NCBI GenBank assembly: GCA_050179755.1
Contig: JBFXEV010000001.1
Span: 1,461,296-1,525,295 of the forward strand
DNA length: 64,000 nucleotides
DNA from: Candidatus Babeliales bacterium
GTDB taxonomy: Bacteria > Babelota > Babeliae > Babelales > JBFXEV01
Reading direction: 5' to 3'
Numbering within the stretch: position 1 is the stretch's first letter; each line of letters begins with the position of its first letter. The notes under the pieces are model-generated. The model ran no database searches. It had not been told where the DNA came from and saw only the letters and a list, made by a program, of their open reading frames with translations. Made by a program: the position numbers and the translations under genes. Shown piece by piece: positions 1-64,000 of the stretch.

Positions 1-338
1 ACATCTTTTACTTCAACCACGCGCGCCATTTCAGCAGTGCGATGCTTACGCAAACGACCCGCCGTTGCATTAAGATCTCTTTGGCTTGCAAATAAATATT
101 TGCTTATAACAATACCACCAACTACTGCTCCAATAACTAACGTTGATTTAGGGTGGTCCCATGCAGTTTCAACTACCATAAGACTAGCATCTTTAATTTT
201 AGCAAGTGCATAACGCGGATAAGAAACAACCGTTTTTGGCTCATTATCTAAGTCATCCATAGCACATGTCATTGCTGGCATGGCTACAAAAGATAATACA
301 ACGAACAATCTTAACATATATTTTTTCATAAATAACAT
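1..338 (-). CDS. Partial secreted hypothetical protein (runs off left edge)
   Basis: Translated by hand, not in the ORF track: MLFMKKYMLRLFVVLSFVAMPAMTCAMDDLDNEPK..., open to position 1; GGAGG at 346-350 upstream; signal-like N-terminus and an internal hydrophobic segment. Confidence 0.75.
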   Translation of the reverse strand, partial: MLFMKKYMLRLFVVLSFVAMPAMTCAMDDLDNEPKTVVSYPRYALAKIKDASLMVVETAWDHPKSTLVIGAVVGGIVISKYLFASQRDLNATAGRLRKHRTAEMARVVEVKD

Positions 339-383
339 TTTGAAACCTCCAATTACATTCCATTTAGTACTATTTTTAGAAAA

Positions 384-1109
384 TTAAATTTTAGTTTCTC
401 GCACTTGCATATCACTGGAATTTGAATGTATGTTATAATTCACCGATGATAGCATTGTATTTGCAAAACCATTTTTCTTTGGCTGCAACATTTCTTTTAT
501 GCGACTAATTCTTTCATCGCGAGCAAGAGATTGCTTTTTGTATGTTTCTATATTCGAATTAATTTCACGCATTTCTGCATCCATTAAACCAACTTTTTGA
601 TCAAGATCTATTGTCATTTCACCAAGACGCTGTATTTTTTCCATTAATGTCGCACGGGCAAAAGTTATTAGACCTAGCTCTAGCAACATTTCTTCTAATG
701 TTTTTTTGACTTTGGGCAATTCAGTTTCATGGTTTTGCTTAATTTCTTCCAACTGAGTCTTAAGTTTCCGTGTTTGCTCATTTAAACTTATTGCAGTGCC
801 TTGCATCAAAGTAGCATTTTCTGCAAGAGTATCTTGTCTTTTATTTATAGCAGTAAATTTAGCATTAATTTCTTGTTTACTTTGATTTTCACGCGCAATC
901 AAAGCATCAGCTGCCTGAGTCGTTTCTAATTTTTCTTTTTTTTCAAATTCAGCAAGTCCAGCTTTTGTGATAGGGCAAAATGACCAGAGGTAAGAAGCTG
1001 CAGAATATAAAGGAGCTGTAAACAAGCTAGACCAAGCCGCTTGAGCAGGTAACGCATAGCTCCCCGCAAAAAGCAGGGTAAATGCCAAAATATAATGATT
1101 AATTTTCAT
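384..1109 (-). CDS. Secreted coiled-coil hypothetical protein
   Basis: ORF 384..1139; likely start MKINHY at 1109 (AAGGA upstream); signal peptide ending AQA; heptad-rich E/K/Q/L body. Confidence 0.7.
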   Translation of the reverse strand: MKINHYILAFTLLFAGSYALPAQAAWSSLFTAPLYSAASYLWSFCPITKAGLAEFEKKEKLETTQAADALIARENQSKQEINAKFTAINKRQDTLAENATLMQGTAISLNEQTRKLKTQLEEIKQNHETELPKVKKTLEEMLLELGLITFARATLMEKIQRLGEMTIDLDQKVGLMDAEMREINSNIETYKKQSLARDERISRIKEMLQPKKNGFANTMLSSVNYNIHSNSSDMQVRETKI

Positions 1110-1147
1110 CTTGATATCCTTTGGGATAAGACCTTCCATTCGAATCT

Positions 1148-1176
1148 AGCATACCAGGAAAAATACAGTTAGTCAA
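1148..1176 (-). promoter_or_regulatory. Putative sigma70-type promoter
   Basis: Minus strand TTGACT-N17-TATGCT upstream of the 384..1109 gene. Confidence 0.5.
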
Positions 1177-1181
1177 ATCAA

Positions 1182-2306
1182 TTAAAAACCAACAATCCTT
1201 TTCTTAAAGCTTTTCTGCGATCCAGGCTGATGCCTACCCCTGCCAGTGCCCATATGCTCTATAACCTGATAAAAATAGTCCCTATCGGCCCCTTTTACCA
1301 CGGCCTGCTCATGAGCTTCAGCAATAACTACAGGATACCCCCTGCCTTTACGAGCCTGGTCTGCTATAATACTTGCCACCAGGTCCACAAATTCTTTTTG
1401 CTGGGCTATCCAGGCCACTATCTCTACACGGGCAATTTCTTCCCCCATGTGCATATAAAAGAAATAAGGCCTTAAATGTTCAGGATATACTCCACAAATA
1501 GGCGTATTGCTTTGAAATACGATCGTGCGCTCAAAAGGCTGTAAAAAGCCTGCGACAAGCGTGCTATCCACCACATGATCAATATCGCTGAGCGCTAACG
1601 CATCTTGAGCATTAAAATTAGCCATTTTCAAGCGAACCAAGCTTACAAGCTCTTTAGAACGCGGCAAACTAATATACCCTGTAAGCAGCGTTTGTTCTTT
1701 ATACAGATCTTCAAACACTGCAATATGCTGCGCTGCATACTGTTCCTTAATTTCAGCTTCTTTTGCTGCCAAATGCCAAAATATAAGCGAGCCATCAAAG
1801 AGCAAAAGCATTGGAATAGCATTATGTTGTTGTTTATAAAATGCACAAAGTTCTTTGCCATGGGTAAATTCATGCGCCTGGCGCAGGCAGTTGACCGTAT
1901 CGCGCGACAAGTCCGGCATATCTTCATTTTGCTGACCAGTAAACACAAGAGGCAGTGAGCTTAACGCGATAGTTGATTCTTTGCCATAGACAATTGCCAC
2001 GGTGCCGATATTAATAAGAAAGCATGAAGTGCCTTGGTGGCGATCAGGATATACTTGAGAGCCGTCTACTGATAAGGCAGCATAATGCTCAATGGTAGGC
2101 TGCACGGGATAAACGGTGCCAAGATCTTCAAACCATGAGGGCGGATATAATGGACTGCCACTTTTTCTTACTTTTGGCTGAAAAAGCGGATCTTTTATAA
2201 TCTCTTGCCAAACAGCTCGAGCTTTTAAAATTTCGTGACTTGTATCAAAGAACAGCTCATTCTCAACTTGCTCTAATGCTTTAAAGAGTTTTGCCCTATC
2301 TAACAT
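1182..2306 (-). CDS. nurA: NurA-family nuclease
   Basis: Motifs SVDGSQVYPDRH, LLFDGSL and GYPVVIAEAHEQAVV typical of NurA-domain proteins. Confidence 0.8.
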   Translation of the reverse strand: MLDRAKLFKALEQVENELFFDTSHEILKARAVWQEIIKDPLFQPKVRKSGSPLYPPSWFEDLGTVYPVQPTIEHYAALSVDGSQVYPDRHQGTSCFLINIGTVAIVYGKESTIALSSLPLVFTGQQNEDMPDLSRDTVNCLRQAHEFTHGKELCAFYKQQHNAIPMLLLFDGSLIFWHLAAKEAEIKEQYAAQHIAVFEDLYKEQTLLTGYISLPRSKELVSLVRLKMANFNAQDALALSDIDHVVDSTLVAGFLQPFERTIVFQSNTPICGVYPEHLRPYFFYMHMGEEIARVEIVAWIAQQKEFVDLVASIIADQARKGRGYPVVIAEAHEQAVVKGADRDYFYQVIEHMGTGRGRHQPGSQKSFKKRIVGF

Positions 2307-2412
2307 CGCTCATCCTGAGTAGTCCGTCGTGTATGAAGTGCATAATAAGTTTCTCGATAATAAATAGAGTATCGGTAAAAGGTCAAATGACGGATATATC
2401 GAAGGGTTGAGC
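2307..2412. repeat. Intergenic palindromic (REP-like) element
   Basis: CGCTCATCCTGAG...TCCGTC-(loop)-GACGGA...TCGAAGGG; same end motifs as the elements at 27256-27348 and 47837-47957. Confidence 0.65.
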
Positions 2413-2422
2413 ATTAATACCC

Positions 2423-2806
2423 CTAATTCTTTTTAGCAGCACACTGATAAATGCCCTTTTGCAACGCTTCAAGCGGCAGCAAAGCGCATTTAAGCCGCAC
2501 CGGGCCAAGTTCTACACCGATTAGTTTTTGCATAGCATCTGCATTAAGCGCAAGCAAATCAGCACATGATTTATTTAAAGCATACTCATAGAGCAATGAG
2601 GCTGCTGCTTGGCTGATCACGCAGCCTGAACCTTCAAAGCCGAGCTGCACTATTTTTCCGTCCGCAATTTTGCCCGAAAGCGTCACTCTATCCCCACAGG
2701 AAGGATTAAGTTCGTCAGTGAGAAAATCAGGATCAGACACTAATCCTTTATTACGGGGATTACGGTAATGATCAAGTAATTGTGCTTGATAGACAGCTTG
2801 TAACAT
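2423..2806 (-). CDS. sufU: SufU/NifU-family Fe-S assembly protein
   Basis: YQAQLLDHYRNPRNKG, NPSCGD, GSGCVISQA, RLKCALL motifs; likely start MLQAVY at 2806 (ORF extends to 2857). Confidence 0.88.
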   Translation of the reverse strand: MLQAVYQAQLLDHYRNPRNKGLVSDPDFLTDELNPSCGDRVTLSGKIADGKIVQLGFEGSGCVISQAAASLLYEYALNKSCADLLALNADAMQKLIGVELGPVRLKCALLPLEALQKGIYQCAAKKN

Positions 2807-2944
2807 AGTTTTTACCTCTTGAAATACTATACCGTAATTGACCAGACTGAGCAACAAAGCGCTCTCAATCGCAAAACTCTTTTTTTCTCTCCTTCAAATA
2901 TGCTAAATTAGGTATGCTTAACCTTAACAAAAGGAGGGGAAAGT

Positions 2945-3832
2945 ATGAAAACAATACTAATGTCGATCATAATTACCATATGTCTATTATTAAGTTCACT
3001 CAAAGCAATGGACGCAAAGCGACACGTACTAGTGCCACTGGACGGCTTTCTTTTTCAAGTAAATACCGCAGCAGCAATTTCAGAATTAGGTGTTGCAGGA
3101 GCAGTTTCAGCAGCATGGACGGCAGGATGGCGCAGCAGCTTTTCAAATATCTTAGGCGTAGCCAGTGGCAAAGGCCCCGATCAAAAAACGCTTGCTACTA
3201 AATTGTTTGCTTTATTAAACACTATTGAATATCAACCATGTGTAGAGGCAAAGAGCGCTCCTGAAGTCTGTTGGCAAGGCCTTAAAACCCCTCATATTGT
3301 GGTGCATGGCTATTTGCAAGGCAATAATAGATGCTCTGATCTAATGCAAACAGTACTCTCACATATACAAAAAAATGCTGGTAGTGGAGAGCGAGCAAGT
3401 CTTGAAGCCTCCGCAAGAATTATGCTCGATCCTACAAAAAATGCCGCTACATTCACTCCAAACGCTGATGCCTTAAACATAGTTAAAGAACTTAAGGCGC
3501 GAGGCCATACTGTTCATGTTGTTGATAATTGGAATGGTGAGACATTCGATTGCCTTCTAGAATCGCACAAAACTTTGTTTGAAACTATTAATGGCAAATT
3601 ATTCGTCTCTGGCAAAGAAGGCGCCGTAAAATCTACTAAAACTACTGCACTTCTTGAATCTTTTCTTGAAAAAAATAATGGCATTAAACCCGAGCACTGT
3701 TTTTGTATTGAAACAGAGCCAAGTTATATTGCTCCATTAGAAAGTAAAAGACTTAAGCATGCCCTCTGCCAAGACGGCAATATTGCTGCACTGCGTGCGA
3801 CATTGCAAAAGGTTGGGTTACTTGCAGAGTAA
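2945..3832 (+). CDS. Secreted HAD-like protein with degenerate motifs
   Basis: Signal peptide; HVLVPLDG (motif I-like), VHVVDNW, SGKEGAVK and PEHCFCIE resemble HAD motifs. Confidence 0.55.
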   Translation: MKTILMSIIITICLLLSSLKAMDAKRHVLVPLDGFLFQVNTAAAISELGVAGAVSAAWTAGWRSSFSNILGVASGKGPDQKTLATKLFALLNTIEYQPCVEAKSAPEVCWQGLKTPHIVVHGYLQGNNRCSDLMQTVLSHIQKNAGSGERASLEASARIMLDPTKNAATFTPNADALNIVKELKARGHTVHVVDNWNGETFDCLLESHKTLFETINGKLFVSGKEGAVKSTKTTALLESFLEKNNGIKPEHCFCIETEPSYIAPLESKRLKHALCQDGNIAALRATLQKVGLLAE

Positions 3833-3841
3833 GGAACTCCT

Positions 3842-4720
3842 ATGATCGCACCATGCCATTTGGCATTAGCGCTTGTTGCAGCACTTATGAGTGCAGGCAT
3901 TGCCATTGCAGGTAAATTTCTTGCTACTGATTTGCCTTCCGCAGACCTAACATTATTACGAGTAAGCCTTGCAAGTTTATGCTTTTTACCCTATGCACGC
4001 ACACTATCATTAAAAAAACTGACCAAAAAAGATTTTGGAGTTTTAGTACTTGCAGGATTCTTTGGCATTTTTCTTTCCAACGTATTGTACTTCCAAGGCC
4101 TTGCAATAAGTTCTGCTCTCCATGCAGCACTCATCAATGCTCTGACGCCTGGGCTTATGCTTATGTGCACGTGTTTTTATTTTAGAAAACTACCCACTCT
4201 TGAGCAAATGATTTCATTCTCTCTAGCCTTGCTTGGCGTATTGCTCATTACGATGGATGGCACATTTAATTGGGAAACATTATTTAATAGTACTGGTAAC
4301 TTATTAATGCTGCTTAGTATTCTTTGCTGGGTAGTGTATAGCATTTCTGCAAAACAAAAAAGTGAAACTCTTCCTTGCACTGCCTTTACCTTTGGTGCAC
4401 TTATTATCGGCACCTTATTGCTCGTTCCTATAACACTACAAGATAATAGCTTAACCACAACACTTACGCACTTAACCAACATGCAATGGCTTTTAATTGG
4501 TTATATTGCATTAATCGGAACTGGCTTAGGTTATTTTCTCTATGCAAAATCAATTGAGCAAATAGGCCCCGATATGGCAGCCTATATTATTTATAGCATG
4601 ACACCGGTTTGGGTAGTTATACTTACTTTTTTATTCTTTGATGACCCCATTACGCGTTGGGAACTTGCAGGATCACTTTGCATATTAGGCAGTTTAATAA
4701 TACATATTAAAGCAGCATAA
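3842..4720 (+). CDS. DMT/EamA family transporter
   Basis: 292 aa, about 10 TM segments in two EamA-like halves. Confidence 0.88.
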   Translation: MIAPCHLALALVAALMSAGIAIAGKFLATDLPSADLTLLRVSLASLCFLPYARTLSLKKLTKKDFGVLVLAGFFGIFLSNVLYFQGLAISSALHAALINALTPGLMLMCTCFYFRKLPTLEQMISFSLALLGVLLITMDGTFNWETLFNSTGNLLMLLSILCWVVYSISAKQKSETLPCTAFTFGALIIGTLLLVPITLQDNSLTTTLTHLTNMQWLLIGYIALIGTGLGYFLYAKSIEQIGPDMAAYIIYSMTPVWVVILTFLFFDDPITRWELAGSLCILGSLIIHIKAA

Positions 4721-4722
4721 GA

Positions 4723-5520
4723 TTACACAGCGTCCAATCGCTTATAGGCATATCGTATTGCAAGAAAAGCAAACAAGGCACTTGCAAAGAGAATTCCGGT
4801 AATACTCACATAATATGGCATAAACGTATCACCACCAAGCATTGCTTTGCGCAATGCTTCAGTCAAATGCATCATAGGATTAAAAGCAACTAAGATGCCA
4901 AGCACAAGACTGTATTCTAAGAAAACAGAAAATGGCATACGAAGGCCGCCAAGCTGCAACATAGGAAAAATAAAACGATCAAATAAATTTCCAACCTGAT
5001 GCACTCCCTCGATATAGAAAATAAAAAACAAGGAAAACGCAGAAAAAAAGAGCATGCCAAGATACATAACCAACATGATTAACCACCACTGCGCATGTGC
5101 TGTTGCAAGATAGCTGCCAAGCAACCATTTGGCAATCACATAATATGGCCCTATAAATACAAAGGTGACAATCGAAAAAAAGAAAATACGTTCAAGAATA
5201 ATTAAAGACAGTGGCGCAAACGTCATTTGGTATTGCAGTAATTTAGTATGTTGTGTATCAAAAAACACTCCAAAGGCCAATCCAAGTGAAGGGGAAATTA
5301 ATACTTGCAAAAGCGAGCCCAAAAAGAATATAGTACCTGCCTCTGGGGTTGGATTGATCATGCCACTATTAGGCATCAAATAGCCATAATTGATTGAATA
5401 TACCAGCGGTGCCACAAGCATATAATTTATTGCAAACGATTTTATTTGTTTACGAAAAGCATATATATCACGGTATAATAATTGCCCAAAAATGCGCACA
5501 TACAACCAGATACTATTCAT
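4723..5520 (-). CDS. ABC-2 type transporter permease
   Basis: About 6 TM segments, NPMMHLTEALR motif, in an operon with an ABC ATPase. Confidence 0.82.
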   Translation of the reverse strand: MNSIWLYVRIFGQLLYRDIYAFRKQIKSFAINYMLVAPLVYSINYGYLMPNSGMINPTPEAGTIFFLGSLLQVLISPSLGLAFGVFFDTQHTKLLQYQMTFAPLSLIILERIFFFSIVTFVFIGPYYVIAKWLLGSYLATAHAQWWLIMLVMYLGMLFFSAFSLFFIFYIEGVHQVGNLFDRFIFPMLQLGGLRMPFSVFLEYSLVLGILVAFNPMMHLTEALRKAMLGGDTFMPYYVSITGILFASALFAFLAIRYAYKRLDAV

Positions 5521-6311
5521 ACTTGCCCCTCATCAATGCGACGCGCAATAGGCCCCATAACAACAAAAAGAAGAATCGTTGCCCAAATACCAAGCCCTAA
5601 CATACAATAGCCAGCAGGAATAAACGTGCCACTGGAAAGTAACGTTGTGCGTAATCCTTCTGTCATATATACCACCGGACTTATTAAAAATATTCGGCCT
5701 ATCATAGGGTTAAAGGCATATACTTTGTACCAAGAATATAAATTGCACCCTAATACAATAGAGGGAGTAAGTATACGCTGCCATAAATTAAAACGAAGCC
5801 AATCAAATGATGCTATAAAAATAAAGGATACAAATGCAACACTCAAAAACAGCAAGCTTAACAAAAGTACACCAATAAATGCAAACGGGTTAATGGCAGA
5901 AAATTGAATCTGTTCACTGCCTAGCACTATACGTGCAGTGAGAATTAAAGGAATTACACTCACAGCAATATACATCATATACCTAAGTATATATGAAAGA
6001 AGTAGCCCGCGTGTGGAAATAGGCAATAAGCGTCTGTAGTCAATAAAACGAGAAAATCGACGATCGTAACTATCGGCAATTGAAGCATTAAACCCACGAT
6101 TTAAATACACAGAGACCATGGCTCCAGTGACCACATCGGCAGAAATAGAAAACTCAAAACCCATTAAATATCCAAGCATACCCATGCCTAAATAGACTGA
6201 AAGAACTCGCAGCATTGCATTAATAATGGGATCGCGGGCATTTTTTTTTAGGATCATGCACTCACGCCTGAGCATAACTAGGATAACACGGAGAGTATGT
6301 AGAAAATGCAT
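5517..6311 (-). CDS. ABC-2 type transporter permease
   Basis: About 6 TM segments, SPVVYMTEGLR motif; overlaps both neighbours. Confidence 0.82.
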   Translation of the reverse strand: MHFLHTLRVILVMLRRECMILKKNARDPIINAMLRVLSVYLGMGMLGYLMGFEFSISADVVTGAMVSVYLNRGFNASIADSYDRRFSRFIDYRRLLPISTRGLLLSYILRYMMYIAVSVIPLILTARIVLGSEQIQFSAINPFAFIGVLLLSLLFLSVAFVSFIFIASFDWLRFNLWQRILTPSIVLGCNLYSWYKVYAFNPMIGRIFLISPVVYMTEGLRTTLLSSGTFIPAGYCMLGLGIWATILLFVVMGPIARRIDEGQV

Positions 6312-7060
6312 TATCCTTCCTGTTCTTTAAGCAATTCTAGAAACACTTCTTCCAGCGATTCTTTTTTATGTTTCTGTTTTAAGTCTTGCACCGTTGCCAT
6401 CATCACAATCTTACCTCTGCCTAAAATACACACACGATCAGCTAATATTTCAGCTTCTTCAAGGTAATGAGTTGTAAGCAAAATGGTCATGCCCTGTTTA
6501 TTAAGCCCTTTAATAACTTCCCACATGTTATGGCGAATATCAGGATCAAGGCCAACGGTAGGTTCATCTAAAATGAGCAACTTAGGATTATGCACAATGG
6601 CACGGGCTATTAATAAACGTTGCTTATATCCACCTGAAAGAGCGTTAACAGAAAAATCTTTATAGCGGGTCAAATTAAACTGCTCAAGCAAGGTGTCAGT
6701 ACGTTCTTGCACGTATACTTCTGGCATTAAAAAATAACGACCAGCAAAAACTAAATTATCCCGCACCGATAAATCAGGATCCAAATTGGGTGATTGTGGG
6801 CAAAAACCAAGTGATTGCCGATAGGAAATAATATTATCGTAAATAGACTTATTTTTATAAAGAACGGTGCCAGATGTTAAAGGATGCAACGTAGCAATAA
6901 TAGAAGATAATGTTGTTTTGCCTGCACCGTTTACGCCAAGTAATGAAAGTATTTCGCCTTCGTAGATATCAAGACTGACTCCGTCAAGTGCGTTGACTAA
7001 GCGTTTTTTATCTTTATAAATTTTATAGACGTCACGAATACTAAGTAATATGGTGGACAT
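6311..7060 (-). CDS. ABC exporter ATP-binding protein
   Basis: Walker A GVNGAGKT, signature LSGGYKQR, Walker B LILDEPT, TTHY. Confidence 0.95.
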   Translation of the reverse strand: MSTILLSIRDVYKIYKDKKRLVNALDGVSLDIYEGEILSLLGVNGAGKTTLSSIIATLHPLTSGTVLYKNKSIYDNIISYRQSLGFCPQSPNLDPDLSVRDNLVFAGRYFLMPEVYVQERTDTLLEQFNLTRYKDFSVNALSGGYKQRLLIARAIVHNPKLLILDEPTVGLDPDIRHNMWEVIKGLNKQGMTILLTTHYLEEAEILADRVCILGRGKIVMMATVQDLKQKHKKESLEEVFLELLKEQEG

Positions 7061-7214
7061 TAATGTTCCTTGAATATGAGCGAAGAGTATTATTATAATA
7101 TACGTTAAATATATGTATTTGAAAATAGTAAATAGTTATTTTACCATGTTATAAAATTGAGAAGTTCCACTGAATATTTATAGGCATTATCTTTCGGCCG
7201 CTCCCGCCGCGGCT

Positions 7215-7542
7215 GGCGCACGCCTTTTTGGTGCCAAAAAGGGTGCAAAAACCAGTTAGGGCATGCTATCCCTAACAACCCCATACCTTATCAAACAGAT
7301 TATGATATCAACTCGGTTAAATCTCGCCGTCCATATTTTCTATTTTCTATGCATGTTTCTGTGTGGGGGGATGAATACCCACTGGCTCACAATTAAATCT
7401 TATTAATAGCTCCTATGCGCGCATCATGTATACCTCGTCGTGAAACGACGCGAGGTATAACATTAGGCGATCGAGCGGAATGGTCCAGCAGAATGCTGGT
7501 GCTTTTTTGCGTCCTTTTTTTGCACAAAAAAAGGCATGCGCC
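7215..7542. repeat. Non-coding element bounded by imperfect inverted repeats (MITE/REP-doublet-like)
   Basis: 7215-7255 GGCGCACGCCTTTTTGGTGCCAAAAAGGGTGCAAAAACCAG matches the reverse complement of 7496-7542; several internal hairpins. Confidence 0.6.
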
Positions 7543-7618
7543 GCCCTGCGTAAGGGCACCAGTAATAATGCTTGTAAATATTAAATGGAACTTCTACAAT
7601 ACCTTGAAACAAAAAAAA

Positions 7619-8101
7619 CTAATTTCCACCACCACCATGACCATGCATCTCTTTTGTTTTCCACCAACCATATATAACCCCGCTATAAAAAATTGCTGCA
7701 ACACCAACTCCAACAAGCGCTAGTTTCCCCATACCTGCCATATTTTGATAAGTTCTTTTTCCTTGCTGCAGCAGAACACCTACAATAGAACCTTTTAAAT
7801 CTAATTGTTCAGCTGGTAAAGCAGCCCCAGTACTTATAAGCAAACGCCTAAAATCTTTTACATTAACGTTAAAATTACCATCCTCGCGAGGTGTAATTAC
7901 TTCCGGCAATGATTTTGCAAAACTTTGTATTGCATTTCGTTGCATAGAAGGTGAACCTGCATCAGCTAATGTATCAACTAACTGTATTGATTCTGGTCTT
8001 GCTGCAGCAAATATTACTAAATCTAATTTCTTCCCCGGTTCCATTGCCCCTACTAAAAAACTATATCCACAAACAACAATAGCTAATATATATTTTTTCA
8101 T
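7619..8101 (-). CDS. Secreted hypothetical protein with C-terminal TM segment
   Basis: MKKYILAIVVCGYSFLVGA|MEP signal; hydrophobic LALVGVGVAAIFYSGVIYGWW near the C-terminus (ORF to 8116). Confidence 0.7.
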   Translation of the reverse strand: MKKYILAIVVCGYSFLVGAMEPGKKLDLVIFAAARPESIQLVDTLADAGSPSMQRNAIQSFAKSLPEVITPREDGNFNVNVKDFRRLLISTGAALPAEQLDLKGSIVGVLLQQGKRTYQNMAGMGKLALVGVGVAAIFYSGVIYGWWKTKEMHGHGGGGN

Positions 8102-8225
8102 AAATTCCCTTTCCATGATTAAATTCTTTGCTTAGATGATACGCCTTATTGACCTACTAAAGCAAGAAAATTAAAAAATATGATATACTTTTAAGAAAAT
8201 TACGATATCACCATATTGGAGATGA

Positions 8226-8720
8226 ATGAACACACAACAACCAATTCCTTCTAACATTATTTTTGATATCTTTGGCGTACTTTTTCATTGGGATCCGCTG
8301 CAACCGCGCATAAACGGCGAAAGCCAATTTATTCCAATAGAAGAAAATATCGCATTACTGGCCGAATGCGCAAGCCTTATCAATGAATTAGGAAAACCAA
8401 TTCATCGATTATTTGTTCTCTCCAATTGTAAATTAAACTTGCTTGAAGAACTCTATGTTGCGTATCCACACGTCTTTGAGCCATTTGAAGGAATAGTTAT
8501 CCCCACGCATGCAGGATATGCAAAGCCTGATAAACGTATGTTTGAACATTTGCTTGCCTTGCATATGTTGCACCCGAGTAATTCAATTTTTATTGATGAT
8601 GCACCAGAAAATACTAAAGCTGCCGTTCAACTGGGTATTACCGCTATAACATATGGTCCAGGCATACAGTTAAAACGAGCATTCATTACTCACGGCGTTA
8701 TACCTTATACTCACGCCTAA
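8226..8720 (+). CDS. HAD-superfamily hydrolase
   Basis: IIFDIFGVL, VLSN, AKPD and IFIDD motifs. Confidence 0.85.
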   Translation: MNTQQPIPSNIIFDIFGVLFHWDPLQPRINGESQFIPIEENIALLAECASLINELGKPIHRLFVLSNCKLNLLEELYVAYPHVFEPFEGIVIPTHAGYAKPDKRMFEHLLALHMLHPSNSIFIDDAPENTKAAVQLGITAITYGPGIQLKRAFITHGVIPYTHA

Positions 8721-9402
8721 TTGCAAGTACGTGCTGCACGGCAAATGGCAAGAGTATCATGCGCAATCCCACGCTGCCTGCAAAGGCTAGTACTGGCGGA
8801 GAAAACCATCCTTGATCGGCAGTAACATTATTTAATTGCATCCCAGCAAACGTATATAAGAAAATATACGGCAACATGCCAAACAGAGTTGTGAGTAAAA
8901 ATGTTGTTGGCCTTACAAGAGTTATGCCAGAAAGTGCATTAATCATACCAAAAGGTAATAATGCAAGTAAGCGCACGAACAATAAATAGTAAACACCTCG
9001 CTGCTCAAAGGCATGGTTAAATTTTGCAAGCTTATGAACATATTTTTTTTGTACCCAAGCACCTATCAAATACCGTGACACAAAAAAAAGTACCATCGCA
9101 CCAAGTGTTGCTCCCACAATGGCATACAAAAAACCTATTTTGCCAAACAATAGCCCACTAGCTGTTATAAACAAGGTGGAACCAGGAATTGATAATGCAG
9201 AAACGGTTACGTAACTTGCAATAAACGCACCCACTGAAAGTGCATAATGCGCATCAATATACGTATGTAATTCATGCAAATGTTCTTGAAGCCATGTAAG
9301 CGATAGATAATCAGTTAACCCTAATCCTTTAACAACACCAATAAGCGCTAGAAAAACTATTGCTATGCAAACACGCATAAAATGCCGTTTAGTTATTTTC
9401 AT
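8698..9402 (-). CDS. TVP38/TMEM64 (DedA/VTT) family membrane protein
   Basis: GATLGAMVLFFVSRY and RLLALLPFGMIN motifs. Confidence 0.88.
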   Translation of the reverse strand: MKITKRHFMRVCIAIVFLALIGVVKGLGLTDYLSLTWLQEHLHELHTYIDAHYALSVGAFIASYVTVSALSIPGSTLFITASGLLFGKIGFLYAIVGATLGAMVLFFVSRYLIGAWVQKKYVHKLAKFNHAFEQRGVYYLLFVRLLALLPFGMINALSGITLVRPTTFLLTTLFGMLPYIFLYTFAGMQLNNVTADQGWFSPPVLAFAGSVGLRMILLPFAVQHVLAIRREYKV

Positions 9403-9414
9403 TGCCAGACCTTC

Positions 9415-10095
9415 TTACCACAATTTTTTTATTAATACCGGTATCAAGACTAGCAAGCTCAAAAGAAAAAAAGCAAGAATTATAGGGAAACTAAGTATAT
9501 CAGAAGCTGAACGTATATACATCAATTGTTTTCCTGCATAAGCAAAAACAAGTGAACCCGGAATAATCCCGAGCGAAGTTGTCCATATAAACGTGCTGAG
9601 CTTTACTCGCGTGAGCCCCGCCAAAAGATTAACTAAAAAAAAGGGGAAAATTGCTGCAAGCCTTGCAAATAATAAATAATAAAAACCATTTTCTTTTATG
9701 GCTTGATTTATAGCCCGCAATTGCACTTGATACGTACGCTGCACCCACATACCAACCAAATAACGTGCTGCAATAAAAGCAATTGTTGCACCCAGCGTTG
9801 CACCAATGTTAATATATATCACGCCCGGAAATACATTAAAAAGATATCCTCCTAACATGGTAATAATAAATGCCCCTGGTAGAGCAAGAGCTACTGCTAG
9901 GATATACAAAGCTATATAACAGAACACCGTATACCAGTAATGATCACGCACTAATGCAAGCAAATAACCTTGGTGTGTTTGCACCCATTCAAGATTAAGA
10001 TATTTCATAAAATTGAAATACCAACTCACGGCGACTATAAGTAATAAAAAGAATAGAATAATAAGACGTTTTTTAAATATGTGCATAAGATACAT
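9415..10095 (-). CDS. TVP38/TMEM64 (DedA/VTT) family membrane protein
   Basis: GATLGATIAFIAARY, RLAAIFPFFLVN and GIIPGS motifs. Confidence 0.9.
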   Translation of the reverse strand: MYLMHIFKKRLIILFFLLLIVAVSWYFNFMKYLNLEWVQTHQGYLLALVRDHYWYTVFCYIALYILAVALALPGAFIITMLGGYLFNVFPGVIYINIGATLGATIAFIAARYLVGMWVQRTYQVQLRAINQAIKENGFYYLLFARLAAIFPFFLVNLLAGLTRVKLSTFIWTTSLGIIPGSLVFAYAGKQLMYIRSASDILSFPIILAFFLLSLLVLIPVLIKKLW

Positions 10096-10169
10096 TCAAC
10101 TCACCATCTACCGCGATACATTTTTTCGTTACTCGAAAAAATACGCAATAGGAACAGTAAGTAATTAAT

Positions 10170-10850
10170 TCACTTTATGATTTTAAAATGGCGCAAGATG
10201 ATCGGTACAAGCGCAAGTAACGCAAGAAGCACCAACGGAATCACAAACTTTGGTGCAAAAATACCTGCAAAAGAATCAAGACTGCCAAGTTCTTGCCCTG
10301 CATATGCATAAATAAATGAGCCCGGTAAAATACCAACCGCCGTTGCCCAAATAAAAGTCCAGCTCGCAATTCCTGCTAAACTTGCAGCAATTACGATAAA
10401 CCCAAACGGGGTAATTGGCAAGAGCTGCAAAAATAAAATGTAATTTGAACCATGTTGCGTAATATTTTTGGTAAGCGGTTCAAGTTGCTTGCCATATTTT
10501 GCTTGCATAGTGTCATACAGCAAATAACGAAACACTAAAAATGAAATAAATGCGCCAACTGTTGCGCTAAACACGGTAAAAAGAGTTGCCTGTATTGCAC
10601 CAAAAAAATAACCGCCGACTACGGTAAGAATAATAGAAATAGGAATGGCAAATGCAACAACGAGTATGTATGCCAGCATATATATAAGGCGAGAACCAAT
10701 TGGCCACGACGCAATAAAATCAGCCACATGTTGTTTATGCTGCAAGAAAAAATCAAAATTAATATAGTCACCAATATGCATAAAACGGAGCAGTATCATA
10801 AACAAAATTAGTCCAACCGCAATAACAACACGCTTGATGGAGACATTCAT
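10170..10850 (-). CDS. TVP38/TMEM64 (DedA/VTT) family membrane protein
   Basis: SATVGAFISFLVFRY and GILPGS; start MNVSIK at 10850 overlaps the upstream stop (TAATG). Confidence 0.88.
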   Translation of the reverse strand: MNVSIKRVVIAVGLILFMILLRFMHIGDYINFDFFLQHKQHVADFIASWPIGSRLIYMLAYILVVAFAIPISIILTVVGGYFFGAIQATLFTVFSATVGAFISFLVFRYLLYDTMQAKYGKQLEPLTKNITQHGSNYILFLQLLPITPFGFIVIAASLAGIASWTFIWATAVGILPGSFIYAYAGQELGSLDSFAGIFAPKFVIPLVLLALLALVPIILRHFKIIK

Positions 10851-12292
10851 TAGATTTTTCCTTTCAAACCCAATAACCACTTACCAAAACGCACAAAGGG
10901 ATTATGTTGTATGTTATCAATGTACGCATCTTTTGCCGTATGCCAAATAACTTCTGAATAGGCTGGATATGCGTGCATAACTTTAAAAAGATCTGTCAGT
11001 TTTTTACCAAATACTTTAGCAACTTGCATTTCATGTATAATATCGCCAGCTCGTGCACCCAAAATTTGTGCCCCTAAAATAGAGCCATGTTTATCGCAAA
11101 TAATTTTACAAAGACCATGTTTTTCACGATCAATTACGGCACGATCAAATGTATATTCTCTGCGATAAATGCGGATAGCGTCACCATATTTTTTGCGTGC
11201 TTCTGGCTCTGTCATACCACAATTTGCAAGCTCTGGTTCAGTAAAGGTAACCCACATTACATTAGTATATGAAATCTTTTTACGCCAGAACGGTAACAAA
11301 GCATTCTGTGTTGCAAGATTTGCTTGAAAGAATGCCACGTGACTAAATAGATAGGGGCCCACCACGTCACCTGCCGCCCAAATATTTTTGGCAGTAGTGC
11401 GCAACGTGCTATCTACCGTAATTGATTTATTAGTGTAGTGCACGCCAGCTTTTTCAAGATCAAGACCTTCCACGTTGGGGCGCCTACCAACGGCAATAAG
11501 TATTGCTTTTGCAGCCAACGTATGGGGTTTGCCCTGAGCGTCGGTACAATCAAACGTGATAGTATCCCCAATGCGAGAAACAGAATTGGCACGCCAGCTC
11601 GTGTGAATAATCACCCCTTCTTCACGCAAAATATGCTGTATGCGCTCAACAAGTTCAGGGTCTTCTTGCACAAGCAAACGCTCATGCGATTCTATAAGTG
11701 TGATTTTAACGCCCAAGCGATTAAGCGATGATGCCATTTCACAACCAATTGGGCCACCACCCACAATTATGAGTGATTCGGGTAGTGTGTGCAGTGCAAA
11801 TAATGATTTATTAGTAAGATAGGGCACATCTTTGAGCCCTTCAATGGGCGGAATAAAAGCGTGAGTACCCGTGGTAATGATAGCTTTATTAAATGAAATA
11901 GCTTTGCCATCTAAGATAATATGATGATTATCAAGAAACTTTGGCAACCCAAATTGCACGTCTATACCTAAAGCACGTAACGTTTCTGGGGTATGAGTTT
12001 GATATATTTCTTGCACTACCGCACGCACATGTGGCATAACGTTTGAAGTATCAAAAGTAATTGGCTCTTGCGTTGCCACGCCATAGCACGAAAGTCTTTT
12101 GGCAATAAGCGCTGCATAACCTGATTTTATAATTGCTTTACTGGGCACACAACCAGTCCATGTACACTCGCCACCCAACTTATCTTTTTCAACAAGTAAA
12201 ACCTTTTTGCCCAATCCCCGCGCTAATTTAGCAGATACAAGCCCAGCGCCCCCGCCACCAATAACCAAGAAATCATAATCATAGTGCGCCAT
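10850..12292 (-). CDS. Class I pyridine nucleotide-disulfide oxidoreductase (LpdA/MerA-like family)
   Basis: GGGGAG FAD motif, redox motif GGECTWTGCVPSK, GGGPIG, AAGDV, C-terminal HAYPAYSE. Confidence 0.9.
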   Translation of the reverse strand: MAHYDYDFLVIGGGGAGLVSAKLARGLGKKVLLVEKDKLGGECTWTGCVPSKAIIKSGYAALIAKRLSCYGVATQEPITFDTSNVMPHVRAVVQEIYQTHTPETLRALGIDVQFGLPKFLDNHHIILDGKAISFNKAIITTGTHAFIPPIEGLKDVPYLTNKSLFALHTLPESLIIVGGGPIGCEMASSLNRLGVKITLIESHERLLVQEDPELVERIQHILREEGVIIHTSWRANSVSRIGDTITFDCTDAQGKPHTLAAKAILIAVGRRPNVEGLDLEKAGVHYTNKSITVDSTLRTTAKNIWAAGDVVGPYLFSHVAFFQANLATQNALLPFWRKKISYTNVMWVTFTEPELANCGMTEPEARKKYGDAIRIYRREYTFDRAVIDREKHGLCKIICDKHGSILGAQILGARAGDIIHEMQVAKVFGKKLTDLFKVMHAYPAYSEVIWHTAKDAYIDNIQHNPFVRFGKWLLGLKGKI

Positions 12293-12534
12293 GCTGCCCC
12301 CTTGTCTTTACTTTACTGTACCGTTTTACAGCATAAAGGCGCAAGAGTTTACAAAGCGAATCCTCAATGAATGGGCAAAAGATGACCTCTTCTTATCTGA
12401 TTATTTCAAATATAAAATATATATATAAAAAGATTGTATTTTAAACACTTTTAATATATACAGTTGTGCCGATATTTAGTAGTATGAATATATTGATGGA
12501 TTGGTTTAATTTAAAAATGAAGGTTCTTTTCAAA

Positions 12535-13260
12535 ATGAATTCTCGTTACATATTTAGTTTTTGCCTTATTGGCCTTATGGCAATTTTAGTTGGCTGTGGC
12601 GGCGCAACCCCGTTACCTGATAAAACACGCAGATCTGTGGATTGCAGATATTTTGAAGAACAAAACAACATTGGACTTACCGTCAAAACGCTCAACAGAA
12701 TTGAATGTAAACGCCTTTTTGGTTCAGACGCATTGTTAGCAAGTAACAAGCCAATTTACCCTGTATTGTTTGTTATTGATAATAATTGCAGCAAAAATGT
12801 GGTTATATCTCCTGATTCCATCGCATTGCCAACAGTAAAGCGCCAAGTCATTACTAAACGATTACATCAAGACACTACTTGGAATAACATTGGCATCTTT
12901 TTAAATGAATTTTCCGCAGCTGACTCGTTGCATACTGCAAGAAATAGCGTCTATACAAAAGATGCTGTTAACGAAACGATTAATGCATTACAAGCTAAAC
13001 AATTTTCTAATATATTGCAGGAAGAAGCTCATCAAAAAACTCATCACAATATAGCAATTAATGAACTACTTGATTCATTACTCTTAAGCGAACCGGTTAT
13101 TATTAGTGCTCATAGCAGAGCAATGTATTGCTTGTTTGTTGCTGAAGATGATTATCGATCAGTATTTCCTGTTACTATTAAAGTGCCTGATGCACACGAC
13201 ACGCTCACGTACCATGTTAACATGAAAAAATATGCACCTGCTTGGCAATCAACCAAATAG
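12535..13260 (+). CDS. Hypothetical lipoprotein
   Basis: Likely start MNSRYIF; lipobox LVG-C (ORF from 12466). Confidence 0.65.
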   Translation: MNSRYIFSFCLIGLMAILVGCGGATPLPDKTRRSVDCRYFEEQNNIGLTVKTLNRIECKRLFGSDALLASNKPIYPVLFVIDNNCSKNVVISPDSIALPTVKRQVITKRLHQDTTWNNIGIFLNEFSAADSLHTARNSVYTKDAVNETINALQAKQFSNILQEEAHQKTHHNIAINELLDSLLLSEPVIISAHSRAMYCLFVAEDDYRSVFPVTIKVPDAHDTLTYHVNMKKYAPAWQSTK

Positions 13261-13279
13261 CTACTTCTAAAAAATAAAG

Positions 13280-13310
13280 GCCAGCAAGTTAGTTAACTTG
13301 CTGGCTTTTT
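13280..13310. terminator. Intrinsic terminator, probably bidirectional
   Basis: 11-bp stem GCCAGCAAGTT/AACTTGCTGGC followed by a T-run and preceded by A-rich sequence, between convergent genes. Confidence 0.8.
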
Positions 13311-13328
13311 TAATGCTTTCTATTTTTT

Positions 13329-14297
13329 TTATTGATGCTTAAGCGCACCCGTAATAAATTGAGCTCGCCAATCATATTCTGCAGACAAAACAGGATTATT
13401 TGCTTTCAATGTAGCTTGGTGTTTATTATAGGAAACAAGAAACTTCTTAGCAACTTCAGGTTCTGCAGCTATCACTTCTTGCTCTGCTGACGTATCAAGC
13501 TGCCTCCAAAATGGCCTTGTAACAATACTATGCATAATGCCGCGTAATTGATCGCCAATTATTGAGGAAAGCGTCAGAGATCCTGCAAATTTTAACAACC
13601 CTGGAATGCATACTGCAGAGCACGCGCTAGCCAGCGCAGGAGCTGCATTACAGACTGCTTGCGTAACACCAAGAGATTGATCTTGCTGTGCTGCAAAATC
13701 AGTCACGTGTGCCATTGTTTTATGCACGATCACGGCAAGTACTGCGCCAACAATAAGCTTTGATGCTACTTTTGTGCGGTACGTTCCATTATTAAAATGA
13801 GTAATCGCTCGTTTAAGAATATACTTTTTAATAGTACGTACTGGATCCGCAACATACCGCCCTTGTTCTTGAGCTATATTTTCAAAGTGCGCACGCATTT
13901 CTGGCGTATTCAATGTAAGCCATTCAGCTTCATCAATAAAAATACAAGAGTTGGTTATAAGCACCGACGTGGCATTGCCTGAAACTTGAGGGTTTAATTT
14001 TAAAATATAGATTGAACTATCTTCAAAATTAAGTTCTTTCAAGAGAGACTTAACTTCTTGATACACAGGATTTGAAAGTTGTGCAAATTCATAGCCAGTG
14101 CCATCTTGTTTTGCAATACCATATTTTGCCATTTGATGCCGTACTGAAAGCAAACTTGGTATATAGGCAATATCAAAAGGAATATAATCTGAATAGCCAC
14201 GATGCGCTTCATGTATGGGCGTATATCCTTGTTGATCCATGGCAGCAAGCGGCGCGCTTGCGCCAATTAATGCTAAAAATAATACTATTCTTTTCAT
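13329..14297 (-). CDS. Secreted hypothetical protein, paralog of 14312..15190
   Basis: Signal MKRIVLFLALIGASAPLAA|MDQ; SVRHQMAKYGI and IFIDEAEWLTL match the neighbour. Confidence 0.7.
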   Translation of the reverse strand: MKRIVLFLALIGASAPLAAMDQQGYTPIHEAHRGYSDYIPFDIAYIPSLLSVRHQMAKYGIAKQDGTGYEFAQLSNPVYQEVKSLLKELNFEDSSIYILKLNPQVSGNATSVLITNSCIFIDEAEWLTLNTPEMRAHFENIAQEQGRYVADPVRTIKKYILKRAITHFNNGTYRTKVASKLIVGAVLAVIVHKTMAHVTDFAAQQDQSLGVTQAVCNAAPALASACSAVCIPGLLKFAGSLTLSSIIGDQLRGIMHSIVTRPFWRQLDTSAEQEVIAAEPEVAKKFLVSYNKHQATLKANNPVLSAEYDWRAQFITGALKHQ

Positions 14298-14311
14298 AAG
14301 ATTCTCCATTT

Positions 14312-15190
14312 TTATTCAATAACTTCAGTTTCACTGGAATGATCGCCTTCATCACTTTCTGTATCAGATAAATGCGATAAACTTATTTTTTCTAATGCTT
14401 TTGCACGTGCTTGCTCGGCCAAATAACGCGCTACCGGTGCAGTAATAACCGCATTCACCAAAGGTCCCACGCCCGGCGTAAGCAATGACGACCAGGCAGT
14501 TTTGCCAGCCATTATACACAACGACGGCGAATAAAATTGATCACATGTTTGATTAGCTGTTGTTGCAATACCTGTTGAAATGGTTTCAAGCCATGCAGTT
14601 CCTGGCACCGATTCTGCCATCCACGAGCATAATGATGGTGCAAGCGTGTAGCTTACAATACCAATCACCGTGCTTACTAAGATGCCATCAACCACCATTT
14701 TGACGGCCAACTTCTTGCGATATTGACCTTGTGCATACTGCTCAACCATAAGAGCACTAAAAAATTTTTTAATTTCTAAAGCATTTTCATGCGTTTTAAG
14801 AGAAAGCCACCATGCTTGATCTATAAAAATACCACCGTTGGTTACTATAAATCCTGGTGCTTCTTGCGCTTTTTCTTTATCTAATTGCAGCATAAAAATA
14901 TCTGCAGGATCAAGATCCGCTTCTTTAAGGAGTGGCGCTATTTCTGCGTATACTGCAGGGTCAAGTTCTAAATAACCTTCGGTAGCAGTAGGTATGCCGT
15001 AGGCTGCAAGTTGCTGCTTTACCGAGAAAAATTCAGGCAAGCCATAAAGATACCCTGCAATTTGCTTGGGAATACGATCAAAAATGCTTGATTTCACCTG
15101 TAAGGCAGGGATAGATACCCGCTCATTCTCCATCCCATAAAGAGGAGAAATAGCCAAAACTAGGAATAAGATTGAAAATAATCGTTTCAT
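14312..15190 (-). CDS. Secreted hypothetical protein, paralog of 13329..14297
   Basis: Signal ...SPLYG|MEN; SVKQQLAAYGI and IFIDQAWWLSL; GGAGG RBS. Confidence 0.72.
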   Translation of the reverse strand: MKRLFSILFLVLAISPLYGMENERVSIPALQVKSSIFDRIPKQIAGYLYGLPEFFSVKQQLAAYGIPTATEGYLELDPAVYAEIAPLLKEADLDPADIFMLQLDKEKAQEAPGFIVTNGGIFIDQAWWLSLKTHENALEIKKFFSALMVEQYAQGQYRKKLAVKMVVDGILVSTVIGIVSYTLAPSLCSWMAESVPGTAWLETISTGIATTANQTCDQFYSPSLCIMAGKTAWSSLLTPGVGPLVNAVITAPVARYLAEQARAKALEKISLSHLSDTESDEGDHSSETEVIE

Positions 15191-15234
15191 CTTTATAACC
15201 TCCAGATAACGATTTCTTATCTATTTGTATTAAT

Positions 15235-15263
15235 AGAGTACCATAAAGCGCTCTTTTGGTCAA
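15235..15263 (-). promoter_or_regulatory. Putative sigma70-type promoter
   Basis: Minus strand TTGACC-N17-TACTCT with a TG extension, upstream of the 15190 start. Confidence 0.45.
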
Positions 15264-15287
15264 ATACAGGCAAATACAGGGGACAAA

Positions 15288-18200
15288 TCACTTTGCGCCA
15301 GTTATGCTTTTTTGGAAAGTAGCCTCTGGCACCACCATATAATACTGAATATTGGCCTTTTGCAATGAATGCGTAATCTTACTAACAGCTTTTATTATGT
15401 CGTGTGATCGCTGCGGATTAGTTGTTTTACATGCCTGAGCGTCTTCATGAAGGCGGGATACTACCAGACTAATTGCATTACCTATAAAACCACAATACGA
15501 TTTCATATTTTTTACATTAGTTAGAAGCAAAAACAATGGTTCATAATGCTGCAATAAAAGCGGGTAATCACTGCCGTTGATGCAATGCATTGTTGCTATC
15601 ATGAGGCGCCATTCAACCGAATGAGACTGATAAAAATTATGCTGCTTCATACAATCAATTAATTGTTCAAACACTTTATTAGCCTGTTCTCTCTGTTCAA
15701 GTTTTTGCGTCAATAAACAGTCAAGCATAAACTTTATTAAGCGCATACCAAAAGTTTGAACAGTACCAATTGCAATATCTTTGCTAAATTGTTTTGCAAC
15801 AGTAGCTTCTATGCCACGCTCTATATGCTCAAGGGCTTTTAAAACATTAGAATCTTTGCTAATATGCACAAAAGCCATTTCAAGATGTGCAAGTGCACTT
15901 AACCTACCCCCATCTGCTATCACTCTATCAAATAACTTTATTGCTTCATCATATTTTTTTTGCACCGCTTTCAAACCTCCAAGTGCTTGCATAGCAGCAA
16001 TATGGCCATTTTTCGCTTTATGCTCTAAAAACAAAATAAGATCATCTGGATACATATAACCGCCAGCGCAAAGTTGTGATAGCTCTAGATAAAGATCATC
16101 TGACGCATTATGAGTGCGTTGTATTAGTTCAAATTTATAGGCGATCGCTTTTTTAAAATCACCGTCCTCACGCGCAAAAGAAACTAAACGCTTAAGCGCA
16201 CAAGTACTTCTATCTTTTAAGCTTAAAGCAAGTTTTTTTGACCGTTTCCTATCAGGGATTACTTCTTTCCCACATGGCAACGTGCTACCACCATATAATC
16301 TGAGTAATAATTCTCCTGCAGCGGCTTCTTGCTCGGCAATACCTTCAAGTGCTTTAAGCGCTGCACTGAACATTTGATCGCTCATCTGCGCATTGCAATA
16401 TAATCTATCTTTCCACCAATGATAAATCCCGGTGCTATAACCAGAATCTTTAGCTTTATCGCCATAGCTCATTACAGCAGCTAAGTCCTCATTAGATGCA
16501 TCCGCGCCCCCATAGTGCGCAGAACACCAGAGCATCATTATACACGCTGCACGGCCATTATTCGTGGTATCTGCAAGACGCTTAATATACTCAATATGTT
16601 TAGTAATGACATCATAAAAACCGCTTGCTTGTAAATCGCTCAGAGTAAGCTCGTGAAAAGACATACATCTAATAATGGCCTCGAGAGCGTCATTCATCTC
16701 TTTTTTATTTTTGCTCAATAGATTTTTTTCTACAAAATTATCAAGTGCCGGCACACACCCATTGAAGGCTAATATGCGTACCGATTGAAGCGCTAATGAC
16801 CGTAATTTATCACTATTAATACCTGGTATCGTGCCCGCATTAGTATGTTCCAAAGTTGGTTGCAACTCATGAAACACAACTGCCAGCGCTTCTCTGTTAC
16901 CTTGAACGTAAGGAATATATATAGTTTGATCAAACAAAAACAAGGATTCAAAGTTTCTTTCAAATTGTGCAACATGCCGCGCTTGCTCAGGCTCACTTGT
17001 TGCAGCCTCACCACTACACTTAAGAGCCTGTTGCAAATGCCTTCGTTTTGATTCCCTATCAGCTTGAAGAGCTTTATCATGCTCTGCTTCATAACTTAAC
17101 ATTTTGCTCAGCAAAAATTGTGCCTGCGCACTACCTTGAGCTGCTGCTGCATCCAGGGTTCGCATCAAAAGCGCATCTTTGCAAATGGCCTGCGCTTTTT
17201 CACTTGCCATATCTTCAAAAACTACATCAATAAGGCAAAGATTCTTCAAAAATTCTTCTGTGGCCAGCGTTGGCTCTTTTACCAGCGTTCTAAAAGTCAC
17301 GCAAGCGCCTTGCTCATTTTGAAATTCACCCCCATTAAGCACGCGCCACTTCTTCATTTCCTCAGTTTCTTCTTCCTTTTTTACTACTTCTGTTGATGCT
17401 ACAATGCCCAATGTACGTAATGCAACAACTAGTTCATCATAATGAGTGGCAGCTTCAGTTTTATAATCTGCATCTGCATCAACAAGATCAAGTAAGGGAA
17501 GTACTTGCAATACAAAGGGTAAGCCATGCGATTCTATATTTTCTAAATGCGTAATATCATGTACAAGCAATAAGCAAAGATCCGCGGCGAAAAATAAGTT
17601 ATTGCCGCATAAGTGAACTTCAGGTGTTTTACAAAATATTTCAAGTAATTCATACACACCATGTTTGCCATCACTCAATTCAATGGCTTCTTTAAAACAC
17701 TCAATTGCCTGCGCAGTTGATTCAGGATAACGTGCATGCAAAGTACCTAACGCTCGTAATGCAGACGGTAATTTAACTTTCGCTTTTTGCTTTATAAATT
17801 CATATATTTCTTCTACTTGAGCAGATGAACAAAGAGGTGAATCTATCAATCGCGCCAATTGCGCACAAGATTCTTCACAGCCTGCTGATACAGCTTCTTG
17901 CAAAAGCGTCACAGCGTTACGCACGTGCATCTCTTCATGTGCGCGATCATTGCTTGCTTTATCAAGTTCTTCTTGCGCAAGAATACGCTTTGTTTCTTTA
18001 AACTCCTTCAATTTTTGCGCAAGATAATAAGCTGTTTTCCTATCTTGACCTAGAGAATAACCACAAGCAAACGTCCTTTCAGAACCATCAAAATAATGCT
18101 GTGCAAGGATAACGCCTGCGTAAGAATCGCCCATGTTATATGCACGTAATAATCTTTTCATATGCGCTTCAAATTCTTGTTTACTCATCGGTTTTAGTTT

Positions 18201-20771
18201 GCGCGGAACATCCACCGCGTTAAGCACTATTGCTCGCATGCAATTGGGGTGATCTAACTGAGCACCTTTTTCTAAAGCTGCCTCGGATTCTTCTTCTCGA
18301 TCTTCATATAATAGGTATCTACTTAAATAAAAATACGCGCTTGAAAGCGTTGCTTTACATAATCTCTGTAAATCCGCCAACTCTTTATGTGCGCAAGAAA
18401 GATCATATGCTTGTTGCGCATACTGTACAGCTGTTTGCAAATGTGCTTCTTGCGTATCAGTTTGATCAGAAAGTAATTTGCACGGCGTGAGAACATGCAC
18501 CATATGAATCATACATTTAATAAAAGCAAGTTGTGTTTGTGCCCGTAGTGAATAATCAGCTCCATTCAACGAGAAAATACGAGTAAGAGTCGTAGGCTCT
18601 TTAAATACACTTAAAATACGCTCCCACGTTGCAATTGGTTCAGTATCATAATCAAATTTTAAACATTCAATACAGAGCGTAGTAGTTAAGTGCAGTGCTC
18701 GCTGATACCCTTGAATTGAACTCGAAGAGCTCAGAAACAAACGCGCACCCCAATTAATCGCTCTTATGTCGCCTGCTCCTGTTGCCAAACCCATACCATA
18801 CTCAACAAATCTTATTAAAAGATCTCTTTCTTGCACTGGTAGCGATAGAGATTCAAGCTCTATAAATTTATCAACAGCCTCAGTATATTTTTTTTGGTCG
18901 ATAAAACTCAGAATCCCGCGATAAAGCACCAGCGCCTTGCAAAAAGGCTCAGCCTCTTTAATACCGCCTTTAAAAGCTAACATTGCATTTTTGAATGACT
19001 GTTCCAATAAATCACGTTGCGCCACGGGAATATTTTGTTGCTCTTGGCCTGTATAGGCTAAACGAAACAACAACCTGCTCAAAAGATATTTTGCTTTGGG
19101 ATCATTTTGTTGCGTACTTAATTTTGTGAGTGCATCCGATATGCACTGACATTTGTCTTTTTGAGTAAATACATCTGCGGATGCTTCCAAAAATCGAGTT
19201 GCAATTTCGCAACAATACGCTGCAGTTTCTGCGGTTAGCGCATCGCCATCTTTTTTAATACGCTCTTGAACGTTCCATATGCAAGCATCTAATTGGCCAT
19301 CCCGCGCAAGATGTTCCAGCAAGTCTTTTGCTCGCTCACCAATCAAACGCTCCACATAAGATTCCTGCCGATTAGCAACCAGAAGCTCACCGCATTTTTT
19401 GATAACCAATGCCAAATTGCCCTGATGATAACTATCAATAATATCCGCAAAACTACTGATTGCTTGCATCAGTTCTTTTTCTATACACGTTTGCGTATTA
19501 CCCGTTTGCGCACATTTTTTAAGGTCTTCAAAAGCCATTTTGGCATCGGGCGCTAGTAAAAAGCTGGTCATTCGTCGCAGTAATTCAATGCTTGTCAGAT
19601 GCGCCCAAATACAGCAGGCAAGTGTATTATTATTTTTAACCATGCCTGCAACAAGATCTTGAATCCCAAATTCAGCGAACGCATGCTTTACCGCATCTGT
19701 TTCTGAAGCTCGTTGTTCATGGAGAATAGCAACAATAGCTTGCAAACCTTTTGTTCTCTCTCTCTTATCACTATTTTTTAAATCCTGTGCTACCAAATAA
19801 GCACGCGCTCTTAACGCGCCATTCTGACCAATTCGTTCAAGTACCGCATGAGCAAGTTGTTTTACCTGCACAAGAGAATTATCTTGCGAGCTTTGAGTAA
19901 GTAATCCTAAAAGATTTGTTATTGTTTCTTGATCATAGGTTCTTTTACATGCTTCAACACCCTGCATGTAAACAGAAACGGCTTCAACCAGGGGTCTAAA
20001 CTCCGGATGCACGTCAAGAGCCGTAAAATATTTTTGACATCGCTCAAATTGAGCACTTTGACTATCGAGCGTTTTTTCAAGGACTGCTCGCTTGCACGCT
20101 TCTTGAAGCAGGCGATATTGCGCATCAACAGAACCTTCTTGGGCCAACTGTTCCAGTAAAGGCATATAATGTACATCCACAAGCATCGTACGCTCTAAAT
20201 GCGCTAAATCTTTAAAGGAGGGATAATAGGAAACCAGTTTTTGCAAAGCTTGTAATTGATCATAGGCAAGACAATGTTGACCTTCAAGCATAAATCGAGC
20301 AAATGAAGCTGCATGTTCATAAGGGACTTCATGTGGCTTATACAACACCGCACGTTCTGTGGCTTTAAAAAATTCAATTGCTTCTTCTTTATTGCCATCT
20401 TCCATCGCCAATGCACCAAGCGCATACAGTGATCGCGCATCACGATACAAACTTTTGCGTGTAATGACTTTACCATCTTTAATATCTTGCCGCAGCAATG
20501 CAACTGGCTTTGCAAGTTCTTCTAATGCACCATTAACATCTTCACCTAAAAATGCAGACTTAAACTTTACTTCATGCAGTGCATCAAGATAACTTGTGCC
20601 GCTATGCATGCCATATTTTGGAAAAGGTCGCTGAACATTAGTAGTAAGTTGTGGCAAAACCCTATAAAACGCATCACGGTGCTGCACCGTAGCGTCTGTT
20701 TGCTGATCCATACCAAAACTATTATTACATAGTACCAAGAGAAGTGTTAAATACCAAGATGTGTTGTTCAT
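15288..20771 (-). CDS. Giant secreted Sel1-like/TPR helical-repeat protein (1827 aa)
   Basis: Signal-like N-terminus; repeated SLR-like helices (AQEGSVDAQYRL, AAQGSAQAQFLLS, AKNGHIAAMQALG); collinear paralog of 21964..27459. Confidence 0.7.
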   Translation of the reverse strand: MNNTSWYLTLLLVLCNNSFGMDQQTDATVQHRDAFYRVLPQLTTNVQRPFPKYGMHSGTSYLDALHEVKFKSAFLGEDVNGALEELAKPVALLRQDIKDGKVITRKSLYRDARSLYALGALAMEDGNKEEAIEFFKATERAVLYKPHEVPYEHAASFARFMLEGQHCLAYDQLQALQKLVSYYPSFKDLAHLERTMLVDVHYMPLLEQLAQEGSVDAQYRLLQEACKRAVLEKTLDSQSAQFERCQKYFTALDVHPEFRPLVEAVSVYMQGVEACKRTYDQETITNLLGLLTQSSQDNSLVQVKQLAHAVLERIGQNGALRARAYLVAQDLKNSDKRERTKGLQAIVAILHEQRASETDAVKHAFAEFGIQDLVAGMVKNNNTLACCIWAHLTSIELLRRMTSFLLAPDAKMAFEDLKKCAQTGNTQTCIEKELMQAISSFADIIDSYHQGNLALVIKKCGELLVANRQESYVERLIGERAKDLLEHLARDGQLDACIWNVQERIKKDGDALTAETAAYCCEIATRFLEASADVFTQKDKCQCISDALTKLSTQQNDPKAKYLLSRLLFRLAYTGQEQQNIPVAQRDLLEQSFKNAMLAFKGGIKEAEPFCKALVLYRGILSFIDQKKYTEAVDKFIELESLSLPVQERDLLIRFVEYGMGLATGAGDIRAINWGARLFLSSSSSIQGYQRALHLTTTLCIECLKFDYDTEPIATWERILSVFKEPTTLTRIFSLNGADYSLRAQTQLAFIKCMIHMVHVLTPCKLLSDQTDTQEAHLQTAVQYAQQAYDLSCAHKELADLQRLCKATLSSAYFYLSRYLLYEDREEESEAALEKGAQLDHPNCMRAIVLNAVDVPRKLKPMSKQEFEAHMKRLLRAYNMGDSYAGVILAQHYFDGSERTFACGYSLGQDRKTAYYLAQKLKEFKETKRILAQEELDKASNDRAHEEMHVRNAVTLLQEAVSAGCEESCAQLARLIDSPLCSSAQVEEIYEFIKQKAKVKLPSALRALGTLHARYPESTAQAIECFKEAIELSDGKHGVYELLEIFCKTPEVHLCGNNLFFAADLCLLLVHDITHLENIESHGLPFVLQVLPLLDLVDADADYKTEAATHYDELVVALRTLGIVASTEVVKKEEETEEMKKWRVLNGGEFQNEQGACVTFRTLVKEPTLATEEFLKNLCLIDVVFEDMASEKAQAICKDALLMRTLDAAAAQGSAQAQFLLSKMLSYEAEHDKALQADRESKRRHLQQALKCSGEAATSEPEQARHVAQFERNFESLFLFDQTIYIPYVQGNREALAVVFHELQPTLEHTNAGTIPGINSDKLRSLALQSVRILAFNGCVPALDNFVEKNLLSKNKKEMNDALEAIIRCMSFHELTLSDLQASGFYDVITKHIEYIKRLADTTNNGRAACIMMLWCSAHYGGADASNEDLAAVMSYGDKAKDSGYSTGIYHWWKDRLYCNAQMSDQMFSAALKALEGIAEQEAAAGELLLRLYGGSTLPCGKEVIPDRKRSKKLALSLKDRSTCALKRLVSFAREDGDFKKAIAYKFELIQRTHNASDDLYLELSQLCAGGYMYPDDLILFLEHKAKNGHIAAMQALGGLKAVQKKYDEAIKLFDRVIADGGRLSALAHLEMAFVHISKDSNVLKALEHIERGIEATVAKQFSKDIAIGTVQTFGMRLIKFMLDCLLTQKLEQREQANKVFEQLIDCMKQHNFYQSHSVEWRLMIATMHCINGSDYPLLLQHYEPLFLLLTNVKNMKSYCGFIGNAISLVVSRLHEDAQACKTTNPQRSHDIIKAVSKITHSLQKANIQYYMVVPEATFQKSITGAK

Positions 20772-20803
20772 GTAATTCTTTTAAATAAAATGTTGAAAAT
20801 ATA

Positions 20804-21967
20804 TTAGCGACCTACTAACATAAAAAGTGCTTGCACAAATTGTTCAACTTGTGCCATAGTATTACCATAATAAAAACTTACACGCACTGCGCCAGCAATG
20901 CCCCATTTGCGCCACATTGGTTGCAAGCAAAAATCTCCTGCGCGCACACAAATATTTTTCGTATCAAGAAATGCCGCAATGTCATGAGGATGAAAGCCAT
21001 CAATGTTAAAACTGACCAAATGACCGTGCTGTGCAAGTTCTTGGTGGGGTCCATATATATGAACGCCAGGGATCTTTTTAAGGCCTTCAAGTGTTGCACG
21101 GCACAACGATGCTTCAAGTTGCTGCTGCACACTACGATCTGTTGATTCTATAAGCGTTATTGCTGCACCCAAGCCAATCACTTGCGCAATGGGTGGCGTT
21201 CCGGCTTCAAACTTGCGTGGTGCGGGCAAATACGTTGCGCTGTGCCAATCAGCACGGTATACCATGCCACCACCAAGTTCATAGGGTGGCGTTTCATCAT
21301 GCAATTCTTTTTTAATATAAAGTATACCAACACCTGTAGGCCCCAGCATTTTATGCGCTGAAAACACTAAAAAGTCACATTGTAGCTTTTGTACGTTTAT
21401 TTGCTGATGTGGCACCGATTGGCATGCATCAATCAGCATTTTAGCACCAACACGCTGAGCATGCTTGGTAATTTGCCCTATATCATTGCGCGTACCCAAG
21501 CCGTTAGAAACATGTACCACCGCAATTAATTTAGTACGCTCAGTAACGAGAGTTTCAAGCGCTTTATATTCAAGCGTGCCATCAGATAAAATGGGTATAA
21601 ATTTTAGAATCGCACCCGTACGCTCAGCAACACGCTGCCAAGGGAGCAAATTCGAGTGATGCTCCATTTCTGTCAATAAAATCTCATCGCCCTTTTTAAG
21701 ATGTGCCATTGCCCACGTGCTAGCTACTAAATTAATTGATTCAGTAGCTCCCTGTGTAAACACAATTTCAGCAACATGTCGTGCATGCAAAAACCGCGCT
21801 ATCTGCGCGCGCACGCCTTCGTAGCGCGCGGTTGCTTGCTCGGCAAGTTGATAAATACCACGATGCACCGGCGCATATTCATGCAGATAAAAGTGGGAAA
21901 TGGCATCCACCACCGGTTTTGGCGTTGGGCTAGATGCTGCATTATCAAAATAAATAGAGTGTTTCAT
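20804..21967 (-). CDS. sufS: Cysteine desulfurase SufS
   Basis: YFDNAAS, EHHSN, FSAHKMLGPTG (PLP lysine), FEAGTP, RAGDFC. Confidence 0.93.
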   Translation of the reverse strand: MKHSIYFDNAASSPTPKPVVDAISHFYLHEYAPVHRGIYQLAEQATARYEGVRAQIARFLHARHVAEIVFTQGATESINLVASTWAMAHLKKGDEILLTEMEHHSNLLPWQRVAERTGAILKFIPILSDGTLEYKALETLVTERTKLIAVVHVSNGLGTRNDIGQITKHAQRVGAKMLIDACQSVPHQQINVQKLQCDFLVFSAHKMLGPTGVGILYIKKELHDETPPYELGGGMVYRADWHSATYLPAPRKFEAGTPPIAQVIGLGAAITLIESTDRSVQQQLEASLCRATLEGLKKIPGVHIYGPHQELAQHGHLVSFNIDGFHPHDIAAFLDTKNICVRAGDFCLQPMWRKWGIAGAVRVSFYYGNTMAQVEQFVQALFMLVGR

Positions 21968-24900
21968 TTTTTCTTTTTATCGGTAAATAACGTCATTTTT
22001 AATTTAATATCTGAGCCTAGTACTAATGTATTGAGTCGCTTCATTTGCAGATTACTTTCTGCTATTTGCGCGCGTTCTGAAGGATCCAACCCTTGTAATA
22101 CACTTGTATGTTTTGCCAATAATAATTTAAGAGCATTTGTTATATAATATACATCGCCTTCATGAGGCTGTATTTTGTGGAACTCAAAAACCCGCTCAAA
22201 CGTATCTACTATTTTTTTAAAATCAAAAGTACTCATTGCACATTGATTAATTATGTGAATGCAAAGGAATTCAACCGATTCATAACCATCTGTAATAAAT
22301 TCTTCTCCATATCTTACCAACGTATCCATTGCCCTACTCACCTGTATTTTAAGCTTTTCATGACGTTGTGATTGGGCAAATTTTTCAAGTTCAAGCAATC
22401 GATGGGTACATTGGTTAACAACATTTGCAACAGTTTGTATCTCAAACCGCATTTCCTTTATATGGTTCATACATATTGCAAGATATGTTAATGCGCGTTC
22501 TATATCAAGCCCTGCAAATTGAGGATTCAAATAAATTTCTACCAATTCCATACTTGCCTGCGCAAAACCATCTGCCAAAAGATCTGTACACCAGGCTATA
22601 GCTTTTTCATATTCTTGACGCGCTACCCACACACCACACAAAGCACGCAGCATGGTGACTTTGCCCTTTTTAGATTCAACTTGTGCGTATTCTTCTAGTT
22701 TTTTCGGAAATCGTTTATATTCCACACAAAATTTCAACATATCATCAAGCGTAAATAAACCAATCTGATACAGCCTAAACGCATAATCAAAAAATGCATC
22801 CAAGTCATTTTCTTCTTGAGCAAGAGTAGCAAGCGTCATTAATGCAGCGCCACTATTATTTTTCCATCTGAGCGCTAATTCTTTTGCACGCGCCATGTCT
22901 TTACTAACCCTAAATCTACAAGGTAACACCATGCCATCTCTATACATTTTTATCACAAAATGAATCACTCCGTAGCTAGGACTATCTGTAAGACCGTGAT
23001 TGCGCACATAACATTCAAGCTGCGCAATGAGTTCAGCACACTGCTTTGCTGATAATGTGGAGTCTCTTAAAAGATACGTCATATGCAATATCGGTTGTGC
23101 TTCAATGCAACCTTGCCGCACCGATTGCTCAAGGTAAACCAACGAATATCTTTGATTATTATTTTTATCTAGTTTTTTTGCTTTATGTTCCATCCAACAT
23201 GCCACAATAAAAGAAGCATGGCCGTTGCCTGTAGTTGCAATTTTGTTAATATCTTCAATATGAGAATCCAAACACGCTTCCACACCGCTACTTTCCCATT
23301 CTTCTTCGCGCATTTGTGATAGCGCATGGCAGCCTCTAAAGACTACTTGCACTGATTCTTGTTGCACTTCTGGCACAACATCTTTAAATTGCGTTGCAAG
23401 CACTAATTTCATTGCTTGCACGCACCCACAAGAGGCCAAATTGCGAATGCAATGCGCCGCTTCTTGTTTAATACTCATTATTTCTTGTTCTGGTAAATTA
23501 CATACAAGTAAGACTTCAAGAGTTTTATTTATAACTCCCAAACCACCATTCAAAGATTCTTGATCAAACGCTACTTGTGGTATTAATACGGTTCTATAAT
23601 AGTGATATAATTCATAATAACTTGCAATAAGTTGATTCTTATAATTTTCATTCTTTACATCGGCCGTTAGTGCTCGCGAAGCATAGTGAATTGCTTGTAA
23701 AAAATCATCACAGCGTTGTTGTTGCGCTTCGGGTTGTGCTGATCCATTCTTAGCTTTTTTTAAATAAAATAAACTAAGCGTATGCTGCGCATATGGATTA
23801 CTTTCTGCAAAATCCTGCATACGAGAAAATGCATTTGGATCAGTTTCCATAGCTTGTGCAATATCAACAGTCATCGATAAAGCAGTAGCTTCAAGTGCGG
23901 CCGGGCTTTCTGCTGCTGCTTGCACACTTGTTGTAATCTCAATACCAAGGCGCGCTAATTTTGTAATAATTTCTTCTCGCAACGTATCTGCCACAGCTTT
24001 ATCATCCTGAGCTCCCTGATAGCCCAAAAGCGCACCCAGCACATTACCTATCACCTGCGATTGTTCCATAGGAGCACCTCCATCTCGTGCGCCTAGTTCA
24101 ATCATGGCAAGGCAATGTTGTGCTGCTTTGCACGCGTTGCGTCTACAATATAAATTCGCAAGCTCCATATGGCCTAAACGACCGTCACTATAGCGTATTG
24201 CATCTTCATAACTTTGAATTGCATATTCAATACGTCTTTGGTCTCGATCTGCAAGAAATATGCCAGCAAGAGCACATAACGCTTCCGGTATATGTTCTGC
24301 CGCTTTTTCTACTATAAAATCGTTTGCTATTTGGGCAACTTCTTGCGTAATCCATTCAGATAATACTATTTCTTCTAAATGGCGATATGCATGTTTTTGC
24401 CCATCACGTGCTGATTGCATTAAAAGCGTTACCGCACGAGAAAGATCAACTCTTCTCCCTTTATTTTTTGGATTTTGCACCACTTTATAAAATTCTAAAA
24501 ATCCTAAAATGCGCGCCGTTTGGGGATATACGTCACCCAGTGCAACTGCTAGTTCAAGTGCTCGCTTTAAATCTTTTTCAATATGATTACCACACGCAAA
24601 ACGAGTCAAGCGGCCATCATAATAATGTTCTGCTAAAATTGCACCAGCTTGCTTATCACCCAATTCATAGGCACGTTCAAGCATGAGAACATGAGCATCG
24701 AATGTTTGCTTATCTAAGCAAACAGCAGCTTCTCGAGGTTGTTCTAACGCTAGCATTGCACATGCACGCATACAGGTAGGGTATTCCAAACCTGCGCTTT
24801 CAGCTAACAACGATTTCGCTTTTTCTATTTGGCCATTGCGCAAATACGCTTGACTGCGCACATAATTTATCTTATCTAATAATTTCCAAGCTCTCACAGC

Positions 24901-27459
24901 CCTTGGAGCAGGAACACCATCTTGAAAAGCTTTTTTACAATAAGCAGTCGCTTTTTCAAGCAACTGAGTTTCAGTACTTTGATTATCGTCAATAAAGCGA
25001 CAGGGCACCAATGCTTGCACCACATAACAATGTGCTAATAAATAAGCTATAGGATTATGCAAACCTTTATATTTACTGTTTTCTAATGTTTTTTCAATTT
25101 TGGCAACAATAGAAAATTGCCTGAAAGGTTCAAATGATGTTTTAAAATCACGTATTTGAGAATAATCTACACCAAGAAAAGCTTCAAACAGTTCTGTACA
25201 TATATGAACAGCATGATCAACTTTTTGTTTGTCATCTGAACATAACAAATCTGCTATATACCAAGGCCCTGCAATTTGATGATTCGCTTGCACATAGTGC
25301 ATCATCTGATATTTTGCAAAAGCCTGCACTAATTTTCTTTCAGCAGATGGCAATTGAACCGTCAATAAATCCAATAATTGTTTTACTATAACATCAGCTT
25401 TTTTTGGAGCATCAGCTTGTTCAAGTAATGCCAAAATACCACGATACAACATCACTGCTCTAGTGAATTCCTGTACTTGCTTTTTTTCAGACCCTTGCTG
25501 TGCTGCATTTGGATCTTGGTTACTTTTTATAACTTCACCTGCCAATTTCACTACATCATCTAAAAGACTTCTATTCTCTACAGCCAACCCAGTTTGTTCA
25601 CACCCTTCATGATATAATCTAAACAAAAGCCTACTTAATAAATATTTGGCTTGTGCATTGTTACTCCGCCTTGCAATATCATCGAGCGCCGTGCGTATGC
25701 GCAAACAGGTATCATCTGCTGCACTGGGCGTTCGTTGTGCCAAATAAAGTTCACCTATTTGTATACCATATGCGATCGTTTCTTCTGAAAGCACTTCTTG
25801 TTCTGTATGCATGCGCTGCACTTTAACACAGCAAGCATCAACCTGTTTTTGTTCAACTAGTCTTTCAAGCAGTTGCTCGGCACGATCACGCATTGCACAA
25901 GTTAATTGATCACCACCAAAAACTAAATTAACAATATCAATAAGTTGGCGCGCCGCTGTTGGTTTTTGTGCATAAAAATCAAAGACCGCTTGAGCAAAAC
26001 TTTGTATAATTTGCAAGGTATTTTTAAATTCGCTTTCTACCATCAAACCACTTTTTGCATAGCGCAGTATACGCTTATATGCTTCTCTTTGCTGAGTATC
26101 ATCTACCAATGCTTCATCGCTCAGCGCATTTTTGCAGGCCCATTCTGCCCAAAATGTGCATACAGTGGGCTGATTTTGCTCGGCCATGCGAACAAGGCTA
26201 TCAAGCAGGCCAAATTCTTTGAGTTGTTGCTCCATACATCTATCATTTTGCTGCATGCATGTACGGACCAGAGCTTCTGCTTGTACAACAGCTTGCGCTT
26301 TTCTAGTCTTATTTTTGGAAGATAGTTGCTGTTGGACTCCAAAGCATGTTGCGCGTAAATCGCCAATTGTTGCAAGTTTATCCAGCAACTGCCTACCCAA
26401 TTGCTGCACGTGCAAAATTACGGGTACATTAGAAGAGCTTGCTAATAACTCAATTAAACAAGCTGATGCAAGATCAAGGTTTTGTTCTTCGTATGCACCT
26501 ATAGCTGCCATATAACAGGTAAGTGCTTTGCCTAAATCACTATGCGTTGGATCTTGTACTAACGATGCACAATATGCCGCGAGCGGCCTTATGGCAGCCA
26601 GTTGCTTTTTTATTTTCTTTTCAAGTGCTTGTTCAAACAATGCGTTCACCATAGCCTGCTGCGCTTCAACATCACCTGCATCTGCAAGCTGTTTAATTGC
26701 AGGCAAATGCCCATCAGCTGCAAGTGCCGTACACAATAGGTGCGCTACAGGCTGCCAACAGGGATATAATAGTGCTTTATTTTGTAACAAGAGTAAATTA
26801 CTAAACGCTTGTTGATATTGCTCTTGCGACCAATAACGTGTGCATTGCGAAGCATAGAAAATAGGTTCTTCATGAGATCTATATTCATTGCATGTAAGTA
26901 CTGCTTGACGTAATGCATTTTCAGCTTCAAAAACCTGACTTGCCTCAAGCAATTTTATGCCACGTGCAAAATCAATAAGAGGGAAATATTGCGTGCCCTT
27001 TTTTGTTACTAAAGAACCTGCAATTAATTCCGTACGTTGTGACGCTAAAGGCTCTGCAGCTTTTTCTAAAGCGATTATAGGATCATCACTTTGCAATGCT
27101 GCCTGGAATTTACATTCAAAGAGCGCATCATGAACACTTGTACCACTATGCATGCCATAACAAGGAATAGGCCGTTGTATAACCGTAGTAAGCTGCGGTA
27201 ATAAAGGAGCCACTTCACTACCAAACAAAGAAGGGGTCATTTTTGTGCCAAAGGATCCTTCGACTCGCTTCGCTTGCTCCCAGCCTGCGCATAAAGGCCG
27301 CCCATCCTGAGCAGGTCGAAGGACGGCGGGCATAGCAGTATGAGCGGACTCAGGCAACATTGCAAGAACATCACTTGTGCATGTTAATAAGCCCAAAGTA
27401 AGACATGTTACATATGTAAAATGTGACATACTATAAGCATATTTCTTTATACCAGCCAC
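21964..27459 (-). CDS. Giant secreted Sel1-like/TPR helical-repeat protein (1831 aa)
   Basis: Signal-like N-terminus; SLR-like segments (ADAGDVEAQ, AYELGDKQAGAILAEHYYDG); stop overlaps the sufS start (ATGA). Confidence 0.7.
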   Translation of the reverse strand: MAGIKKYAYSMSHFTYVTCLTLGLLTCTSDVLAMLPESAHTAMPAVLRPAQDGRPLCAGWEQAKRVEGSFGTKMTPSLFGSEVAPLLPQLTTVIQRPIPCYGMHSGTSVHDALFECKFQAALQSDDPIIALEKAAEPLASQRTELIAGSLVTKKGTQYFPLIDFARGIKLLEASQVFEAENALRQAVLTCNEYRSHEEPIFYASQCTRYWSQEQYQQAFSNLLLLQNKALLYPCWQPVAHLLCTALAADGHLPAIKQLADAGDVEAQQAMVNALFEQALEKKIKKQLAAIRPLAAYCASLVQDPTHSDLGKALTCYMAAIGAYEEQNLDLASACLIELLASSSNVPVILHVQQLGRQLLDKLATIGDLRATCFGVQQQLSSKNKTRKAQAVVQAEALVRTCMQQNDRCMEQQLKEFGLLDSLVRMAEQNQPTVCTFWAEWACKNALSDEALVDDTQQREAYKRILRYAKSGLMVESEFKNTLQIIQSFAQAVFDFYAQKPTAARQLIDIVNLVFGGDQLTCAMRDRAEQLLERLVEQKQVDACCVKVQRMHTEQEVLSEETIAYGIQIGELYLAQRTPSAADDTCLRIRTALDDIARRSNNAQAKYLLSRLLFRLYHEGCEQTGLAVENRSLLDDVVKLAGEVIKSNQDPNAAQQGSEKKQVQEFTRAVMLYRGILALLEQADAPKKADVIVKQLLDLLTVQLPSAERKLVQAFAKYQMMHYVQANHQIAGPWYIADLLCSDDKQKVDHAVHICTELFEAFLGVDYSQIRDFKTSFEPFRQFSIVAKIEKTLENSKYKGLHNPIAYLLAHCYVVQALVPCRFIDDNQSTETQLLEKATAYCKKAFQDGVPAPRAVRAWKLLDKINYVRSQAYLRNGQIEKAKSLLAESAGLEYPTCMRACAMLALEQPREAAVCLDKQTFDAHVLMLERAYELGDKQAGAILAEHYYDGRLTRFACGNHIEKDLKRALELAVALGDVYPQTARILGFLEFYKVVQNPKNKGRRVDLSRAVTLLMQSARDGQKHAYRHLEEIVLSEWITQEVAQIANDFIVEKAAEHIPEALCALAGIFLADRDQRRIEYAIQSYEDAIRYSDGRLGHMELANLYCRRNACKAAQHCLAMIELGARDGGAPMEQSQVIGNVLGALLGYQGAQDDKAVADTLREEIITKLARLGIEITTSVQAAAESPAALEATALSMTVDIAQAMETDPNAFSRMQDFAESNPYAQHTLSLFYLKKAKNGSAQPEAQQQRCDDFLQAIHYASRALTADVKNENYKNQLIASYYELYHYYRTVLIPQVAFDQESLNGGLGVINKTLEVLLVCNLPEQEIMSIKQEAAHCIRNLASCGCVQAMKLVLATQFKDVVPEVQQESVQVVFRGCHALSQMREEEWESSGVEACLDSHIEDINKIATTGNGHASFIVACWMEHKAKKLDKNNNQRYSLVYLEQSVRQGCIEAQPILHMTYLLRDSTLSAKQCAELIAQLECYVRNHGLTDSPSYGVIHFVIKMYRDGMVLPCRFRVSKDMARAKELALRWKNNSGAALMTLATLAQEENDLDAFFDYAFRLYQIGLFTLDDMLKFCVEYKRFPKKLEEYAQVESKKGKVTMLRALCGVWVARQEYEKAIAWCTDLLADGFAQASMELVEIYLNPQFAGLDIERALTYLAICMNHIKEMRFEIQTVANVVNQCTHRLLELEKFAQSQRHEKLKIQVSRAMDTLVRYGEEFITDGYESVEFLCIHIINQCAMSTFDFKKIVDTFERVFEFHKIQPHEGDVYYITNALKLLLAKHTSVLQGLDPSERAQIAESNLQMKRLNTLVLGSDIKLKMTLFTDKKKK
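27256..27348 (-). repeat. Nested palindromic element inserted in frame in a CDS
   Basis: 93 bp TCCGCTCATACTG...GTCGAAGGA encoding SAHTAMPAVLRPAQDGRPLCAGWEQAKRVEG; homologous to 47837-47957. Confidence 0.8.
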
Positions 27460-27467
27460 AGTATCCT

Positions 27468-30400
27468 TTATTGCGCTCTACGTAATTTATTTTGTAAAAG
27501 AGTAAGCACCTGTTGTTGTCTCTTTATTATGTTTTTATCTTCTTCTGAACAAGAACTTACTTGCAACGCTTCTAAAGCCGTATTGGTAGTCTGTACTATA
27601 GAATACAATAAATTAGAAATATTTGCTTCTTTAGAATTTTTAGCAACATTTGCGCATATAAAAACAAGCTTGGTGGCCATATGAGCTCGTACTGCTAAAG
27701 TTTGGCCATATTGACCGTTCAGCCAATAGATAACTTGATCTTGCGCTACTTTCATTATTCTTTCTTTACACACTAAATCATCGACTGCTTGAACATTTTC
27801 TGCAGCTTTTGTTAAAATGGTGACCACATTATCAAAGTTGGCATTTTTTGTTCCTAACCATAATAACGTTAGCTTAACACTAAAATAACTATGATACGCA
27901 AGAGCTCGTTTCATCACATCAATATCCTCACTCTGCATTATTACTACGTGCAGTAATGCAAGCATTTTTTCAAGTTGTTCAAGTGAAGGTTGCTTCATAT
28001 TATTTGCTAATGGAACAACCTCTCCTGCACCCGCTGCTTGTATTAGATTGACAATTGTTTGTACGCGATCGACTTCTTGCCGAACGAATAATCTATCAAA
28101 AGCGTCAAACGCTCTTTGGCAATGTTCTACCACTTCAGTAAGCTGCAAGAAACCTTGTTGATCCAACAATGCTCGTGCTTTATATGATTCATGTATACAT
28201 TCCATATCCGCGCCTTTATAAGTGGCAATTTCTTGGGATAATTGAGCATAGTGTTTATCTGCAAATAACACAGAAAGCAATAATCTATGCGCTTCCTCTG
28301 AACTATCTTTAATACGTTCCAGCAGCTCCAGACCGCGTTCTCGCAACTTTTTTGAAAGTTTATTTTTAAAAGTACGGTTTGTACTGTAATTAATGTACAT
28401 TCGTGCAACTTCTAAAATCTCCTCAACTGTTGCTTGCTCACGCAGAACATACTGCGTTACTTCATGAAAAATTTCTTGTGACTTATCTTGAAGCACAAGT
28501 ATATCAATATACATGCAATGAATTGCAGGCTCAGTATCTTTATATGATTTAATCAGATCTCTTGCCTTTGCAAGCAATAAGTTTCTCTCATGGCCCATCA
28601 CTGCCCGAGCCTGAGCCATATAAATATTTGCAAGTTTTGCGCGATTATTTGGGAAATCTTTAGAATCATCTATAATCAATTTTTGCAAGTAATCAACTGC
28701 CTTTGCAAGATCTTCTTTCATAAGATGAATTTTAAAACCAGCATAACAGTCTGCCATAAACTGCAATGAAGGGCGATGCTTGCCTGAACGTGATAATTGC
28801 TCCATCAAAGCAACCCCCTCTTGCCGCAATGCACTTTGCCCACTATCCATAAGAACCCGAGCAAATTCATATTTCACATCAATAGTAGGATTCAATTCCA
28901 ACGCTCGTTTATAAAGCAATCGTACTTGTTCCATGTTTACTTCTTTATCAAGAGCGCGGGCTTGCGTTACTTTAACCAATGCAAGTTGTTTTTGGCGCTC
29001 AGCAGTTTTGCCGCCCTGTTCTTGCAATGCTCTTGTTAATAAGGGATCCGCTTCAATCGTTAGATCTAAAAAATCTTGATTCATCCCTGCCTCTCTATAG
29101 CAACAACCCACCATTAAAAGATGTTCTCCTGATTGAGCAGTTCGAGCAGCTTTTAATATGGTAGGAAAGAGTGCCCTATATTTCCCGTGATGCAAATTTT
29201 TTAAATGCATATCTTTGGTGCTACGCAATGCCTGATCCACTAGTGAAAATAATTTGCATACATAATCAGCATTTTGCTGCGTAAGATGTTCTTGTTGCAC
29301 CCAATGTTCAATTACTCCAAGCAAAGCATCCAAATAAATAATACGATGCTGCTCTGGCAAACTATCTATAGCTATTTCTTTAAGCAACAAATCATCTTTA
29401 ACCGGATCATCAAACGCATCATTACCAGCTTGCACAGGATATAAAATAAATTGTAAAGCCTTCTTTTGATGTGCTAATGCGGTTCTTTCTTTAAGCAAAA
29501 ATCCACGGCCAAGATGAGCCCTTAATCCAAATACGTTGATCAATACATTTTGAATGCTTATATCTTTCCTAAAACGCTCCATATAGCGCAAAACGCCAGA
29601 CGTATTAAGAAATTCTAAATAGAAAGTATCAATCGTATGCTTATTACTCACAAAATATTTTTCGAGACTATGCACTGTACCTGCCAATGCAGCAATGTAT
29701 TTTTTATACTCGTCATCGTTATATACTTCAATTTCAAAAGCAGCTTCTTTACCACATGCAAGAGCATGTTGATACATAACAACACCATTAGATGAATGAA
29801 CTTTACTCATATCTTGTGAAAGTACGTGTAAATTCCACTCAAGTGCACTTAGCTTAAAACAACCTGCAAGTCTATACAAAGAATTAGGAGGAGCATTTCT
29901 AAATTTTTCTAAAGCCATAGTATAAAACACAAATGCAAGATCAGGTTCAATTTCTCGTAGTTCGTCTCCAACTCGTTCTGCCGCAAATGGATTGCCCAAT
30001 CGTGCCGCGTGTTTAAGACACTCTAGCCCTTCAAAGTATAATTCATCATCTTCCTCTACTATTAATTTTTTACCCTTCAAATACAGATCTTGCACCTTTT
30101 GATAATCAACTTGTACTGCAACTGATTGATCAGCAGCTGCTTCCATTTCTAGGGCACTTGAAACTAAAACGCTCTCTTGATCAGCCAGGCACGGGCCAAG
30201 AAGCACCTGCGCTTGAATATCTTCTTGAGACCTCTGTTTAGGCTCATATGCTGCTAAGTTTTTTTGAATCTCTTCAAACAATGCTTTGCTTGGTTCATAT
30301 GATCCTACAACAGATTTTTCAGCGTAAGCAAGAGCTCGTTTTAATTCATGAGAAGGATCTGCAGCATTCTCTTCTTGATCACTAATTGCTAAAAAGAAAT

Positions 30401-31079
30401 GATGTTTTGCCAGAACATACTGCGCATGCGCATTATTATTTGCCTGCGCAAGCCGTTCTATATCATCTAAAATCTCACTATTTTCATTAAATACCAGGGA
30501 ATGCTCTCTATAGTTTTTTTCCTTTTGATCAGTTTCTTTAAGTGTAATGAGATCCTCAAAGCGTTCAAGCCCTTGATCAACATTGGACAATAAGGGACTG
30601 TTAATTAATTGCTTCACCAGATAAAATTTAGAAAGTGGATGATCCTTTTCGTCAGCAAGAATCCTTACACGGCCAATTGCTTCTTGCCGCATTCTTAGTA
30701 AAAGAGGGGTGTCTCTAGGACCTTTTATAACGTCATCAAGATATTTAAAAACGAGATCTGACTCTTTCAATGCAATGTCTGCCTGTAAACCCATAATAAA
30801 AGCTTTAAATGAAGCAAGTTCTGCAGTAGAACCATTTGGATTATCATTAAGTGCTCGTTTTGTTGCTCGCAAAGCAATTTTTAAATGCTTATCTAAGGCC
30901 GGACCTGTTGTAATTAAAACATTTTCTAAAGCCGAGCGCGCCGTCAGTAGATCTTTGCTCGGACTATGAGAATTAGGCACAACAAGCGCCTTACTTTTTT
31001 TCATACCATGTACTGGCAGCGTACACATCAAACATAACAAAGCTGGATAGAGCGATCTCATCATGAACCTTACTGGCAT
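27468..31079 (-). CDS. Large secreted Sel1-like/TPR helical-repeat protein (1203 aa)
   Basis: Signal ...LPVHG|MKK; SLR-like segments (NNAHAQYVLAKH, AARLGNPFAA, EDLAKAVDYL); start overlaps or abuts the sufD stop. Confidence 0.68.
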   Translation of the reverse strand: MPVRFMMRSLYPALLCLMCTLPVHGMKKSKALVVPNSHSPSKDLLTARSALENVLITTGPALDKHLKIALRATKRALNDNPNGSTAELASFKAFIMGLQADIALKESDLVFKYLDDVIKGPRDTPLLLRMRQEAIGRVRILADEKDHPLSKFYLVKQLINSPLLSNVDQGLERFEDLITLKETDQKEKNYREHSLVFNENSEILDDIERLAQANNNAHAQYVLAKHHFFLAISDQEENAADPSHELKRALAYAEKSVVGSYEPSKALFEEIQKNLAAYEPKQRSQEDIQAQVLLGPCLADQESVLVSSALEMEAAADQSVAVQVDYQKVQDLYLKGKKLIVEEDDELYFEGLECLKHAARLGNPFAAERVGDELREIEPDLAFVFYTMALEKFRNAPPNSLYRLAGCFKLSALEWNLHVLSQDMSKVHSSNGVVMYQHALACGKEAAFEIEVYNDDEYKKYIAALAGTVHSLEKYFVSNKHTIDTFYLEFLNTSGVLRYMERFRKDISIQNVLINVFGLRAHLGRGFLLKERTALAHQKKALQFILYPVQAGNDAFDDPVKDDLLLKEIAIDSLPEQHRIIYLDALLGVIEHWVQQEHLTQQNADYVCKLFSLVDQALRSTKDMHLKNLHHGKYRALFPTILKAARTAQSGEHLLMVGCCYREAGMNQDFLDLTIEADPLLTRALQEQGGKTAERQKQLALVKVTQARALDKEVNMEQVRLLYKRALELNPTIDVKYEFARVLMDSGQSALRQEGVALMEQLSRSGKHRPSLQFMADCYAGFKIHLMKEDLAKAVDYLQKLIIDDSKDFPNNRAKLANIYMAQARAVMGHERNLLLAKARDLIKSYKDTEPAIHCMYIDILVLQDKSQEIFHEVTQYVLREQATVEEILEVARMYINYSTNRTFKNKLSKKLRERGLELLERIKDSSEEAHRLLLSVLFADKHYAQLSQEIATYKGADMECIHESYKARALLDQQGFLQLTEVVEHCQRAFDAFDRLFVRQEVDRVQTIVNLIQAAGAGEVVPLANNMKQPSLEQLEKMLALLHVVIMQSEDIDVMKRALAYHSYFSVKLTLLWLGTKNANFDNVVTILTKAAENVQAVDDLVCKERIMKVAQDQVIYWLNGQYGQTLAVRAHMATKLVFICANVAKNSKEANISNLLYSIVQTTNTALEALQVSSCSEEDKNIIKRQQQVLTLLQNKLRRAQ

Positions 31080-31759
31080 ATTAGTAATTCATGCGTAATA
31101 CGCGCAAACTGTTCTTGAGTCAAATTAAATTCATCACTAAAAAAACCCCTGATTAATAATTCTTTTGCTTTTTGTTCGTCTATACCGCGTGATTTCAGAT
31201 ACACTACTTGATCGTCGTTAAAACTACTGGTGGCTGTACCATGTTTACATTGCACTGAATTAGTATGCACTTCTAAGCTTGGCATAGCTACTGCTCGCGC
31301 AGTATGTGAAAGCAATACATTTTTATTATAAAGTGCAGCATCAGTTCCGTGTGCACGTTGAGCAATGTTAATAATGCCATGATAGTTAAATAGCGCTTCG
31401 CCTGCCAAAGCACATTGCACCATGCTATAACTTTTTGTATGCGGAGCTTGATGATCTTGCACAAGAGTAATGTGATGTTGCATGGTACCATTTAGTGCAT
31501 AGCAACCGTGAATAGTTGCTTGTGCCCCTTCCTCTTCTAAAATAACTTCTATACTAATTTCACGCGCGCACGGACCTATTGCAATAAACGTGAGTTTGAG
31601 ATTACCATCTCGTTTACACACAAAACGATATCTAGAAGAAGTATGCGCGCGAGCGGAATCTAACGTAAGCACATAGTCAAGGCGCTCACAATCACGCACA
31701 ATTATTTCTACCAATGGAACTTCCAAAAGGGAAGGCTCTAATTCGGTTGCGTTATCCAA
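31070..31759 (-). CDS. sufD: Fe-S assembly protein SufD (short form)
   Basis: [15 protein letters not shown] and YLKSRGI...LLIRGF; likely TTG start at 31759 with GGAG (ORF to 31783). Confidence 0.85.
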
Positions 31760-33107
31760 TTGAATTCTCCATTTCAAGCGCAATCAATCGATTAATCTCT
31801 ACGGCATATTCCATAGGCAAGAATTTAACAAATGCTTCAATAAAACCATTTACAATAAGAGTGCTTGCTTGTGTTTGCGTCAAACCTCGGCTCATTACAT
31901 ACACAAGCTGTTCATCAGAAATTTTGCTTACAGACGCCTCGTGGCCAATATCTACCTGTTCTTCCCGCACATCAACCGTAGGATAGGTATCAGAGCGCGA
32001 ACGATCATCCATTATAAGCGCATCGCATTGCACACGTGCCTTCACGTGATGCGCGCCTTTAATAACTTTTAATAAGCCACGGTAACTAGATCTGCCACCA
32101 TTTTTTGAAATAGATTTTGCAACCACCGTAGAGCTAGTGTGCGGTGCCAAATGAATCATTTTTGCACCAGAATCTTGATGCTGCCCTTTGCCGGCAACAG
32201 CAATAGACGTGACATGCCCTTTGGCGCCACGCTCTTTAAGAATAATAGCAGGATATTTCATAGTAACTTTGCTGCCAAAATTACCATCGATCCATTCAAC
32301 TTTAGCATCCTGATAGGCAACAGCTCGTTTGGTTACTAAATTATATACGTTGGTTGACCAATTTTGTATGGTGGTATAACGCACATGCGCACCTTCAAGT
32401 GCTATAATTTCTACCACTGCGCTATGCAGGGAGCTTGTTCGATACACAGGCGCACTACAGCCTTCTACATAGTGCACAAAGCTACCTTTATCAGCAATAA
32501 TAAGAGTGCGCTCAAATTGCCCCATTTCTTGTTGATTCATTCTAAAGTATGCTTGCAAAGGCAAATCTATATGCACACCTTCAGGTACATATACAAAGCT
32601 TCCTCCACTCCAAACAGCCGAATTTAACGCAGCAAATTTATTATCATGCGCAGGCACCACGCTTGCAAAATATTTTTTAACTAAATCAGGGCAACGCTCT
32701 AAAGCTTGAGTAATATCACAAAATATAACACCCTTTTGCTCCCATTCGTCTTTTAATTTTTTATAGATCAATTCTGATTCAAGTTGTGCGCCAACACCAG
32801 CCAAATAAGCACGCTCGGCTTGCGGAATGCCCAACTTTTCAAACGTATTCTTCATAGAATCAGGCACATCATCCCATGATGTTCTTGTTTCTTGAACCGG
32901 CTTAACATAATAATGAATATCATGATGATTAAGCTCAGATAAATCTGCACCCCACGCTGGCATTGGCATGCTTAAAAATCGTTCAAATGCTTTTGCGCGA
33001 AACTCACGCATCCATAGTGGTTCATTTTTTTGTTCACCAATCAGACTAATCATAGATGCATCCAGGCCTTTACGGCTCTTATATGCATAATTAACCGATT
33101 GCATCAT
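31752..33107 (-). CDS. sufB: Fe-S assembly protein SufB
   Basis: [43 protein letters not shown]; likely start 33107 or 33104. Confidence 0.96.
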
Positions 33108-33825
33108 AACCCCGTTCTTTAATAATAGAAAGTAATGAAACATTGCCAGCACACACAATCTTGCCTTGTTTTAATATATGCACCACATCAGGCGAGAGAG
33201 TTTCTAAAAATGGCTGATAATGAGTAATACAAATAAGTGCCATTGTGGGATTTTGCTCCCGCACGATATGCAATGCACGCGTTACTACTTTTATAGCATC
33301 AACATCAAGCCCTGAATCTAACTCATCAAGAATAGCTATTTTTGGTTTTAAAACTAAAAGTTGCAACAATTCAAGCTTTTTCTTTTGCCCGCCAGAAAAT
33401 CCATCATGTACATGACGCTCTGCAAATTCATACGGAATTTCAAGAAGATCCATGGCCTCGATGAGTTGTGCATAGAAATCACCAATCGTAGAATCAGAGT
33501 TGCATAGTGCACGATACGCTTCATGTAAAAACTGCAAAACGGTAACACCTTGAACAAGCATAGGATGCTGAAATGCCAAGAAAAGGCCCAATCTTGCTCG
33601 TTTTTCAACTGAAAGATCTAAAATGTTCTGATTATTAATAACAACGCTGCCCTTTATTGCCTGATACTGTGGATGGCCAATAAGTGTAAGGGCAAGAGAA
33701 CTTTTGCCCGATCCGTTAGGGCCCAGAAGCGCATGTACGGTGCCCGGCTGCACTACAAGATTAATATCTTCTAACACTAGCTTTTCTTGTATCGTGACAG
33801 AAAGCGAACTAATTTCCATATTCAA
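33091..33825 (-). CDS. sufC: Fe-S assembly ATPase SufC
   Basis: [41 protein letters not shown]. Confidence 0.94.
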
Positions 33826-33933
33826 AAGTTCCTTGAGTGTTATACTATACTTATTACATTGCTACCTAGCGTAGCAGAAATGGCGCAAAGCCGCTACTAG
33901 AAGCACATGGAGCAATACCAAAGGAGTATAGCT

Positions 33934-34725
33934 ATGAACAAAAAATCTCTGTATCTTTCCTCATTTTTTTTATTTTGCGTGGGAACTTTTACTACCACGC
34001 AAGCACGAGCGGCCAAACTAATATGCCTTAATGATCGCGCAGTGCAGCCTACTACCGTTTTTTTATTTGCACATGGTATCACCCGGAGCTCAGACACGGC
34101 AATAAAACAAGCTCAAACATATATTGAGAGCAATATTATCATGAACACTTGTTACACATTTGACTTTGGTGATGGGCTCAGAACCATTAACTTGGGTCAA
34201 GAGCCAGACTGCGCCTTATTTGCAAGCGCCTATGCTCAAGTACTTGAAAAACATCATGATGCACACATTATACTTATTGGTCTTTCAAGAGGTGCCGTGA
34301 CCATTTTAAATACCATGGCATTACACCCTGAGCTTGATTGGCAACGAACAAAAGGAGTTATTCTTGAATCGCCCTACGCCAATGTGAGTGCCATGGCAGA
34401 ACAAATTGCAAGTTCTTATATGTTCTTTGTGCCATTTAAAGCAACTATTATGCGCAAATTAATTGATTGGTTACCTTCATATAAACCAGATGGCATACAG
34501 CCTATTGAAATGATTTCAAAAATTAAAGTAGATGTTCCGTTCTTAATTGCATATTCAGAAGCTGATAAAACGGTGCCTGCTGCCGGCACGCGCATGCTTA
34601 TTGATAAGTTGCAATCTGCCGGTCATCGAGTCACAAGTTGGTCTTGCCAAAAAGGTAAGCATAGCACGTTAGGATCGAATGCAGCGTTTTCACAGGCTGC
34701 ACGAGAATTTTTAAGTAAGCAGTAA
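33934..34725 (+). CDS. Secreted alpha/beta hydrolase
   Basis: Signal peptide; FAHG oxyanion segment, GLSRG nucleophile, DKTVP Asp, GKHS His; AAGGAG RBS before 33934. Confidence 0.8.
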   Translation: MNKKSLYLSSFFLFCVGTFTTTQARAAKLICLNDRAVQPTTVFLFAHGITRSSDTAIKQAQTYIESNIIMNTCYTFDFGDGLRTINLGQEPDCALFASAYAQVLEKHHDAHIILIGLSRGAVTILNTMALHPELDWQRTKGVILESPYANVSAMAEQIASSYMFFVPFKATIMRKLIDWLPSYKPDGIQPIEMISKIKVDVPFLIAYSEADKTVPAAGTRMLIDKLQSAGHRVTSWSCQKGKHSTLGSNAAFSQAAREFLSKQ

Positions 34726-34777
34726 GATATTCCAAAACAACCTATGTTTTAGTTGAATTATTATGATTATTCAATTC

Positions 34778-35062
34778 TTAACCACCAGTACAAAGATTAT
34801 ATGTATCAGGAAATCCTTGCTGTTTCTTGCTAAATCTTTTTAAATGAGCCTCTATCATTAAGGGTTCATTTATGCGTTCAAAAAAAAATGTATCCGTTTT
34901 TTCAGGATCAAATTTTATTTTTTGTTCAATTTTATCAAATATGCAAAGTGCTTTTACTAACTTTTTTGTAACTCCTGTAGTTATTTTTTCATATGATTTT
35001 GTTTCTATCAAGTAGTTTACAGTTGTTGCATCCTCAAATACTTTATAAAAATCTATATTCAT
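34778..35062 (-). CDS. Putative immunity protein, copy 3 (94 aa)
   Basis: Start MNIDFY at 35062 (AAAGGA upstream); VKALCIFDK...FD.EKTD.FF...EPLMIEAHLK...GFP.Y...TGG shared with the two neighbours. Confidence 0.6.
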   Translation of the reverse strand: MNIDFYKVFEDATTVNYLIETKSYEKITTGVTKKLVKALCIFDKIEQKIKFDPEKTDTFFFERINEPLMIEAHLKRFSKKQQGFPDTYNLCTGG

Positions 35063-35069
35063 TAATTTT

Positions 35070-35125
35070 CCTTTCCATAATCTATCCCATGCAACGGCAA
35101 TTTCAACATCAGCAGGAAGGCGTCC
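35070..35125 (-). pseudogene. Orphan fragment of a toxin-like C-terminal domain
   Basis: Encodes GRLPADVEIAVAWDRLWKG, matching SRFDPNIEIAAAWNRLYKG of 35800..37602. Confidence 0.6.
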
Positions 35126-35212
35126 GTTTGTCGTCAAAAATTGAAAACATAATACACTAGGGTAAATTGTAGGCTTTTTTATAGCCAACACCCAAATTTT
35201 TGAGATAAAACA

Positions 35213-35500
35213 TTATCCCCCAGTAGCAATATGATACTCCTCTGGAAATCCATTTTGCTTTTTATCAATTTTTTTCAAATGAGCTTCTATCATTAAAGGT
35301 TCCCAAGAACGATCAACAAAAAAAGAATCTGTTTGTTCAGAATCAAAAGATATGGTTTTTGTATTTTTATCAAATATACAAAGTCCTTTAACTTTTACCC
35401 ATTTTATTTCCGGCATAAAACTTTGATCCCAATAATCTGTCTCAACCCAGTAGCACACCCTTGCTTCATCTTCTGAGGCTATATGTAAATCCAAAAACAT
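35213..35500 (-). CDS. Putative immunity protein, copy 2 (95 aa)
   Basis: VKGLCIFDK...FDSEQTDSFF...WEPLMIEAHLKK...GFPEEYHIATGG. Confidence 0.62.
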   Translation of the reverse strand: MFLDLHIASEDEARVCYWVETDYWDQSFMPEIKWVKVKGLCIFDKNTKTISFDSEQTDSFFVDRSWEPLMIEAHLKKIDKKQNGFPEEYHIATGG

Positions 35501-35515
35501 AATATTACTTTCAAA

Positions 35516-35800
35516 TTACCCACCTGTTACTATATCATACATATCTGGAAAAGGCTCTCCAATTCTATTGAGCTTTTTTAAATGGTGCAATATATATATC
35601 GGTTCCCATTGGCAATTAAAATAATAAGCATCAGTCTTTTCATTATCGAAAGTTATAGTTTCCAATTTCTTATCAAATATGCACAGGGCTTTTACAACTG
35701 TCTTTATAATCTTTGTTGGAGTTTCCTCATATATAGTACTTTCTATCCTATAACTAACAGATTCAGCATCTTCAGATATCTTATCAAGTTTTAAATACAT
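35516..35800 (-). CDS. Putative immunity protein, copy 1 (94 aa, probably cognate)
   Basis: Start overlaps the stop of the upstream toxin-like gene (TAATG); same family motifs, ends IVTGG. Confidence 0.65.
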   Translation of the reverse strand: MYLKLDKISEDAESVSYRIESTIYEETPTKIIKTVVKALCIFDKKLETITFDNEKTDAYYFNCQWEPIYILHHLKKLNRIGEPFPDMYDIVTGG

Positions 35801-37602
35801 TATTTCTCCAAAAATTTAGGTTCGTTCCAGTACCATCTTGTTTGAATTCTATCATGAGCTGTATCATAGTTGGTTTTAAAAATTTTTTCATATTTGGATT
35901 CTGCATATTCATGTTGCAATAATTGAATATCATTTTTTATGTAATCACCCTTATACAGCCTATTCCACGCTGCTGCGATTTCTATGTTAGGATCAAATCG
36001 AGAAATTTTTGTGCGTAAGACATGCATGTCTTTAAATAGATGATCTTTTATAGTTTGAATTTTCGATAAAGACATCCCTGTATTTTTAGATATTTTTTCA
36101 ACATCATCTAGTAGCCCCTGTATTCTGACATACTCTTTCTCAGCCCATTCAAAAGCTTTATAATCATCCAATGGCCTTACAATTCTACACTTTTCTCCAG
36201 TGCCCTTTACTACTTTATAAATATCTTTTGGCTCTGGTTTAAACATTTTTACAAACTCTTTATCTTCTTTTTTTTGCCGTCCCTTCACTTTACATGCTCT
36301 TCTATCAGCTGCTCGTTGCATGCGATTTGTCTTAACATCTTTAAGTGTAGACACGGACACAGAATTATTGTTAAGTATGACTTTATCAATTGTATGTGTG
36401 CCCGCACCAACAAGTTTAATTGCGTATTTATCAACTTTACCATTAAAATACATACTTGCTGCAATTGAGCTTGCTGCCCTCAAACAACCATGCACCGTGA
36501 CATTTGCCATTGCTGCTTCAAGTTCTTTTTGCTTCTCTTCAAATTTTTCGTTATTCCCTGCTAATTTTGCAACCCCAGCTGCTGCATAATCCAAGACAAC
36601 CAATCCAACATTAAGCGCAAACTTAGCAGTATAATATTTACCCATAACTACTGGAAACAACCCAAACAAAACCATCTCAGTTTTATGATTTAGAGCATAT
36701 TCAGCTACATTAATTGCAGCATCTTGAATACCTTCAAGCACTGCTTGCCCACAATCCATTAGTCCCCAACAAAAATCAGCAATATGAACCGTGGCAATAA
36801 TATCACCAATTTTATTAAATTGAGCGCCGCGTGCTGCCATACTTACAATGTAATTTGTAGAAGATCGATATTCTTTGATATAGGCAGAATGTTTCAATAG
36901 CTTCGATGTTTGCTCAAGAATATCTATAAGTTCAATATGCAATTGATGCTGCAGTGGATTATACAAACCATTGCGAAATAATTGTGTATCTACTTTATTG
37001 GAATATAATAATGCATCTACATCATGAGATAATTGATACTTACGCTCTATAAAAAAAGATGCATTATCTTTGGTTGATTCATATGCCAGCTTACGCGCAT
37101 TATAACGCGCATAAGCGTCGTTTTGAGATCCCTTCAAGAACAACTCAACTTCTTCCTGCCAAAGATCAAATTGATCTGCCAAGGCAAGAGTATCAGGCCA
37201 TATTTCTTTAAATGTATCTAACTGCTTATTTGCTGAACTTATATTATCAATTATCTCAGGAATGTGCACCCTACTAGTTGCATTTTCATTTGATCTGCGT
37301 TCATCCGGATAATACGCTGCAGACTCCGACGCATGCCCGCGTGGATCTCTGTCAATATTATCATATGGATCATAGTAAGAAGAAGATTCCCAAGAAGGTC
37401 TTATTGAATGTGAAGAATGTTCTCGAGAAGTATCTACAGAAGATGGCTCAGATGGTACATCCCGCTCAAAATAAGATATCGGAGGACTAAAATATTCTGG
37501 CAATAATCTATTGAGTTCACATCTTATAGTGGAACATACAAACAATGCAAAAAATGCAAAAATAGATGCAACCGCAACACCCAATGCTTTAACATACTGC
37601 AT
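35800..37602 (-). CDS. Secreted polymorphic-toxin-like protein (600 aa)
   Basis: Signal peptide, helical core, hydrophobic/Gly-Ala segment, then C-terminal domain DVEKISKNTG...IKDHLF...RFDP...AWNRL...LLQHEYAE...YDTAH; followed by small coupled ORFs; AAGGAG RBS. Confidence 0.65.
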   Translation of the reverse strand: MQYVKALGVAVASIFAFFALFVCSTIRCELNRLLPEYFSPPISYFERDVPSEPSSVDTSREHSSHSIRPSWESSSYYDPYDNIDRDPRGHASESAAYYPDERRSNENATSRVHIPEIIDNISSANKQLDTFKEIWPDTLALADQFDLWQEEVELFLKGSQNDAYARYNARKLAYESTKDNASFFIERKYQLSHDVDALLYSNKVDTQLFRNGLYNPLQHQLHIELIDILEQTSKLLKHSAYIKEYRSSTNYIVSMAARGAQFNKIGDIIATVHIADFCWGLMDCGQAVLEGIQDAAINVAEYALNHKTEMVLFGLFPVVMGKYYTAKFALNVGLVVLDYAAAGVAKLAGNNEKFEEKQKELEAAMANVTVHGCLRAASSIAASMYFNGKVDKYAIKLVGAGTHTIDKVILNNNSVSVSTLKDVKTNRMQRAADRRACKVKGRQKKEDKEFVKMFKPEPKDIYKVVKGTGEKCRIVRPLDDYKAFEWAEKEYVRIQGLLDDVEKISKNTGMSLSKIQTIKDHLFKDMHVLRTKISRFDPNIEIAAAWNRLYKGDYIKNDIQLLQHEYAESKYEKIFKTNYDTAHDRIQTRWYWNEPKFLEK

Positions 37603-37793
37603 AGTCGCTCCTTATCGCTTATTGCAAATAAGTTATACTACATTTACATTAAAAAGCAAAAAAACATAAAGTATGATACATGAGACGCAAATTTTTAATA
37701 TCCATTGTTTGACAGCCTGAAAAAAGATATTCAAAATATAGGTGAATGCTCATCTAGAAGCATATATCATACTACTGTTGATTGGAAACTCTT

Positions 37794-38354
37794 ATGCTTA
37801 CACACTCTATTACGTTACTGATTTTAATTCTGTCATCAGTGAATATGTCCTTAAAGGCAATGGAAACGACTCCAGGGACTGGTAAATTAATTTTACAAAG
37901 TGGTAACTATCAAACGACTCTGAAAGCTAATGCTTTTAAACCCAATTATTTAATTATTCCAAAAGTCACTTCTAGTATTACTGAAGAAGATGGCTATAAG
38001 AGCAGTGTCGTACAAACCATTACAACCTTGCAAATAACACAAGTTAGTCATGCTAACGCTGATAATCCAACTGATATAACATCAAATTTCAGTGAATTTC
38101 CTGTACTTGATATTGGTCCTCTTGAAACTGTCATAAAAGCCGAATTATACAAAAAGTGGGAGGCACAAAAGAAACTTGATGATCATGCGGCTAAAGTTGC
38201 ACAAGGACAAGCCATTCATGCTGCACGAAAAGAAGATAGTGAAAAACTATCAATAACACAACGCAATCCCAAAACAACTATTTTTGTTTCTCTTGCACTT
38301 GGTGCGAGTCTAACATTGTTGTTGTCTCAATGGATTAATAAAGCAGAACTATGA
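37794..38354 (+). CDS. Secreted hypothetical protein with C-terminal hydrophobic segment
   Basis: Signal ...MSLKA|MET; C-terminal IFVSLALGASLTLLL. Confidence 0.65.
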   Translation: MLTHSITLLILILSSVNMSLKAMETTPGTGKLILQSGNYQTTLKANAFKPNYLIIPKVTSSITEEDGYKSSVVQTITTLQITQVSHANADNPTDITSNFSEFPVLDIGPLETVIKAELYKKWEAQKKLDDHAAKVAQGQAIHAARKEDSEKLSITQRNPKTTIFVSLALGASLTLLLSQWINKAEL

Positions 38355-39506
38355 CACTGCTTTAATAACTTCTTGCAAACTCACCAAGCCCATTGAAACT
38401 TTATGCATGCCATCGCTCACCATGGGGCGCATGCCATCTTTACATGCTTGATCATATAACGTATCACGTATGGCACGTTGCATTAAAAGCTCCCGCATGG
38501 CATTAGACATTTCAAGTAATTCAAAAATACCGGTTCGCCCTTTATGCCCTAAGCCATGGCACTCTTTGCAGCCAACGCCACGATACAGCATATCGCACGA
38601 AAGATGTAATTTTTCAAGCATGCGGTGCTCATGAGTATCGGGAGCATAACTTTCTTTGCAGTGCTCACAAATTTTTCTTACTAATCGTTGTGCCATAATC
38701 CCGCTCACGGCAGCATTGAGTAAAAACGGTTCAATACCCATATCAACAAGGCGCGTGAGCGCGCCAGGTGCATGAGCAGTATGCAATGTGCTAAACATCA
38801 TATGTCCTGCAAGCGCTGCTTCAATTGCCACTTGCGCAGTTTGTGCATCACGAATTTCACCCACCATAACAATATCAGGGTCTTGGCGTAAAATAGCACG
38901 CACGCCTTTTTCAAACGTAAACCCGGCCTCGGGGTGAATATTTCCTTGCACTAAACCTTCAATTTGATATTCAACCGGATCCTCAAGTGTTACAATATGT
39001 TGTTCAGTATTATTGAGTGTTGCAAGCGCTGCATATAACGTGCTTGTTTTGCCAGAGCCTGTAGGGCCAGTTACCAGAATGAAACCACTGGCGCGTTGAA
39101 TAAGATCGTTAAATTTTTCAAATAATTGTGGCGACATGCCAAGTTGATCAAATGTATGAAACTGATTATTGCGCTGAAGTAACCGCAAGACCACTTTTTC
39201 GCCTTCTATAGAAGGGAATGTAGAAACACGCACATCAAGAGGCGGATGACCTGCCACTTGTATGGTAAATTTGCCATCTTGAGGAATTCGTTTTTGCGCA
39301 ATGTTAATATGGGCTAAAATTTTAAGACGAGTGATCAAAGAATCTGCAAGATTTTCGGGAATATAGGTATGATGATATAAAAGCCCATCAATGCGAAATC
39401 GCACGCGCAGTCCACGAGCATCTGGCTCAATATGAATGTCTGACGCGTTTTTCTCAAGTGCTTGTGCAATAATGGTATCTACTAATGTGACTGCCGAATG
39501 ACTCAT
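38349..39506 (-). CDS. GspE/PilB-family assembly ATPase (no N-terminal domain)
   Basis: ASDIHIEP, RIPQDG, GPTGSGKT, TLEDPVE, LRQDPDIVMVGEIRD, STLHT, CxxC pairs (CEHC, CKEC). Confidence 0.92.
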   Translation of the reverse strand: MSHSAVTLVDTIIAQALEKNASDIHIEPDARGLRVRFRIDGLLYHHTYIPENLADSLITRLKILAHINIAQKRIPQDGKFTIQVAGHPPLDVRVSTFPSIEGEKVVLRLLQRNNQFHTFDQLGMSPQLFEKFNDLIQRASGFILVTGPTGSGKTSTLYAALATLNNTEQHIVTLEDPVEYQIEGLVQGNIHPEAGFTFEKGVRAILRQDPDIVMVGEIRDAQTAQVAIEAALAGHMMFSTLHTAHAPGALTRLVDMGIEPFLLNAAVSGIMAQRLVRKICEHCKESYAPDTHEHRMLEKLHLSCDMLYRGVGCKECHGLGHKGRTGIFELLEMSNAMRELLMQRAIRDTLYDQACKDGMRPMVSDGMHKVSMGLVSLQEVIKAVS

Positions 39507-39565
39507 GAGCTATTCTCCTACTTACACCTAAGTAGTAGCATAATCATGAAATGAAAAAAAAGAGT

Positions 39566-40126
39566 TTATGAGTTTTCATCTTTATTTGTTTTATAGAAGT
39601 TAGGCTCTTGTTCATGTTCCTGGCCATATTCCTCTTCGGGAGTTTCTTCCGGTTCATTAGGATCACGAACATCTGCAGGCGATTTATCATAAAACTCTGA
39701 TATTGCATCGGTAATATCTTGGTCAAGGCCAACATTAAACACAATATCATAAGAAACATACTCACCAATGCGCGGTAGCAACTCAGGATCTTGCGGATTA
39801 CCTGCAATCATAAGCATAATATTATCATCATGCTCAAGAGGAATAATCACATTTCTGTGCAAGAAATCTTTAGGGAACATATGCAAAGCTTGATGATCAA
39901 AAAAATGACCTAATACGTCAAATGATGGCACATTATAATAGGTGCTTAATGCATTTAATAAATCAGTACGAGAAACAAGGCCTTCATCAAGCAAAAATTG
40001 ATCAAAATTTGCTTTGCCACTTTCTTTAAACCCTTTTACAAGAGCTTGTGCTTCATCTTCTTTAATAACATTATGCAACATAAGGATTCGTGTTAATCCT
40101 TCTACAAATGTTTCTCCTTGTTTCAT
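39566..40126 (-). CDS. Stand-alone GspE/PilB N-terminal (MshEN/T2SSE_N-like) domain protein
   Basis: FLLDEGLVSRTDLLNALS...YNVP...FPKDFLHRNVIIPL...IAGNP; directly upstream of the ATPase; acidic tail. Confidence 0.68.
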   Translation of the reverse strand: MKQGETFVEGLTRILMLHNVIKEDEAQALVKGFKESGKANFDQFLLDEGLVSRTDLLNALSTYYNVPSFDVLGHFFDHQALHMFPKDFLHRNVIIPLEHDDNIMLMIAGNPQDPELLPRIGEYVSYDIVFNVGLDQDITDAISEFYDKSPADVRDPNEPEETPEEEYGQEHEQEPNFYKTNKDENS

Positions 40127-40140
40127 GGCGCTTCCTTTTT

Positions 40141-40539
40141 TTAACCTATTTTAGAACCAAGCCATACACCTAGAATACCGGCAATTACTTGGGCTACATG
40201 TTCTTTAACCCATGCACCAAACATTTCAAAAACATTACCAACGGTATCATGAGTTGAAAACCCAAATAATTGTTTGAAATTATCAGTATGAACGGTTACT
40301 AAATCAAAATATGATAATATGCTTAAGGCTACCACGCTAATAAGCACAGCATAAATAAATTGCCTACCAATACGCTTATATAAAAAACCAGTGATCAAGC
40401 CAATGCCAAAAAAAAGTAAGGTTTGACCAAGAGTATCTACTGAAATATTTAATTTTTGTGCAAGTTCATCAAGATGTAATATATCTTTAAGTGATTCTAA
40501 CCAACCTTTTACAGTAGATTGTGTTTCTGGTGACACCAT
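40141..40539 (-). CDS. FUN14-like small membrane protein
   Basis: FGIGLITGFLYKRIGRQF...LSYFDLVTV pattern and C-terminal AGILGVWLG. Confidence 0.6.
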   Translation of the reverse strand: MVSPETQSTVKGWLESLKDILHLDELAQKLNISVDTLGQTLLFFGIGLITGFLYKRIGRQFIYAVLISVVALSILSYFDLVTVHTDNFKQLFGFSTHDTVGNVFEMFGAWVKEHVAQVIAGILGVWLGSKIG

Positions 40540-40676
40540 GCTCTCTTCCCTTTCCGCCTTTGCACCTAAAAGTGTTATGACGTAATTTTAAAATTGATTT
40601 AATATTCCATCTTCTTACTTATAAGTATACCGAATCAAGCAGAGAAAAGGCAATATTACAGGTGTGACTCTCTAAA

Positions 40677-40708
40677 TAGAAAGAGGTCCACTACGGGACC
40701 TCTTTCTA
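40677..40708 (-). terminator. Intrinsic terminator after HU
   Basis: 13-bp stem TAGAAAGAGGTCC/GGACCTCTTTCTA just downstream of the HU stop. Confidence 0.75.
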
Positions 40709-40726
40709 ATAGCTTTAGAAGCTTTC

Positions 40727-40999
40727 TTAGGCAACTAATTCGCGAAGTGCTTTACCAGGTTTAAACTTAGGAACCTTTTTAGCAGCGATTTGCATTTTTT
40801 TGCCAGTAGCTGGGTTTACACCAGTACGAGCTTTGCGTTTCATTACTGAAAAAGTACCAAAGCCAGTTAACACAACTTGCTTATTTTTTTTCATAGCATC
40901 GCCAACTACATCCATAAACGCTTCAAGCACACGCTTGCAAGTCGCTTTTGATTCTTTTGTTGATTTTGCCATTTGTTCTACTAAGATCGATTTGTTCAT
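40727..40999 (-). CDS. hup: HU family DNA-binding protein
   Basis: MNKSIL...GFGTFSV..RKARTGVNPATG...VPKFKPGKAL. Confidence 0.95.
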   Translation of the reverse strand: MNKSILVEQMAKSTKESKATCKRVLEAFMDVVGDAMKKNKQVVLTGFGTFSVMKRKARTGVNPATGKKMQIAAKKVPKFKPGKALRELVA

Positions 41000-41072
41000 G
41001 GGTTATCCTTCATTAAGTCCTTCAAATTACTCACCCAAACCAAACCTGCTAATAAAACCCGTACTATAGGTA

Positions 41073-41100
41073 ACACTAGATTTTTCTGAATTTTTGTCAA
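41073..41100 (-). promoter_or_regulatory. Putative promoter for HU
   Basis: Minus strand TTGACA-N16-TAGTGT. Confidence 0.4.
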
Positions 41101-41251
41101 GCATTTTCTTGGACGATAATTATTGTTATTTTCAATTTCTGTGTAATCAATATACTCAAAAAGAAGCTGACAATCAACTATACCGTACAGAAAAATATTT
41201 TTAGACTTACAAAAAAATATTTTAAAATATTTTTATTTTTTTTTACTTTGT

Positions 41252-42520
41252 TCACAATTTTATTATAAGCAACTCATCCCACTTAGTGGTAAATGACGGA
41301 GATTTATGTGCTCGTTTTGAGCACCATTCTTTTGTGCTCCCTTGCGCTGCAAACCCAACCGTGCCAGATCCCCATTTATGATTAAGCAAATCAATTTCTT
41401 GCATAATCACACGTTGCTTATCTTGTTGTTCTTGCGAAAGAAACGCATGAATTTGTTCTTGATCTTCAGGAAGTAATTCTGTTGCAATAATACCAGCTCG
41501 TTTATATGAATAACCAGCATAAAAAATTTCTTCTAGCGCCGAGCTTGCAGCAGTAATAATATCTGGCGTATAGGAAGTTGGTTTTAAAAGTTCTATTGCT
41601 CTACTATTATAATATTTATATTCAGTATGATAGCTTGTCATAATAAATACGTAGAGTGAACAGGCAAGCATTTTTTCTTCTCGCAATTTACGCGCTAACT
41701 GCACGGCATAATTTGCAATCGCTTCTTTTAATTCTTGAAGCTCCGTTACTTTTTTACCAAATGAACGCGTATGCGCAATTGATTGCTTATCTTGTGGTTG
41801 TGTGACAATACTCAAGCATGGAATTCCACGCAGTTCATGCACGGTACGCAAGCCCACAATAGTCATATTCTTTTTAATCCAAGCATCTTGTGCATATTTT
41901 AATTGCCGCGCACTTGTAATGCGGTACCGTTTTAATTTTTTTGTATATTGCCTACCAACGCCCCAGATATCTTCAACTTTAAATTGCTCCAAAATTTCAT
42001 CTATATTTGGTGCACGCGTAATATCAAATACGCCTTTATGCTGAATTTGCTTTTTGGCAATGTGATTTGCTACTTTTGCAAGTGTTTTAGTTGGCGCAAT
42101 ACCAATAGAAATAGGAATACCCGTACATTGCAAAACACGCTTGCGCAACAGCCTTCCAAGCTCTAAAGGATCACAAGCCATGCTATCAAAACGTAAAAAT
42201 GCTTCATCAATAGAATATACTTCAATTTCTGGCACATGCTCATGGAGCACGCTCATAACACGCGCTGACATATCGCCATATAAATTAAAGTTAGATGAGA
42301 ACACGCGAATGTTATGGCGCTTAATTAACGCTTCACATTTAAACACAGGAATGCCCATGGCAATACCAAGATCTTTTACTTCTTGAGAGCGTGCCACCAC
42401 ACAACCATCATTATTAGAGAGCACCATTACCGGCACGCCACGCAGCCTAGGATTAAAAACACGCTCACATGAAACAAAGAAATTATTACAATCAATAAGC
42501 GCAAAAAGTTTATTGGTCAT
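41252..42520 (-). CDS. umuC: Y-family DNA polymerase V subunit UmuC
   Basis: ALIDCNNFFVSCE, VLSNNDGCVVARS, YSIDEAF, KTLAKVAN, C-terminal SPSFTTKW; start overlaps the umuD stop (ATGA). Confidence 0.93.
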   Translation of the reverse strand: MTNKLFALIDCNNFFVSCERVFNPRLRGVPVMVLSNNDGCVVARSQEVKDLGIAMGIPVFKCEALIKRHNIRVFSSNFNLYGDMSARVMSVLHEHVPEIEVYSIDEAFLRFDSMACDPLELGRLLRKRVLQCTGIPISIGIAPTKTLAKVANHIAKKQIQHKGVFDITRAPNIDEILEQFKVEDIWGVGRQYTKKLKRYRITSARQLKYAQDAWIKKNMTIVGLRTVHELRGIPCLSIVTQPQDKQSIAHTRSFGKKVTELQELKEAIANYAVQLARKLREEKMLACSLYVFIMTSYHTEYKYYNSRAIELLKPTSYTPDIITAASSALEEIFYAGYSYKRAGIIATELLPEDQEQIHAFLSQEQQDKQRVIMQEIDLLNHKWGSGTVGFAAQGSTKEWCSKRAHKSPSFTTKWDELLIIKL

Positions 42521-43008
42521 GAAACAGAATGAATTGCATGCGTCACTACGCCCCAAATTTCAAAATCCATGTCTTCTGTAATTTTGATAGGCGCAAATGA
42601 TGCATTTTCAGAAACTAAATATAAAGAACCTAAACGATTTTTTACACGCTTAACCGTAAATTCTCCATTAATTGCAGCAACCACAATGCTGCCATCTTTT
42701 GGTTCAAGCGCACGATCTACAATAAGCAAATCACCAGAATTAATACCGGCATCTACCATAGAAGTTCCTTCAACACGCACAAAATACGTTGCAGCAGGAT
42801 GCTTAATCAAATATTCATTTAAATCGAGTGATTTGCCAGGATTTTCATGCGCAAGCGATGGAAACCCAGCAGGAACTTTTTCTTGCAAAAGTGGCACCTT
42901 TATATGTGTGTGTGGCGCGAATGCATAAAAAGTCAGTGTGCTCTCTTTTTGTTGGAGCGTTTTAATAATGCTAAATTTGTTATGAGTTTTATTGTGTGAA
43001 TGTTCCAT
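42517..43008 (-). CDS. umuD: UmuD (S24 peptidase)
   Basis: VPAGFPS cleavage site, GTSM Ser, FTVKR Lys, IWGVV. Confidence 0.92.
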   Translation of the reverse strand: MEHSHNKTHNKFSIIKTLQQKESTLTFYAFAPHTHIKVPLLQEKVPAGFPSLAHENPGKSLDLNEYLIKHPAATYFVRVEGTSMVDAGINSGDLLIVDRALEPKDGSIVVAAINGEFTVKRVKNRLGSLYLVSENASFAPIKITEDMDFEIWGVVTHAIHSVS

Positions 43009-43078
43009 GAGTATTCCGCCTACACTAAATTAATTTATTTATAGTCTACCAGAATTTTATGCAAAACTTAAACAAATA

Positions 43079-44158
43079 TTAATTTACTAAATAACGCATC
43101 ACATCTTTTGCCGCTTTCATGCCATCACCTGCAGCAATAGCGCCCTCTGCATATAAAGCACTAGTGATATCGCCTGCTGCAAAAACGCCTGGTCGGCTTG
43201 TTTGCTGTGAATGATTTTTGAGCATAATATAACCATCGGCATCAAGATCTAATTGTATTTTAAATAATTCAGTATTGGGCACCCTGCCAATACCAACAGC
43301 CACACAATCAGCAGATATAATGTCACCTGTTGATAAGCGTACCCCCGTAAGCTTGCTGCCATCTCCAATAAATTCAGCAACTTCGCTGTTAAATAAAATG
43401 GTAAGTTTTCCTTGAGCACTATAATCATCTAATAATTTCGCACGATCTTTGCCACCATACAGTGAAAACCATTTTAATACAATACCTTCGCCAAGACGAT
43501 TGCCTCGTACCACCAGAACAACCCGCGCACCAGCATTTAAACGGAACACTGCCTTACGTAACGCATCAACACCGCCACCAATAACCACGCACGTGCCACT
43601 TTTTTGTGCACTATCAGGCTTTTGATCATATGAAATAAATGACGCATACTCTTGAGCCCCTGGAACAGTAAGCCAACGTAAACGAGTTCCCATTGCAATC
43701 ACAACTGTTTGTGCCTGAATAGTTTCACCATTATCCAAATGCAAAATATGTATTGGCCCAGAAAAATCAAATGAATCTACTGAACGCGCAATAAACCTTA
43801 CTTCTTTATGTGCAGCCACTTCTGCACGTAAGTCAGATAGAATAAGCGTACCAGAAGTGGTCGAAAGACCAGGCCAATTAGCAACTGGGGTAAAGATATT
43901 CAATGCTCCGCCTGCTTGTTTGCCCTCAAGCACAACAACGGGAATATCTTCTTCTAAAATTGTTTTTGCTGCAGCTAGCCCTGCAGAACCTGAACCTATT
44001 ATTACTACAGGATGTACTTTTTGGGAACTTACTGAGAGTTCAGCCGACGGAGTCATTTGTGTACGTACAGTGCGTCGGATCAATTGAACCGCTGTAACAA
44101 ATCCTAAGATTGCAAAAATGCAAAATATGCCTTTTAATAGTGCACGAATGTATCTCAC
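43079..44158 (-). CDS. TrxB-like FAD-dependent oxidoreductase with N-terminal TM/signal, lacking CxxC
   Basis: IIGSGSAG, IAMG, VIGGG, GIGRVPNT and TSRPGVFAAGD; ISYDQKPD where the CxxC normally lies. Confidence 0.8.
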   Translation of the reverse strand: MRYIRALLKGIFCIFAILGFVTAVQLIRRTVRTQMTPSAELSVSSQKVHPVVIIGSGSAGLAAAKTILEEDIPVVVLEGKQAGGALNIFTPVANWPGLSTTSGTLILSDLRAEVAAHKEVRFIARSVDSFDFSGPIHILHLDNGETIQAQTVVIAMGTRLRWLTVPGAQEYASFISYDQKPDSAQKSGTCVVIGGGVDALRKAVFRLNAGARVVLVVRGNRLGEGIVLKWFSLYGGKDRAKLLDDYSAQGKLTILFNSEVAEFIGDGSKLTGVRLSTGDIISADCVAVGIGRVPNTELFKIQLDLDADGYIMLKNHSQQTSRPGVFAAGDITSALYAEGAIAAGDGMKAAKDVMRYLVN

Positions 44159-44303
44159 ACTTTCCTTTAAGTGATTTTGGAGTATTAAATTTAATTAAGC
44201 GTTAAACATGGTATTTAGTGTAACAAAATATGAAGAGAAACTCGAATGGGAAGGGAAGTGACTGGCTTGCCAGAATTTGCGACGTAGGAGCAAAGACTGC
44301 CCT

Positions 44304-44443
44304 CCTACGCTAATCCAGGCTCACTAAACGTTCGCTTGGCTAGCTCCGAAGCGCAACCTGCGCTTTCGTGTAGTAATTTTCTTTCCTAATAATGAAAAAT
44401 TCCGTGAAGAAGATGGCCTGCCAACCGGAGCTTTAGCGCAGGT
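44304..44443 (-). repeat. tRNA-associated repeat module, copy 1
   Basis: CCTACGCTAATCCAGGCTCACTA...GCTAGCTCCG...GCAACC plus TGGCCTGCCAACCGGAGC...GCGCAGGT; repeated about 305 bp away. Confidence 0.8.
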
Positions 44444-44530
44444 TGGTGCCGAGGGCCGGACTCGAACCGGCACGGGGAAAACCCCGAAGGATTTTAAGTC
44501 CTTTGCGTCTACCTATTTCGCCACCTCGGC
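44444..44530 (-). tRNA. tRNA-Leu (anticodon TAA)
   Basis: GCCGAGGTGGCGAAATAGGTAGACGC...AAGGA-CTTAAAA-TCCTT, long variable arm, GGTTCGAGTCC, encoded CCA. Confidence 0.96.
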
Positions 44531-44607
44531 AGAGATGATGCGCCCTTTTTGAGAGAAAGAGCGGGTATGAAAATTTCGATTTTTATATTTGACTTGCTTG
44601 CGGCCCG

Positions 44608-44748
44608 CCTACGCTAATCCAGGCTCACTACGTTCGCTTGGCTAGCTCCGACACGCAACCCGCACCTTACCGTGAAGGTAAACAACCATAATTATTAAGG
44701 ATATTTCCTTAAAGAGGCTGGCCTGCCAACCGGAGCCTTGGCGCAGGT
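44608..44748 (-). repeat. tRNA-associated repeat module, copy 2
   Basis: Near-identical blocks to 44304-44443 with a different internal spacer. Confidence 0.8.
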
Positions 44749-44822
44749 TGGAGGCGGCACCCGGATTTGAACCGGGGGTCAAGGATTTGCAGTCCCATGC
44801 CTTACCACTTGGCTATGCCGCC
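44749..44822 (-). tRNA. tRNA-Cys (anticodon GCA)
   Basis: GGCGGCATAGCCAAGTGGTAAGGC...CTGCAAA...GGTTCAAATCC...CCGCCTCCA, 74 nt. Confidence 0.96.
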
Positions 44823-44843
44823 CTCTTATTAAGCACTATATTA

Positions 44844-45347
44844 CTATTTTGTTGCAGATTCGGCAATCTTTTTTTGCAAATCGTCAAAAGAAATTATGAT
44901 ATCTGCATCATGAGCCATTCTTTCTGCATATCCTTCGGGAACTTCAAAGTTCTTCAGAAAGCCTGATTCACATTTGCCTACTATAGGAGCACCCTTATGT
45001 TGCCATTCTGCAGTGCCGCCCTCATATGCCCACACATTCTTATAACCACGGTCTTTTAATTGGCGAGCTCCTGCTCCAGAAGAGGTGCATGCATAATTGC
45101 CGCAATAAAGCACTATATGTGTTTTTTCTTTATCCCAATTTTTTTCTGCATACTCCATTAAGTTATCAAATGGCACGTTAATAGAACCTTTGATTGCGCA
45201 ATCTTCATGGTATTTTGGTTCAAGCACGTTCACAATCACCAAACCTTCAGCGCGCTGTGTGGAGGCTCCATCTTTTTTCTCTGGACCAAAACATCCTGCT
45301 AATAAAACACCTAATGCACATGTTGCCACTACAATAAACTTATTCAT
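44844..45347 (-). CDS. Rhodanese-domain lipoprotein
   Basis: Lipobox LAG-C; IKGSINVP, VLYCGNYACTSS, YEGGTAEW. Confidence 0.82.
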   Translation of the reverse strand: MNKFIVVATCALGVLLAGCFGPEKKDGASTQRAEGLVIVNVLEPKYHEDCAIKGSINVPFDNLMEYAEKNWDKEKTHIVLYCGNYACTSSGAGARQLKDRGYKNVWAYEGGTAEWQHKGAPIVGKCESGFLKNFEVPEGYAERMAHDADIIISFDDLQKKIAESATK

Positions 45348-45421
45348 TTTTACCCTAACACTCTACTATCCCTCAACTTACATTCCCCAGGAACTTCGAT
45401 CAGGATCAATTAAATTCTTTT

Positions 45422-46282
45422 CTATAAGGTTTGAAAAAACCGTGACCAACGTACTCTTTTCCAAAAATCAATGGGGTGTTTAATGAAATCCCAAAACCAC
45501 CATGATTCATAACTATCGAGAGACCATAGGCGAAAGATTATTTTTCCATGTATAAATGACGCATCAAGCGGTCCGTAAAAACGAGAATCGGCACTTCCTA
45601 ATCTATTATCACCCATTACCCAATATTGCGTAGGCCCTAAATATACATCAAATTCATCTACTAATCGCTCTCCTATGCGTGCTTGCACAGGCGTTCCTGG
45701 CAATAAAATATTTGGTTTACCAATATGAGCAAATTTTTGTTTTGCATGTTGCACATCATTGGGATTCATGTGATAGAATGGTTGATCTTCAAATGAAACT
45801 TTTGGATCATATGAACGCATACAATAACGATCACTATCAATACTGCTTGCCGCAGTATAAACTGCAATAAGTGGGTAGGGATTTATATATGGCTCATTCA
45901 ATTTTTCACCATTTAAATAAATTACCGGACTGCCATCTTCAATAATACCTTGCACATGATCACCAGGCTTTCCGATAACACGTTTTGTCCAATTACTCGG
46001 GCCCCATACATAATGCTCAAACAAACGTATTACTGGGTTATTAGAATAGGTATGCTGCCAAGCATCATTAAATGTTATAATATCACCGCGCTCTGGGCCA
46101 TAAAACCACATTGTCAATTTCTCAGCCAGAAATCGATCGCCAACAAGCATAGTTTTTTCCATGGAACCGGTTGGCACTTGATATAAGCCAAACAAAAAAG
46201 TTCGCACAAAAAAAATGAGCGGTACAAAAATAATAAGTGTTTTTATTAATTCATATATTTTATTTTTTAAATTTAGTAACAA
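45422..46282 (-). CDS. lepB: Signal peptidase I
   Basis: VPTGSM (Ser), TKRVIGKPGD (Lys), MGDNRLGSADSR. Confidence 0.93.
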   Translation of the reverse strand: MLLNLKNKIYELIKTLIIFVPLIFFVRTFLFGLYQVPTGSMEKTMLVGDRFLAEKLTMWFYGPERGDIITFNDAWQHTYSNNPVIRLFEHYVWGPSNWTKRVIGKPGDHVQGIIEDGSPVIYLNGEKLNEPYINPYPLIAVYTAASSIDSDRYCMRSYDPKVSFEDQPFYHMNPNDVQHAKQKFAHIGKPNILLPGTPVQARIGERLVDEFDVYLGPTQYWVMGDNRLGSADSRFYGPLDASFIHGKIIFRLWSLDSYESWWFWDFIKHPIDFWKRVRWSRFFQTL

Positions 46283-46300
46283 TCGCGTACTTCCTTAGTA

Positions 46301-47098
46301 TTATCCTAACACATAGAGTGGGTCCACATGCTTGCCGCTTGCCATAACCTCTAAATGTAAATGTGATGCATTTTTACCACGCACATGACCAGTAGACCCT
46401 ACGCACCCAATGCAATCACCTGATTTTATCATTTGCCCACGCTTAACATACATCTTATCCAAATGTGCATATCGCGTGGTAATGCCATCTGCATGTGCAA
46501 TCACAATAGATTTGCCATATCCTTTAGGAGAAAACGACGCTTCAATAATTTTGCCAGATGCCACTGCATGCACGGGCGTGCCTTTTAATGCTGCCAGATC
46601 AAGGCCATAATGAAAACCTAATGAACCATTTTTCTTTTTGCGCGGGCCAAACGGTGAACTTATCCAAAATTGCGAACGATCAATCGGCCAGGCTGCTTTA
46701 AACTTTTGCGCAAGCGGATGATCTTTTTTACGCTGACGCCTTTTGGTTGGTGCGGTTGCCATGAGCGTTGGCGCAGTAACTTCTTCTTTTGGTTTTGGCG
46801 GCATAAACTGCTGCAAACACTCTTGGCAAAATAGCCCATCTTCAAATTCGCCTGCCATTTCTTTGCAAGCAGATTGCTCCATCTCTTCTTGCGCAAGAAT
46901 TCTAAAATAGTAATATGCGGCACAATGAGATTGATACTCAGATTTTATTTGATCCAACTGTTTTACTTCATTCAAGAAATAGTTATATGTCCTATACAAT
47001 TGTATGGTCATTATGAACATTGCACACACCAATGCAATTTGCATATAGTACATTAAATTTTTCACTGCACTCCTGCCAAATATACCATACGGTACCAA
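46301..47098 (-). CDS. M23 family metallopeptidase
   Basis: N-terminal TM; HYGLD, YAHL and HLHLEV motifs. Confidence 0.9.
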   Translation of the reverse strand: MVPYGIFGRSAVKNLMYYMQIALVCAMFIMTIQLYRTYNYFLNEVKQLDQIKSEYQSHCAAYYYFRILAQEEMEQSACKEMAGEFEDGLFCQECLQQFMPPKPKEEVTAPTLMATAPTKRRQRKKDHPLAQKFKAAWPIDRSQFWISSPFGPRKKKNGSLGFHYGLDLAALKGTPVHAVASGKIIEASFSPKGYGKSIVIAHADGITTRYAHLDKMYVKRGQMIKSGDCIGCVGSTGHVRGKNASHLHLEVMASGKHVDPLYVLG

Positions 47099-47114
47099 TT
47101 ATCACATTAATTAA

Positions 47115-47990
47115 TCACACAAGCTGCACATCATTGCCCAGCAACCAACCGGTGACACTACCATCGGTAACAAGATACCAAGTATCATGAATTGCACGAA
47201 TCTCAACTTCTTGGCCTCTTTGCAAGGCGGCCTTCACTCGTGCTTGAGAATTTTTATTTACGAATACCGCTGTATCACGCAGAACAAAACCCATTAAGCG
47301 ATTTTGCTCTGTATAGCGTACCATCAAAAGGGCTGCTACCACAAGTAGCAAAACGGACCAAGCCATAATAAATATCCAATTGCGCCGCTTATACCAGGTA
47401 ACTAAGAATAGTCCCAACGCAAGCACCACAAAAAATACTAGTTGCCAAATTTTGAAAGGAATAAAACGCATATATAAATCAATACGTTTAAGAAAAGCGT
47501 ATACTCTTGTTTCATGGAAAACTCCGCCATGCTCTTGCTGCACGCTAGCAACACGCTCTTGAAGCATAGTATAATCACGCAATGTAACAAAACGCTGCGC
47601 ACGGCGCCAATTCACTAACGCTTCAGGAAATAATCCAAGCGCATATGCTGCATTACCTTTATTAATAAGTAGCTCTGGATTACGCGTTGAAATACTTTTA
47701 TATAACTCATATGCTTTTTTAATATCACCTTGTTCATATAATTTATTTGCTTGCAGGTATCGTTCTTGAGCAGGAGGTTCACCAAATAACGATCCAATAA
47801 AAACAATAGAAATAAATAGCACTATCAGCTCATAGACCCTTCGATTCATTCTACTTAGCTGAAGCTTGGTAGAACACTCCCAGCTTACGCATAAAGTCCG
47901 CTCATCCTGAGCGAGCATAGCGAGTTGAAGGACGGCGGGCGCGGCAGGGTGAGCGGGATATATTCTTCTTACCATAAACCAGTTCATCAT
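47115..47990 (-). CDS. batE: BatE-like TPR/SH3 membrane protein
   Basis: TPR (ANKLYEQGD..., NKGNAAY), two TM segments, SH3-like C-terminus (WYLV...GW); start uncertain because of the repeat insertion. Confidence 0.7.
   Translation of the reverse strand: MMNWFMVRRIYPAHPAAPAVLQLAMLAQDERTLCVSWECSTKLQLSRMNRRVYELIVLFISIVFIGSLFGEPPAQERYLQANKLYEQGDIKKAYELYKSISTRNPELLINKGNAAYALGLFPEALVNWRRAQRFVTLRDYTMLQERVASVQQEHGGVFHETRVYAFLKRIDLYMRFIPFKIWQLVFFVVLALGLFLVTWYKRRNWIFIMAWSVLLLVVAALLMVRYTEQNRLMGFVLRDTAVFVNKNSQARVKAALQRGQEVEIRAIHDTWYLVTDGSVTGWLLGNDVQLV
47837..47957 (-). repeat. Nested palindromic element in the 5' end of the batE ORF
   Basis: CCCGCTCACCCTG...CCCGCCGTCCTTCAA...CTCAGGATGAGCGG..TTTATGCG..GCTGGGAG...TCGAAGGG; homologous to 27256-27348. 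Confidence 0.8.
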
Positions 47991-49729
47991 AACGTTTTCT
48001 CAAATAGTGCAAGCCATCGTTCAGCTTGATTAAAAATATCGGCAGGTGGAATTTGCGCCGCATCAAAAAAAGCATATGTCTGTAAAGTAGTACTATACTG
48101 TTGCCATTGTCTAACCGTATCTTCTGGAATGTGTGTTTCTTTTAACCAAACTTGCATATCAGAATCCAACACTTGCGAAGATGCAATACCACGGCGATCA
48201 GCAAATAAATCAATAAAAATACTATAAAGCTCACGTGCATTGCGTTCCCGCCGTGCCATAATTAATCTTTTTTGCGCTCTATGAAATGATGCTCGCGAAC
48301 GCAAATAATTTTGATTACGTAGTTTATAATTACGCCACCAATATAATCCCCATTGCATTGCAATGCCTAACAGTATCAATAAAATAACCATCCAGAATAC
48401 AAAATCAGAAAAACCAGTATCCACGCGAAACTCGGCAGATCCTTGCGCATAAAGCGGAAATAGTGCTGCGGGCACAGCATTATTAAGTTGTGCTGGTTGG
48501 TCTACACGTGCAGCTGGTTTTTGAGCTCCGTTTGCAGCATTGTCAGACATAATAGTAAGCGTAATCGGTTCTGATGTTAACTCTTTAAATTGCTTATCGT
48601 GTGGATCATAAAAGGTAAATGTTTGGGCAGGAATTGTAAGCGTGCCGGGCTCGCGTGATTGTATAATATACTCAAAACTTTTACGCTGCGTGCTCACCAA
48701 TTGATTTTTATTCTGTGCTAACGTGCTTTTTGAATCATATGAGGTCAGCGAGGGTGGCAACTTAAGTGCTGGATGAGCAAGTTCCTTAAGAGCAGCATTA
48801 CCATCAAGTGCCAACGTATAGACTATGCCCTCACCCTGTTTTGCCGTTGTTTGATTAACCGATGCTTCAAGTTGTGTAAATGTGCCTACCGCATTAACTT
48901 CGCCTTTGTGTAACGGCAAGTCGGTTACTTTAAGCTTTACTGCATTTGAATCAGTTTCATATTGTTGCATGCCAAACGCAAAATGATCCGATAATAATTG
49001 AAAAATATGCGTGCGTTCTCGCGCTTTCATAGTATAAACGGCATGCGCAGGACCTATAGTAAACGTGCCTACTTCTTTTGCAAGCATATCTCCTTGCCAT
49101 TCAATATACTCGTAGAGTGCACCCTCAATCTCCTGTGATCCTCGTGTGGGTCCAACTAATGGGCTTACCAAAAAGCCTTCAATTTTTGGCGGTTCAATTG
49201 AAGAAAGCTGAGATAAACCCAGATGATAAAATCGAAGCGTAAGAGCAATTGTTTGCCCAACAACTATTTGCTCTTCTGGCATGCGTAATTCAAGCCATGG
49301 TTCTGTGCGAGTAACTCGCTCTACTGGCTCTTGCTCCACTTTTATTTGCACAGCATTAGAAGAATACAAATCACCATTAATGGTAACTGTTGCAGGGCCA
49401 AGCGTAAAAGTTCCTACTTCTTTCGCTCGAACAACATATTGAAAACTTGTTTGCTGCGACGTAACGCCATTAATTGAATTCATGCTCGTTGTAGTGCCTT
49501 GATTGCGCACATCAAATACCGATGGAGATTCAAGAAACACTTTACCTGCTGAAGTATTTGTATTAATTGTGACCGTGGCAATAAAAGGCTTGTTAAGCGC
49601 CGCTTCATGAAGAGGCAGTCCTTGCCCAGTTTTTATACTTAATTGTACTGACACAGGATCTTGACCAAACACATAATAACTAGTCAAACAGCATGCTATT
49701 AAAAATATAAGGTTACCAATTTTTTTCAC
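47987..49729 (-). CDS. batD: BatD-like protein
   Basis: Signal peptide, repeated beta-sandwich motifs (GTFTLGPA, GTFTIGPA, GTLTIPA), AVGTF, C-terminal TM; position in the Bat cluster. Confidence 0.8.
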   Translation of the reverse strand: MKKIGNLIFLIACCLTSYYVFGQDPVSVQLSIKTGQGLPLHEAALNKPFIATVTINTNTSAGKVFLESPSVFDVRNQGTTTSMNSINGVTSQQTSFQYVVRAKEVGTFTLGPATVTINGDLYSSNAVQIKVEQEPVERVTRTEPWLELRMPEEQIVVGQTIALTLRFYHLGLSQLSSIEPPKIEGFLVSPLVGPTRGSQEIEGALYEYIEWQGDMLAKEVGTFTIGPAHAVYTMKARERTHIFQLLSDHFAFGMQQYETDSNAVKLKVTDLPLHKGEVNAVGTFTQLEASVNQTTAKQGEGIVYTLALDGNAALKELAHPALKLPPSLTSYDSKSTLAQNKNQLVSTQRKSFEYIIQSREPGTLTIPAQTFTFYDPHDKQFKELTSEPITLTIMSDNAANGAQKPAARVDQPAQLNNAVPAALFPLYAQGSAEFRVDTGFSDFVFWMVILLILLGIAMQWGLYWWRNYKLRNQNYLRSRASFHRAQKRLIMARRERNARELYSIFIDLFADRRGIASSQVLDSDMQVWLKETHIPEDTVRQWQQYSTTLQTYAFFDAAQIPPADIFNQAERWLALFEKTL

Positions 49730-50909
49730 CAGGCTTCCTTTGCGCTTGAACGTTCATTTTTAGTAATTGTTGTGCAGCTTGTGCATCACGCGCTTCAATA
49801 AACTGTAATATTTTACCTTCCCGACTATTCTTATCTATGCCATCATCCACAGCAAACGGGTCAGCTTTAACGCCTTGTGCTTTGCCACTAACAGGAGTAT
49901 CTTGTTTAGTAGAGTTTGATTGCTTTTGATTTGGAGAAGCAGCATGATCGAGGCCACCATCTTTTCGTTCGTGATCTTGTATCTCGGGTATCGAGTTTTC
50001 AAGATCATCCCCTCCACGTTGCTCAGAGTTTTTATCAGCATTATCGGGCTTACTTTCTTGCCCTACTTCTTGCCCACCTTGTTTAGTCTTTTTATTGTTA
50101 AAGTCTTGTTTTTTTCTATCATTTTGACTGGATTTTCCATCTTGTGCATTCTTATCTGATTCGGATTCATTATCTTGCTCACCTTGCTCCTGTTGCTCAC
50201 TCGATTGAGAAGCATCTTTGCTTTTTTTACTATCTTTTGATGAATCATTTTGTTGCGCTGACGAATCTTGCTGATTTTCATTTTGCTCGTTATCAGCACC
50301 ATTTTCTTGTTGTTCCTGCGATTCACTAGCGTCTGACTTATTCTTTTCTTGATTCTGGTTATTTTTTTCGTTTGATTGTTTATCTTGTTTGTTTTGATTG
50401 TTATTCTTTTTTTGATCTTGCTGTTCTTGAGTATCTTGATCTTGTTTTTGCTCTTGATCTTGCTTTTGATTTTGCTGTTGTTCAAGTAGCTTTTTAATTT
50501 TTTCAATCATTTGGCGAGCTTCTTTATGCTCAGGATCATATTTCAATACTTGTTCATAGCTTTCTATTGCTTCTTGCCACTTTTTTTGTTTAACGTATGT
50601 ATTGCCTAAATCAAACCATGCTTGCAATGCAAGCGATGGGTCAACATCCTGAGCCTTTGCAGCTTGAGTAAAATAAGATGCTGCAGCTTGATATTCGTGT
50701 TGTTGATATGCTGCTTTGCCGGCATTATAATTAAGCTCACCATCATCGGGGTTTTCAGTAAGCAATGCTTCAAACTGCTCAAGAGCACTCGCATAATCTT
50801 GCGTTCGATACGTACCAACTGCCTTGTAAAAATCAAAAAATGCTTCAAGAAAAGCACAATAACTTAAGCACAGCCCTAAGAATAATAATGAAAATCTCAT
50901 AACAACCAT
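49713..50909 (-). CDS. batC: BatC-like TPR protein with Q/N/K/D-rich linker
   Basis: YNAGKAAY and FDLGNTY TPRs, long low-complexity region, C-terminal EKNW. Confidence 0.78.
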   Translation of the reverse strand: MVVMRFSLLFLGLCLSYCAFLEAFFDFYKAVGTYRTQDYASALEQFEALLTENPDDGELNYNAGKAAYQQHEYQAAASYFTQAAKAQDVDPSLALQAWFDLGNTYVKQKKWQEAIESYEQVLKYDPEHKEARQMIEKIKKLLEQQQNQKQDQEQKQDQDTQEQQDQKKNNNQNKQDKQSNEKNNQNQEKNKSDASESQEQQENGADNEQNENQQDSSAQQNDSSKDSKKSKDASQSSEQQEQGEQDNESESDKNAQDGKSSQNDRKKQDFNNKKTKQGGQEVGQESKPDNADKNSEQRGGDDLENSIPEIQDHERKDGGLDHAASPNQKQSNSTKQDTPVSGKAQGVKADPFAVDDGIDKNSREGKILQFIEARDAQAAQQLLKMNVQAQRKPGEKNW

Positions 50910-51919
50910 TCAAGTAAAAAGCACATAAAGCTCATTGCCACAAAATAATAATATTTTTCTTCTAAGCTTGCAACGCGCGTTTGATCAAACGCCTCTTTTT
51001 CAAATTGCACAACGTGATGCACTATTTTTTGTATGTCAGCATCAGAACCGGGCGTCGCATGTACGTATACGCCACCCACATCGCGAGCAAGTGTTTCCAG
51101 AATGCCTTCATTCAAGCGAGACATTACTACTTGCCCACTAGTTTCTTTTTCATACCCATTTTTTTTGCCCTCTTTATCAACTATGGGGACTGGCGCACCT
51201 TCAAGCGAGCCTACACCCACGGTAAACACGTGCATACCTAAATTACTTGCGCGTGCTTTTATAGCAGAAAGATTAGACGAATAATCTTCACCATCAGTAA
51301 ACGCTACAACAAGTCCATGCTTACGGTTTGGCATAGACTCATATACTTGTATTGCTTTAGATAAGGCTTTATCAATAGCGGTGGTTCCTGATGAAATAGT
51401 ATTGGCATCTACTTGATCTAAAAATTGACCAAACGCATGTATGTCGTGAGTTAAAGGACAATGCACAAAAGCATCACCCGCAAATAAAATAAGCCCTACA
51501 CGTTCAGTTTTTAATTGCGTAATAAGTTGTTTAATTTTTTCTTTGGCAAAGCTGAGCCGATTTGGTTTAATGTCTTCTGCAAGCATACTGCGTGAAACAT
51601 CAAGCGCAATAAGCACGTCTCGCCCTTGCTGGTCAATCAGTTCTTCTTTTTCATTCCATTGCGGGCCAAGAAGCGCTATAAAGAGAAACAGCAAGGCAAG
51701 AACCCACAATGCTAATTTTACCAAGCGCAACCAGGGTTGCGCGCCAGAAAGCAATAATGAACGCCGCACAGGGATAACGAGCTGAGTAATACGCTGGCTT
51801 GTTCTATAATAACTATATACCAAAAGCATTGTTGCTATAAAAAAAGCGGCAAACCATACTATATTATGCCAGGCAGCCCACGTAATTCCCGCCATAATCA
51901 TGCCGATACTCCAGACCAC
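50897..51919 (-). CDS. batB: BatB-like VWA protein
   Basis: ALLGPQW, MIDAS DVSRSM, PLTHD, TDGED. Confidence 0.85.
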   Translation of the reverse strand: MVWSIGMIMAGITWAAWHNIVWFAAFFIATMLLVYSYYRTSQRITQLVIPVRRSLLLSGAQPWLRLVKLALWVLALLFLFIALLGPQWNEKEELIDQQGRDVLIALDVSRSMLAEDIKPNRLSFAKEKIKQLITQLKTERVGLILFAGDAFVHCPLTHDIHAFGQFLDQVDANTISSGTTAIDKALSKAIQVYESMPNRKHGLVVAFTDGEDYSSNLSAIKARASNLGMHVFTVGVGSLEGAPVPIVDKEGKKNGYEKETSGQVVMSRLNEGILETLARDVGGVYVHATPGSDADIQKIVHHVVQFEKEAFDQTRVASLEEKYYYFVAMSFMCFLLEWLL

Positions 51920-52893
51920 ACAAACGTACGAACAAAAAGCTCAATAAAGCATAGTGCAAGCAAAAGCCATATAAAAGGAAACAACAAATCATGATATTTG
52001 GTAAATATGGTGGCTTCTACATCAGTCTTTTCAAGTTGATCAATAGTTTCATATACGCGTGCCATATCTTCTGGCTTTTGTGCTTGAAAAAATGCGCCAC
52101 CCGTTTTTTGGGCAATCATGGTAAGCAATCGTTTGTTAATTGCTGAACCAAATTTACCGATACCAAATCGCGGATCTTGCACAAAACCACCATCTTCTGA
52201 ACCAATACCTACCGTATATACTTTAATGCCAAGCTTATTGGCAATCGCAACTGCTTCTTCTGGATCTGTATCATATCCTGGTGTAGGTTCACCATCAGTT
52301 AATAAAATAATAATTTTACTCTTTGCCTTAGAACTGCGCAAACGATTTGCCGCAGTAATAAGGGCCACGGAAAGAGCAGTACCACTTGCATCAATAGTGT
52401 CAATTTTTAAATCATTAATAATATTTTTAAGCATCTTTTTATCGAGCGTAAGTGGGCAACGAGACACTGCATATGCGCCAAAAATAACAAGCCCCATAGG
52501 ATCATGCTGACGTTTATCCACAAATTTAATTGCTTCTTCTTTGGCAACTTCTATGCGAGATCTTTGATCTTGCAAGTCATCAAATAATCGCATGCTACCA
52601 GAAACATCCAATACTATCATGATATCAATCCCCTCAACAGTTACTTGCGAATTGGTATCAACCAACTGCGGGCGCGCAATTAAGAATAAACACCCTGCAA
52701 GTACTGCACTGCGCAGAAAAAAAAGCACAGGCCGTGCATATGACTGAGATACACCGCATTCTTTCAGAAAACCAGCTAAGGGAAATTGATAGGTACTTGG
52801 CTTATACCACAGCTTTCGATACATAATAGCTAGAATAAGCACGGGAATGCCTATATAGAACGCATTGAGATTACCAAACAAAAATGATTCCAT
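51898..52893 (-). CDS. batA: BatA-like VWA protein
   Basis: IARPQ, GIDIMIVLDVSGSM, PLTLD, LLTDGE, IDQLEK. Confidence 0.87.
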   Translation of the reverse strand: MESFLFGNLNAFYIGIPVLILAIMYRKLWYKPSTYQFPLAGFLKECGVSQSYARPVLFFLRSAVLAGCLFLIARPQLVDTNSQVTVEGIDIMIVLDVSGSMRLFDDLQDQRSRIEVAKEEAIKFVDKRQHDPMGLVIFGAYAVSRCPLTLDKKMLKNIINDLKIDTIDASGTALSVALITAANRLRSSKAKSKIIILLTDGEPTPGYDTDPEEAVAIANKLGIKVYTVGIGSEDGGFVQDPRFGIGKFGSAINKRLLTMIAQKTGGAFFQAQKPEDMARVYETIDQLEKTDVEATIFTKYHDLLFPFIWLLLALCFIELFVRTFVWSGVSA

Positions 52894-52896
52894 ATC

Positions 52897-53622
52897 TTAT
52901 TGTGCCGTTTGTTCAAGAAACCATTGATATATTTGTTCCATAAATTGATCGCGTGTTTGCCCTTCTTGCATGCGCATAGGTTTTCCTACGCGTATCGTAA
53001 TTGGATACTGCCGCACTAAAAAGCTACCGATCGGGTATGCTTTGTCAAGACCATGCAAATAAACAGGCACCACTTGCAAGTTGGTAGCTTGCGCAATAAC
53101 TGAAACCCCAGGGAAAAATCGTTGCAAGTTGCCATCAACGGCTCTGCCTCCTTCAGGAAATAATATCAAGTGCCGCCCCGTTCCTTTTACAAGCCGAATG
53201 CCATTTTTTAAAGAAGACATCATTGTTTGCGGGCTTGCCAAATCTACCACCACATTCATACGGCGCGCGATAAATCCAAAAACAGGAATATCTGCAAATC
53301 GTTTTAAAAATAACCATGCATGAGGATGAAATCCTAGCAAAGAACCTACCATGGGAATATCAAGCGACGAAAGATGGTTTGGTGCAAAAATTACCGGCCC
53401 ATCAGGAATATTCTCCAGCCCTTGATACGTAATGGGCAGCATAGTTGCCCAGCACACGCCTTTAAAAAAGAGCGCTACAAAGAAAAAATAAATAGGATTA
53501 TCACGGCGCCATCGCTCTGGCAAACAAGCAATTAATAAACAAGGTGGAAAACAAATAACTGCCAAAATACCTACAATAAAATACCCAAACAGCGTGCGTA
53601 TAACATCAAAAAAAAGATTCAT
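52897..53622 (-). CDS. plsC: 1-acyl-sn-glycerol-3-phosphate acyltransferase
   Basis: NHLSSLD and FPEGGR motifs. Confidence 0.87.
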   Translation of the reverse strand: MNLFFDVIRTLFGYFIVGILAVICFPPCLLIACLPERWRRDNPIYFFFVALFFKGVCWATMLPITYQGLENIPDGPVIFAPNHLSSLDIPMVGSLLGFHPHAWLFLKRFADIPVFGFIARRMNVVVDLASPQTMMSSLKNGIRLVKGTGRHLILFPEGGRAVDGNLQRFFPGVSVIAQATNLQVVPVYLHGLDKAYPIGSFLVRQYPITIRVGKPMRMQEGQTRDQFMEQIYQWFLEQTAQ

Positions 53623-53704
53623 GCATTTTCCCTAAATTACTAATACCTCGGTAGTACTTGGAAGTACTCTACTAGTATACTGTAAACAATGAGAAAATTA
53701 AAAA

Positions 53705-54373
53705 TCAGGTATTTTTCTTACGCACAAGACAAGCAAAACAACGATTGGCTCTCTCTGCTAGTGCAGGAACTTGTCTTAAACGGACTTGAGATTGTTGAAA
53801 TTGAAAATCGATATCTTTTGCAACCGACGCAGGCTCGGCTTTAGGCAAAATTACCGGAACTTGCGCATATTCTTTAAGCCACTGTAAATCAAGGTTAATT
53901 AATGCAGTAATTCTTATTATACGATTATTATACATATGTTGCGCTTCTTCACTTTCCATATCCTGTAAATCAACACACGTGGCAAAACGCCAAAGCTTTT
54001 CAAGCATTGCTTGGCATGCTCGTATGCTAGGATGACTACTTGTTACAAACGCTGTACCTTCATTATCAATTCTTTCTGCCAATTGAAACATTTGGTCAAT
54101 CCAAGAACTAGCAGTTTCTAGAGGAATGCATACATTAAGCTCACGTAACATTAATTCGTTACCCTTAAGCTCCATACCATGCATCACCGCACGCATAACT
54201 TCTTTACATGCAATCAATTGATCTTGATGCACAATAATATCAACTGTCTTGGCCGTTATAGAAATACCGCCAAGTACGTTGCTATAATCCTCAGGAAGCG
54301 CAACTACAGACTCCATAGCTGATAACGGTAGTATCACGCTTAATCCGCCAAACAGCACACACAAGCGCAACAT
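53705..54373 (-). CDS. Secreted hypothetical protein
   Basis: Signal ...LPLSA|MES; AAGGAG RBS. Confidence 0.65.
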   Translation of the reverse strand: MLRLCVLFGGLSVILPLSAMESVVALPEDYSNVLGGISITAKTVDIIVHQDQLIACKEVMRAVMHGMELKGNELMLRELNVCIPLETASSWIDQMFQLAERIDNEGTAFVTSSHPSIRACQAMLEKLWRFATCVDLQDMESEEAQHMYNNRIIRITALINLDLQWLKEYAQVPVILPKAEPASVAKDIDFQFQQSQVRLRQVPALAERANRCFACLVRKKNT

Positions 54374-54382
54374 AGCATCTCC

Positions 54383-55228
54383 TTAATATCTTTCTGGATG
54401 ACTATGAATCTCTGTTACATATATATAAAGAAGCATTGCAAGATAAACTGGGCACAATAAACAAACAAAAACATCCACCACAAAGCCATAACTGGCCAAC
54501 AACTCTCTAATATATGCCGTTGGATAACTGAGAATATAAATCATTGAACAAACTAATAATGCAATCGGGAATTGATACACTGCTAATTTAATTCCATTCC
54601 ACATACTAGTAAACAATGATCTAAATGGCGCCTTGGTATCAAATAAAAAGAACAGCATATATGTCATTACAAATTGTAAAAATATAAAAGAACCCGCTAT
54701 TACTGAATAGTATGCGGGATTTTGTTGTAAAGGTAGATGTGGCCATAAGAGCAAACAAAAAAATGCTATTGCCATAAGCACTAAGAACATAAGCACCACC
54801 ACCACCATACTGGCAAGCACATGAGCCCAGTAACTTACAAAATATCCAAAATCCTTTTTTATTAACGAAGGTCTTACAGCCAAGAGGCAGCAATAAAACC
54901 AAATGGCAATCAGCAAGAAAGCGGAAATACCTAAAAATCTGTTGAGTGAAGTATAATAGGCAACTAGAGCGTTAAACTCAGCAAAAGATGACCATCCTTC
55001 GGCTATTGCTCTTGATGTCACATGCGATTGTAATTTCCACAGGAGATATTCATAATAAAATACCGCGCTCACCACCCCAATGAGTGCCAGAATAAGCCAC
55101 CAAAAGTTTTTGAGTAAAATGCGATAAGCATCTAATGAGCGCTTTAAGGTAACTAAGCCCCATTGTTTCAGCCCGCTCGGTGTTAATAATCTTAAAGAAT
55201 CGCCCCATGAACGTAGTAATGCTACCAT
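54383..55228 (-). CDS. Polytopic membrane protein, paralog of 55222..56040
   Basis: Shared RSW..SL..L.PS.LKQWGL.TLK, AVRPS..KK and YIY.T..HSHPE.Y motifs. Confidence 0.72.
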   Translation of the reverse strand: MVALLRSWGDSLRLLTPSGLKQWGLVTLKRSLDAYRILLKNFWWLILALIGVVSAVFYYEYLLWKLQSHVTSRAIAEGWSSFAEFNALVAYYTSLNRFLGISAFLLIAIWFYCCLLAVRPSLIKKDFGYFVSYWAHVLASMVVVVLMFLVLMAIAFFCLLLWPHLPLQQNPAYYSVIAGSFIFLQFVMTYMLFFLFDTKAPFRSLFTSMWNGIKLAVYQFPIALLVCSMIYILSYPTAYIRELLASYGFVVDVFVCLLCPVYLAMLLYIYVTEIHSHPERY

Positions 55229-56040
55229 ACCATTCCTTCATATTTTTCTGGATGACTATGCACCTGTGTTATATATATATAGATAAGAAACGAAAAATAA
55301 AACGGCAACATAAGACAAAGAAAAAGAGTCTCATATTCCACTGGCACTACATTCAATCGAGAGCGAAACCAAGAAATGGCCTCTACAATAATCTGAGCAA
55401 CGAGCGAAACGACAAGACATAATGGCAACATATATGCCAGTAATTTTATACCCCACCATATACTTTTAAAGACTGATTTAAGCGATAATGCATTATCAAA
55501 AAGAAAGAACAGGCTGAAAATAACAGGTAAGTAAAAAAAGAAAAATACCATGTAACATAAATGGGTCCACAGAAACAAGGCAATTTGTGAAAGTATTGAA
55601 TGAATGCACTGCGCAAAATAGCTATCCCACTCTCTATGGGAAAACCAATCGCCTACTATCACAATCCAGGTAAAAACGCCTACTATCGCAACCAGGGTAA
55701 AAAAAACAAGCAGAACTAATGCAACCAAACTGTGACCAAGATATTTTACAAAATAAGAGTAACTTTTTTTTTCTAATGAAGGTCTTACGGCAAGAACAGC
55801 GGCCACAACCCATGCCATAAGAAAAAAAAGCCAAGTCCATGAAAGAGCGGTATTAACACCAACCACCGGTACCAGTAAGAGCAAAAAAGCCCCTACCACT
55901 ATAAGTAACAACCAAGAATTGACTCCTAGAGTAACATAAGCTGCCGCTGACTTTTTAAGGGTCAGAAGGCCCCATTGCTTTAAAGAACTGGGCTTTAAAT
56001 ACCCTAATGATTCGACCCAAGAACGCACTAACTCATGCAT
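55222..56040 (-). CDS. Polytopic membrane protein, paralog of 54383..55228
   Basis: Same motifs; AAGGAG RBS. Confidence 0.72.
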   Translation of the reverse strand: MHELVRSWVESLGYLKPSSLKQWGLLTLKKSAAAYVTLGVNSWLLLIVVGAFLLLLVPVVGVNTALSWTWLFFLMAWVVAAVLAVRPSLEKKSYSYFVKYLGHSLVALVLLVFFTLVAIVGVFTWIVIVGDWFSHREWDSYFAQCIHSILSQIALFLWTHLCYMVFFFFYLPVIFSLFFLFDNALSLKSVFKSIWWGIKLLAYMLPLCLVVSLVAQIIVEAISWFRSRLNVVPVEYETLFLCLMLPFYFSFLIYIYITQVHSHPEKYEGMVW

Positions 56041-56183
56041 ATTACTCCTTTCTTTATAGAAATTTTAACCTGAAAAATGACCCTTATCACTCTAGCACAG
56101 CCACATCATATCAGTCAATGCTAGCAATCTTTGGGTAAGAAATCCCATTTATGAATAAGAAAAGGATACAAATGGAATATTAT

Positions 56184-56213
56184 TTGACATTTTGAAAATT
56201 TTTCGTGTAATAT
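56184..56213 (+). promoter_or_regulatory. Putative promoter for topA
   Basis: TTGACA-N18-TAATAT. Confidence 0.4.
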
Positions 56214-56336
56214 GAGTGGTAAAGGGAGCAAATGCCACCTTTAAGCTTTACAAATACTTCAAGAATGGTTTAACCTATAGTACTGCTTTTATAGTTAAAT
56301 CGAGGTTATAGTTGATTTGCAAGAGAATAAGGATTC

Positions 56337-58580
56337 ATGAAAAAACTACTAATTGTTGAGTCTCCCGCCAAAATTAAAACTATTGGTAAATTCCTGGGTA
56401 AGGATTTTACGATAATGTCTACTGTTGGGCATATCAAGGACTTACCGCCCAAAAAAATTGGCGTTGAATTTGAAGATGGCCAAATCATCATTGATTATGT
56501 AGTGATGGATAAAAAGGCCAAAGTTATTGCCGATATTTGTAAAGTTGCTTCTGGTACTGACGAAGTATATCTTGCACCCGATCCTGACCGTGAGGGAGAA
56601 ATTATTGCCTGGCACATTGGCGAGGAAATCAAAAAAGTTCTTAAAAAAGGTGGTTTAATTAAACGTATAACCTTTAATGAAATCACCAAACCTGCCATTT
56701 TAGAAGCAATTGAAAACCCTTCAACAGTAGATATGCAAAAGGTGCACGCTCAACAAGCACGCAGAGTTCTTGATCGTTGGGTGGGATATGAAGTCTCGCC
56801 AATTCTCTGGAGAAAAATATCAAAAGGTCTTTCTGCAGGCCGCGTGCAATCTGTTGCATTACGTCTAATTGTGGATCGCGAGAGTGCTATAAAAAATTTT
56901 AAACCCGAAGAATCTTGGACCATTGATGGCCTTTTTGCCAAAAATCCCAAAACAAAAGTAACTGCTGTTCTTTCCCACATTGGCAAGAAGAAAGCTGAAT
57001 TAAAAAACAAAGATGAAGCTGATGCTGTGGTAAAAGAACTCAATAGAGTTTCTTATAGCATTGATTCAATTACCGATAAAGAACGCAAAAAAAGTGCTAA
57101 CCCACCTTTTATGACAAGCACTTTGCAACAAGCTGCCTATAATAGTCTTGGATTTTCAGTCAAGAAAACTATGCAAGTAGCACAAAATCTTTATGAAGGT
57201 GTGCCACTTGAAAATGAACAAAGTCCCGTAGCATTAATTACGTATATGCGTACGGATTCATTGCGTATTTCTGACTCAGCACTCGCGCAATCACGTGACT
57301 ATATTAGCAAAAATTTTGGCAAAGATTACTTGCCAAGCAAAGCAAATATCTATGCTGCCAAAGAAAAAGGTCAAGATGCCCACGAAGCAATACGGCCCAT
57401 TGATGTAACCATAACGCCTGACTATGTTAAAAAGTTTGTTGGCCGCGATCAAGCAAGATTATATGAACTTATTTGGAAACGGTTTGTGGCGTGCCAAATG
57501 ACCCCTGCCATTTATGCTCAACGCCAAGTAGTTATCATTGGTGGCCAATACACGTTCAAAGTAACCGGATCAACACTTATATTTGACGGTTTTTTAAAAC
57601 TGTATAAAGCAGATGACGATACCGACGAACAAACGGTAGTAATACCACTAGAGCTTGCACCAAAAGATTTACTTACACTTGAAAAAATTGAGCCTAAGCA
57701 ACATTTCACCCAACCACCGCCGCGTTATACTGAAGCTTCTTTGGTCAAAGAGATGAAAGAAGAAGGCATTGGTAGACCAAGTACCTATGCCACTATTCTT
57801 GAAACCATTCGCGGCCGCGCATACACTGAACTTGATGCAAAGAAACGATTTGTGCCTACTGAATTGGGTGTAACTGTAGTAAAAATGCTTACAGACAATT
57901 TACCTCATATTATGGATGTTAAATTTACCGCACTCATGGAAGAGGATCTTGATAAAATTGCTGCGGGAGCGCTTGACCGTGATAAGTTGCTCCATGAATT
58001 TTATGATCAATTTAGCAAGGATTTAGACACATTCCGTGGCAAAGATATCAAAAAAATAACTGAAGAAACTACTATTACGTGCCCTGAATGTGGCAAGGCA
58101 AAATTAGTTATACGCTTTGGCAAATCTGGTCACTTTGTTGGATGCCCTAATTACCCAGAATGTAAATTTACGAGTAACTTTAAACGACTTGAAGATGGGA
58201 GTATTGAATTGGTTAAAACTCAAGAACCTGAATTACTTACAGAAAAATGCCCTAAGTGCGGCAAACAATTGCGCCAAGTAATTGGCAGATTTGGCCCATT
58301 CACTGCATGCTCAGGGTATCCTGAATGTAAATATATTCATCAAGATATTGCAAAGTTCCCCTGCCCAAATGACGGCGGTCAATTATCCAAAAAGAACTGG
58401 AAAGGCAGCATCTTCTGGGGATGTTCTAATTATCCTAAATGTAAATTCACTATTTCCGGTGACATAGAAGAAACTGCGTGCCCTAAATGTAAATCACCCT
58501 ATTTGCTTAAACGCGTAAACAAAGAAACTGGTGATGTTACCGTAACATGTCCTAATAAAGACTGCGGTTATACAAAGTAG
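56337..58580 (+). CDS. topA: DNA topoisomerase I
   Basis: IVESPAK, DPDREGE, SAGRVQS, ITYMRTD, GIGRPSTY, C-terminal zinc ribbons. Confidence 0.97.
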   Translation: MKKLLIVESPAKIKTIGKFLGKDFTIMSTVGHIKDLPPKKIGVEFEDGQIIIDYVVMDKKAKVIADICKVASGTDEVYLAPDPDREGEIIAWHIGEEIKKVLKKGGLIKRITFNEITKPAILEAIENPSTVDMQKVHAQQARRVLDRWVGYEVSPILWRKISKGLSAGRVQSVALRLIVDRESAIKNFKPEESWTIDGLFAKNPKTKVTAVLSHIGKKKAELKNKDEADAVVKELNRVSYSIDSITDKERKKSANPPFMTSTLQQAAYNSLGFSVKKTMQVAQNLYEGVPLENEQSPVALITYMRTDSLRISDSALAQSRDYISKNFGKDYLPSKANIYAAKEKGQDAHEAIRPIDVTITPDYVKKFVGRDQARLYELIWKRFVACQMTPAIYAQRQVVIIGGQYTFKVTGSTLIFDGFLKLYKADDDTDEQTVVIPLELAPKDLLTLEKIEPKQHFTQPPPRYTEASLVKEMKEEGIGRPSTYATILETIRGRAYTELDAKKRFVPTELGVTVVKMLTDNLPHIMDVKFTALMEEDLDKIAAGALDRDKLLHEFYDQFSKDLDTFRGKDIKKITEETTITCPECGKAKLVIRFGKSGHFVGCPNYPECKFTSNFKRLEDGSIELVKTQEPELLTEKCPKCGKQLRQVIGRFGPFTACSGYPECKYIHQDIAKFPCPNDGGQLSKKNWKGSIFWGCSNYPKCKFTISGDIEETACPKCKSPYLLKRVNKETGDVTVTCPNKDCGYTK

Positions 58581-58586
58581 TTGTGC

Positions 58587-59219
58587 ATGAATGCAAAAAT
58601 TAGCAAAGAATACATAGCATCATTATTGCCAAACAATCCCATTGTATTAGAAGCAGGTGCTCGTTTTGGTAAAGATACCAAACGCATGAGCTTATTATGG
58701 CCACAAGGTCATATACACACCTTTGAACCGGTACCTGCATTGTACAAACAACTTTTTGAGCTTTCACAAACTTTGCCAAATGTAACGTGCTATAATATGG
58801 CGCTAGCAGACAAAATAGGCACCCTGGAATTGCATGTCAGTAGCGGGCAATCAGATGCATGCAGCTCATTACTTGCGCCACATCTGTGCCTTGAAGAACG
58901 GCCACTCATTACATTTCATGAAACTATCATGGTGCCTGTTACTACCATTGATGCATGGGCTGCTCACTATAACGTTGCAAAGTTAGATTTTTTATGGCTC
59001 GATTTACAAGGGGCTGAGCTTCTTGCACTCAAAGGTGCCGAACACATGCTGAACACTGTTCAAGTTATTCAAGTAGAAGTAAACAGAACTGAACGATATA
59101 AGCATGCACCGCTCTATGATGATATAATCACATTCCTCAATGCACGCGGCTTTAAACTCAACCAAGAAGCTTTTCATCATGAAACCTGGGGCGATGCCCT
59201 CTTTATCCGCGCATCCTAA
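58587..59219 (+). CDS. FkbM-family methyltransferase
   Basis: LEAGARFG, FEP, LWLDLQGAEL, WGDALF. Confidence 0.85.
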   Translation: MNAKISKEYIASLLPNNPIVLEAGARFGKDTKRMSLLWPQGHIHTFEPVPALYKQLFELSQTLPNVTCYNMALADKIGTLELHVSSGQSDACSSLLAPHLCLEERPLITFHETIMVPVTTIDAWAAHYNVAKLDFLWLDLQGAELLALKGAEHMLNTVQVIQVEVNRTERYKHAPLYDDIITFLNARGFKLNQEAFHHETWGDALFIRAS

Positions 59220-59547
59220 GAACAGGCCCTAAAACTCTATAGAGTTGATCAAACTGTATAAGTGCTTTTTCAAGTTCTGCAATCTTTGCGTGAGCTTCTT
59301 TAAGCGGACCTTCATAAGGATTGGGTCTCATTGCATCTAAATAAGAATTAATTGCAATATAACTAAGCGCAGCACCAAGAGCAAACAAGCACACTGCATG
59401 TTCACGTACATAAGCTTTTATACGTGTAGTAAGTCCCCGGGAGGGAACGGCATTAAGACGCGTTAAATTTTCTTCTGTATATTCACAGCGAACTGCTAGC
59501 ATATTAAGCATAAGTGCGCTACAAACTATTAATTTTACAAATTTCAT
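59203..59547 (-). CDS. Hypothetical exported/membrane protein
   Basis: Signal-like N-terminus, one TM segment, short coiled coil; AAGGA RBS. Confidence 0.6.
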   Translation of the reverse strand: MKFVKLIVCSALMLNMLAVRCEYTEENLTRLNAVPSRGLTTRIKAYVREHAVCLFALGAALSYIAINSYLDAMRPNPYEGPLKEAHAKIAELEKALIQFDQLYRVLGPVLRMRG

Positions 59548-59681
59548 GGCATTCCTTTTTGGTTAGTATCCTTTTTACAAGATACCCTAATGGAATAACC
59601 GATAACAATGATTCCAACTAACTTATCGCCAGCGTATATTTAAACGCATTATCTACAATGCCACATACATGAAAAAAGAAG

Positions 59682-60293
59682 TTATAAAGTGAAAGCCTGA
59701 ATACGTTTCAATAGTTTAACACAATCGCCTTTTAAGCCTGTCAGAATATGTTCATACGGTTTGAACATTTCCTTTGTTTGAGGAGCACGTTCAATTCGCC
59801 CTATAATCTGATCAGCAATAAGAGTATCTAAGTAAAGCATTTCATAAAGTTGTATCTCTGCAGCCAGTAAACGAAGCTCTTGCTGTGAAAGACGCTCTAA
59901 ATTACCTGGTTTAGTTACAAAATCAATTTGTTTACCCAGGATCTTATAATATATACTTAAAGAATAGCTCATCTCTTTGCAAAGCTCTTCGTTAGTAAGC
60001 GCGTTAAGTTTTGCATCAAAGCTTGCCTCACGAAGATCGGCCTCGTCCTTAGACTCTTTAATCCGAGTTTCATACAGCTGCATAAACTGCTTAATAAGCT
60101 TCTCCTTATGTTCAGGGGATTCTGCAAGAGGCGCACAGGTGTACTCAGCAAGGACCTGCATCCTTCGCAACTCTTCCTCATCTTTTTTAGGAATAGGTGC
60201 ATTTTGATAAGAAATGCCAACGGTAGTGATAACCCCTAGTAGTAGAGCCACTATAAGAATATATTTAGTAATTTGAACTTTGGTAAAAGACAT
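59682..60293 (-). CDS. Hypothetical protein with N-terminal TM
   Basis: 203-aa ORF, hydrophobic N-terminus, helical body. Confidence 0.62.
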   Translation of the reverse strand: MSFTKVQITKYILIVALLLGVITTVGISYQNAPIPKKDEEELRRMQVLAEYTCAPLAESPEHKEKLIKQFMQLYETRIKESKDEADLREASFDAKLNALTNEELCKEMSYSLSIYYKILGKQIDFVTKPGNLERLSQQELRLLAAEIQLYEMLYLDTLIADQIIGRIERAPQTKEMFKPYEHILTGLKGDCVKLLKRIQAFTL

Positions 60294-60443
60294 GTATTCC
60301 CTTAGCTTTAATATCGCAATAAATAAATAAACATATTTTTATTTTATTTATTTATTGCAGCAAGTCAATTACGCCAATCAAAACATACTCTATTAAGTGG
60401 CCAAACCCCCAAGCATGATTACTAATAGAATTAAAAATGCATC

Positions 60444-62399
60444 TTATTGCAAACGCGTTCCATTTGCTACATGACCATTTACCATCACCGGAGATGGCTT
60501 GCCTTGATCACTTTTGCCAACAAGCATCATGCCGTGAGACTCCAGGCCCATAAGCGTACGCGGTTTAAGATTAACTACAAACACGCACTGCTTGCCAAGC
60601 AATTCAGCAGCAGTCAAATGCGGCCTAATACCTGCCAAAATCTGGCGCTTGCCAAGAGGTCCAAAATCAACTTGCAACTGTGCAAGCTTATCCGACTTAG
60701 GCACTTCTTGATAGTCAGTAATGGTGCCTACCATTAAATGTACTTTTACCACGTCTTCAATTGAGATAACATCTGCTTGTGCAACAAGTTCATTCAGAGG
60801 TTGCACAAAATTTGGTTTTTCTTCTTGCATGCCTTGTTTTCGTGCTTCAGGTTTAATAAATAGCGGTGGCGTATCGTGCAATATATACTCTTTATCCCAT
60901 TGATCTTCACTAAGAGGTGTGATCATATCTTTGCGCTCGATCGTATAGCCAAGTGCAGCAAGCAGATACCCCATCTTCTCAGGCATCACCGGCCAAGCAA
61001 GTATGCCCACCGTATGCAAACTATGGCACACTGCCGAAATGATTTCTTGAAACGCTTCTTTATCTTTTACTACAACTTTCCATGGTTCTTGCGCATGAAA
61101 ATAAGCATTCACTTGATTAATGAATCGCCACAAATGACTCAGAGCTACATGATACATATACTCATTCATAGCTTTACTATACGATTCAATTTCGTGAATA
61201 CATTGCGCACGTAATGCTTGTGCGGCTGATGACCATTGAGCAGGAGGATGCACTTCCTTTAAATTGTGTTTTTGCGCTAATAGCAACATACGATTAAGTA
61301 AATTCCCCAGATCATTTGCAAGCTCACTGGTGATTTTTTGCTCTAAATCGTCAATAGTGAATGATGAATCTTGAGTGATTGCCATATGGCGCGTTAAATA
61401 AAAGCGAACCGCATCCGCCCCATATTGTGTACACAAGGCTTCAGGGTCTGCAACGTTGCCCAATGATTTAGACATTTTTTTATCGCCCATTAATATCCAA
61501 CCATGTACAAGTAATTTTTTAGGTAATGGCAACCCAGATGCCATTAAAAACGCTGGCCAGTATACTGCGTGAAAGCGCACAATGTCTTTACCCATCACGT
61601 GCAAATCTGCAGGCCACCATTCTTTAAATTCTTTTTCACGACCTTCTTGGCCATAGCCAACTGCCGTTATATAATTATTAAGCGCATCAGCCCACACGTA
61701 GGTCACGTGCTTATCATCACCGGGGAAAGGAATACCCCACGTTATAGTAGTGCGAGACATGCTCAGATCTTTAAGGCCGCCTTCCACAAAGCGAAGCACT
61801 TCCTGCAATTTTTCACGCGGTGTTATGAAATTGGGATTTTCTTTATAAAATTGTAATAATTTATCCTGATATGCTGATAACTTAAAAAAATACGTTTCTT
61901 CAGCAAGCATAATGGTAGGCCGTTCACATGAAGGGCACAACGGAACTTGTAACCCATTCTTTAATTGATCTTGCACTTCTTTATCGGTCAAAAACGTTTC
62001 ACACGGCGTGCAATACCACCCATGATAACTACCTTTATAAATATCACCCTTCTTAATAAGATCTTGTAACCATTTTTGCACAGCTTTTACATGAAACTGG
62101 TCAGTGGTCCTTATAAATTGATCATAGGCAATATGATATTCACGCCAAATCTTTTTATAGTCATCTATAAAGCTATCTACAAATACTTTGGGGTCTTTAC
62201 CTGCACGCTCGGCAGCTTGCGCTATTTTTTGCCCATGTTCATCGGTACCCGTTAAAAAATAGGTATTCATACCTTTGAGTTTTTGCCAGCGAGCTGCAAC
62301 GTCTGCAAGGACCATTGAATAAAGGGAGCCTACATGAGGTTTTGCGGTGACATAATAAATAGGAGTTGTAACGTAATAGCTATTTTTTGGGCGTACCAT
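60444..62399 (-). CDS. metG: Methionine--tRNA ligase
   Basis: YYVTTPIYY...PHVG, GTDEHGQK, YVWADAL, KMSKS, C-terminal tRNA-binding domain. Confidence 0.97.
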   Translation of the reverse strand: MVRPKNSYYVTTPIYYVTAKPHVGSLYSMVLADVAARWQKLKGMNTYFLTGTDEHGQKIAQAAERAGKDPKVFVDSFIDDYKKIWREYHIAYDQFIRTTDQFHVKAVQKWLQDLIKKGDIYKGSYHGWYCTPCETFLTDKEVQDQLKNGLQVPLCPSCERPTIMLAEETYFFKLSAYQDKLLQFYKENPNFITPREKLQEVLRFVEGGLKDLSMSRTTITWGIPFPGDDKHVTYVWADALNNYITAVGYGQEGREKEFKEWWPADLHVMGKDIVRFHAVYWPAFLMASGLPLPKKLLVHGWILMGDKKMSKSLGNVADPEALCTQYGADAVRFYLTRHMAITQDSSFTIDDLEQKITSELANDLGNLLNRMLLLAQKHNLKEVHPPAQWSSAAQALRAQCIHEIESYSKAMNEYMYHVALSHLWRFINQVNAYFHAQEPWKVVVKDKEAFQEIISAVCHSLHTVGILAWPVMPEKMGYLLAALGYTIERKDMITPLSEDQWDKEYILHDTPPLFIKPEARKQGMQEEKPNFVQPLNELVAQADVISIEDVVKVHLMVGTITDYQEVPKSDKLAQLQVDFGPLGKRQILAGIRPHLTAAELLGKQCVFVVNLKPRTLMGLESHGMMLVGKSDQGKPSPVMVNGHVANGTRLQ

Positions 62400-62543
62400 A
62401 CGAGGGTGATCCTTGGAATAAATTAACTTTAATTTGTATGTTTAGTATATATGATGAGAGGGGTTTTTCCAAAAAGTTAATATCTACGTTCTAATTTTAT
62501 ATCTATTTACAAGCCAGACATTCATTTTATCATCGTCATTTTT

Positions 62544-62612
62544 GAGGCGCTGCCCTTTTGAATCAAATGGTTTTTGGCAAAAAAAGCATTTGCCCTGCGC
62601 GGGCAGCGCCTC
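62544..62612. repeat. GC-rich intergenic inverted repeat
   Basis: GAGGCGCTGCCC/GGGCAGCGCCTC perfect 12-bp stem enclosing CAAATGGTTTTT...AAAAAGCATTTG. Confidence 0.65.
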
Positions 62613-62679
62613 GTTATATTAAATGAAAAATTGAGTGTACGGCTTGTAAACAATAATAATTAAAAAATCAACATATAAC

Positions 62680-64000
62680 TTAAGGGCAACCGCAGGATGT
62701 TCTACAGAAAATCCTGCTCAAAATCTCAAGCAACTCATCAAATCTTCTATTAATAAGCTGCTCAACCGCCTTGATCTCACAAAATACGGTACTTATTCCA
62801 TCAGAAGCATTTCTAAATGTAGGGCAATTAGGGCAATCTACCACACAAGTACCCGTAATTGAACAAAGCTCGCACGTATTATTGCAAATTGCGCAATCAC
62901 TAAAGCACCCCAAACTACAACGTATTGCACTCAATGATTGCAAGATTTCATTACAACAACCAATGCCCCCACCAGAGCCAGTACAAATATTTTCTATGAG
63001 ACTCCAGGTAAATTCAAAGTTACTTTGCGTTATTGCACAGCATGTAGTAAGCGTATTATTAAGATCTTCTAATAAACTAAAGGTCCGTATAAAATTACTT
63101 TGAGTATTAAGGCAGCACGCATCTATCTTAGACCACGTAATTGCAAAGTCACGACTTAACGTATCAAGTATTTCATCGCAACAGAATGCACCAGAACCAG
63201 TACAAATACGTTCTATCAAACTCCAGGTAAATTCAAAATTACTTTGTGTTTGCGCACAACAGGTTGTTAACGTGTTATTAAGATCTTCGAGCAAACTAAA
63301 CGTATATATAAAGTTACTTTGCGTTGAAAGGCAACATGCATCTATCTTAGACCACGTTATTGCAAAATCACGACTTAACGTATCAAGTATTTCATCACAA
63401 CAAAAAGCGCCTGAACCAGTACATATTCTTTCAATTAAACTCCAAGTAAATTCAAAATTACTTTGTGTCTGTGCACAGCAGCTAGTCAAGGTGTTATTAA
63501 GATCAATAATTAAGCTAAATGTTTGACTAAAGTCACGACTGAGCGTATTTAATATTTCATTACAGCAAAATCCTACTGAACCGGTGGCTAAATTCTCTAT
63601 CAAGCTCCAGGTGAATTCAAAATTACTTTGCGTTTGCGCACAACAAGTAGTTAATGTGTTGTTAAGATCAATAATTAAGCTAAATGTTTGACTAAAGTCA
63701 CGACTGAGCGTATTTAATATTTCATTACAGCAAAATCCTATCGAACCGGTGGCTAAATTCTCTATCAAGCTCCAGGTGAATTCAAAATTACTTTGTGTTT
63801 GCGCACAACAAGTAGTTAATGTATTGTTAAGATCATCTATTAAGCTAAATGTTTGACTAAAGTCACGACTGAGCGTATTTAATATTTCATTACAGCAAAA
63901 TCCTACTGAACCGGTGGCTAAATTCTCTATCAAGCTCCAGGTGAATTCAAAATTACTTTGTGTTTGCGCACAACAAGTAGTTAATGTATTGTTAAGATCA
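62680..64000 (-). CDS. Partial Cys-Cys tandem-repeat protein (start beyond right edge)
   Basis: Frame open to the window end; 55-aa/165-bp repeats DLNNTLTTCCAQTQSNFEFTWSLIENLATGSVGFCCNEILNTLSRDFSQTFSLII; Cys-rich C-terminus. Confidence 0.8.
   Translation of the reverse strand, partial: DLNNTLTTCCAQTQSNFEFTWSLIENLATGSVGFCCNEILNTLSRDFSQTFSLIDDLNNTLTTCCAQTQSNFEFTWSLIENLATGSIGFCCNEILNTLSRDFSQTFSLIIDLNNTLTTCCAQTQSNFEFTWSLIENLATGSVGFCCNEILNTLSRDFSQTFSLIIDLNNTLTSCCAQTQSNFEFTWSLIERICTGSGAFCCDEILDTLSRDFAITWSKIDACCLSTQSNFIYTFSLLEDLNNTLTTCCAQTQSNFEFTWSLIERICTGSGAFCCDEILDTLSRDFAITWSKIDACCLNTQSNFIRTFSLLEDLNNTLTTCCAITQSNFEFTWSLIENICTGSGGGIGCCNEILQSLSAIRCSLGCFSDCAICNNTCELCSITGTCVVDCPNCPTFRNASDGISTVFCEIKAVEQLINRRFDELLEILSRIFCRTSCGCP

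Follow-up and report, generated by a model that had tools for sequence, protein, structure and literature searches.

A methionine-acidic motif at predicted signal peptidase sites of orphan and eukaryotic-like-repeat proteins in a Babeliales genome

Introduction

In the usual signal-peptide logos, the +1 position is mostly occupied by Ala, or else by another small or polar residue, and seldom by Met. The known substrates of the T2SS are recognised as folded proteins, and they are not known to carry a linear signal. In Plasmodium, a processing site acts as a host-targeting signal: plasmepsin V cuts the PEXEL motif RxLxE/Q/D after Leu, and export is directed by the acetylated xE/Q/D N-terminus that this cut exposes. 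The Q-rule of the Bacteroidetes concerns substrates of signal peptidase I whose +1 residue is Gln, which is then cyclised to pyroglutamate (PMC5837995; PMC10653852). As for the Dependentiae, one source gives Sec export for 44% of the CDS and for 78% of the ankyrin proteins (PMC6561590), and another reports the T2SS as the sole secretion system found in Babela (PMC4378268).

Here we describe a motif on the Babeliales/Dependentiae chromosome of a protist parasite (1.53 Mb, completeness 96%) that can be compared to each of these systems. As in the Q-rule, a lineage-specific preferred residue stands right after the (here predicted) signal peptidase I site, genome-wide, and it is absent from related lineages. 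Unlike the Q-rule, this residue is Met followed by an acidic +2 rather than Gln, the tag is limited to orphan and eukaryotic-like-repeat proteins instead of covering most signal peptidase I substrates, and it is patchy within one order while the Q-rule is phylum-wide. The likeness to PEXEL is a functional analogy for an address-label reading, that of a parasite marking host-directed proteins through a processing site that exposes an acidic or amide N-terminus; the organism, the protease, the motif and the compartment are all different. No description of a Met-first tag after signal peptides was found in the literature searched.

The motif in the window

The window is the whole stretch of DNA that was analysed, 64,000 nucleotides. 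The initial annotation had listed ten of its proteins in which Met directly follows a signal-peptidase-like site, with Asp or Glu next in eight of them. All ten hexapeptides are present, and the +2 count is indeed 8/10 (Table 1). Read by eye, the residues before each Met form an n-region with K/R and then a hydrophobic stretch that ends in a small residue at -1. The positions attached to them are correct as gene starts but do not correspond to the Met codons. These proteins had been called mostly unrelated, and BLASTP among the ten returns only two paralogue pairs (13329-14309/14312-15190 and 15288-20771/21964-27459). BatD and a hydrolase had been set apart as exported proteins without the Met, which is what we find at their sites, VFG↓QD (49663) and ARA↓AK (34012).

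Table 1. Features of the window; arrows mark predicted cleavage sites.
Positions	Strand	Feature	Site	Met codon	Remarks
258..338	-	Orphan protein, leader + Met-Asp; gene extends past the left edge of the window, full length 280 aa	MTCA↓MDD	from 260	no Pfam family
2945..3013	+	Orphan 295-aa protein, leader + Met-Asp	SSLKA↓MDA	3008-3010	no Pfam; public gene call keeps leader; G061 orthologue ARA↓MDA
8039..8116	-	Orphan 165-aa protein, leader + Met-Glu	FLVGA↓MEP	from 8044	no Pfam; public gene call keeps leader
14235..14309	-	Orphan 326-aa protein, leader + Met-Asp	PLAA↓MDQ	from 14240	G061 orthologue 53% identity, QLSA↓MQ; public gene call keeps leader
15128..15190	-	Orphan 292-aa protein (paralogue of the 326-aa protein), leader + Met-Glu	SPLYG↓MEN	from 15133	G061: TLKG↓MDS; public gene call keeps leader
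20706..20771	-	Orphan 1827-aa protein, leader + Met-Asp	NNSFG↓MDQ	from 20711	no Pfam; G061: TSFA↓MEL
27355..27459	-	Orphan 1831-aa protein (paralogue of the 1827-aa protein), leader + Met-Leu, atypical +2	SDVLA↓MLP	from 27360	missed by refined classifier
30999..31079	-	Orphan 1203-aa protein, leader + Met-Lys	LPVHG↓MKK	from 31004	no Pfam
33907..34725	+	Alpha/beta hydrolase, internal contrast: signal peptide without Met	TQARA↓AKL		Pfam
37782..37865	+	Orphan 190-aa protein, leader + Met-Glu	MSLKA↓MET	37860-37862	no Pfam
38349..40126	-	T2SS/T4P-type ATPase core (T2SSE, 385 aa) + separate MshEN-domain ORF (186 aa); candidate outer-membrane export route			Pfam
45422..46282	-	Presumed processing enzyme: signal peptidase I (Peptidase_S26), of which the genome has two copies			Pfam
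47987..49729	-	BatD, internal contrast: signal peptide without Met	YYVFG↓QDP		Pfam
54311..54373	-	Orphan 222-aa protein, leader + Met-Glu	LPLSA↓MES	from 54316	no Pfam; public gene call keeps leader

Extent of the motif in the genome

Among the 1405 ORFs of the genome that reach 80 aa, 254 have a classical n-h-c leader (median 22 aa) that ends in a small -1 residue followed by Met, which amounts to about one gene in six. The classifier that defines this set requires an 8-residue uncharged window with a mean hydropathy of at least 2.0, and a downstream-hydrophobicity filter was also applied. The frequency of Met at +1 had been named as a point on which the idea could fail, and the excess is present: Met occupies +1 in 150 of 588 sites against a background of 2.0% (binomial p ~1e-115), as counted with a home-made -3/-1 predictor. 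This predictor is blind to +1 but heuristic, and it calls too many sites, in 42% of ORFs and also in membrane anchors. Gln was found at +1 in 44 of the same 588 sites, and Glu_cyclase_2 (PF05096) has no match in this 96%-complete genome, in a search of that cyclase family only. The register of the Met is sharp, with 172 cases at +1, 18 at +2 and 14 at -2 among 710 predicted sites. Likewise, the 1405 ORFs contain 190 cases of the pattern [AGSC]M[DENQ] whose Met lies within residues 16-35, whereas past residue 60 each bin of 5 residues holds about 4.

The preference extends to the next residue. Asp or Glu stands at +2 in 142 of the 254 tagged leaders, against 46 of 193 non-Met sites, and in small-X-[DE] sites that follow a hydrophobic leader, Met takes the place of X in 142 proteins and Gln, the second most frequent residue, in 21. 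The tagged set comprises independent families: its 254 proteins form 171 BLAST clusters, 155 of which are singletons, and the leader DNA forms 236 clusters, which excludes a shared cassette. The tagged genes are clustered in fast-evolving arrays: 89 pairs of them are neighbours, where shuffled orders give 45.5 +/- 5.5.

Leader anatomy and type of signal

The tagged leaders look like genuine Sec/signal peptidase I signals with Met at +1. Like classical peptides, they have a positive n-region (K/R in 229/254) followed by an uncharged hydrophobic h-region, small residues at -1 and -3, and a length of about 20-25 aa (median 22 aa, 5th-95th percentile 17-37). The -3 position holds L/A/V/I/T/S, -2 holds Y/F/L/H, and -1 is A128 G41 S39 C32 T14, a spectrum that is partly imposed by the classifier and is the same at Met and non-Met sites; an unrestricted tally of 266 sites gives a small -1 residue in 196. 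The peptidase is also encoded: two intact-looking Peptidase_S26 genes score above the curated cut-off, and they share 61% identity. What departs from the classical signals is the Met itself, given the share of the predicted +1 positions that it fills.

Other types of signal were considered. The Tat motif S/T-R-R-x-F/L-L/K occurs in none of the 254 tagged n-regions, and any RR in only 4. A lipoprotein (SPII) signal, which has a lipobox with Cys at +1, was rejected, a lipobox lying near the site in only 4/254. So was a type IV prepilin leader, which is short and charged, is cut at G↓F/M and has Glu at +5 and its hydrophobic segment behind the cut: here that segment stands before the Met, and the next 8 residues are polar. 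Genuine N_methyl pilins are encoded elsewhere in the genome.

Proteins and lineages that carry the tag

The initial annotation had proposed to test whether Met-[DE] is commoner in orphan and eukaryotic-like-repeat proteins than in periplasmic enzymes. We do observe enrichment in the former, and envelope and periplasmic enzymes are depleted in it. Among 122 tagged proteins, 76 have no Pfam family, 33 are eukaryotic-like repeat proteins (ankyrin/WD40/TPR/LRR) and 13 belong to other families, 4 of these 13 being classifier false positives as judged by eye. Among 126 untagged signal-peptide proteins, 66 belong to other families (Omp85, TamB, SurA, FKBP, binding proteins, thioredoxins and glycosyltransferases), 55 to none, and 5 are repeat proteins (Fisher p = 8e-13 and 3e-7 for the class split). 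About 20 exported glycan enzymes also have leaders without +1 Met. Judged by family assignments, the tag marks mainly a fast-evolving class of host-directed look in this genome, and it is largely absent from the envelope, periplasmic and glycan-building Sec proteins.

The lineage specificity that had been proposed for the rule holds in its own order: across 13 Babeliales families sampled, the motif is strong in 4, none was found in 5, and its strength is graded from family to family. The families without it still have signal peptides, and secretins are found in 14/14 Babeliales genomes tested, with or without the motif. Since motif-less relatives have both, the tag is not a general requirement of the secretin export route. 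The part of the original proposal by which secreted orphans would mature with a new N-terminal Met agrees with the leader features. A sorting signal for the nearby T2SS/T4P ATPase and mimicry of a host-like, NatB-type N-terminus are candidate readings of the tag. No gene that tracks the motif was found among those compared: two exported GNATs, the secretins and the signal peptidase matches all fail to do so, the last as match counts, not copy numbers, in a search that had G061 and G067 outside it. For instance, G001 has one signal peptidase match and the motif, and G041 has two and no motif.

A possible address label and its alternatives

We are fairly confident that the leaders are ordinary Sec signal peptides cut before the conserved Met, so that the exported proteins would begin with Met-Asp/Glu. 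The motif, its position, enrichment and conservation, and its distribution over classes and lineages are observed, and cleavage at A↓M, like any reading of the tag, is inferred. Signal peptidase I would cut an ordinary Sec leader between the small -1 residue and the Met, and the exported protein would begin with Met-Asp/Glu or, less often, Met-Gln/Asn/Lys/His. The tag would then probably work as an address or stability label. The predicted Met-acidic N-terminus is a selected, lineage-specific tag. The full mechanism that we consider the likeliest, while giving it less than an even chance, is that this free N-terminus would serve as an address label once the protein has passed the Sec route. 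This label would split the proteins that leave the periplasm, through a secretin/T2SS-T4P-like apparatus or vesicles, from those that stay. Somewhat more doubtful is the extension by which this N-terminus would be a linear, transferable export or host-targeting signal, a bacterial counterpart of the PEXEL logic.

Several observations weigh against an address label. A few proteins that carry the tag would seem to reside in the periplasm (OmpH/Skp CPA↓MAV, S41 protease AFG↓MFE, thioredoxin LVA↓MEK, M15 peptidase LHC↓MDQ), and three ankyrin proteins have a signal peptide without the Met. The tag is also not needed for export as such, given the signal peptides and secretins of the motif-less families, and the recognition of T2SS substrates as folded proteins counts against it as well. 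If the PEXEL-like reading were true, the tag would tell a T2SS-only parasite which of hundreds of Sec substrates cross the outer membrane into the host, and a type II-like secretion apparatus would for the first time be seen to choose its substrates by a simple sequence code. More generally, a two-residue tag that separates host-directed from envelope proteins would be a cheap predictor of the effector repertoire of an almost uncultured phylum. It would also offer a concrete, mutable handle on post-Sec substrate choice, or on how bacterial proteins gain a host-like N-terminus. The motif at these predicted sites shows that +1 rules of a single lineage, for which the Bacteroidetes Q-rule has been the one known case, also occur outside that phylum.

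The tag could instead function on the host side, although we hold this to be unlikely: in the protist cytosol, Met-Asp/Glu would act as a native eukaryotic N-terminus, setting effector stability or partner binding rather than export. Methionine aminopeptidase leaves Met in place where the +2 residue is too large, NatB would acetylate such an N-terminus, and the N-degrons that bare Asp/Glu or Met-hydrophobic starts would create would be avoided; Listeria LLO is a precedent. In the tagged set, the +2 residues are D77 E65 Q23 N11 K21 H10 R8 (n=254), so that 176/254 would begin, assuming a cut at A↓M, with the NatB-type dipeptides Met-Asp/Glu/Asn/Gln. Small +2 residues are scarce (20/254, where non-Met sites have 59/193 and the background is 37.7%), as are hydrophobic ones (19/254), a shortage to which the downstream-hydrophobicity filter contributes. 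The spectrum fits Met retention and NatB-type N-termini, but the depletion of small residues is explained equally well by the avoidance of a second signal peptidase site (A-M-S↓). It is the orphan and eukaryotic-like proteins that bear the tag, and low- or no-motif relatives often have D/E directly at +1 (14/82 in G040 and 9/54 in G041, the two tallied), which would destabilise in a eukaryotic cytosol. On the other side, +1 Ala, Ser, Thr or Gly would also be stabilising, and Met is then not required. NatB is mainly co-translational and acts on nascent host chains, an imported bacterial protein being only a putative substrate, and the whole idea presupposes a putative delivery into the host cytosol.

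A protective or processing rule without addressing information, in which +1 Met and acidic +2 would suit the signal peptidase(s) or block aminopeptidases, seems improbable to us. It has the Q-rule as a lineage-specific +1 precedent (PMC5837995; PMC10653852), and it would agree with the two signal peptidase I paralogues and with the graded strength of the motif. However, the Met is class-limited within one genome, and envelope proteins and the exported glycan enzymes have predicted sites without it. The peptidase matches of G001 and G041 run opposite to the motif, no Met-modifying enzyme was identified, and the search for a Glu_cyclase_2 gene gave none.

The +1 Met is, by orthologue comparison, under selection, because 25/36 pairs of orthologues with less than 70% identity keep it, while the other Met of the same proteins are kept in 67/239 cases (p = 2e-6). 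This bears on whether the Met is an evolutionary relic, the old start codon of cytoplasmic or horizontally acquired genes that gained a signal peptide by 5' extension. Many tagged proteins are indeed eukaryotic-like repeat proteins, whose leader must be a later gain, and the tagged genes lie in the fast-evolving arrays. We nevertheless consider a relic very improbable: compared with other Met, this one is 2.5 times better conserved although the surrounding leader has diverged in sequence, it directly adjoins the -3/-1 site, the +2 D/E preference differs from that of real starts, and glycan enzymes with leaders almost never have it (1 of ~24).

The tag Met is not a start codon, because it shows no Shine-Dalgarno excess, has no GTG/TTG equivalents and is followed by residues that are rare at the second position of true N-termini. 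The check for a ribosome-binding site that had been proposed gives Shine-Dalgarno 4-mers before 9/196 internal Met, equal to the internal-Met background (336/7206), against 88/196 at the upstream ORF starts. It is hardly credible that a conserved in-frame ATG would yield a second, cytoplasmic form that lacks the leader and equals the mature exported protein, even though Met alone can double as a start codon, the exact +1 register would give two identical products, and the many upstream starts without a detectable motif imply that initiation independent of it exists in this genome: GTG/TTG are not enriched at the tag position (1/8 and 1/8) despite 264 such codons among 1142 longest-ORF starts (ORFs >=150 aa), D/E comes second in only 10/180 true N-termini of Shine-Dalgarno-preceded cytosolic proteins against 142/254 after the tag Met, and the public gene calls retain the leader in 5/5 genes checked.

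The methionine at predicted cleavage sites

The initial annotation had drawn attention to ten proteins of the window, described as mostly unrelated, in which a Met directly follows a signal-peptidase-like site, with Asp or Glu next in eight. All ten peptide junctions were found in the window, an acidic residue follows the Met in 8/10, and just two pairs of the proteins are paralogues. The sites are real, but the positions assigned to them are gene starts and not Met codons. The Met lies 19-27 residues downstream of the closest upstream Met start, and the residues before it form a Lys/Arg-containing n-region and an uncharged hydrophobic core ending in a small -1 residue. As had also been noted, this Met is missing in BatD (VFG↓QD, the arrow marking the predicted cut) and in the alpha/beta hydrolase (ARA↓AK). 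None of the ten tagged proteins has a Pfam family (E <= 1e-5), against 36/46 of the other window ORFs (Fisher p = 5e-6).

The feature extends to the whole G000 genome (one contig, 1,525,295 bp, 39.1% G+C, of which the window forms the final 64 kb). From it 1503 non-overlapping ORFs were taken; 1405 of at least 80 aa were kept, leaving out the 98 shorter ones. Among the 1405, Met frequency is doubled at residues 21-25 (4.0%, versus 2.0% past residue 60), and the pattern [AGSC]M[DENQ] occurs 190 times with its Met at residues 16-35, versus about 4 times per 5-residue bin farther in. A home-made heuristic that relies solely on the h-region and the -3/-1 rule to pick a site, and which over-calls (42% of ORFs positive, membrane anchors among them), places a Met at +1 in 150/588 sites. 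With a looser, earlier version (710 sites), Met was found 172 times at +1, 18 times at +2 and 14 times at -2, which points to a sharp register. A refined classifier, which asks for a leader, a small -1 residue, a Met and a non-hydrophobic stretch of eight residues thereafter, retains 254 tagged proteins, i.e., 18% of ORFs.

In these 254 proteins, the information content is limited to positions -3 through +3. Ala dominates at -1 (A128, G41, S39, C32, T14), Tyr, Phe, Leu and His are enriched at -2, and acidic residues prevail at +2 (D77, E65, Q23, K21, N11, H10, R8). Where a small residue is followed by X-[DE], 142 proteins have Met as X, ahead of Gln with 21. Small residues are strongly avoided at +2 (20/254 tagged versus 59/193 untagged, non-Met sites). 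The Met-first feature is real and strong. Synonymous codon choice at the junction also differs mildly from the genome-wide values, with GCC for 31/128 -1 Ala (12% genome-wide), GAC for 22/77 +2 Asp (18%) and GAG for 26/65 +2 Glu (23%).

Nucleotide-level and genealogical readings

A Kozak-like GCN ATG GAN signal acting at the nucleotide level is unlikely from the codons themselves, because selection for a G at nucleotide +4 would also enrich Ala, Gly and Val, and these residues are rare at +2 (12/254: 6 Ala, 2 Gly and 4 Val, versus 77 Asp and 65 Glu). The reading of the internal Met as the true start codon is rejected on four lines of evidence. Of 196 tagged genes, 88 have a Shine-Dalgarno 4-mer ahead of the ORF start and 9 have one ahead of the internal Met, a share no larger than that of internal Met codons in general (336/7206), so the ribosome-binding-site check gives the alternative start no support. 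No excess of GTG or TTG is seen at the Met position (1/8 Val codons, 1/8 Leu codons); such codons make up 264/1142 longest-ORF starts in ORFs of at least 150 aa. Asp or Glu comes second in 10/180 real N-termini (Shine-Dalgarno-preceded, non-exported proteins) versus 142/254 after the internal Met. Finally, when five window genes were looked up in the public protein collection, the leader-bearing form was there in 5/5 cases and the form starting at the internal Met in 0/5.

Neither the expansion of a single family nor the copying of a cassette accounts for the motif, since the 254 proteins form 171 BLAST clusters (155 singletons, the largest with 65 members) and their leaders with 100 nt upstream into 236 DNA clusters, the largest with 6. 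A promoter or regulon motif common to tagged genes is dismissed as well, the best k-mer reaching p = 5e-5 with no correction yet made for the thousands of k-mers compared.

Proteins that carry the tag

Pfam families were compared between every tagged ORF of the first 800 kb and the window (n=122) and 126 of the 232 signal-peptide-like ORFs without the tag, those of the first 400 kb and the window (the other 106 lie at 400-800 kb); ORFs that span 20-kb locus borders were not included. The tagged class comprises 76 proteins with no Pfam family, 33 ankyrin/WD40/TPR/LRR proteins and 13 of other families, 4 of these 13 being false positives by eye; the untagged class comprises 55, 5 and 66, respectively. 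The suggestion that the Met would be commoner among orphan and repeat proteins, and rarer among other exported proteins, is thus borne out (Fisher p = 3e-7 for repeat proteins and 8e-13 for other families). The other families of the untagged class include Omp85, TamB, SurA-like, FKBP, substrate-binding proteins, thioredoxins, M48, C11, GH3 and about 20 glycan-building enzymes. The split is not a clean one: Skp/OmpH, an S41 protease, a thioredoxin and an M15 peptidase have the +1 Met, and three ankyrin proteins do not. Of the 5 untagged repeat proteins, 2 have a near-miss Met. Tagged genes are clustered on the chromosome (89 adjacent pairs versus 45.5 +/- 5.5 when shuffled). Signal-peptide-like leaders without the Met also occur on normally cytoplasmic enzymes, namely on UDP-glucose dehydrogenases, a deoxynucleoside kinase, two GNAT acetyltransferases and many glycosyl- and methyltransferases.

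Conservation and distribution

Selection on the Met was assessed in 36 reciprocal-best orthologue pairs of less than 70% identity between G000 and G061, a genome of the same genus (400 kb sampled); the tagged proteins used were those whose +2 residue is polar. In 25/36 pairs a Met aligns with the +1 Met, versus 67/239 for the other Met of the same proteins (p = 2e-6). Overall identity is 46%, and the leaders reach only 21-36% identity per position. In several of the 11 non-matching pairs the Met is shifted by 1-3 residues, so 25/36 is a lower bound.

The same pipeline was applied to 13 further Babeliales genomes, with 88-400 kb sampled from each; they represent 13 families, including that of G000.

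Rate of the leader↓M[DE] motif in Babeliales genomes
Genome	Family	Per 100 ORFs
G061	f1	13.6
G067	f19	12.4
G000	f1	10.1
G005	f3	5.1
G001	f2	4.3
G019	f8	2.8
G043	f12	2.0
G007	f4	1.1
G040	f6	0.6
G048	f9	0
G047	f5	0
G010	f7	0
G041	f11	0
G045	f13	0

The motif had been proposed to be lineage-specific, and its rate indeed runs from 13.6 down to 0 across families, in samples that are small and genomes that, when related, are not independent. G047 and G010, of comparable G+C and lifestyle, act as negative controls (1/91 and 1/109 tagged ORFs). In G048, six leaders have a +1 Met, with Val or Gln at +2. A single-gene TopA tree, with 2/10 inner branches well supported, sets f7, f11, f12 and f13, all low-motif, apart from the rest and gives no further resolution. 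The topoisomerase I gene of G061 was matched as five pieces with in-frame TAA/TGA stops, and is either a broken gene or affected by sequence errors in the assembly.

Possible role and candidate machinery

What we observe is a Sec-type leader, a -3/-1 site immediately before a conserved Met, acidic residues at +2, and a restriction to one class of proteins and to certain lineages. Signal peptidase I (SPI) would cut between the small residue and the Met, and the exported protein would then begin with Met-Asp/Glu. The avoidance of small +2 residues is consistent with a requirement that precisely this Met be exposed and retained, the pressure being either against a second cleavage site (A-M-S↓) or towards resistance to methionine aminopeptidase.

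Since envelope and glycan enzymes take the same Sec route untagged, we read the tag as information for a step after Sec export. Our preferred, tentative reading is that the Met-acidic tag may be an address label for leaving the periplasm; the T2SS was the sole secretion system detected in a cultured relative (PMC4378268). A close rival, which we hold to be somewhat doubtful, places the role on the host side, where the tag would provide a native-looking, Met-retaining, NatB-type N-terminus. Against both, tagless relatives also have signal peptides and secretins, and neither a shared upstream motif (k-mer test) nor a gene tracking the tag was found, the latter among SPI matches, exported GNATs and secretins of the relatives surveyed.

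A dedicated second SPI is rejected: the two G000 copies are 61% identical and both seem intact, and match counts in relatives, which are not copy numbers and come from a search outside which G061 and G067 fell, do not track the motif. Several other Babeliales genomes have two or three SPI matches, some in tandem. Exported GNAT acetyltransferases were rejected as tag writers, one being confined to the genus and the other found in f1, f3 and f12 and not in f19 or f2. Secretin presence does not determine the motif either, as secretins occur in 14/14 Babeliales genomes, each with a tandem pair of large ones (~740-1050 aa). A further secretin of smaller size (457-618 aa) was matched in six genomes where the motif is scarce or missing (G007, G010, G019, G041, G043, G045) and in 0/5 motif-rich ones, a pattern confounded by phylogeny and with G040 and G047 as exceptions.

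The feature is best regarded as a lineage-specific +1 rule among SPI substrates that is here confined to one class. Of the phenomena described so far, the Bacteroidetes Q-rule comes closest (PMC5837995); it has Gln at +1 instead of Met, spans most SPI substrates, has a known modifying enzyme and is phylum-wide; by contrast, no Glu_cyclase_2 gene was found in G000, and the leader↓M[DE] motif was not found in five of the Babeliales families sampled. For cultured Dependentiae, many signal peptides are reported: PMC6561590 assigns them to 44% of CDS, with 78% among ankyrin proteins, and PMC4378268 to 79/126 ankyrin proteins; the available portions of both papers mention no cleavage-site motif or methionine. 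No description of the motif was found in the literature searched, supplements aside, and it is apparently unpublished.

Other features of the window

The three giant tagged orphan genes, of which the two longest encode paralogues (27% identical), are interleaved with a cysteine desulfurase gene and lie directly upstream of sufD/sufB/sufC; host-directed-looking genes are therefore embedded in an Fe-S assembly gene row. Elsewhere in the window, the T2SS/T4P ATPase seems split, with a gap of 60 nt, and a translesion polymerase pair is present in this reduced parasite genome.

Coordinates of the features discussed (G000 unless another genome is named; L, loci outside the window)
Feature	Position	Strand	Details
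SPI, first copy	G000:C1:1044179-1044904	+	
SPI, second copy	window 45422-46282	-	
Giant tagged orphans	window 15288-31079	-	1827, 1831 and 1203 aa
Cysteine desulfurase	window 20804-21967		
sufD/sufB/sufC	window 31070-33825		
		
Leader-bearing enzymes without Met	L076:16092-17315	+	
Leader-bearing enzymes without Met	L084-L086		340-390 kb
Leader-bearing enzymes without Met	L079:15642-16166	+	
Leader-bearing enzymes without Met	L085:18478-19104	+	
Topoisomerase I	G061:C1:1362432-1364660		
T2SS/T4P ATPase	window 38349-40126	-	385-aa T2SSE core; separate 186-aa MshEN N-terminal-domain ORF
VTT/DedA-domain membrane proteins	window 8698-10880	-	three in tandem, adjoining a pyridine nucleotide-disulphide oxidoreductase
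Translesion polymerase pair	window 41252-43008	-	UmuD-like (Peptidase_S24); UmuC-like (IMS, IMS_C, DUF4113)

Follow-up and report, generated by a model that had tools for sequence, protein, structure and literature searches.

A probable polymorphic-toxin-type toxin-immunity locus in a Dependentiae (Babeliales) bacterium

The window analyzed here, a 64,000-nucleotide stretch of a Dependentiae (Babeliales) genome, contains a gene for a 600-aa protein followed by three genes for small, mutually related proteins. In the ORF list of the stretch, all elements of the locus lie on the minus strand, and its features are as follows.

35800..37602, minus strand: putative polymorphic toxin gene, 600 aa (ORF, full-length homologs, domain dissection)
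37510..37602, minus strand: N-terminal hydrophobic leader, aa 1 to 31, a probable Sec signal (Kyte-Doolittle 19-residue mean, 2.39)
36598..37125, minus strand: helical carrier (scaffold) core, aa ~160 to 335 (paralog alignment, phylum search, structure model)
36559..36627, minus strand: hydrophobic Gly/Ala-rich segment, aa 326 to 348 (Kyte-Doolittle 19-residue mean, 1.47)
36268..36324, minus strand: basic linker RMQRAADRRACKVKGRQKK, aa 427 to 445, just N-terminal of the cassette junction (translation)
35803..36243, minus strand: C-terminal toxin head, aa ~454 to 600 (profile search, alignment, AF2 model)
35516..35800, minus strand: immunity gene 1, 94 aa, presumed cognate (ORF, TAATG overlap, paralog alignment, complex model)
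35213..35500, minus strand: immunity paralog 2, 95 aa (45% identity to copy 1; family HMM E = 8e-46)
35063..35131, minus strand: toxin-head relic (TNGRLPADVEIAVAWDRLWKGKL; head HMM positions 93 to 119, 19.1 bits)
34778..35062, minus strand: immunity paralog 3, 94 aa from the ATG at 35062 (46% identity to copy 1)

A sequence-only reading of this stretch had proposed a toxin followed by an immunity array, and our analysis largely supports it. The 600-aa protein and the three 94- to 95-aa paralogs are encoded by minus-strand ORFs at 34778 to 37602; the stop codon of the toxin gene overlaps the start of the first small gene (TAATG), and the hydrophobic N-terminal stretch, the Gly-Ala segment, and the basic linker lie at aa 1 to 31, 326 to 348, and 427 to 445; the presence of each of these elements had been described in that reading and is confirmed. 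The third small gene is listed as a 137-aa ORF from a GTG (34778 to 35191), with the ATG at 35062 giving the 94-aa product that conforms to the family. The block was also said to be more AT rich than its flanks, and its GC content is indeed 33.7% versus 39.1% for the genome, a value as low as which is seen in just 2.1% of same-length genome windows; the toxin head and the small genes stand at 30 to 32.5%. A sister species has the locus in synteny, with 44 to 58% identity for the toxin (whose ortholog there is broken into two frames) and 53 to 59% for the immunity genes, whereas the flanking genes are 62 to 99% identical except for the two outermost, SufD (49%) and a large neighboring gene (35%). 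By this comparison the locus appears to be fast evolving relative to its flanks, which we list among the supporting evidence. Upstream of the toxin gene lies a divergent ORF without an assigned function. Three DNA sequencing runs from one study, perhaps of the source sample, are listed, and no RNA run is among them.

The leader of the 600-aa protein was assessed from hydropathy alone by a Kyte-Doolittle scan, and similar leaders are present at the start of its paralogs. We do not claim a lipoprotein anchor because the first cysteine is preceded as LFVC, which does not fit a canonical lipobox. The helical N-terminal domain recurs in 8 other proteins of the same genome: aa ~126 to 480 match proteins of 586 and 1,307 aa, and aa ~166 to 320 match six more. 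An alignment of 9 own-genome paralogs revealed 12 invariant columns; the carrier core bears the motifs N..Q..LH.E..(D/E)IL and ADFCW. Three of these paralogs bear other, recognized heads, namely, Ntox35 on two of them (27.7 and 29.7 bits; Pfam cutoff, 23.6) and EndoU_bacteria on one (55.1 bits; cutoff, 25.3); thus, the expectation that homologous N termini would carry different tips is realized within a single genome. Full-length homologs of the toxin are 52 to 53% identical to it. Word-indexed protein searches recovered just 2 or 3 relatives of the full-length toxin or the carrier because their sensitivity is limited, as is evident from a whole-genome profile search of the Dependentiae phylum (n = 261 genomes), which found the carrier domain in 96 of them (37%), with 10 matches in the 1.5 Mb of the genome studied here.

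The carrier has no match in Pfam. Its structure model is of moderate confidence overall (pLDDT, 70.5), rising to pLDDT 86 to 96 over model residues 61 to 140 (approximately aa 160 to 239 of the toxin), and the Gly/Ala-rich segment is modeled as a helix with moderate confidence. Fold searches with this model recovered only generic helical bundles (best Foldseek E, 0.09; best VIA Z, 6.3), which we do not consider relatives. Pfam scanning, which does detect carriers in other head-bearing proteins, found no Rhs, CdiA, VgrG, LXG, or MuF carrier domain in the toxin, in agreement with the earlier proposal that the first four are missing. We dismissed a TssO match (E = 0.029; 15 bits versus a cutoff of 29.2) and a MerP match (E = 0.052) as subthreshold; other than the former, no Pfam family was recovered on the toxin at E ≤ 0.1, and so DUF1020/MAFB-N is likewise not detected.

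The similarity between the toxin and a 327-aa paralog, which carries a second own-genome copy of the head and has a fourth immunity paralog directly downstream, begins right after the basic linker, at FKPEPKDIYK. The conserved C-terminal module starts at about aa 454 and spans ~145 aa rather than the ~115 aa first estimated. Profile searches with this head recovered matches in 1,352 cluster representatives (50% identity clusters) at E ≤ 1e-3, and it occupies the extreme C terminus in 147 of 149 proteins checked. The statement in the sequence-only reading that this tip occurs on Rhs- and MuF-type proteins was verified and extended to LXG, PT-TG, and VgrG proteins: the carriers identified by Pfam among 51 head-bearing proteins include LXG (3 proteins), PT-TG (3), RHS repeats (4), and Phage_GPD (1), and gp4 of Clostridium phage CDMH1 combines Phage_Mu_F with the same head.

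The head is modeled with high confidence (AF2 pLDDT, 90.1) as a beta-hairpin followed by an all-alpha domain. Its alignment has five invariant residues (D500, K519, W546, H564, and E565) and a further set that is nearly so (H521, H527, R548, E568, E572, Y579, and H583). Pfam assigns no family to the head of the window toxin or to that of any of the 51 relatives scanned, and neither the toxin nor the small proteins have a usable match in NCBIfam or PHROGs. Foldseek recovered nothing at E ≤ 1e-3 (best, 0.58), the highest Z obtained with VIA-align against 48,161 chains was 3.7 (none with Z ≥ 5), and the ESM Atlas returned unnamed clusters only, apart from a Pyocin_S-containing cluster rejected at a score of 0.88, below the trust level. 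In a sequence-profile search of the PDB, short repeated matches to designed TPR proteins are spurious because they arise from the motif DP..A.AW..L; a goose-type lysozyme was also seen at E = 0.084. The nearest all-alpha motif by eye is that of Ntox28, given as [DN]HxxE in the table of all-alpha heads of Zhang et al. 2012 (PMC3482391); we set it aside, as the spacing differs (HExxE here) and Pfam scans assign no family to the head. Because no catalytic fold is recognizable, an enzymatic action is suggested solely by the conserved residues.

The three small proteins share VK[AG]LCIFDK, FD.E.TD, EP..I..HLK, FP..Y, and a terminal TGG, as had been noted, and align with 33 invariant columns, copies 2 and 3 being 45 to 46% identical to copy 1. 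The family was called unnamed, and it is so: neither the three proteins of this locus nor their relatives (10 scanned with Pfam and 8 with NCBIfam) have a significant match in Pfam or NCBIfam. All 80 head loci inspected from several other phyla are immediately followed, on the same strand, by an ORF of 56 to 114 aa, and 52 of 54 such ORFs left out of model building match the family HMM at E < 1e-5. Among 16 further Dependentiae head loci, 15 have a small downstream ORF, and one has a eukaryote-like WD40 protein in place of the immunity gene. Profile comparison links the local and general immunity families with 79% probability (E = 1.6e-5), a moderate link, and one member matches both HMMs; the "TGG" proteins may thus be a local branch of a wider immunity family, with moderate support. 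The idea that the small family always follows the tip was borne out in other phyla, with the qualification that orphan copies with no adjacent head also occur: in 10 other Dependentiae genomes with the family, an intact head lies directly upstream in 3 and a broken head in 1, orphan copies lie behind an EndoU-type toxin in 1, no head is found within ~1.5 kb in 3, and 2 are uninformative. None of the small proteins begins with a hydrophobic leader, as would fit a toxin acting in the cytoplasm.

Modeling of the tip with a small protein, which had been suggested as a check, predicts that immunity protein 1 binds the head, with an ipSAE of 0.83 versus 0.00 for the best control; in calibration, 116 of 157 solved complexes attained the ipSAE mark, as did 2 of 215 mismatched pairs. 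Agreement between runs extends to at least 97% of contacts (partner pLDDT, 91). The modeled interface joins H527, H564, E565, E568, Y579, and H583 of the head to immunity residues 87 to 94, such that immunity protein 1 is predicted to cover the conserved His/Glu face of the head.

The third small ORF owes its 5′ extension to a toxin-head relic that lacks the HE..E part and is fused in frame to the beginning of immunity gene 3; the relic was also recovered in searches of ORF sets (E = 6.5e-5 and 7.8e-4). The locus shows four of the features by which polymorphic toxin systems, in the sense of Zhang et al. 2012, are recognized: a conserved N-terminal region is joined to variable heads; the toxin domain is found on other polymorphic-toxin carrier families (LXG, PT-TG, RHS, Phage_GPD, and Phage_Mu_F); a small gene lies immediately downstream and covaries with the head; and orphan head/immunity cassettes occur both downstream of the full-length gene, as the relic and the extra immunity copies 2 and 3, and at other loci of the same genome. 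We assign a probability of roughly 0.8 to the reading of this locus as a toxin-immunity locus of the polymorphic toxin type.

For such a locus, we infer how the protein is exported, that it is toxic, what it does and to which organism, and that the partners really bind, as follows. The 600-aa protein would consist of a Sec-type leader, a helical carrier, a basic linker, and an exchangeable C-terminal toxin head, the carrier being widespread in Dependentiae, the phylum covered by the profile search, and probably specific to it. It may be exported by Sec and then either released through a secretin-type route or retained at the surface by the carrier; the genome has two secretins, and searches in it for TssC, VirB4, and FlhA/SctV (the T6SS sheath, VirB4, and the T3SS export gate) found none. 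The head would be an all-alpha candidate enzyme domain in which His, Glu, Asp, and Lys form a conserved cluster, and its target most likely lies in the cytoplasm; that it hydrolyzes nucleic acids or nucleotides in a metal-dependent manner is a guess and the weakest step of the scheme. The first small gene would provide the cognate immunity protein, whose C-terminal tail lies over the conserved head face in the complex model, while copies 2 and 3 would be extra or orphan immunity genes from earlier cassette exchanges, copy 3 retaining the relic. We tentatively propose, as a reading with an appreciable but minority chance of holding in full, that the head represents a new fold of enzymatic toxin whose active site is built on His and Glu, that it occurs with its immunity partner in at least six bacterial phyla and in temperate phages, that the carrier is a Dependentiae-wide export/translocation module, and that these obligate intracellular parasites with genomes of ~1 to 2 Mb keep a large exchangeable arsenal for warfare within host cells against coinfecting bacteria or bacterium-derived organelles.

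The target might instead be the host. Dependentiae are parasites of protists with small genomes (0.5 to 1.9 Mb across the 261 examined), and the retention of a multicopy arsenal despite genome reduction, together with the eukaryote-like WD40 protein behind one head locus, would suit a carrier that presents or releases heads against the protist or its organelles, the small proteins protecting the producer only before export. Endosymbiont effectors of comparable build, with lineage-specific N-terminal domains behind a signal peptide, were described by Zhang et al. 2012 (PMC3482391). However, free-living bacteria and phages bear the same cassette on LXG, Rhs, and MuF carriers, which have bacterial targets, and arrays of extra immunity genes with orphan cassettes mark conflict between kin and would be unneeded for mere self-protection; we therefore consider a host-directed effector rather unlikely, while giving it real weight. 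Much less probable is a nontoxic surface or structural family with small partners such as chaperones, its C-terminal domain serving in binding rather than catalysis: the head does lack a match to any known catalytic fold or family, but its invariant D, K, H, and E cluster lies on the face predicted to be covered by the small protein, and it occupies the position held by nucleases in the paralogs and in LXG, Rhs, and MuF toxins. Least credible of all is an intracellular toxin-antitoxin or abortive-infection module acting inside the producer, with an N-terminal part that has no export role, since, despite the tight coupling of the genes by stop/start overlap and the presence of the cassette in prophages, the leader and 450-aa N-terminal region are common to proteins with other secreted-toxin heads, the head terminates known secretion carriers, and the toxin gene precedes the small gene, as is the order in polymorphic toxins.

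The polymorphic-toxin reading brings together three sizable families without a Pfam or NCBIfam model, i.e., the head (1,352 clusters), its immunity partner, and the carrier (37% of Dependentiae genomes), and we found no solved structural relative of the head or the carrier. Once the activity of the head is defined, annotation would follow at a stroke for toxins of Bacillus, Paenibacillus, Listeria, Clostridium, cyanobacteria, and Streptococcus and Clostridium prophages. The spread of the carrier suggests heavy investment in polymorphic toxins by a phylum of intracellular parasites that has received little study, raising the question of who the opponents of Dependentiae inside the host cell are; our literature search found no paper that joins Dependentiae with polymorphic toxins or that is relevant, by title or abstract, to a Dependentiae toxin or its immunity.

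Among known systems, the LXG (T7SS), Rhs/PT-TG, VgrG, and phage MuF toxins share a homologous C-terminal head (33 to 59% identity) and a homologous small downstream gene with the locus, but the locus toxin lacks their carrier domains, and no T6SS sheath, VirB4, or T3SS export gate was detected in its genome. The S8-PTS BetaH toxins of Gram-positive bacteria (PMC9424270) have a signal peptide, a newly recognized N-terminal domain, one of many heads, including Ntox35, and dedicated immunity families paired with each head. The locus resembles them in these respects; the carrier folds are unrelated (helical here versus BetaH), and in the ORF list of the stretch no S8 peptidase partner adjoins the locus.

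Another close system is MafB of Neisseria (signal peptide, MAFB-N/DUF1020, variable C terminus, and MafI), representing the concept of a lineage-restricted N-terminal domain with an exchangeable head and orphan cassettes (PMC3482391). The locus likewise combines a Sec-type leader, a lineage-restricted N-terminal domain, and an exchangeable head with an immunity gene directly downstream, orphan head/immunity remnants, and several paralogous loci per genome. It differs in that the toxin has no DUF1020/MAFB-N match, its upstream neighbor is the divergent ORF and not a gene for a MafA-like lipoprotein, and its helical carrier, which includes a hydrophobic Gly/Ala segment, spans a whole phylum, whereas MafB is confined to one genus. 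Finally, the APD1/APD2 proteins of Amoebophilus asiaticus and the Microscilla-N toxins also have a lineage-specific N-terminal domain behind a signal peptide, expanded in one genome with diverse C termini, and the bearer of APD1/APD2 is, like Dependentiae, an intracellular bacterium of protists (PMC3482391). The Amoebophilus effectors represent a parallel deployment with mostly eukaryote-directed domains (PMC3482391); in contrast to APD1/APD2, the locus toxin has no canonical lipobox, and the Dependentiae proteins retain classic toxin heads, dedicated immunity genes, and orphan cassettes.

The window encodes on its minus strand a candidate polymorphic toxin followed by three small paralogous genes. 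The sequence-only reading had described this arrangement, and the ORF listing of the window bore it out:

35800-37602, minus strand, toxin ORF, 600 aa
35516-35800, minus strand, small ORF 1, 94 aa
35213-35500, minus strand, small ORF 2, 95 aa
34778-35191, minus strand, small ORF 3, 137 aa from a GTG start (94 aa from the ATG at 35062)

The toxin has a hydrophobic leader (aa 1 to 31), a second hydrophobic, Gly/Ala-rich stretch (aa 326 to 348; both by Kyte-Doolittle) and a C-terminal domain, here called the head. Its stop overlaps the start of small gene 1 in the sequence TAATG, as had been noted. When started at 35062, small protein 3 aligns end to end with small proteins 1 and 2; identity to small protein 1 is 45 to 46% among the three paralogues, 33 columns are invariant, and every motif named earlier, the terminal TGG included, is present in all three. 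The impression of an AT-rich block was likewise correct: its GC content is 33.7% (30 to 32.5% in the head and small genes) versus 39.1% for the genome, and only 2.1% of the equal-length genome windows are as low. The genome, of Candidatus Babeliales (Dependentiae), is a single contig of 1.525 Mb (completeness, 96%), in which the locus is flanked by a gene for a GspE-like ATPase on one side and by an alpha/beta-hydrolase gene and then sufCBD on the other. Two nearby ORFs were also recorded. A 190-aa ORF divergent from the toxin gene (37782 to 38354, plus strand) starts with a hydrophobic leader, has another hydrophobic segment at its C-terminal end and matches no family, and the corresponding ~2.5 kb of the sister genome contains no ORF matching our genome. 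A 1,203-aa protein adjoining the suf genes (27468 to 31079, minus strand) has a signal-like N terminus, no Pfam match, and a sister-species counterpart only 35% identical.

Searches with the head (aa 431 to 600) against all 1.84 billion cluster representatives recovered 1,352 matches at E ≤ 1e-3, 467 of them at E ≤ 1e-10 and 24 at E ≤ 1e-30. Among the matches listed, the head ends within 30 residues of the C terminus in 147 of 149 relatives, in proteins ranging from 71 to 6,656 aa. Scanning of 51 longer head-bearing proteins found no Pfam family in 37; the other 14 include proteins with LXG (3), PT-TG (3), RHS repeats (4), Phage_GPD (1), and LysM (2), along with a subthreshold PT-HINT match. 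The phage collection yielded 18 records (15 Streptococcus, 2 Clostridium, and 1 Staphylococcus), and in Clostridium phage CDMH1 the gp4 protein, encoded just after the portal gene, combines Phage_Mu_F (E = 1.5e-16) with a terminal head. The RHS-repeat proteins and CDMH1 gp4 thus verify the earlier statement that this domain occurs on Rhs- and MuF-type carriers. Within the phylum the head is present in 24 of 261 genomes. A second copy in our genome lies on a 327-aa protein devoid of the carrier core, 56% identical from FKPEPKDIYK on, with a fourth immunity paralogue directly 3' of its gene.

An alignment of 47 heads has D70, I74, K89, W116, H134 and E135 invariant and H91, F93, H97, R118, E138, E142, Y149 and H153 nearly so (toxin numbering is obtained by adding 430). 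In the AF2 model of the head (pLDDT 90.1, pTM 0.79) six helices come after a short beta-hairpin, and neither Foldseek against the PDB (nothing at E ≤ 1e-3) nor an exhaustive VIA-align comparison with 48,161 chains (best Z of 3.7, none at Z ≥ 5) recovered a relative. Profile searches of PDB sequences matched only TPR repeats, which we rejected as spurious. No family in the curated libraries covers the head, and the toxin-head table in the main text of Zhang et al. 2012 (PMC3482391) has no evident equivalent. The conserved His/Glu/Asp/Lys cluster, taken with the leaderless immunity proteins, suggests that the head might be a metal-dependent hydrolase with a cytoplasmic site of action.

What the small genes represent is probably the immunity family of this head. 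A pattern scan with one genome per species gave 148 head relatives, and 80 loci were retained from them, assigned by record title to Bacillota, Cyanobacteria, Pseudomonadota, Fibrobacteres, Bacteroidota and Dependentiae; all 80 have an ORF of 56 to 114 aa directly downstream on the same strand. A general hidden Markov model built from 24 of these ORFs (whose identical sequences account for 26 loci) recognized all but two of the other 54 at E < 1e-5 (52 matches); both exceptions are Dependentiae loci matched instead by a profile of the local family ending in TGG. The local and general profiles match each other (79% probability, E = 1.6e-5, 71 columns), and one Dependentiae member matches both (61.8 and 22.2 bits). 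Common to all these proteins are an N-terminal strand region, M-x-(F/Y)-(V/I)-x-(L/I)-x-K..ED...V.Y, and an FP motif a few residues from the very C terminus. The small ORF following the CDMH1 MuF toxin also matches the immunity profile (21.8 bits). The family is represented by no model in Pfam or NCBIfam. Of 16 further Dependentiae head loci lacking a TGG-profile match, 15 have an adjacent ORF of ~100 aa with the same pattern; at the last (L129, G242:C1:1285100-1287000), the gene after the head toxin encodes not an immunity protein but a WD40-repeat protein of 395 aa whose N terminus is leader-like.

Whether the TGG family always follows this head was a check proposed at the outset, and the results speak against strict linkage. 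The profile matches in 11 of 261 phylum genomes, our own included; in the other 10, an intact head lies directly upstream in three and a broken one in another. In one, an EndoU-type toxin and its own putative immunity gene are followed by two orphan copies, three have no head in the ~1.5 kb examined (two of these adjoin a glycosyltransferase gene), and two offer only a short contig or degenerate fragment. In our own genome a fifth copy comes last in a locus with a toxin of another head type. Since orphan immunity genes are usual in polymorphic toxin systems, we interpret the copies without an adjacent head as orphans. Diverged members at loci L025 (genome G023) and L029 (G020) lie beside the same glycosyltransferase gene with no toxin nearby, and these may be old orphans or recruits to another role.

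Modeling of the head (aa 458 to 600) with small protein 1, as had been proposed, gave a complex with an ipSAE of 0.83 (runs of 0.82, 0.83, and 0.84) versus 0.00 for the best of three controls; the mark for such scores is reached by 116 of 157 solved complexes versus 2 of 215 mismatched pairs, counts that hold only roughly here, with our own alignments used. The runs share at least 97% of contacts, and the partner has a pLDDT of 91. The modeled interface includes H527, F536 to D539, H564, E565, E568, Y579 and H583 of the toxin and residues 87 to 94 of the small protein, i.e., its FP...TGG tail. The model supports a predicted occlusion of the conserved head face by the immunity tail.

The toxin is modular, and its putative delivery portion belongs to a family of its own. 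Toxin aa ~126 to 480 match proteins of 586 and 1,307 aa in the same genome, and aa ~166 to 320 match six more (623 to 789 aa); when nine sequences of this shared core are aligned, 12 columns are invariant and the motifs N..Q..LH.E..IL and ADFCW stand out. Two paralogues end in Ntox35 (27.7 and 29.7 bits; cutoff, 23.6) and one in EndoU_bacteria (55.1 bits; cutoff, 25.3), so that homologous N termini do carry different tips; the remaining scanned paralogues have no head match above the cutoff. The 1,307-aa paralogue (locus L019, G000:C1:1074532-1078455) contains the core twice (1075054 to 1075410 and 1076896 to 1077408). Searched across our phylum set (261 genomes of 0.5 to 1.9 Mb), the core profile matches in 96 of the 261 genomes, 70 of the 189 high-quality genomes, and 64 of 145 genera, with up to 13 matches per genome and 10 in our own. 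No Pfam model covers the core. The AF2 model of aa 100 to 440 is helical (mean pLDDT 70.5, rising to 86 to 96 over model residues 61 to 140, or toxin aa ~160 to 239) and has no convincing solved relative (best Foldseek E of 0.09, best VIA Z of 6.3); the best VIA matches are generic helical bundles, which we do not credit as relatives.

Traces of cassette exchange are found at this locus and elsewhere in the genome. The 69 bases 5' of the ATG of small gene 3 encode, in frame with it, TNGRLPADVEIAVAWDRLWKGKL, which matches head-model positions 93 to 119 (19.1 bits) and was recovered in ORF-set searches (E = 6.5e-5 and 7.8e-4); the HE..E part is gone from this relic. At other loci of the genome, candidate immunity genes come after full-length toxins, and there are also truncated carrier ends, further immunity copies, and orphan EndoU- and REase-like heads. 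These relics, orphan heads and extra copies, together with the low GC content of the head and immunity part, are the usual signature of displaced cassettes.

Three of these loci merit individual description. L015 (G000:C1:424000-437000, minus strand) is a large polymorphic-toxin island with three full-length carrier-type toxins in a row (646, 623, and 693 aa), each followed by a pair of small ORFs (123 and 137 aa, 150 and 168 aa [TPR-like], and 127 and 135 aa), and lastly orphan head fragments (one of 101 aa that is REase-like and one of 224 aa in which the motif FPKNW resembles EndoU). L014 (G000:C1:690096-694024, plus strand) encodes a 737-aa carrier toxin whose different C terminus resembles by eye that of the Ntox35-type paralogue but has no Pfam match, then two TPR-like proteins of 150 and 318 aa (roughly three copies of a single unit), and at its end the fifth, orphan TGG copy. 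L016 (G000:C1:209600-214269, minus strand), with a textbook orphan-cassette layout, encodes a 776-aa toxin whose C terminus is EndoU-like and then a 135-aa ORF; further on lie 134 aa of a truncated carrier end, an EndoU-like orphan head of 114 aa, and two additional paralogous ORFs of ~125 aa.

The sole other species of the genus has the same gene arrangement, again with three small genes after the toxin, whose gene is there split over two frames. Identity between the species is 44 to 58% for the toxin and 53 to 59% for the small genes, versus 62 to 99% for the flanking genes except the two outermost (SufD, 49%; the large neighboring gene, 35%). Between the two species the small genes show no one-to-one correspondence, so the immunity arrays turn over.

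The genome has two secretin genes and, at 96% completeness, no match to TssC (T6SS), VirB4 (T4SS), or FlhA/SctV (T3SS or flagellum); export likely proceeds by Sec, with either a secretin pathway or retention at the surface as the next step. Such a route matches the "T2SS/Sec-dependent" class in Table 1 of Zhang et al. 2012 (PMC3482391). In that paper, lineage-specific N-domains behind signal peptides are described from Neisseria (MAFB-N), Microscilla and Amoebophilus (APD1/2), and more are predicted; the Dependentiae carrier fits this description. Full-text literature searches for polymorphic toxins in Dependentiae returned nothing, and the head and immunity families are widespread yet have no model in the libraries searched. 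The phylum is thereby first seen to carry a large arsenal of predicted toxins. We liken the system to MafB-type polymorphic toxins; in a Pfam scan the carrier falls outside the MafB, LXG, Rhs, CdiA, VgrG and MuF families, in keeping with the original claim of a toxin with no Rhs, CdiA, VgrG or LXG delivery domain. The architecture is a familiar one, and novelty lies in the families of the carrier, the head and the immunity protein. The BetaH/S8 system (PMC9424270) is a recent parallel in which a new carrier domain likewise came to light.
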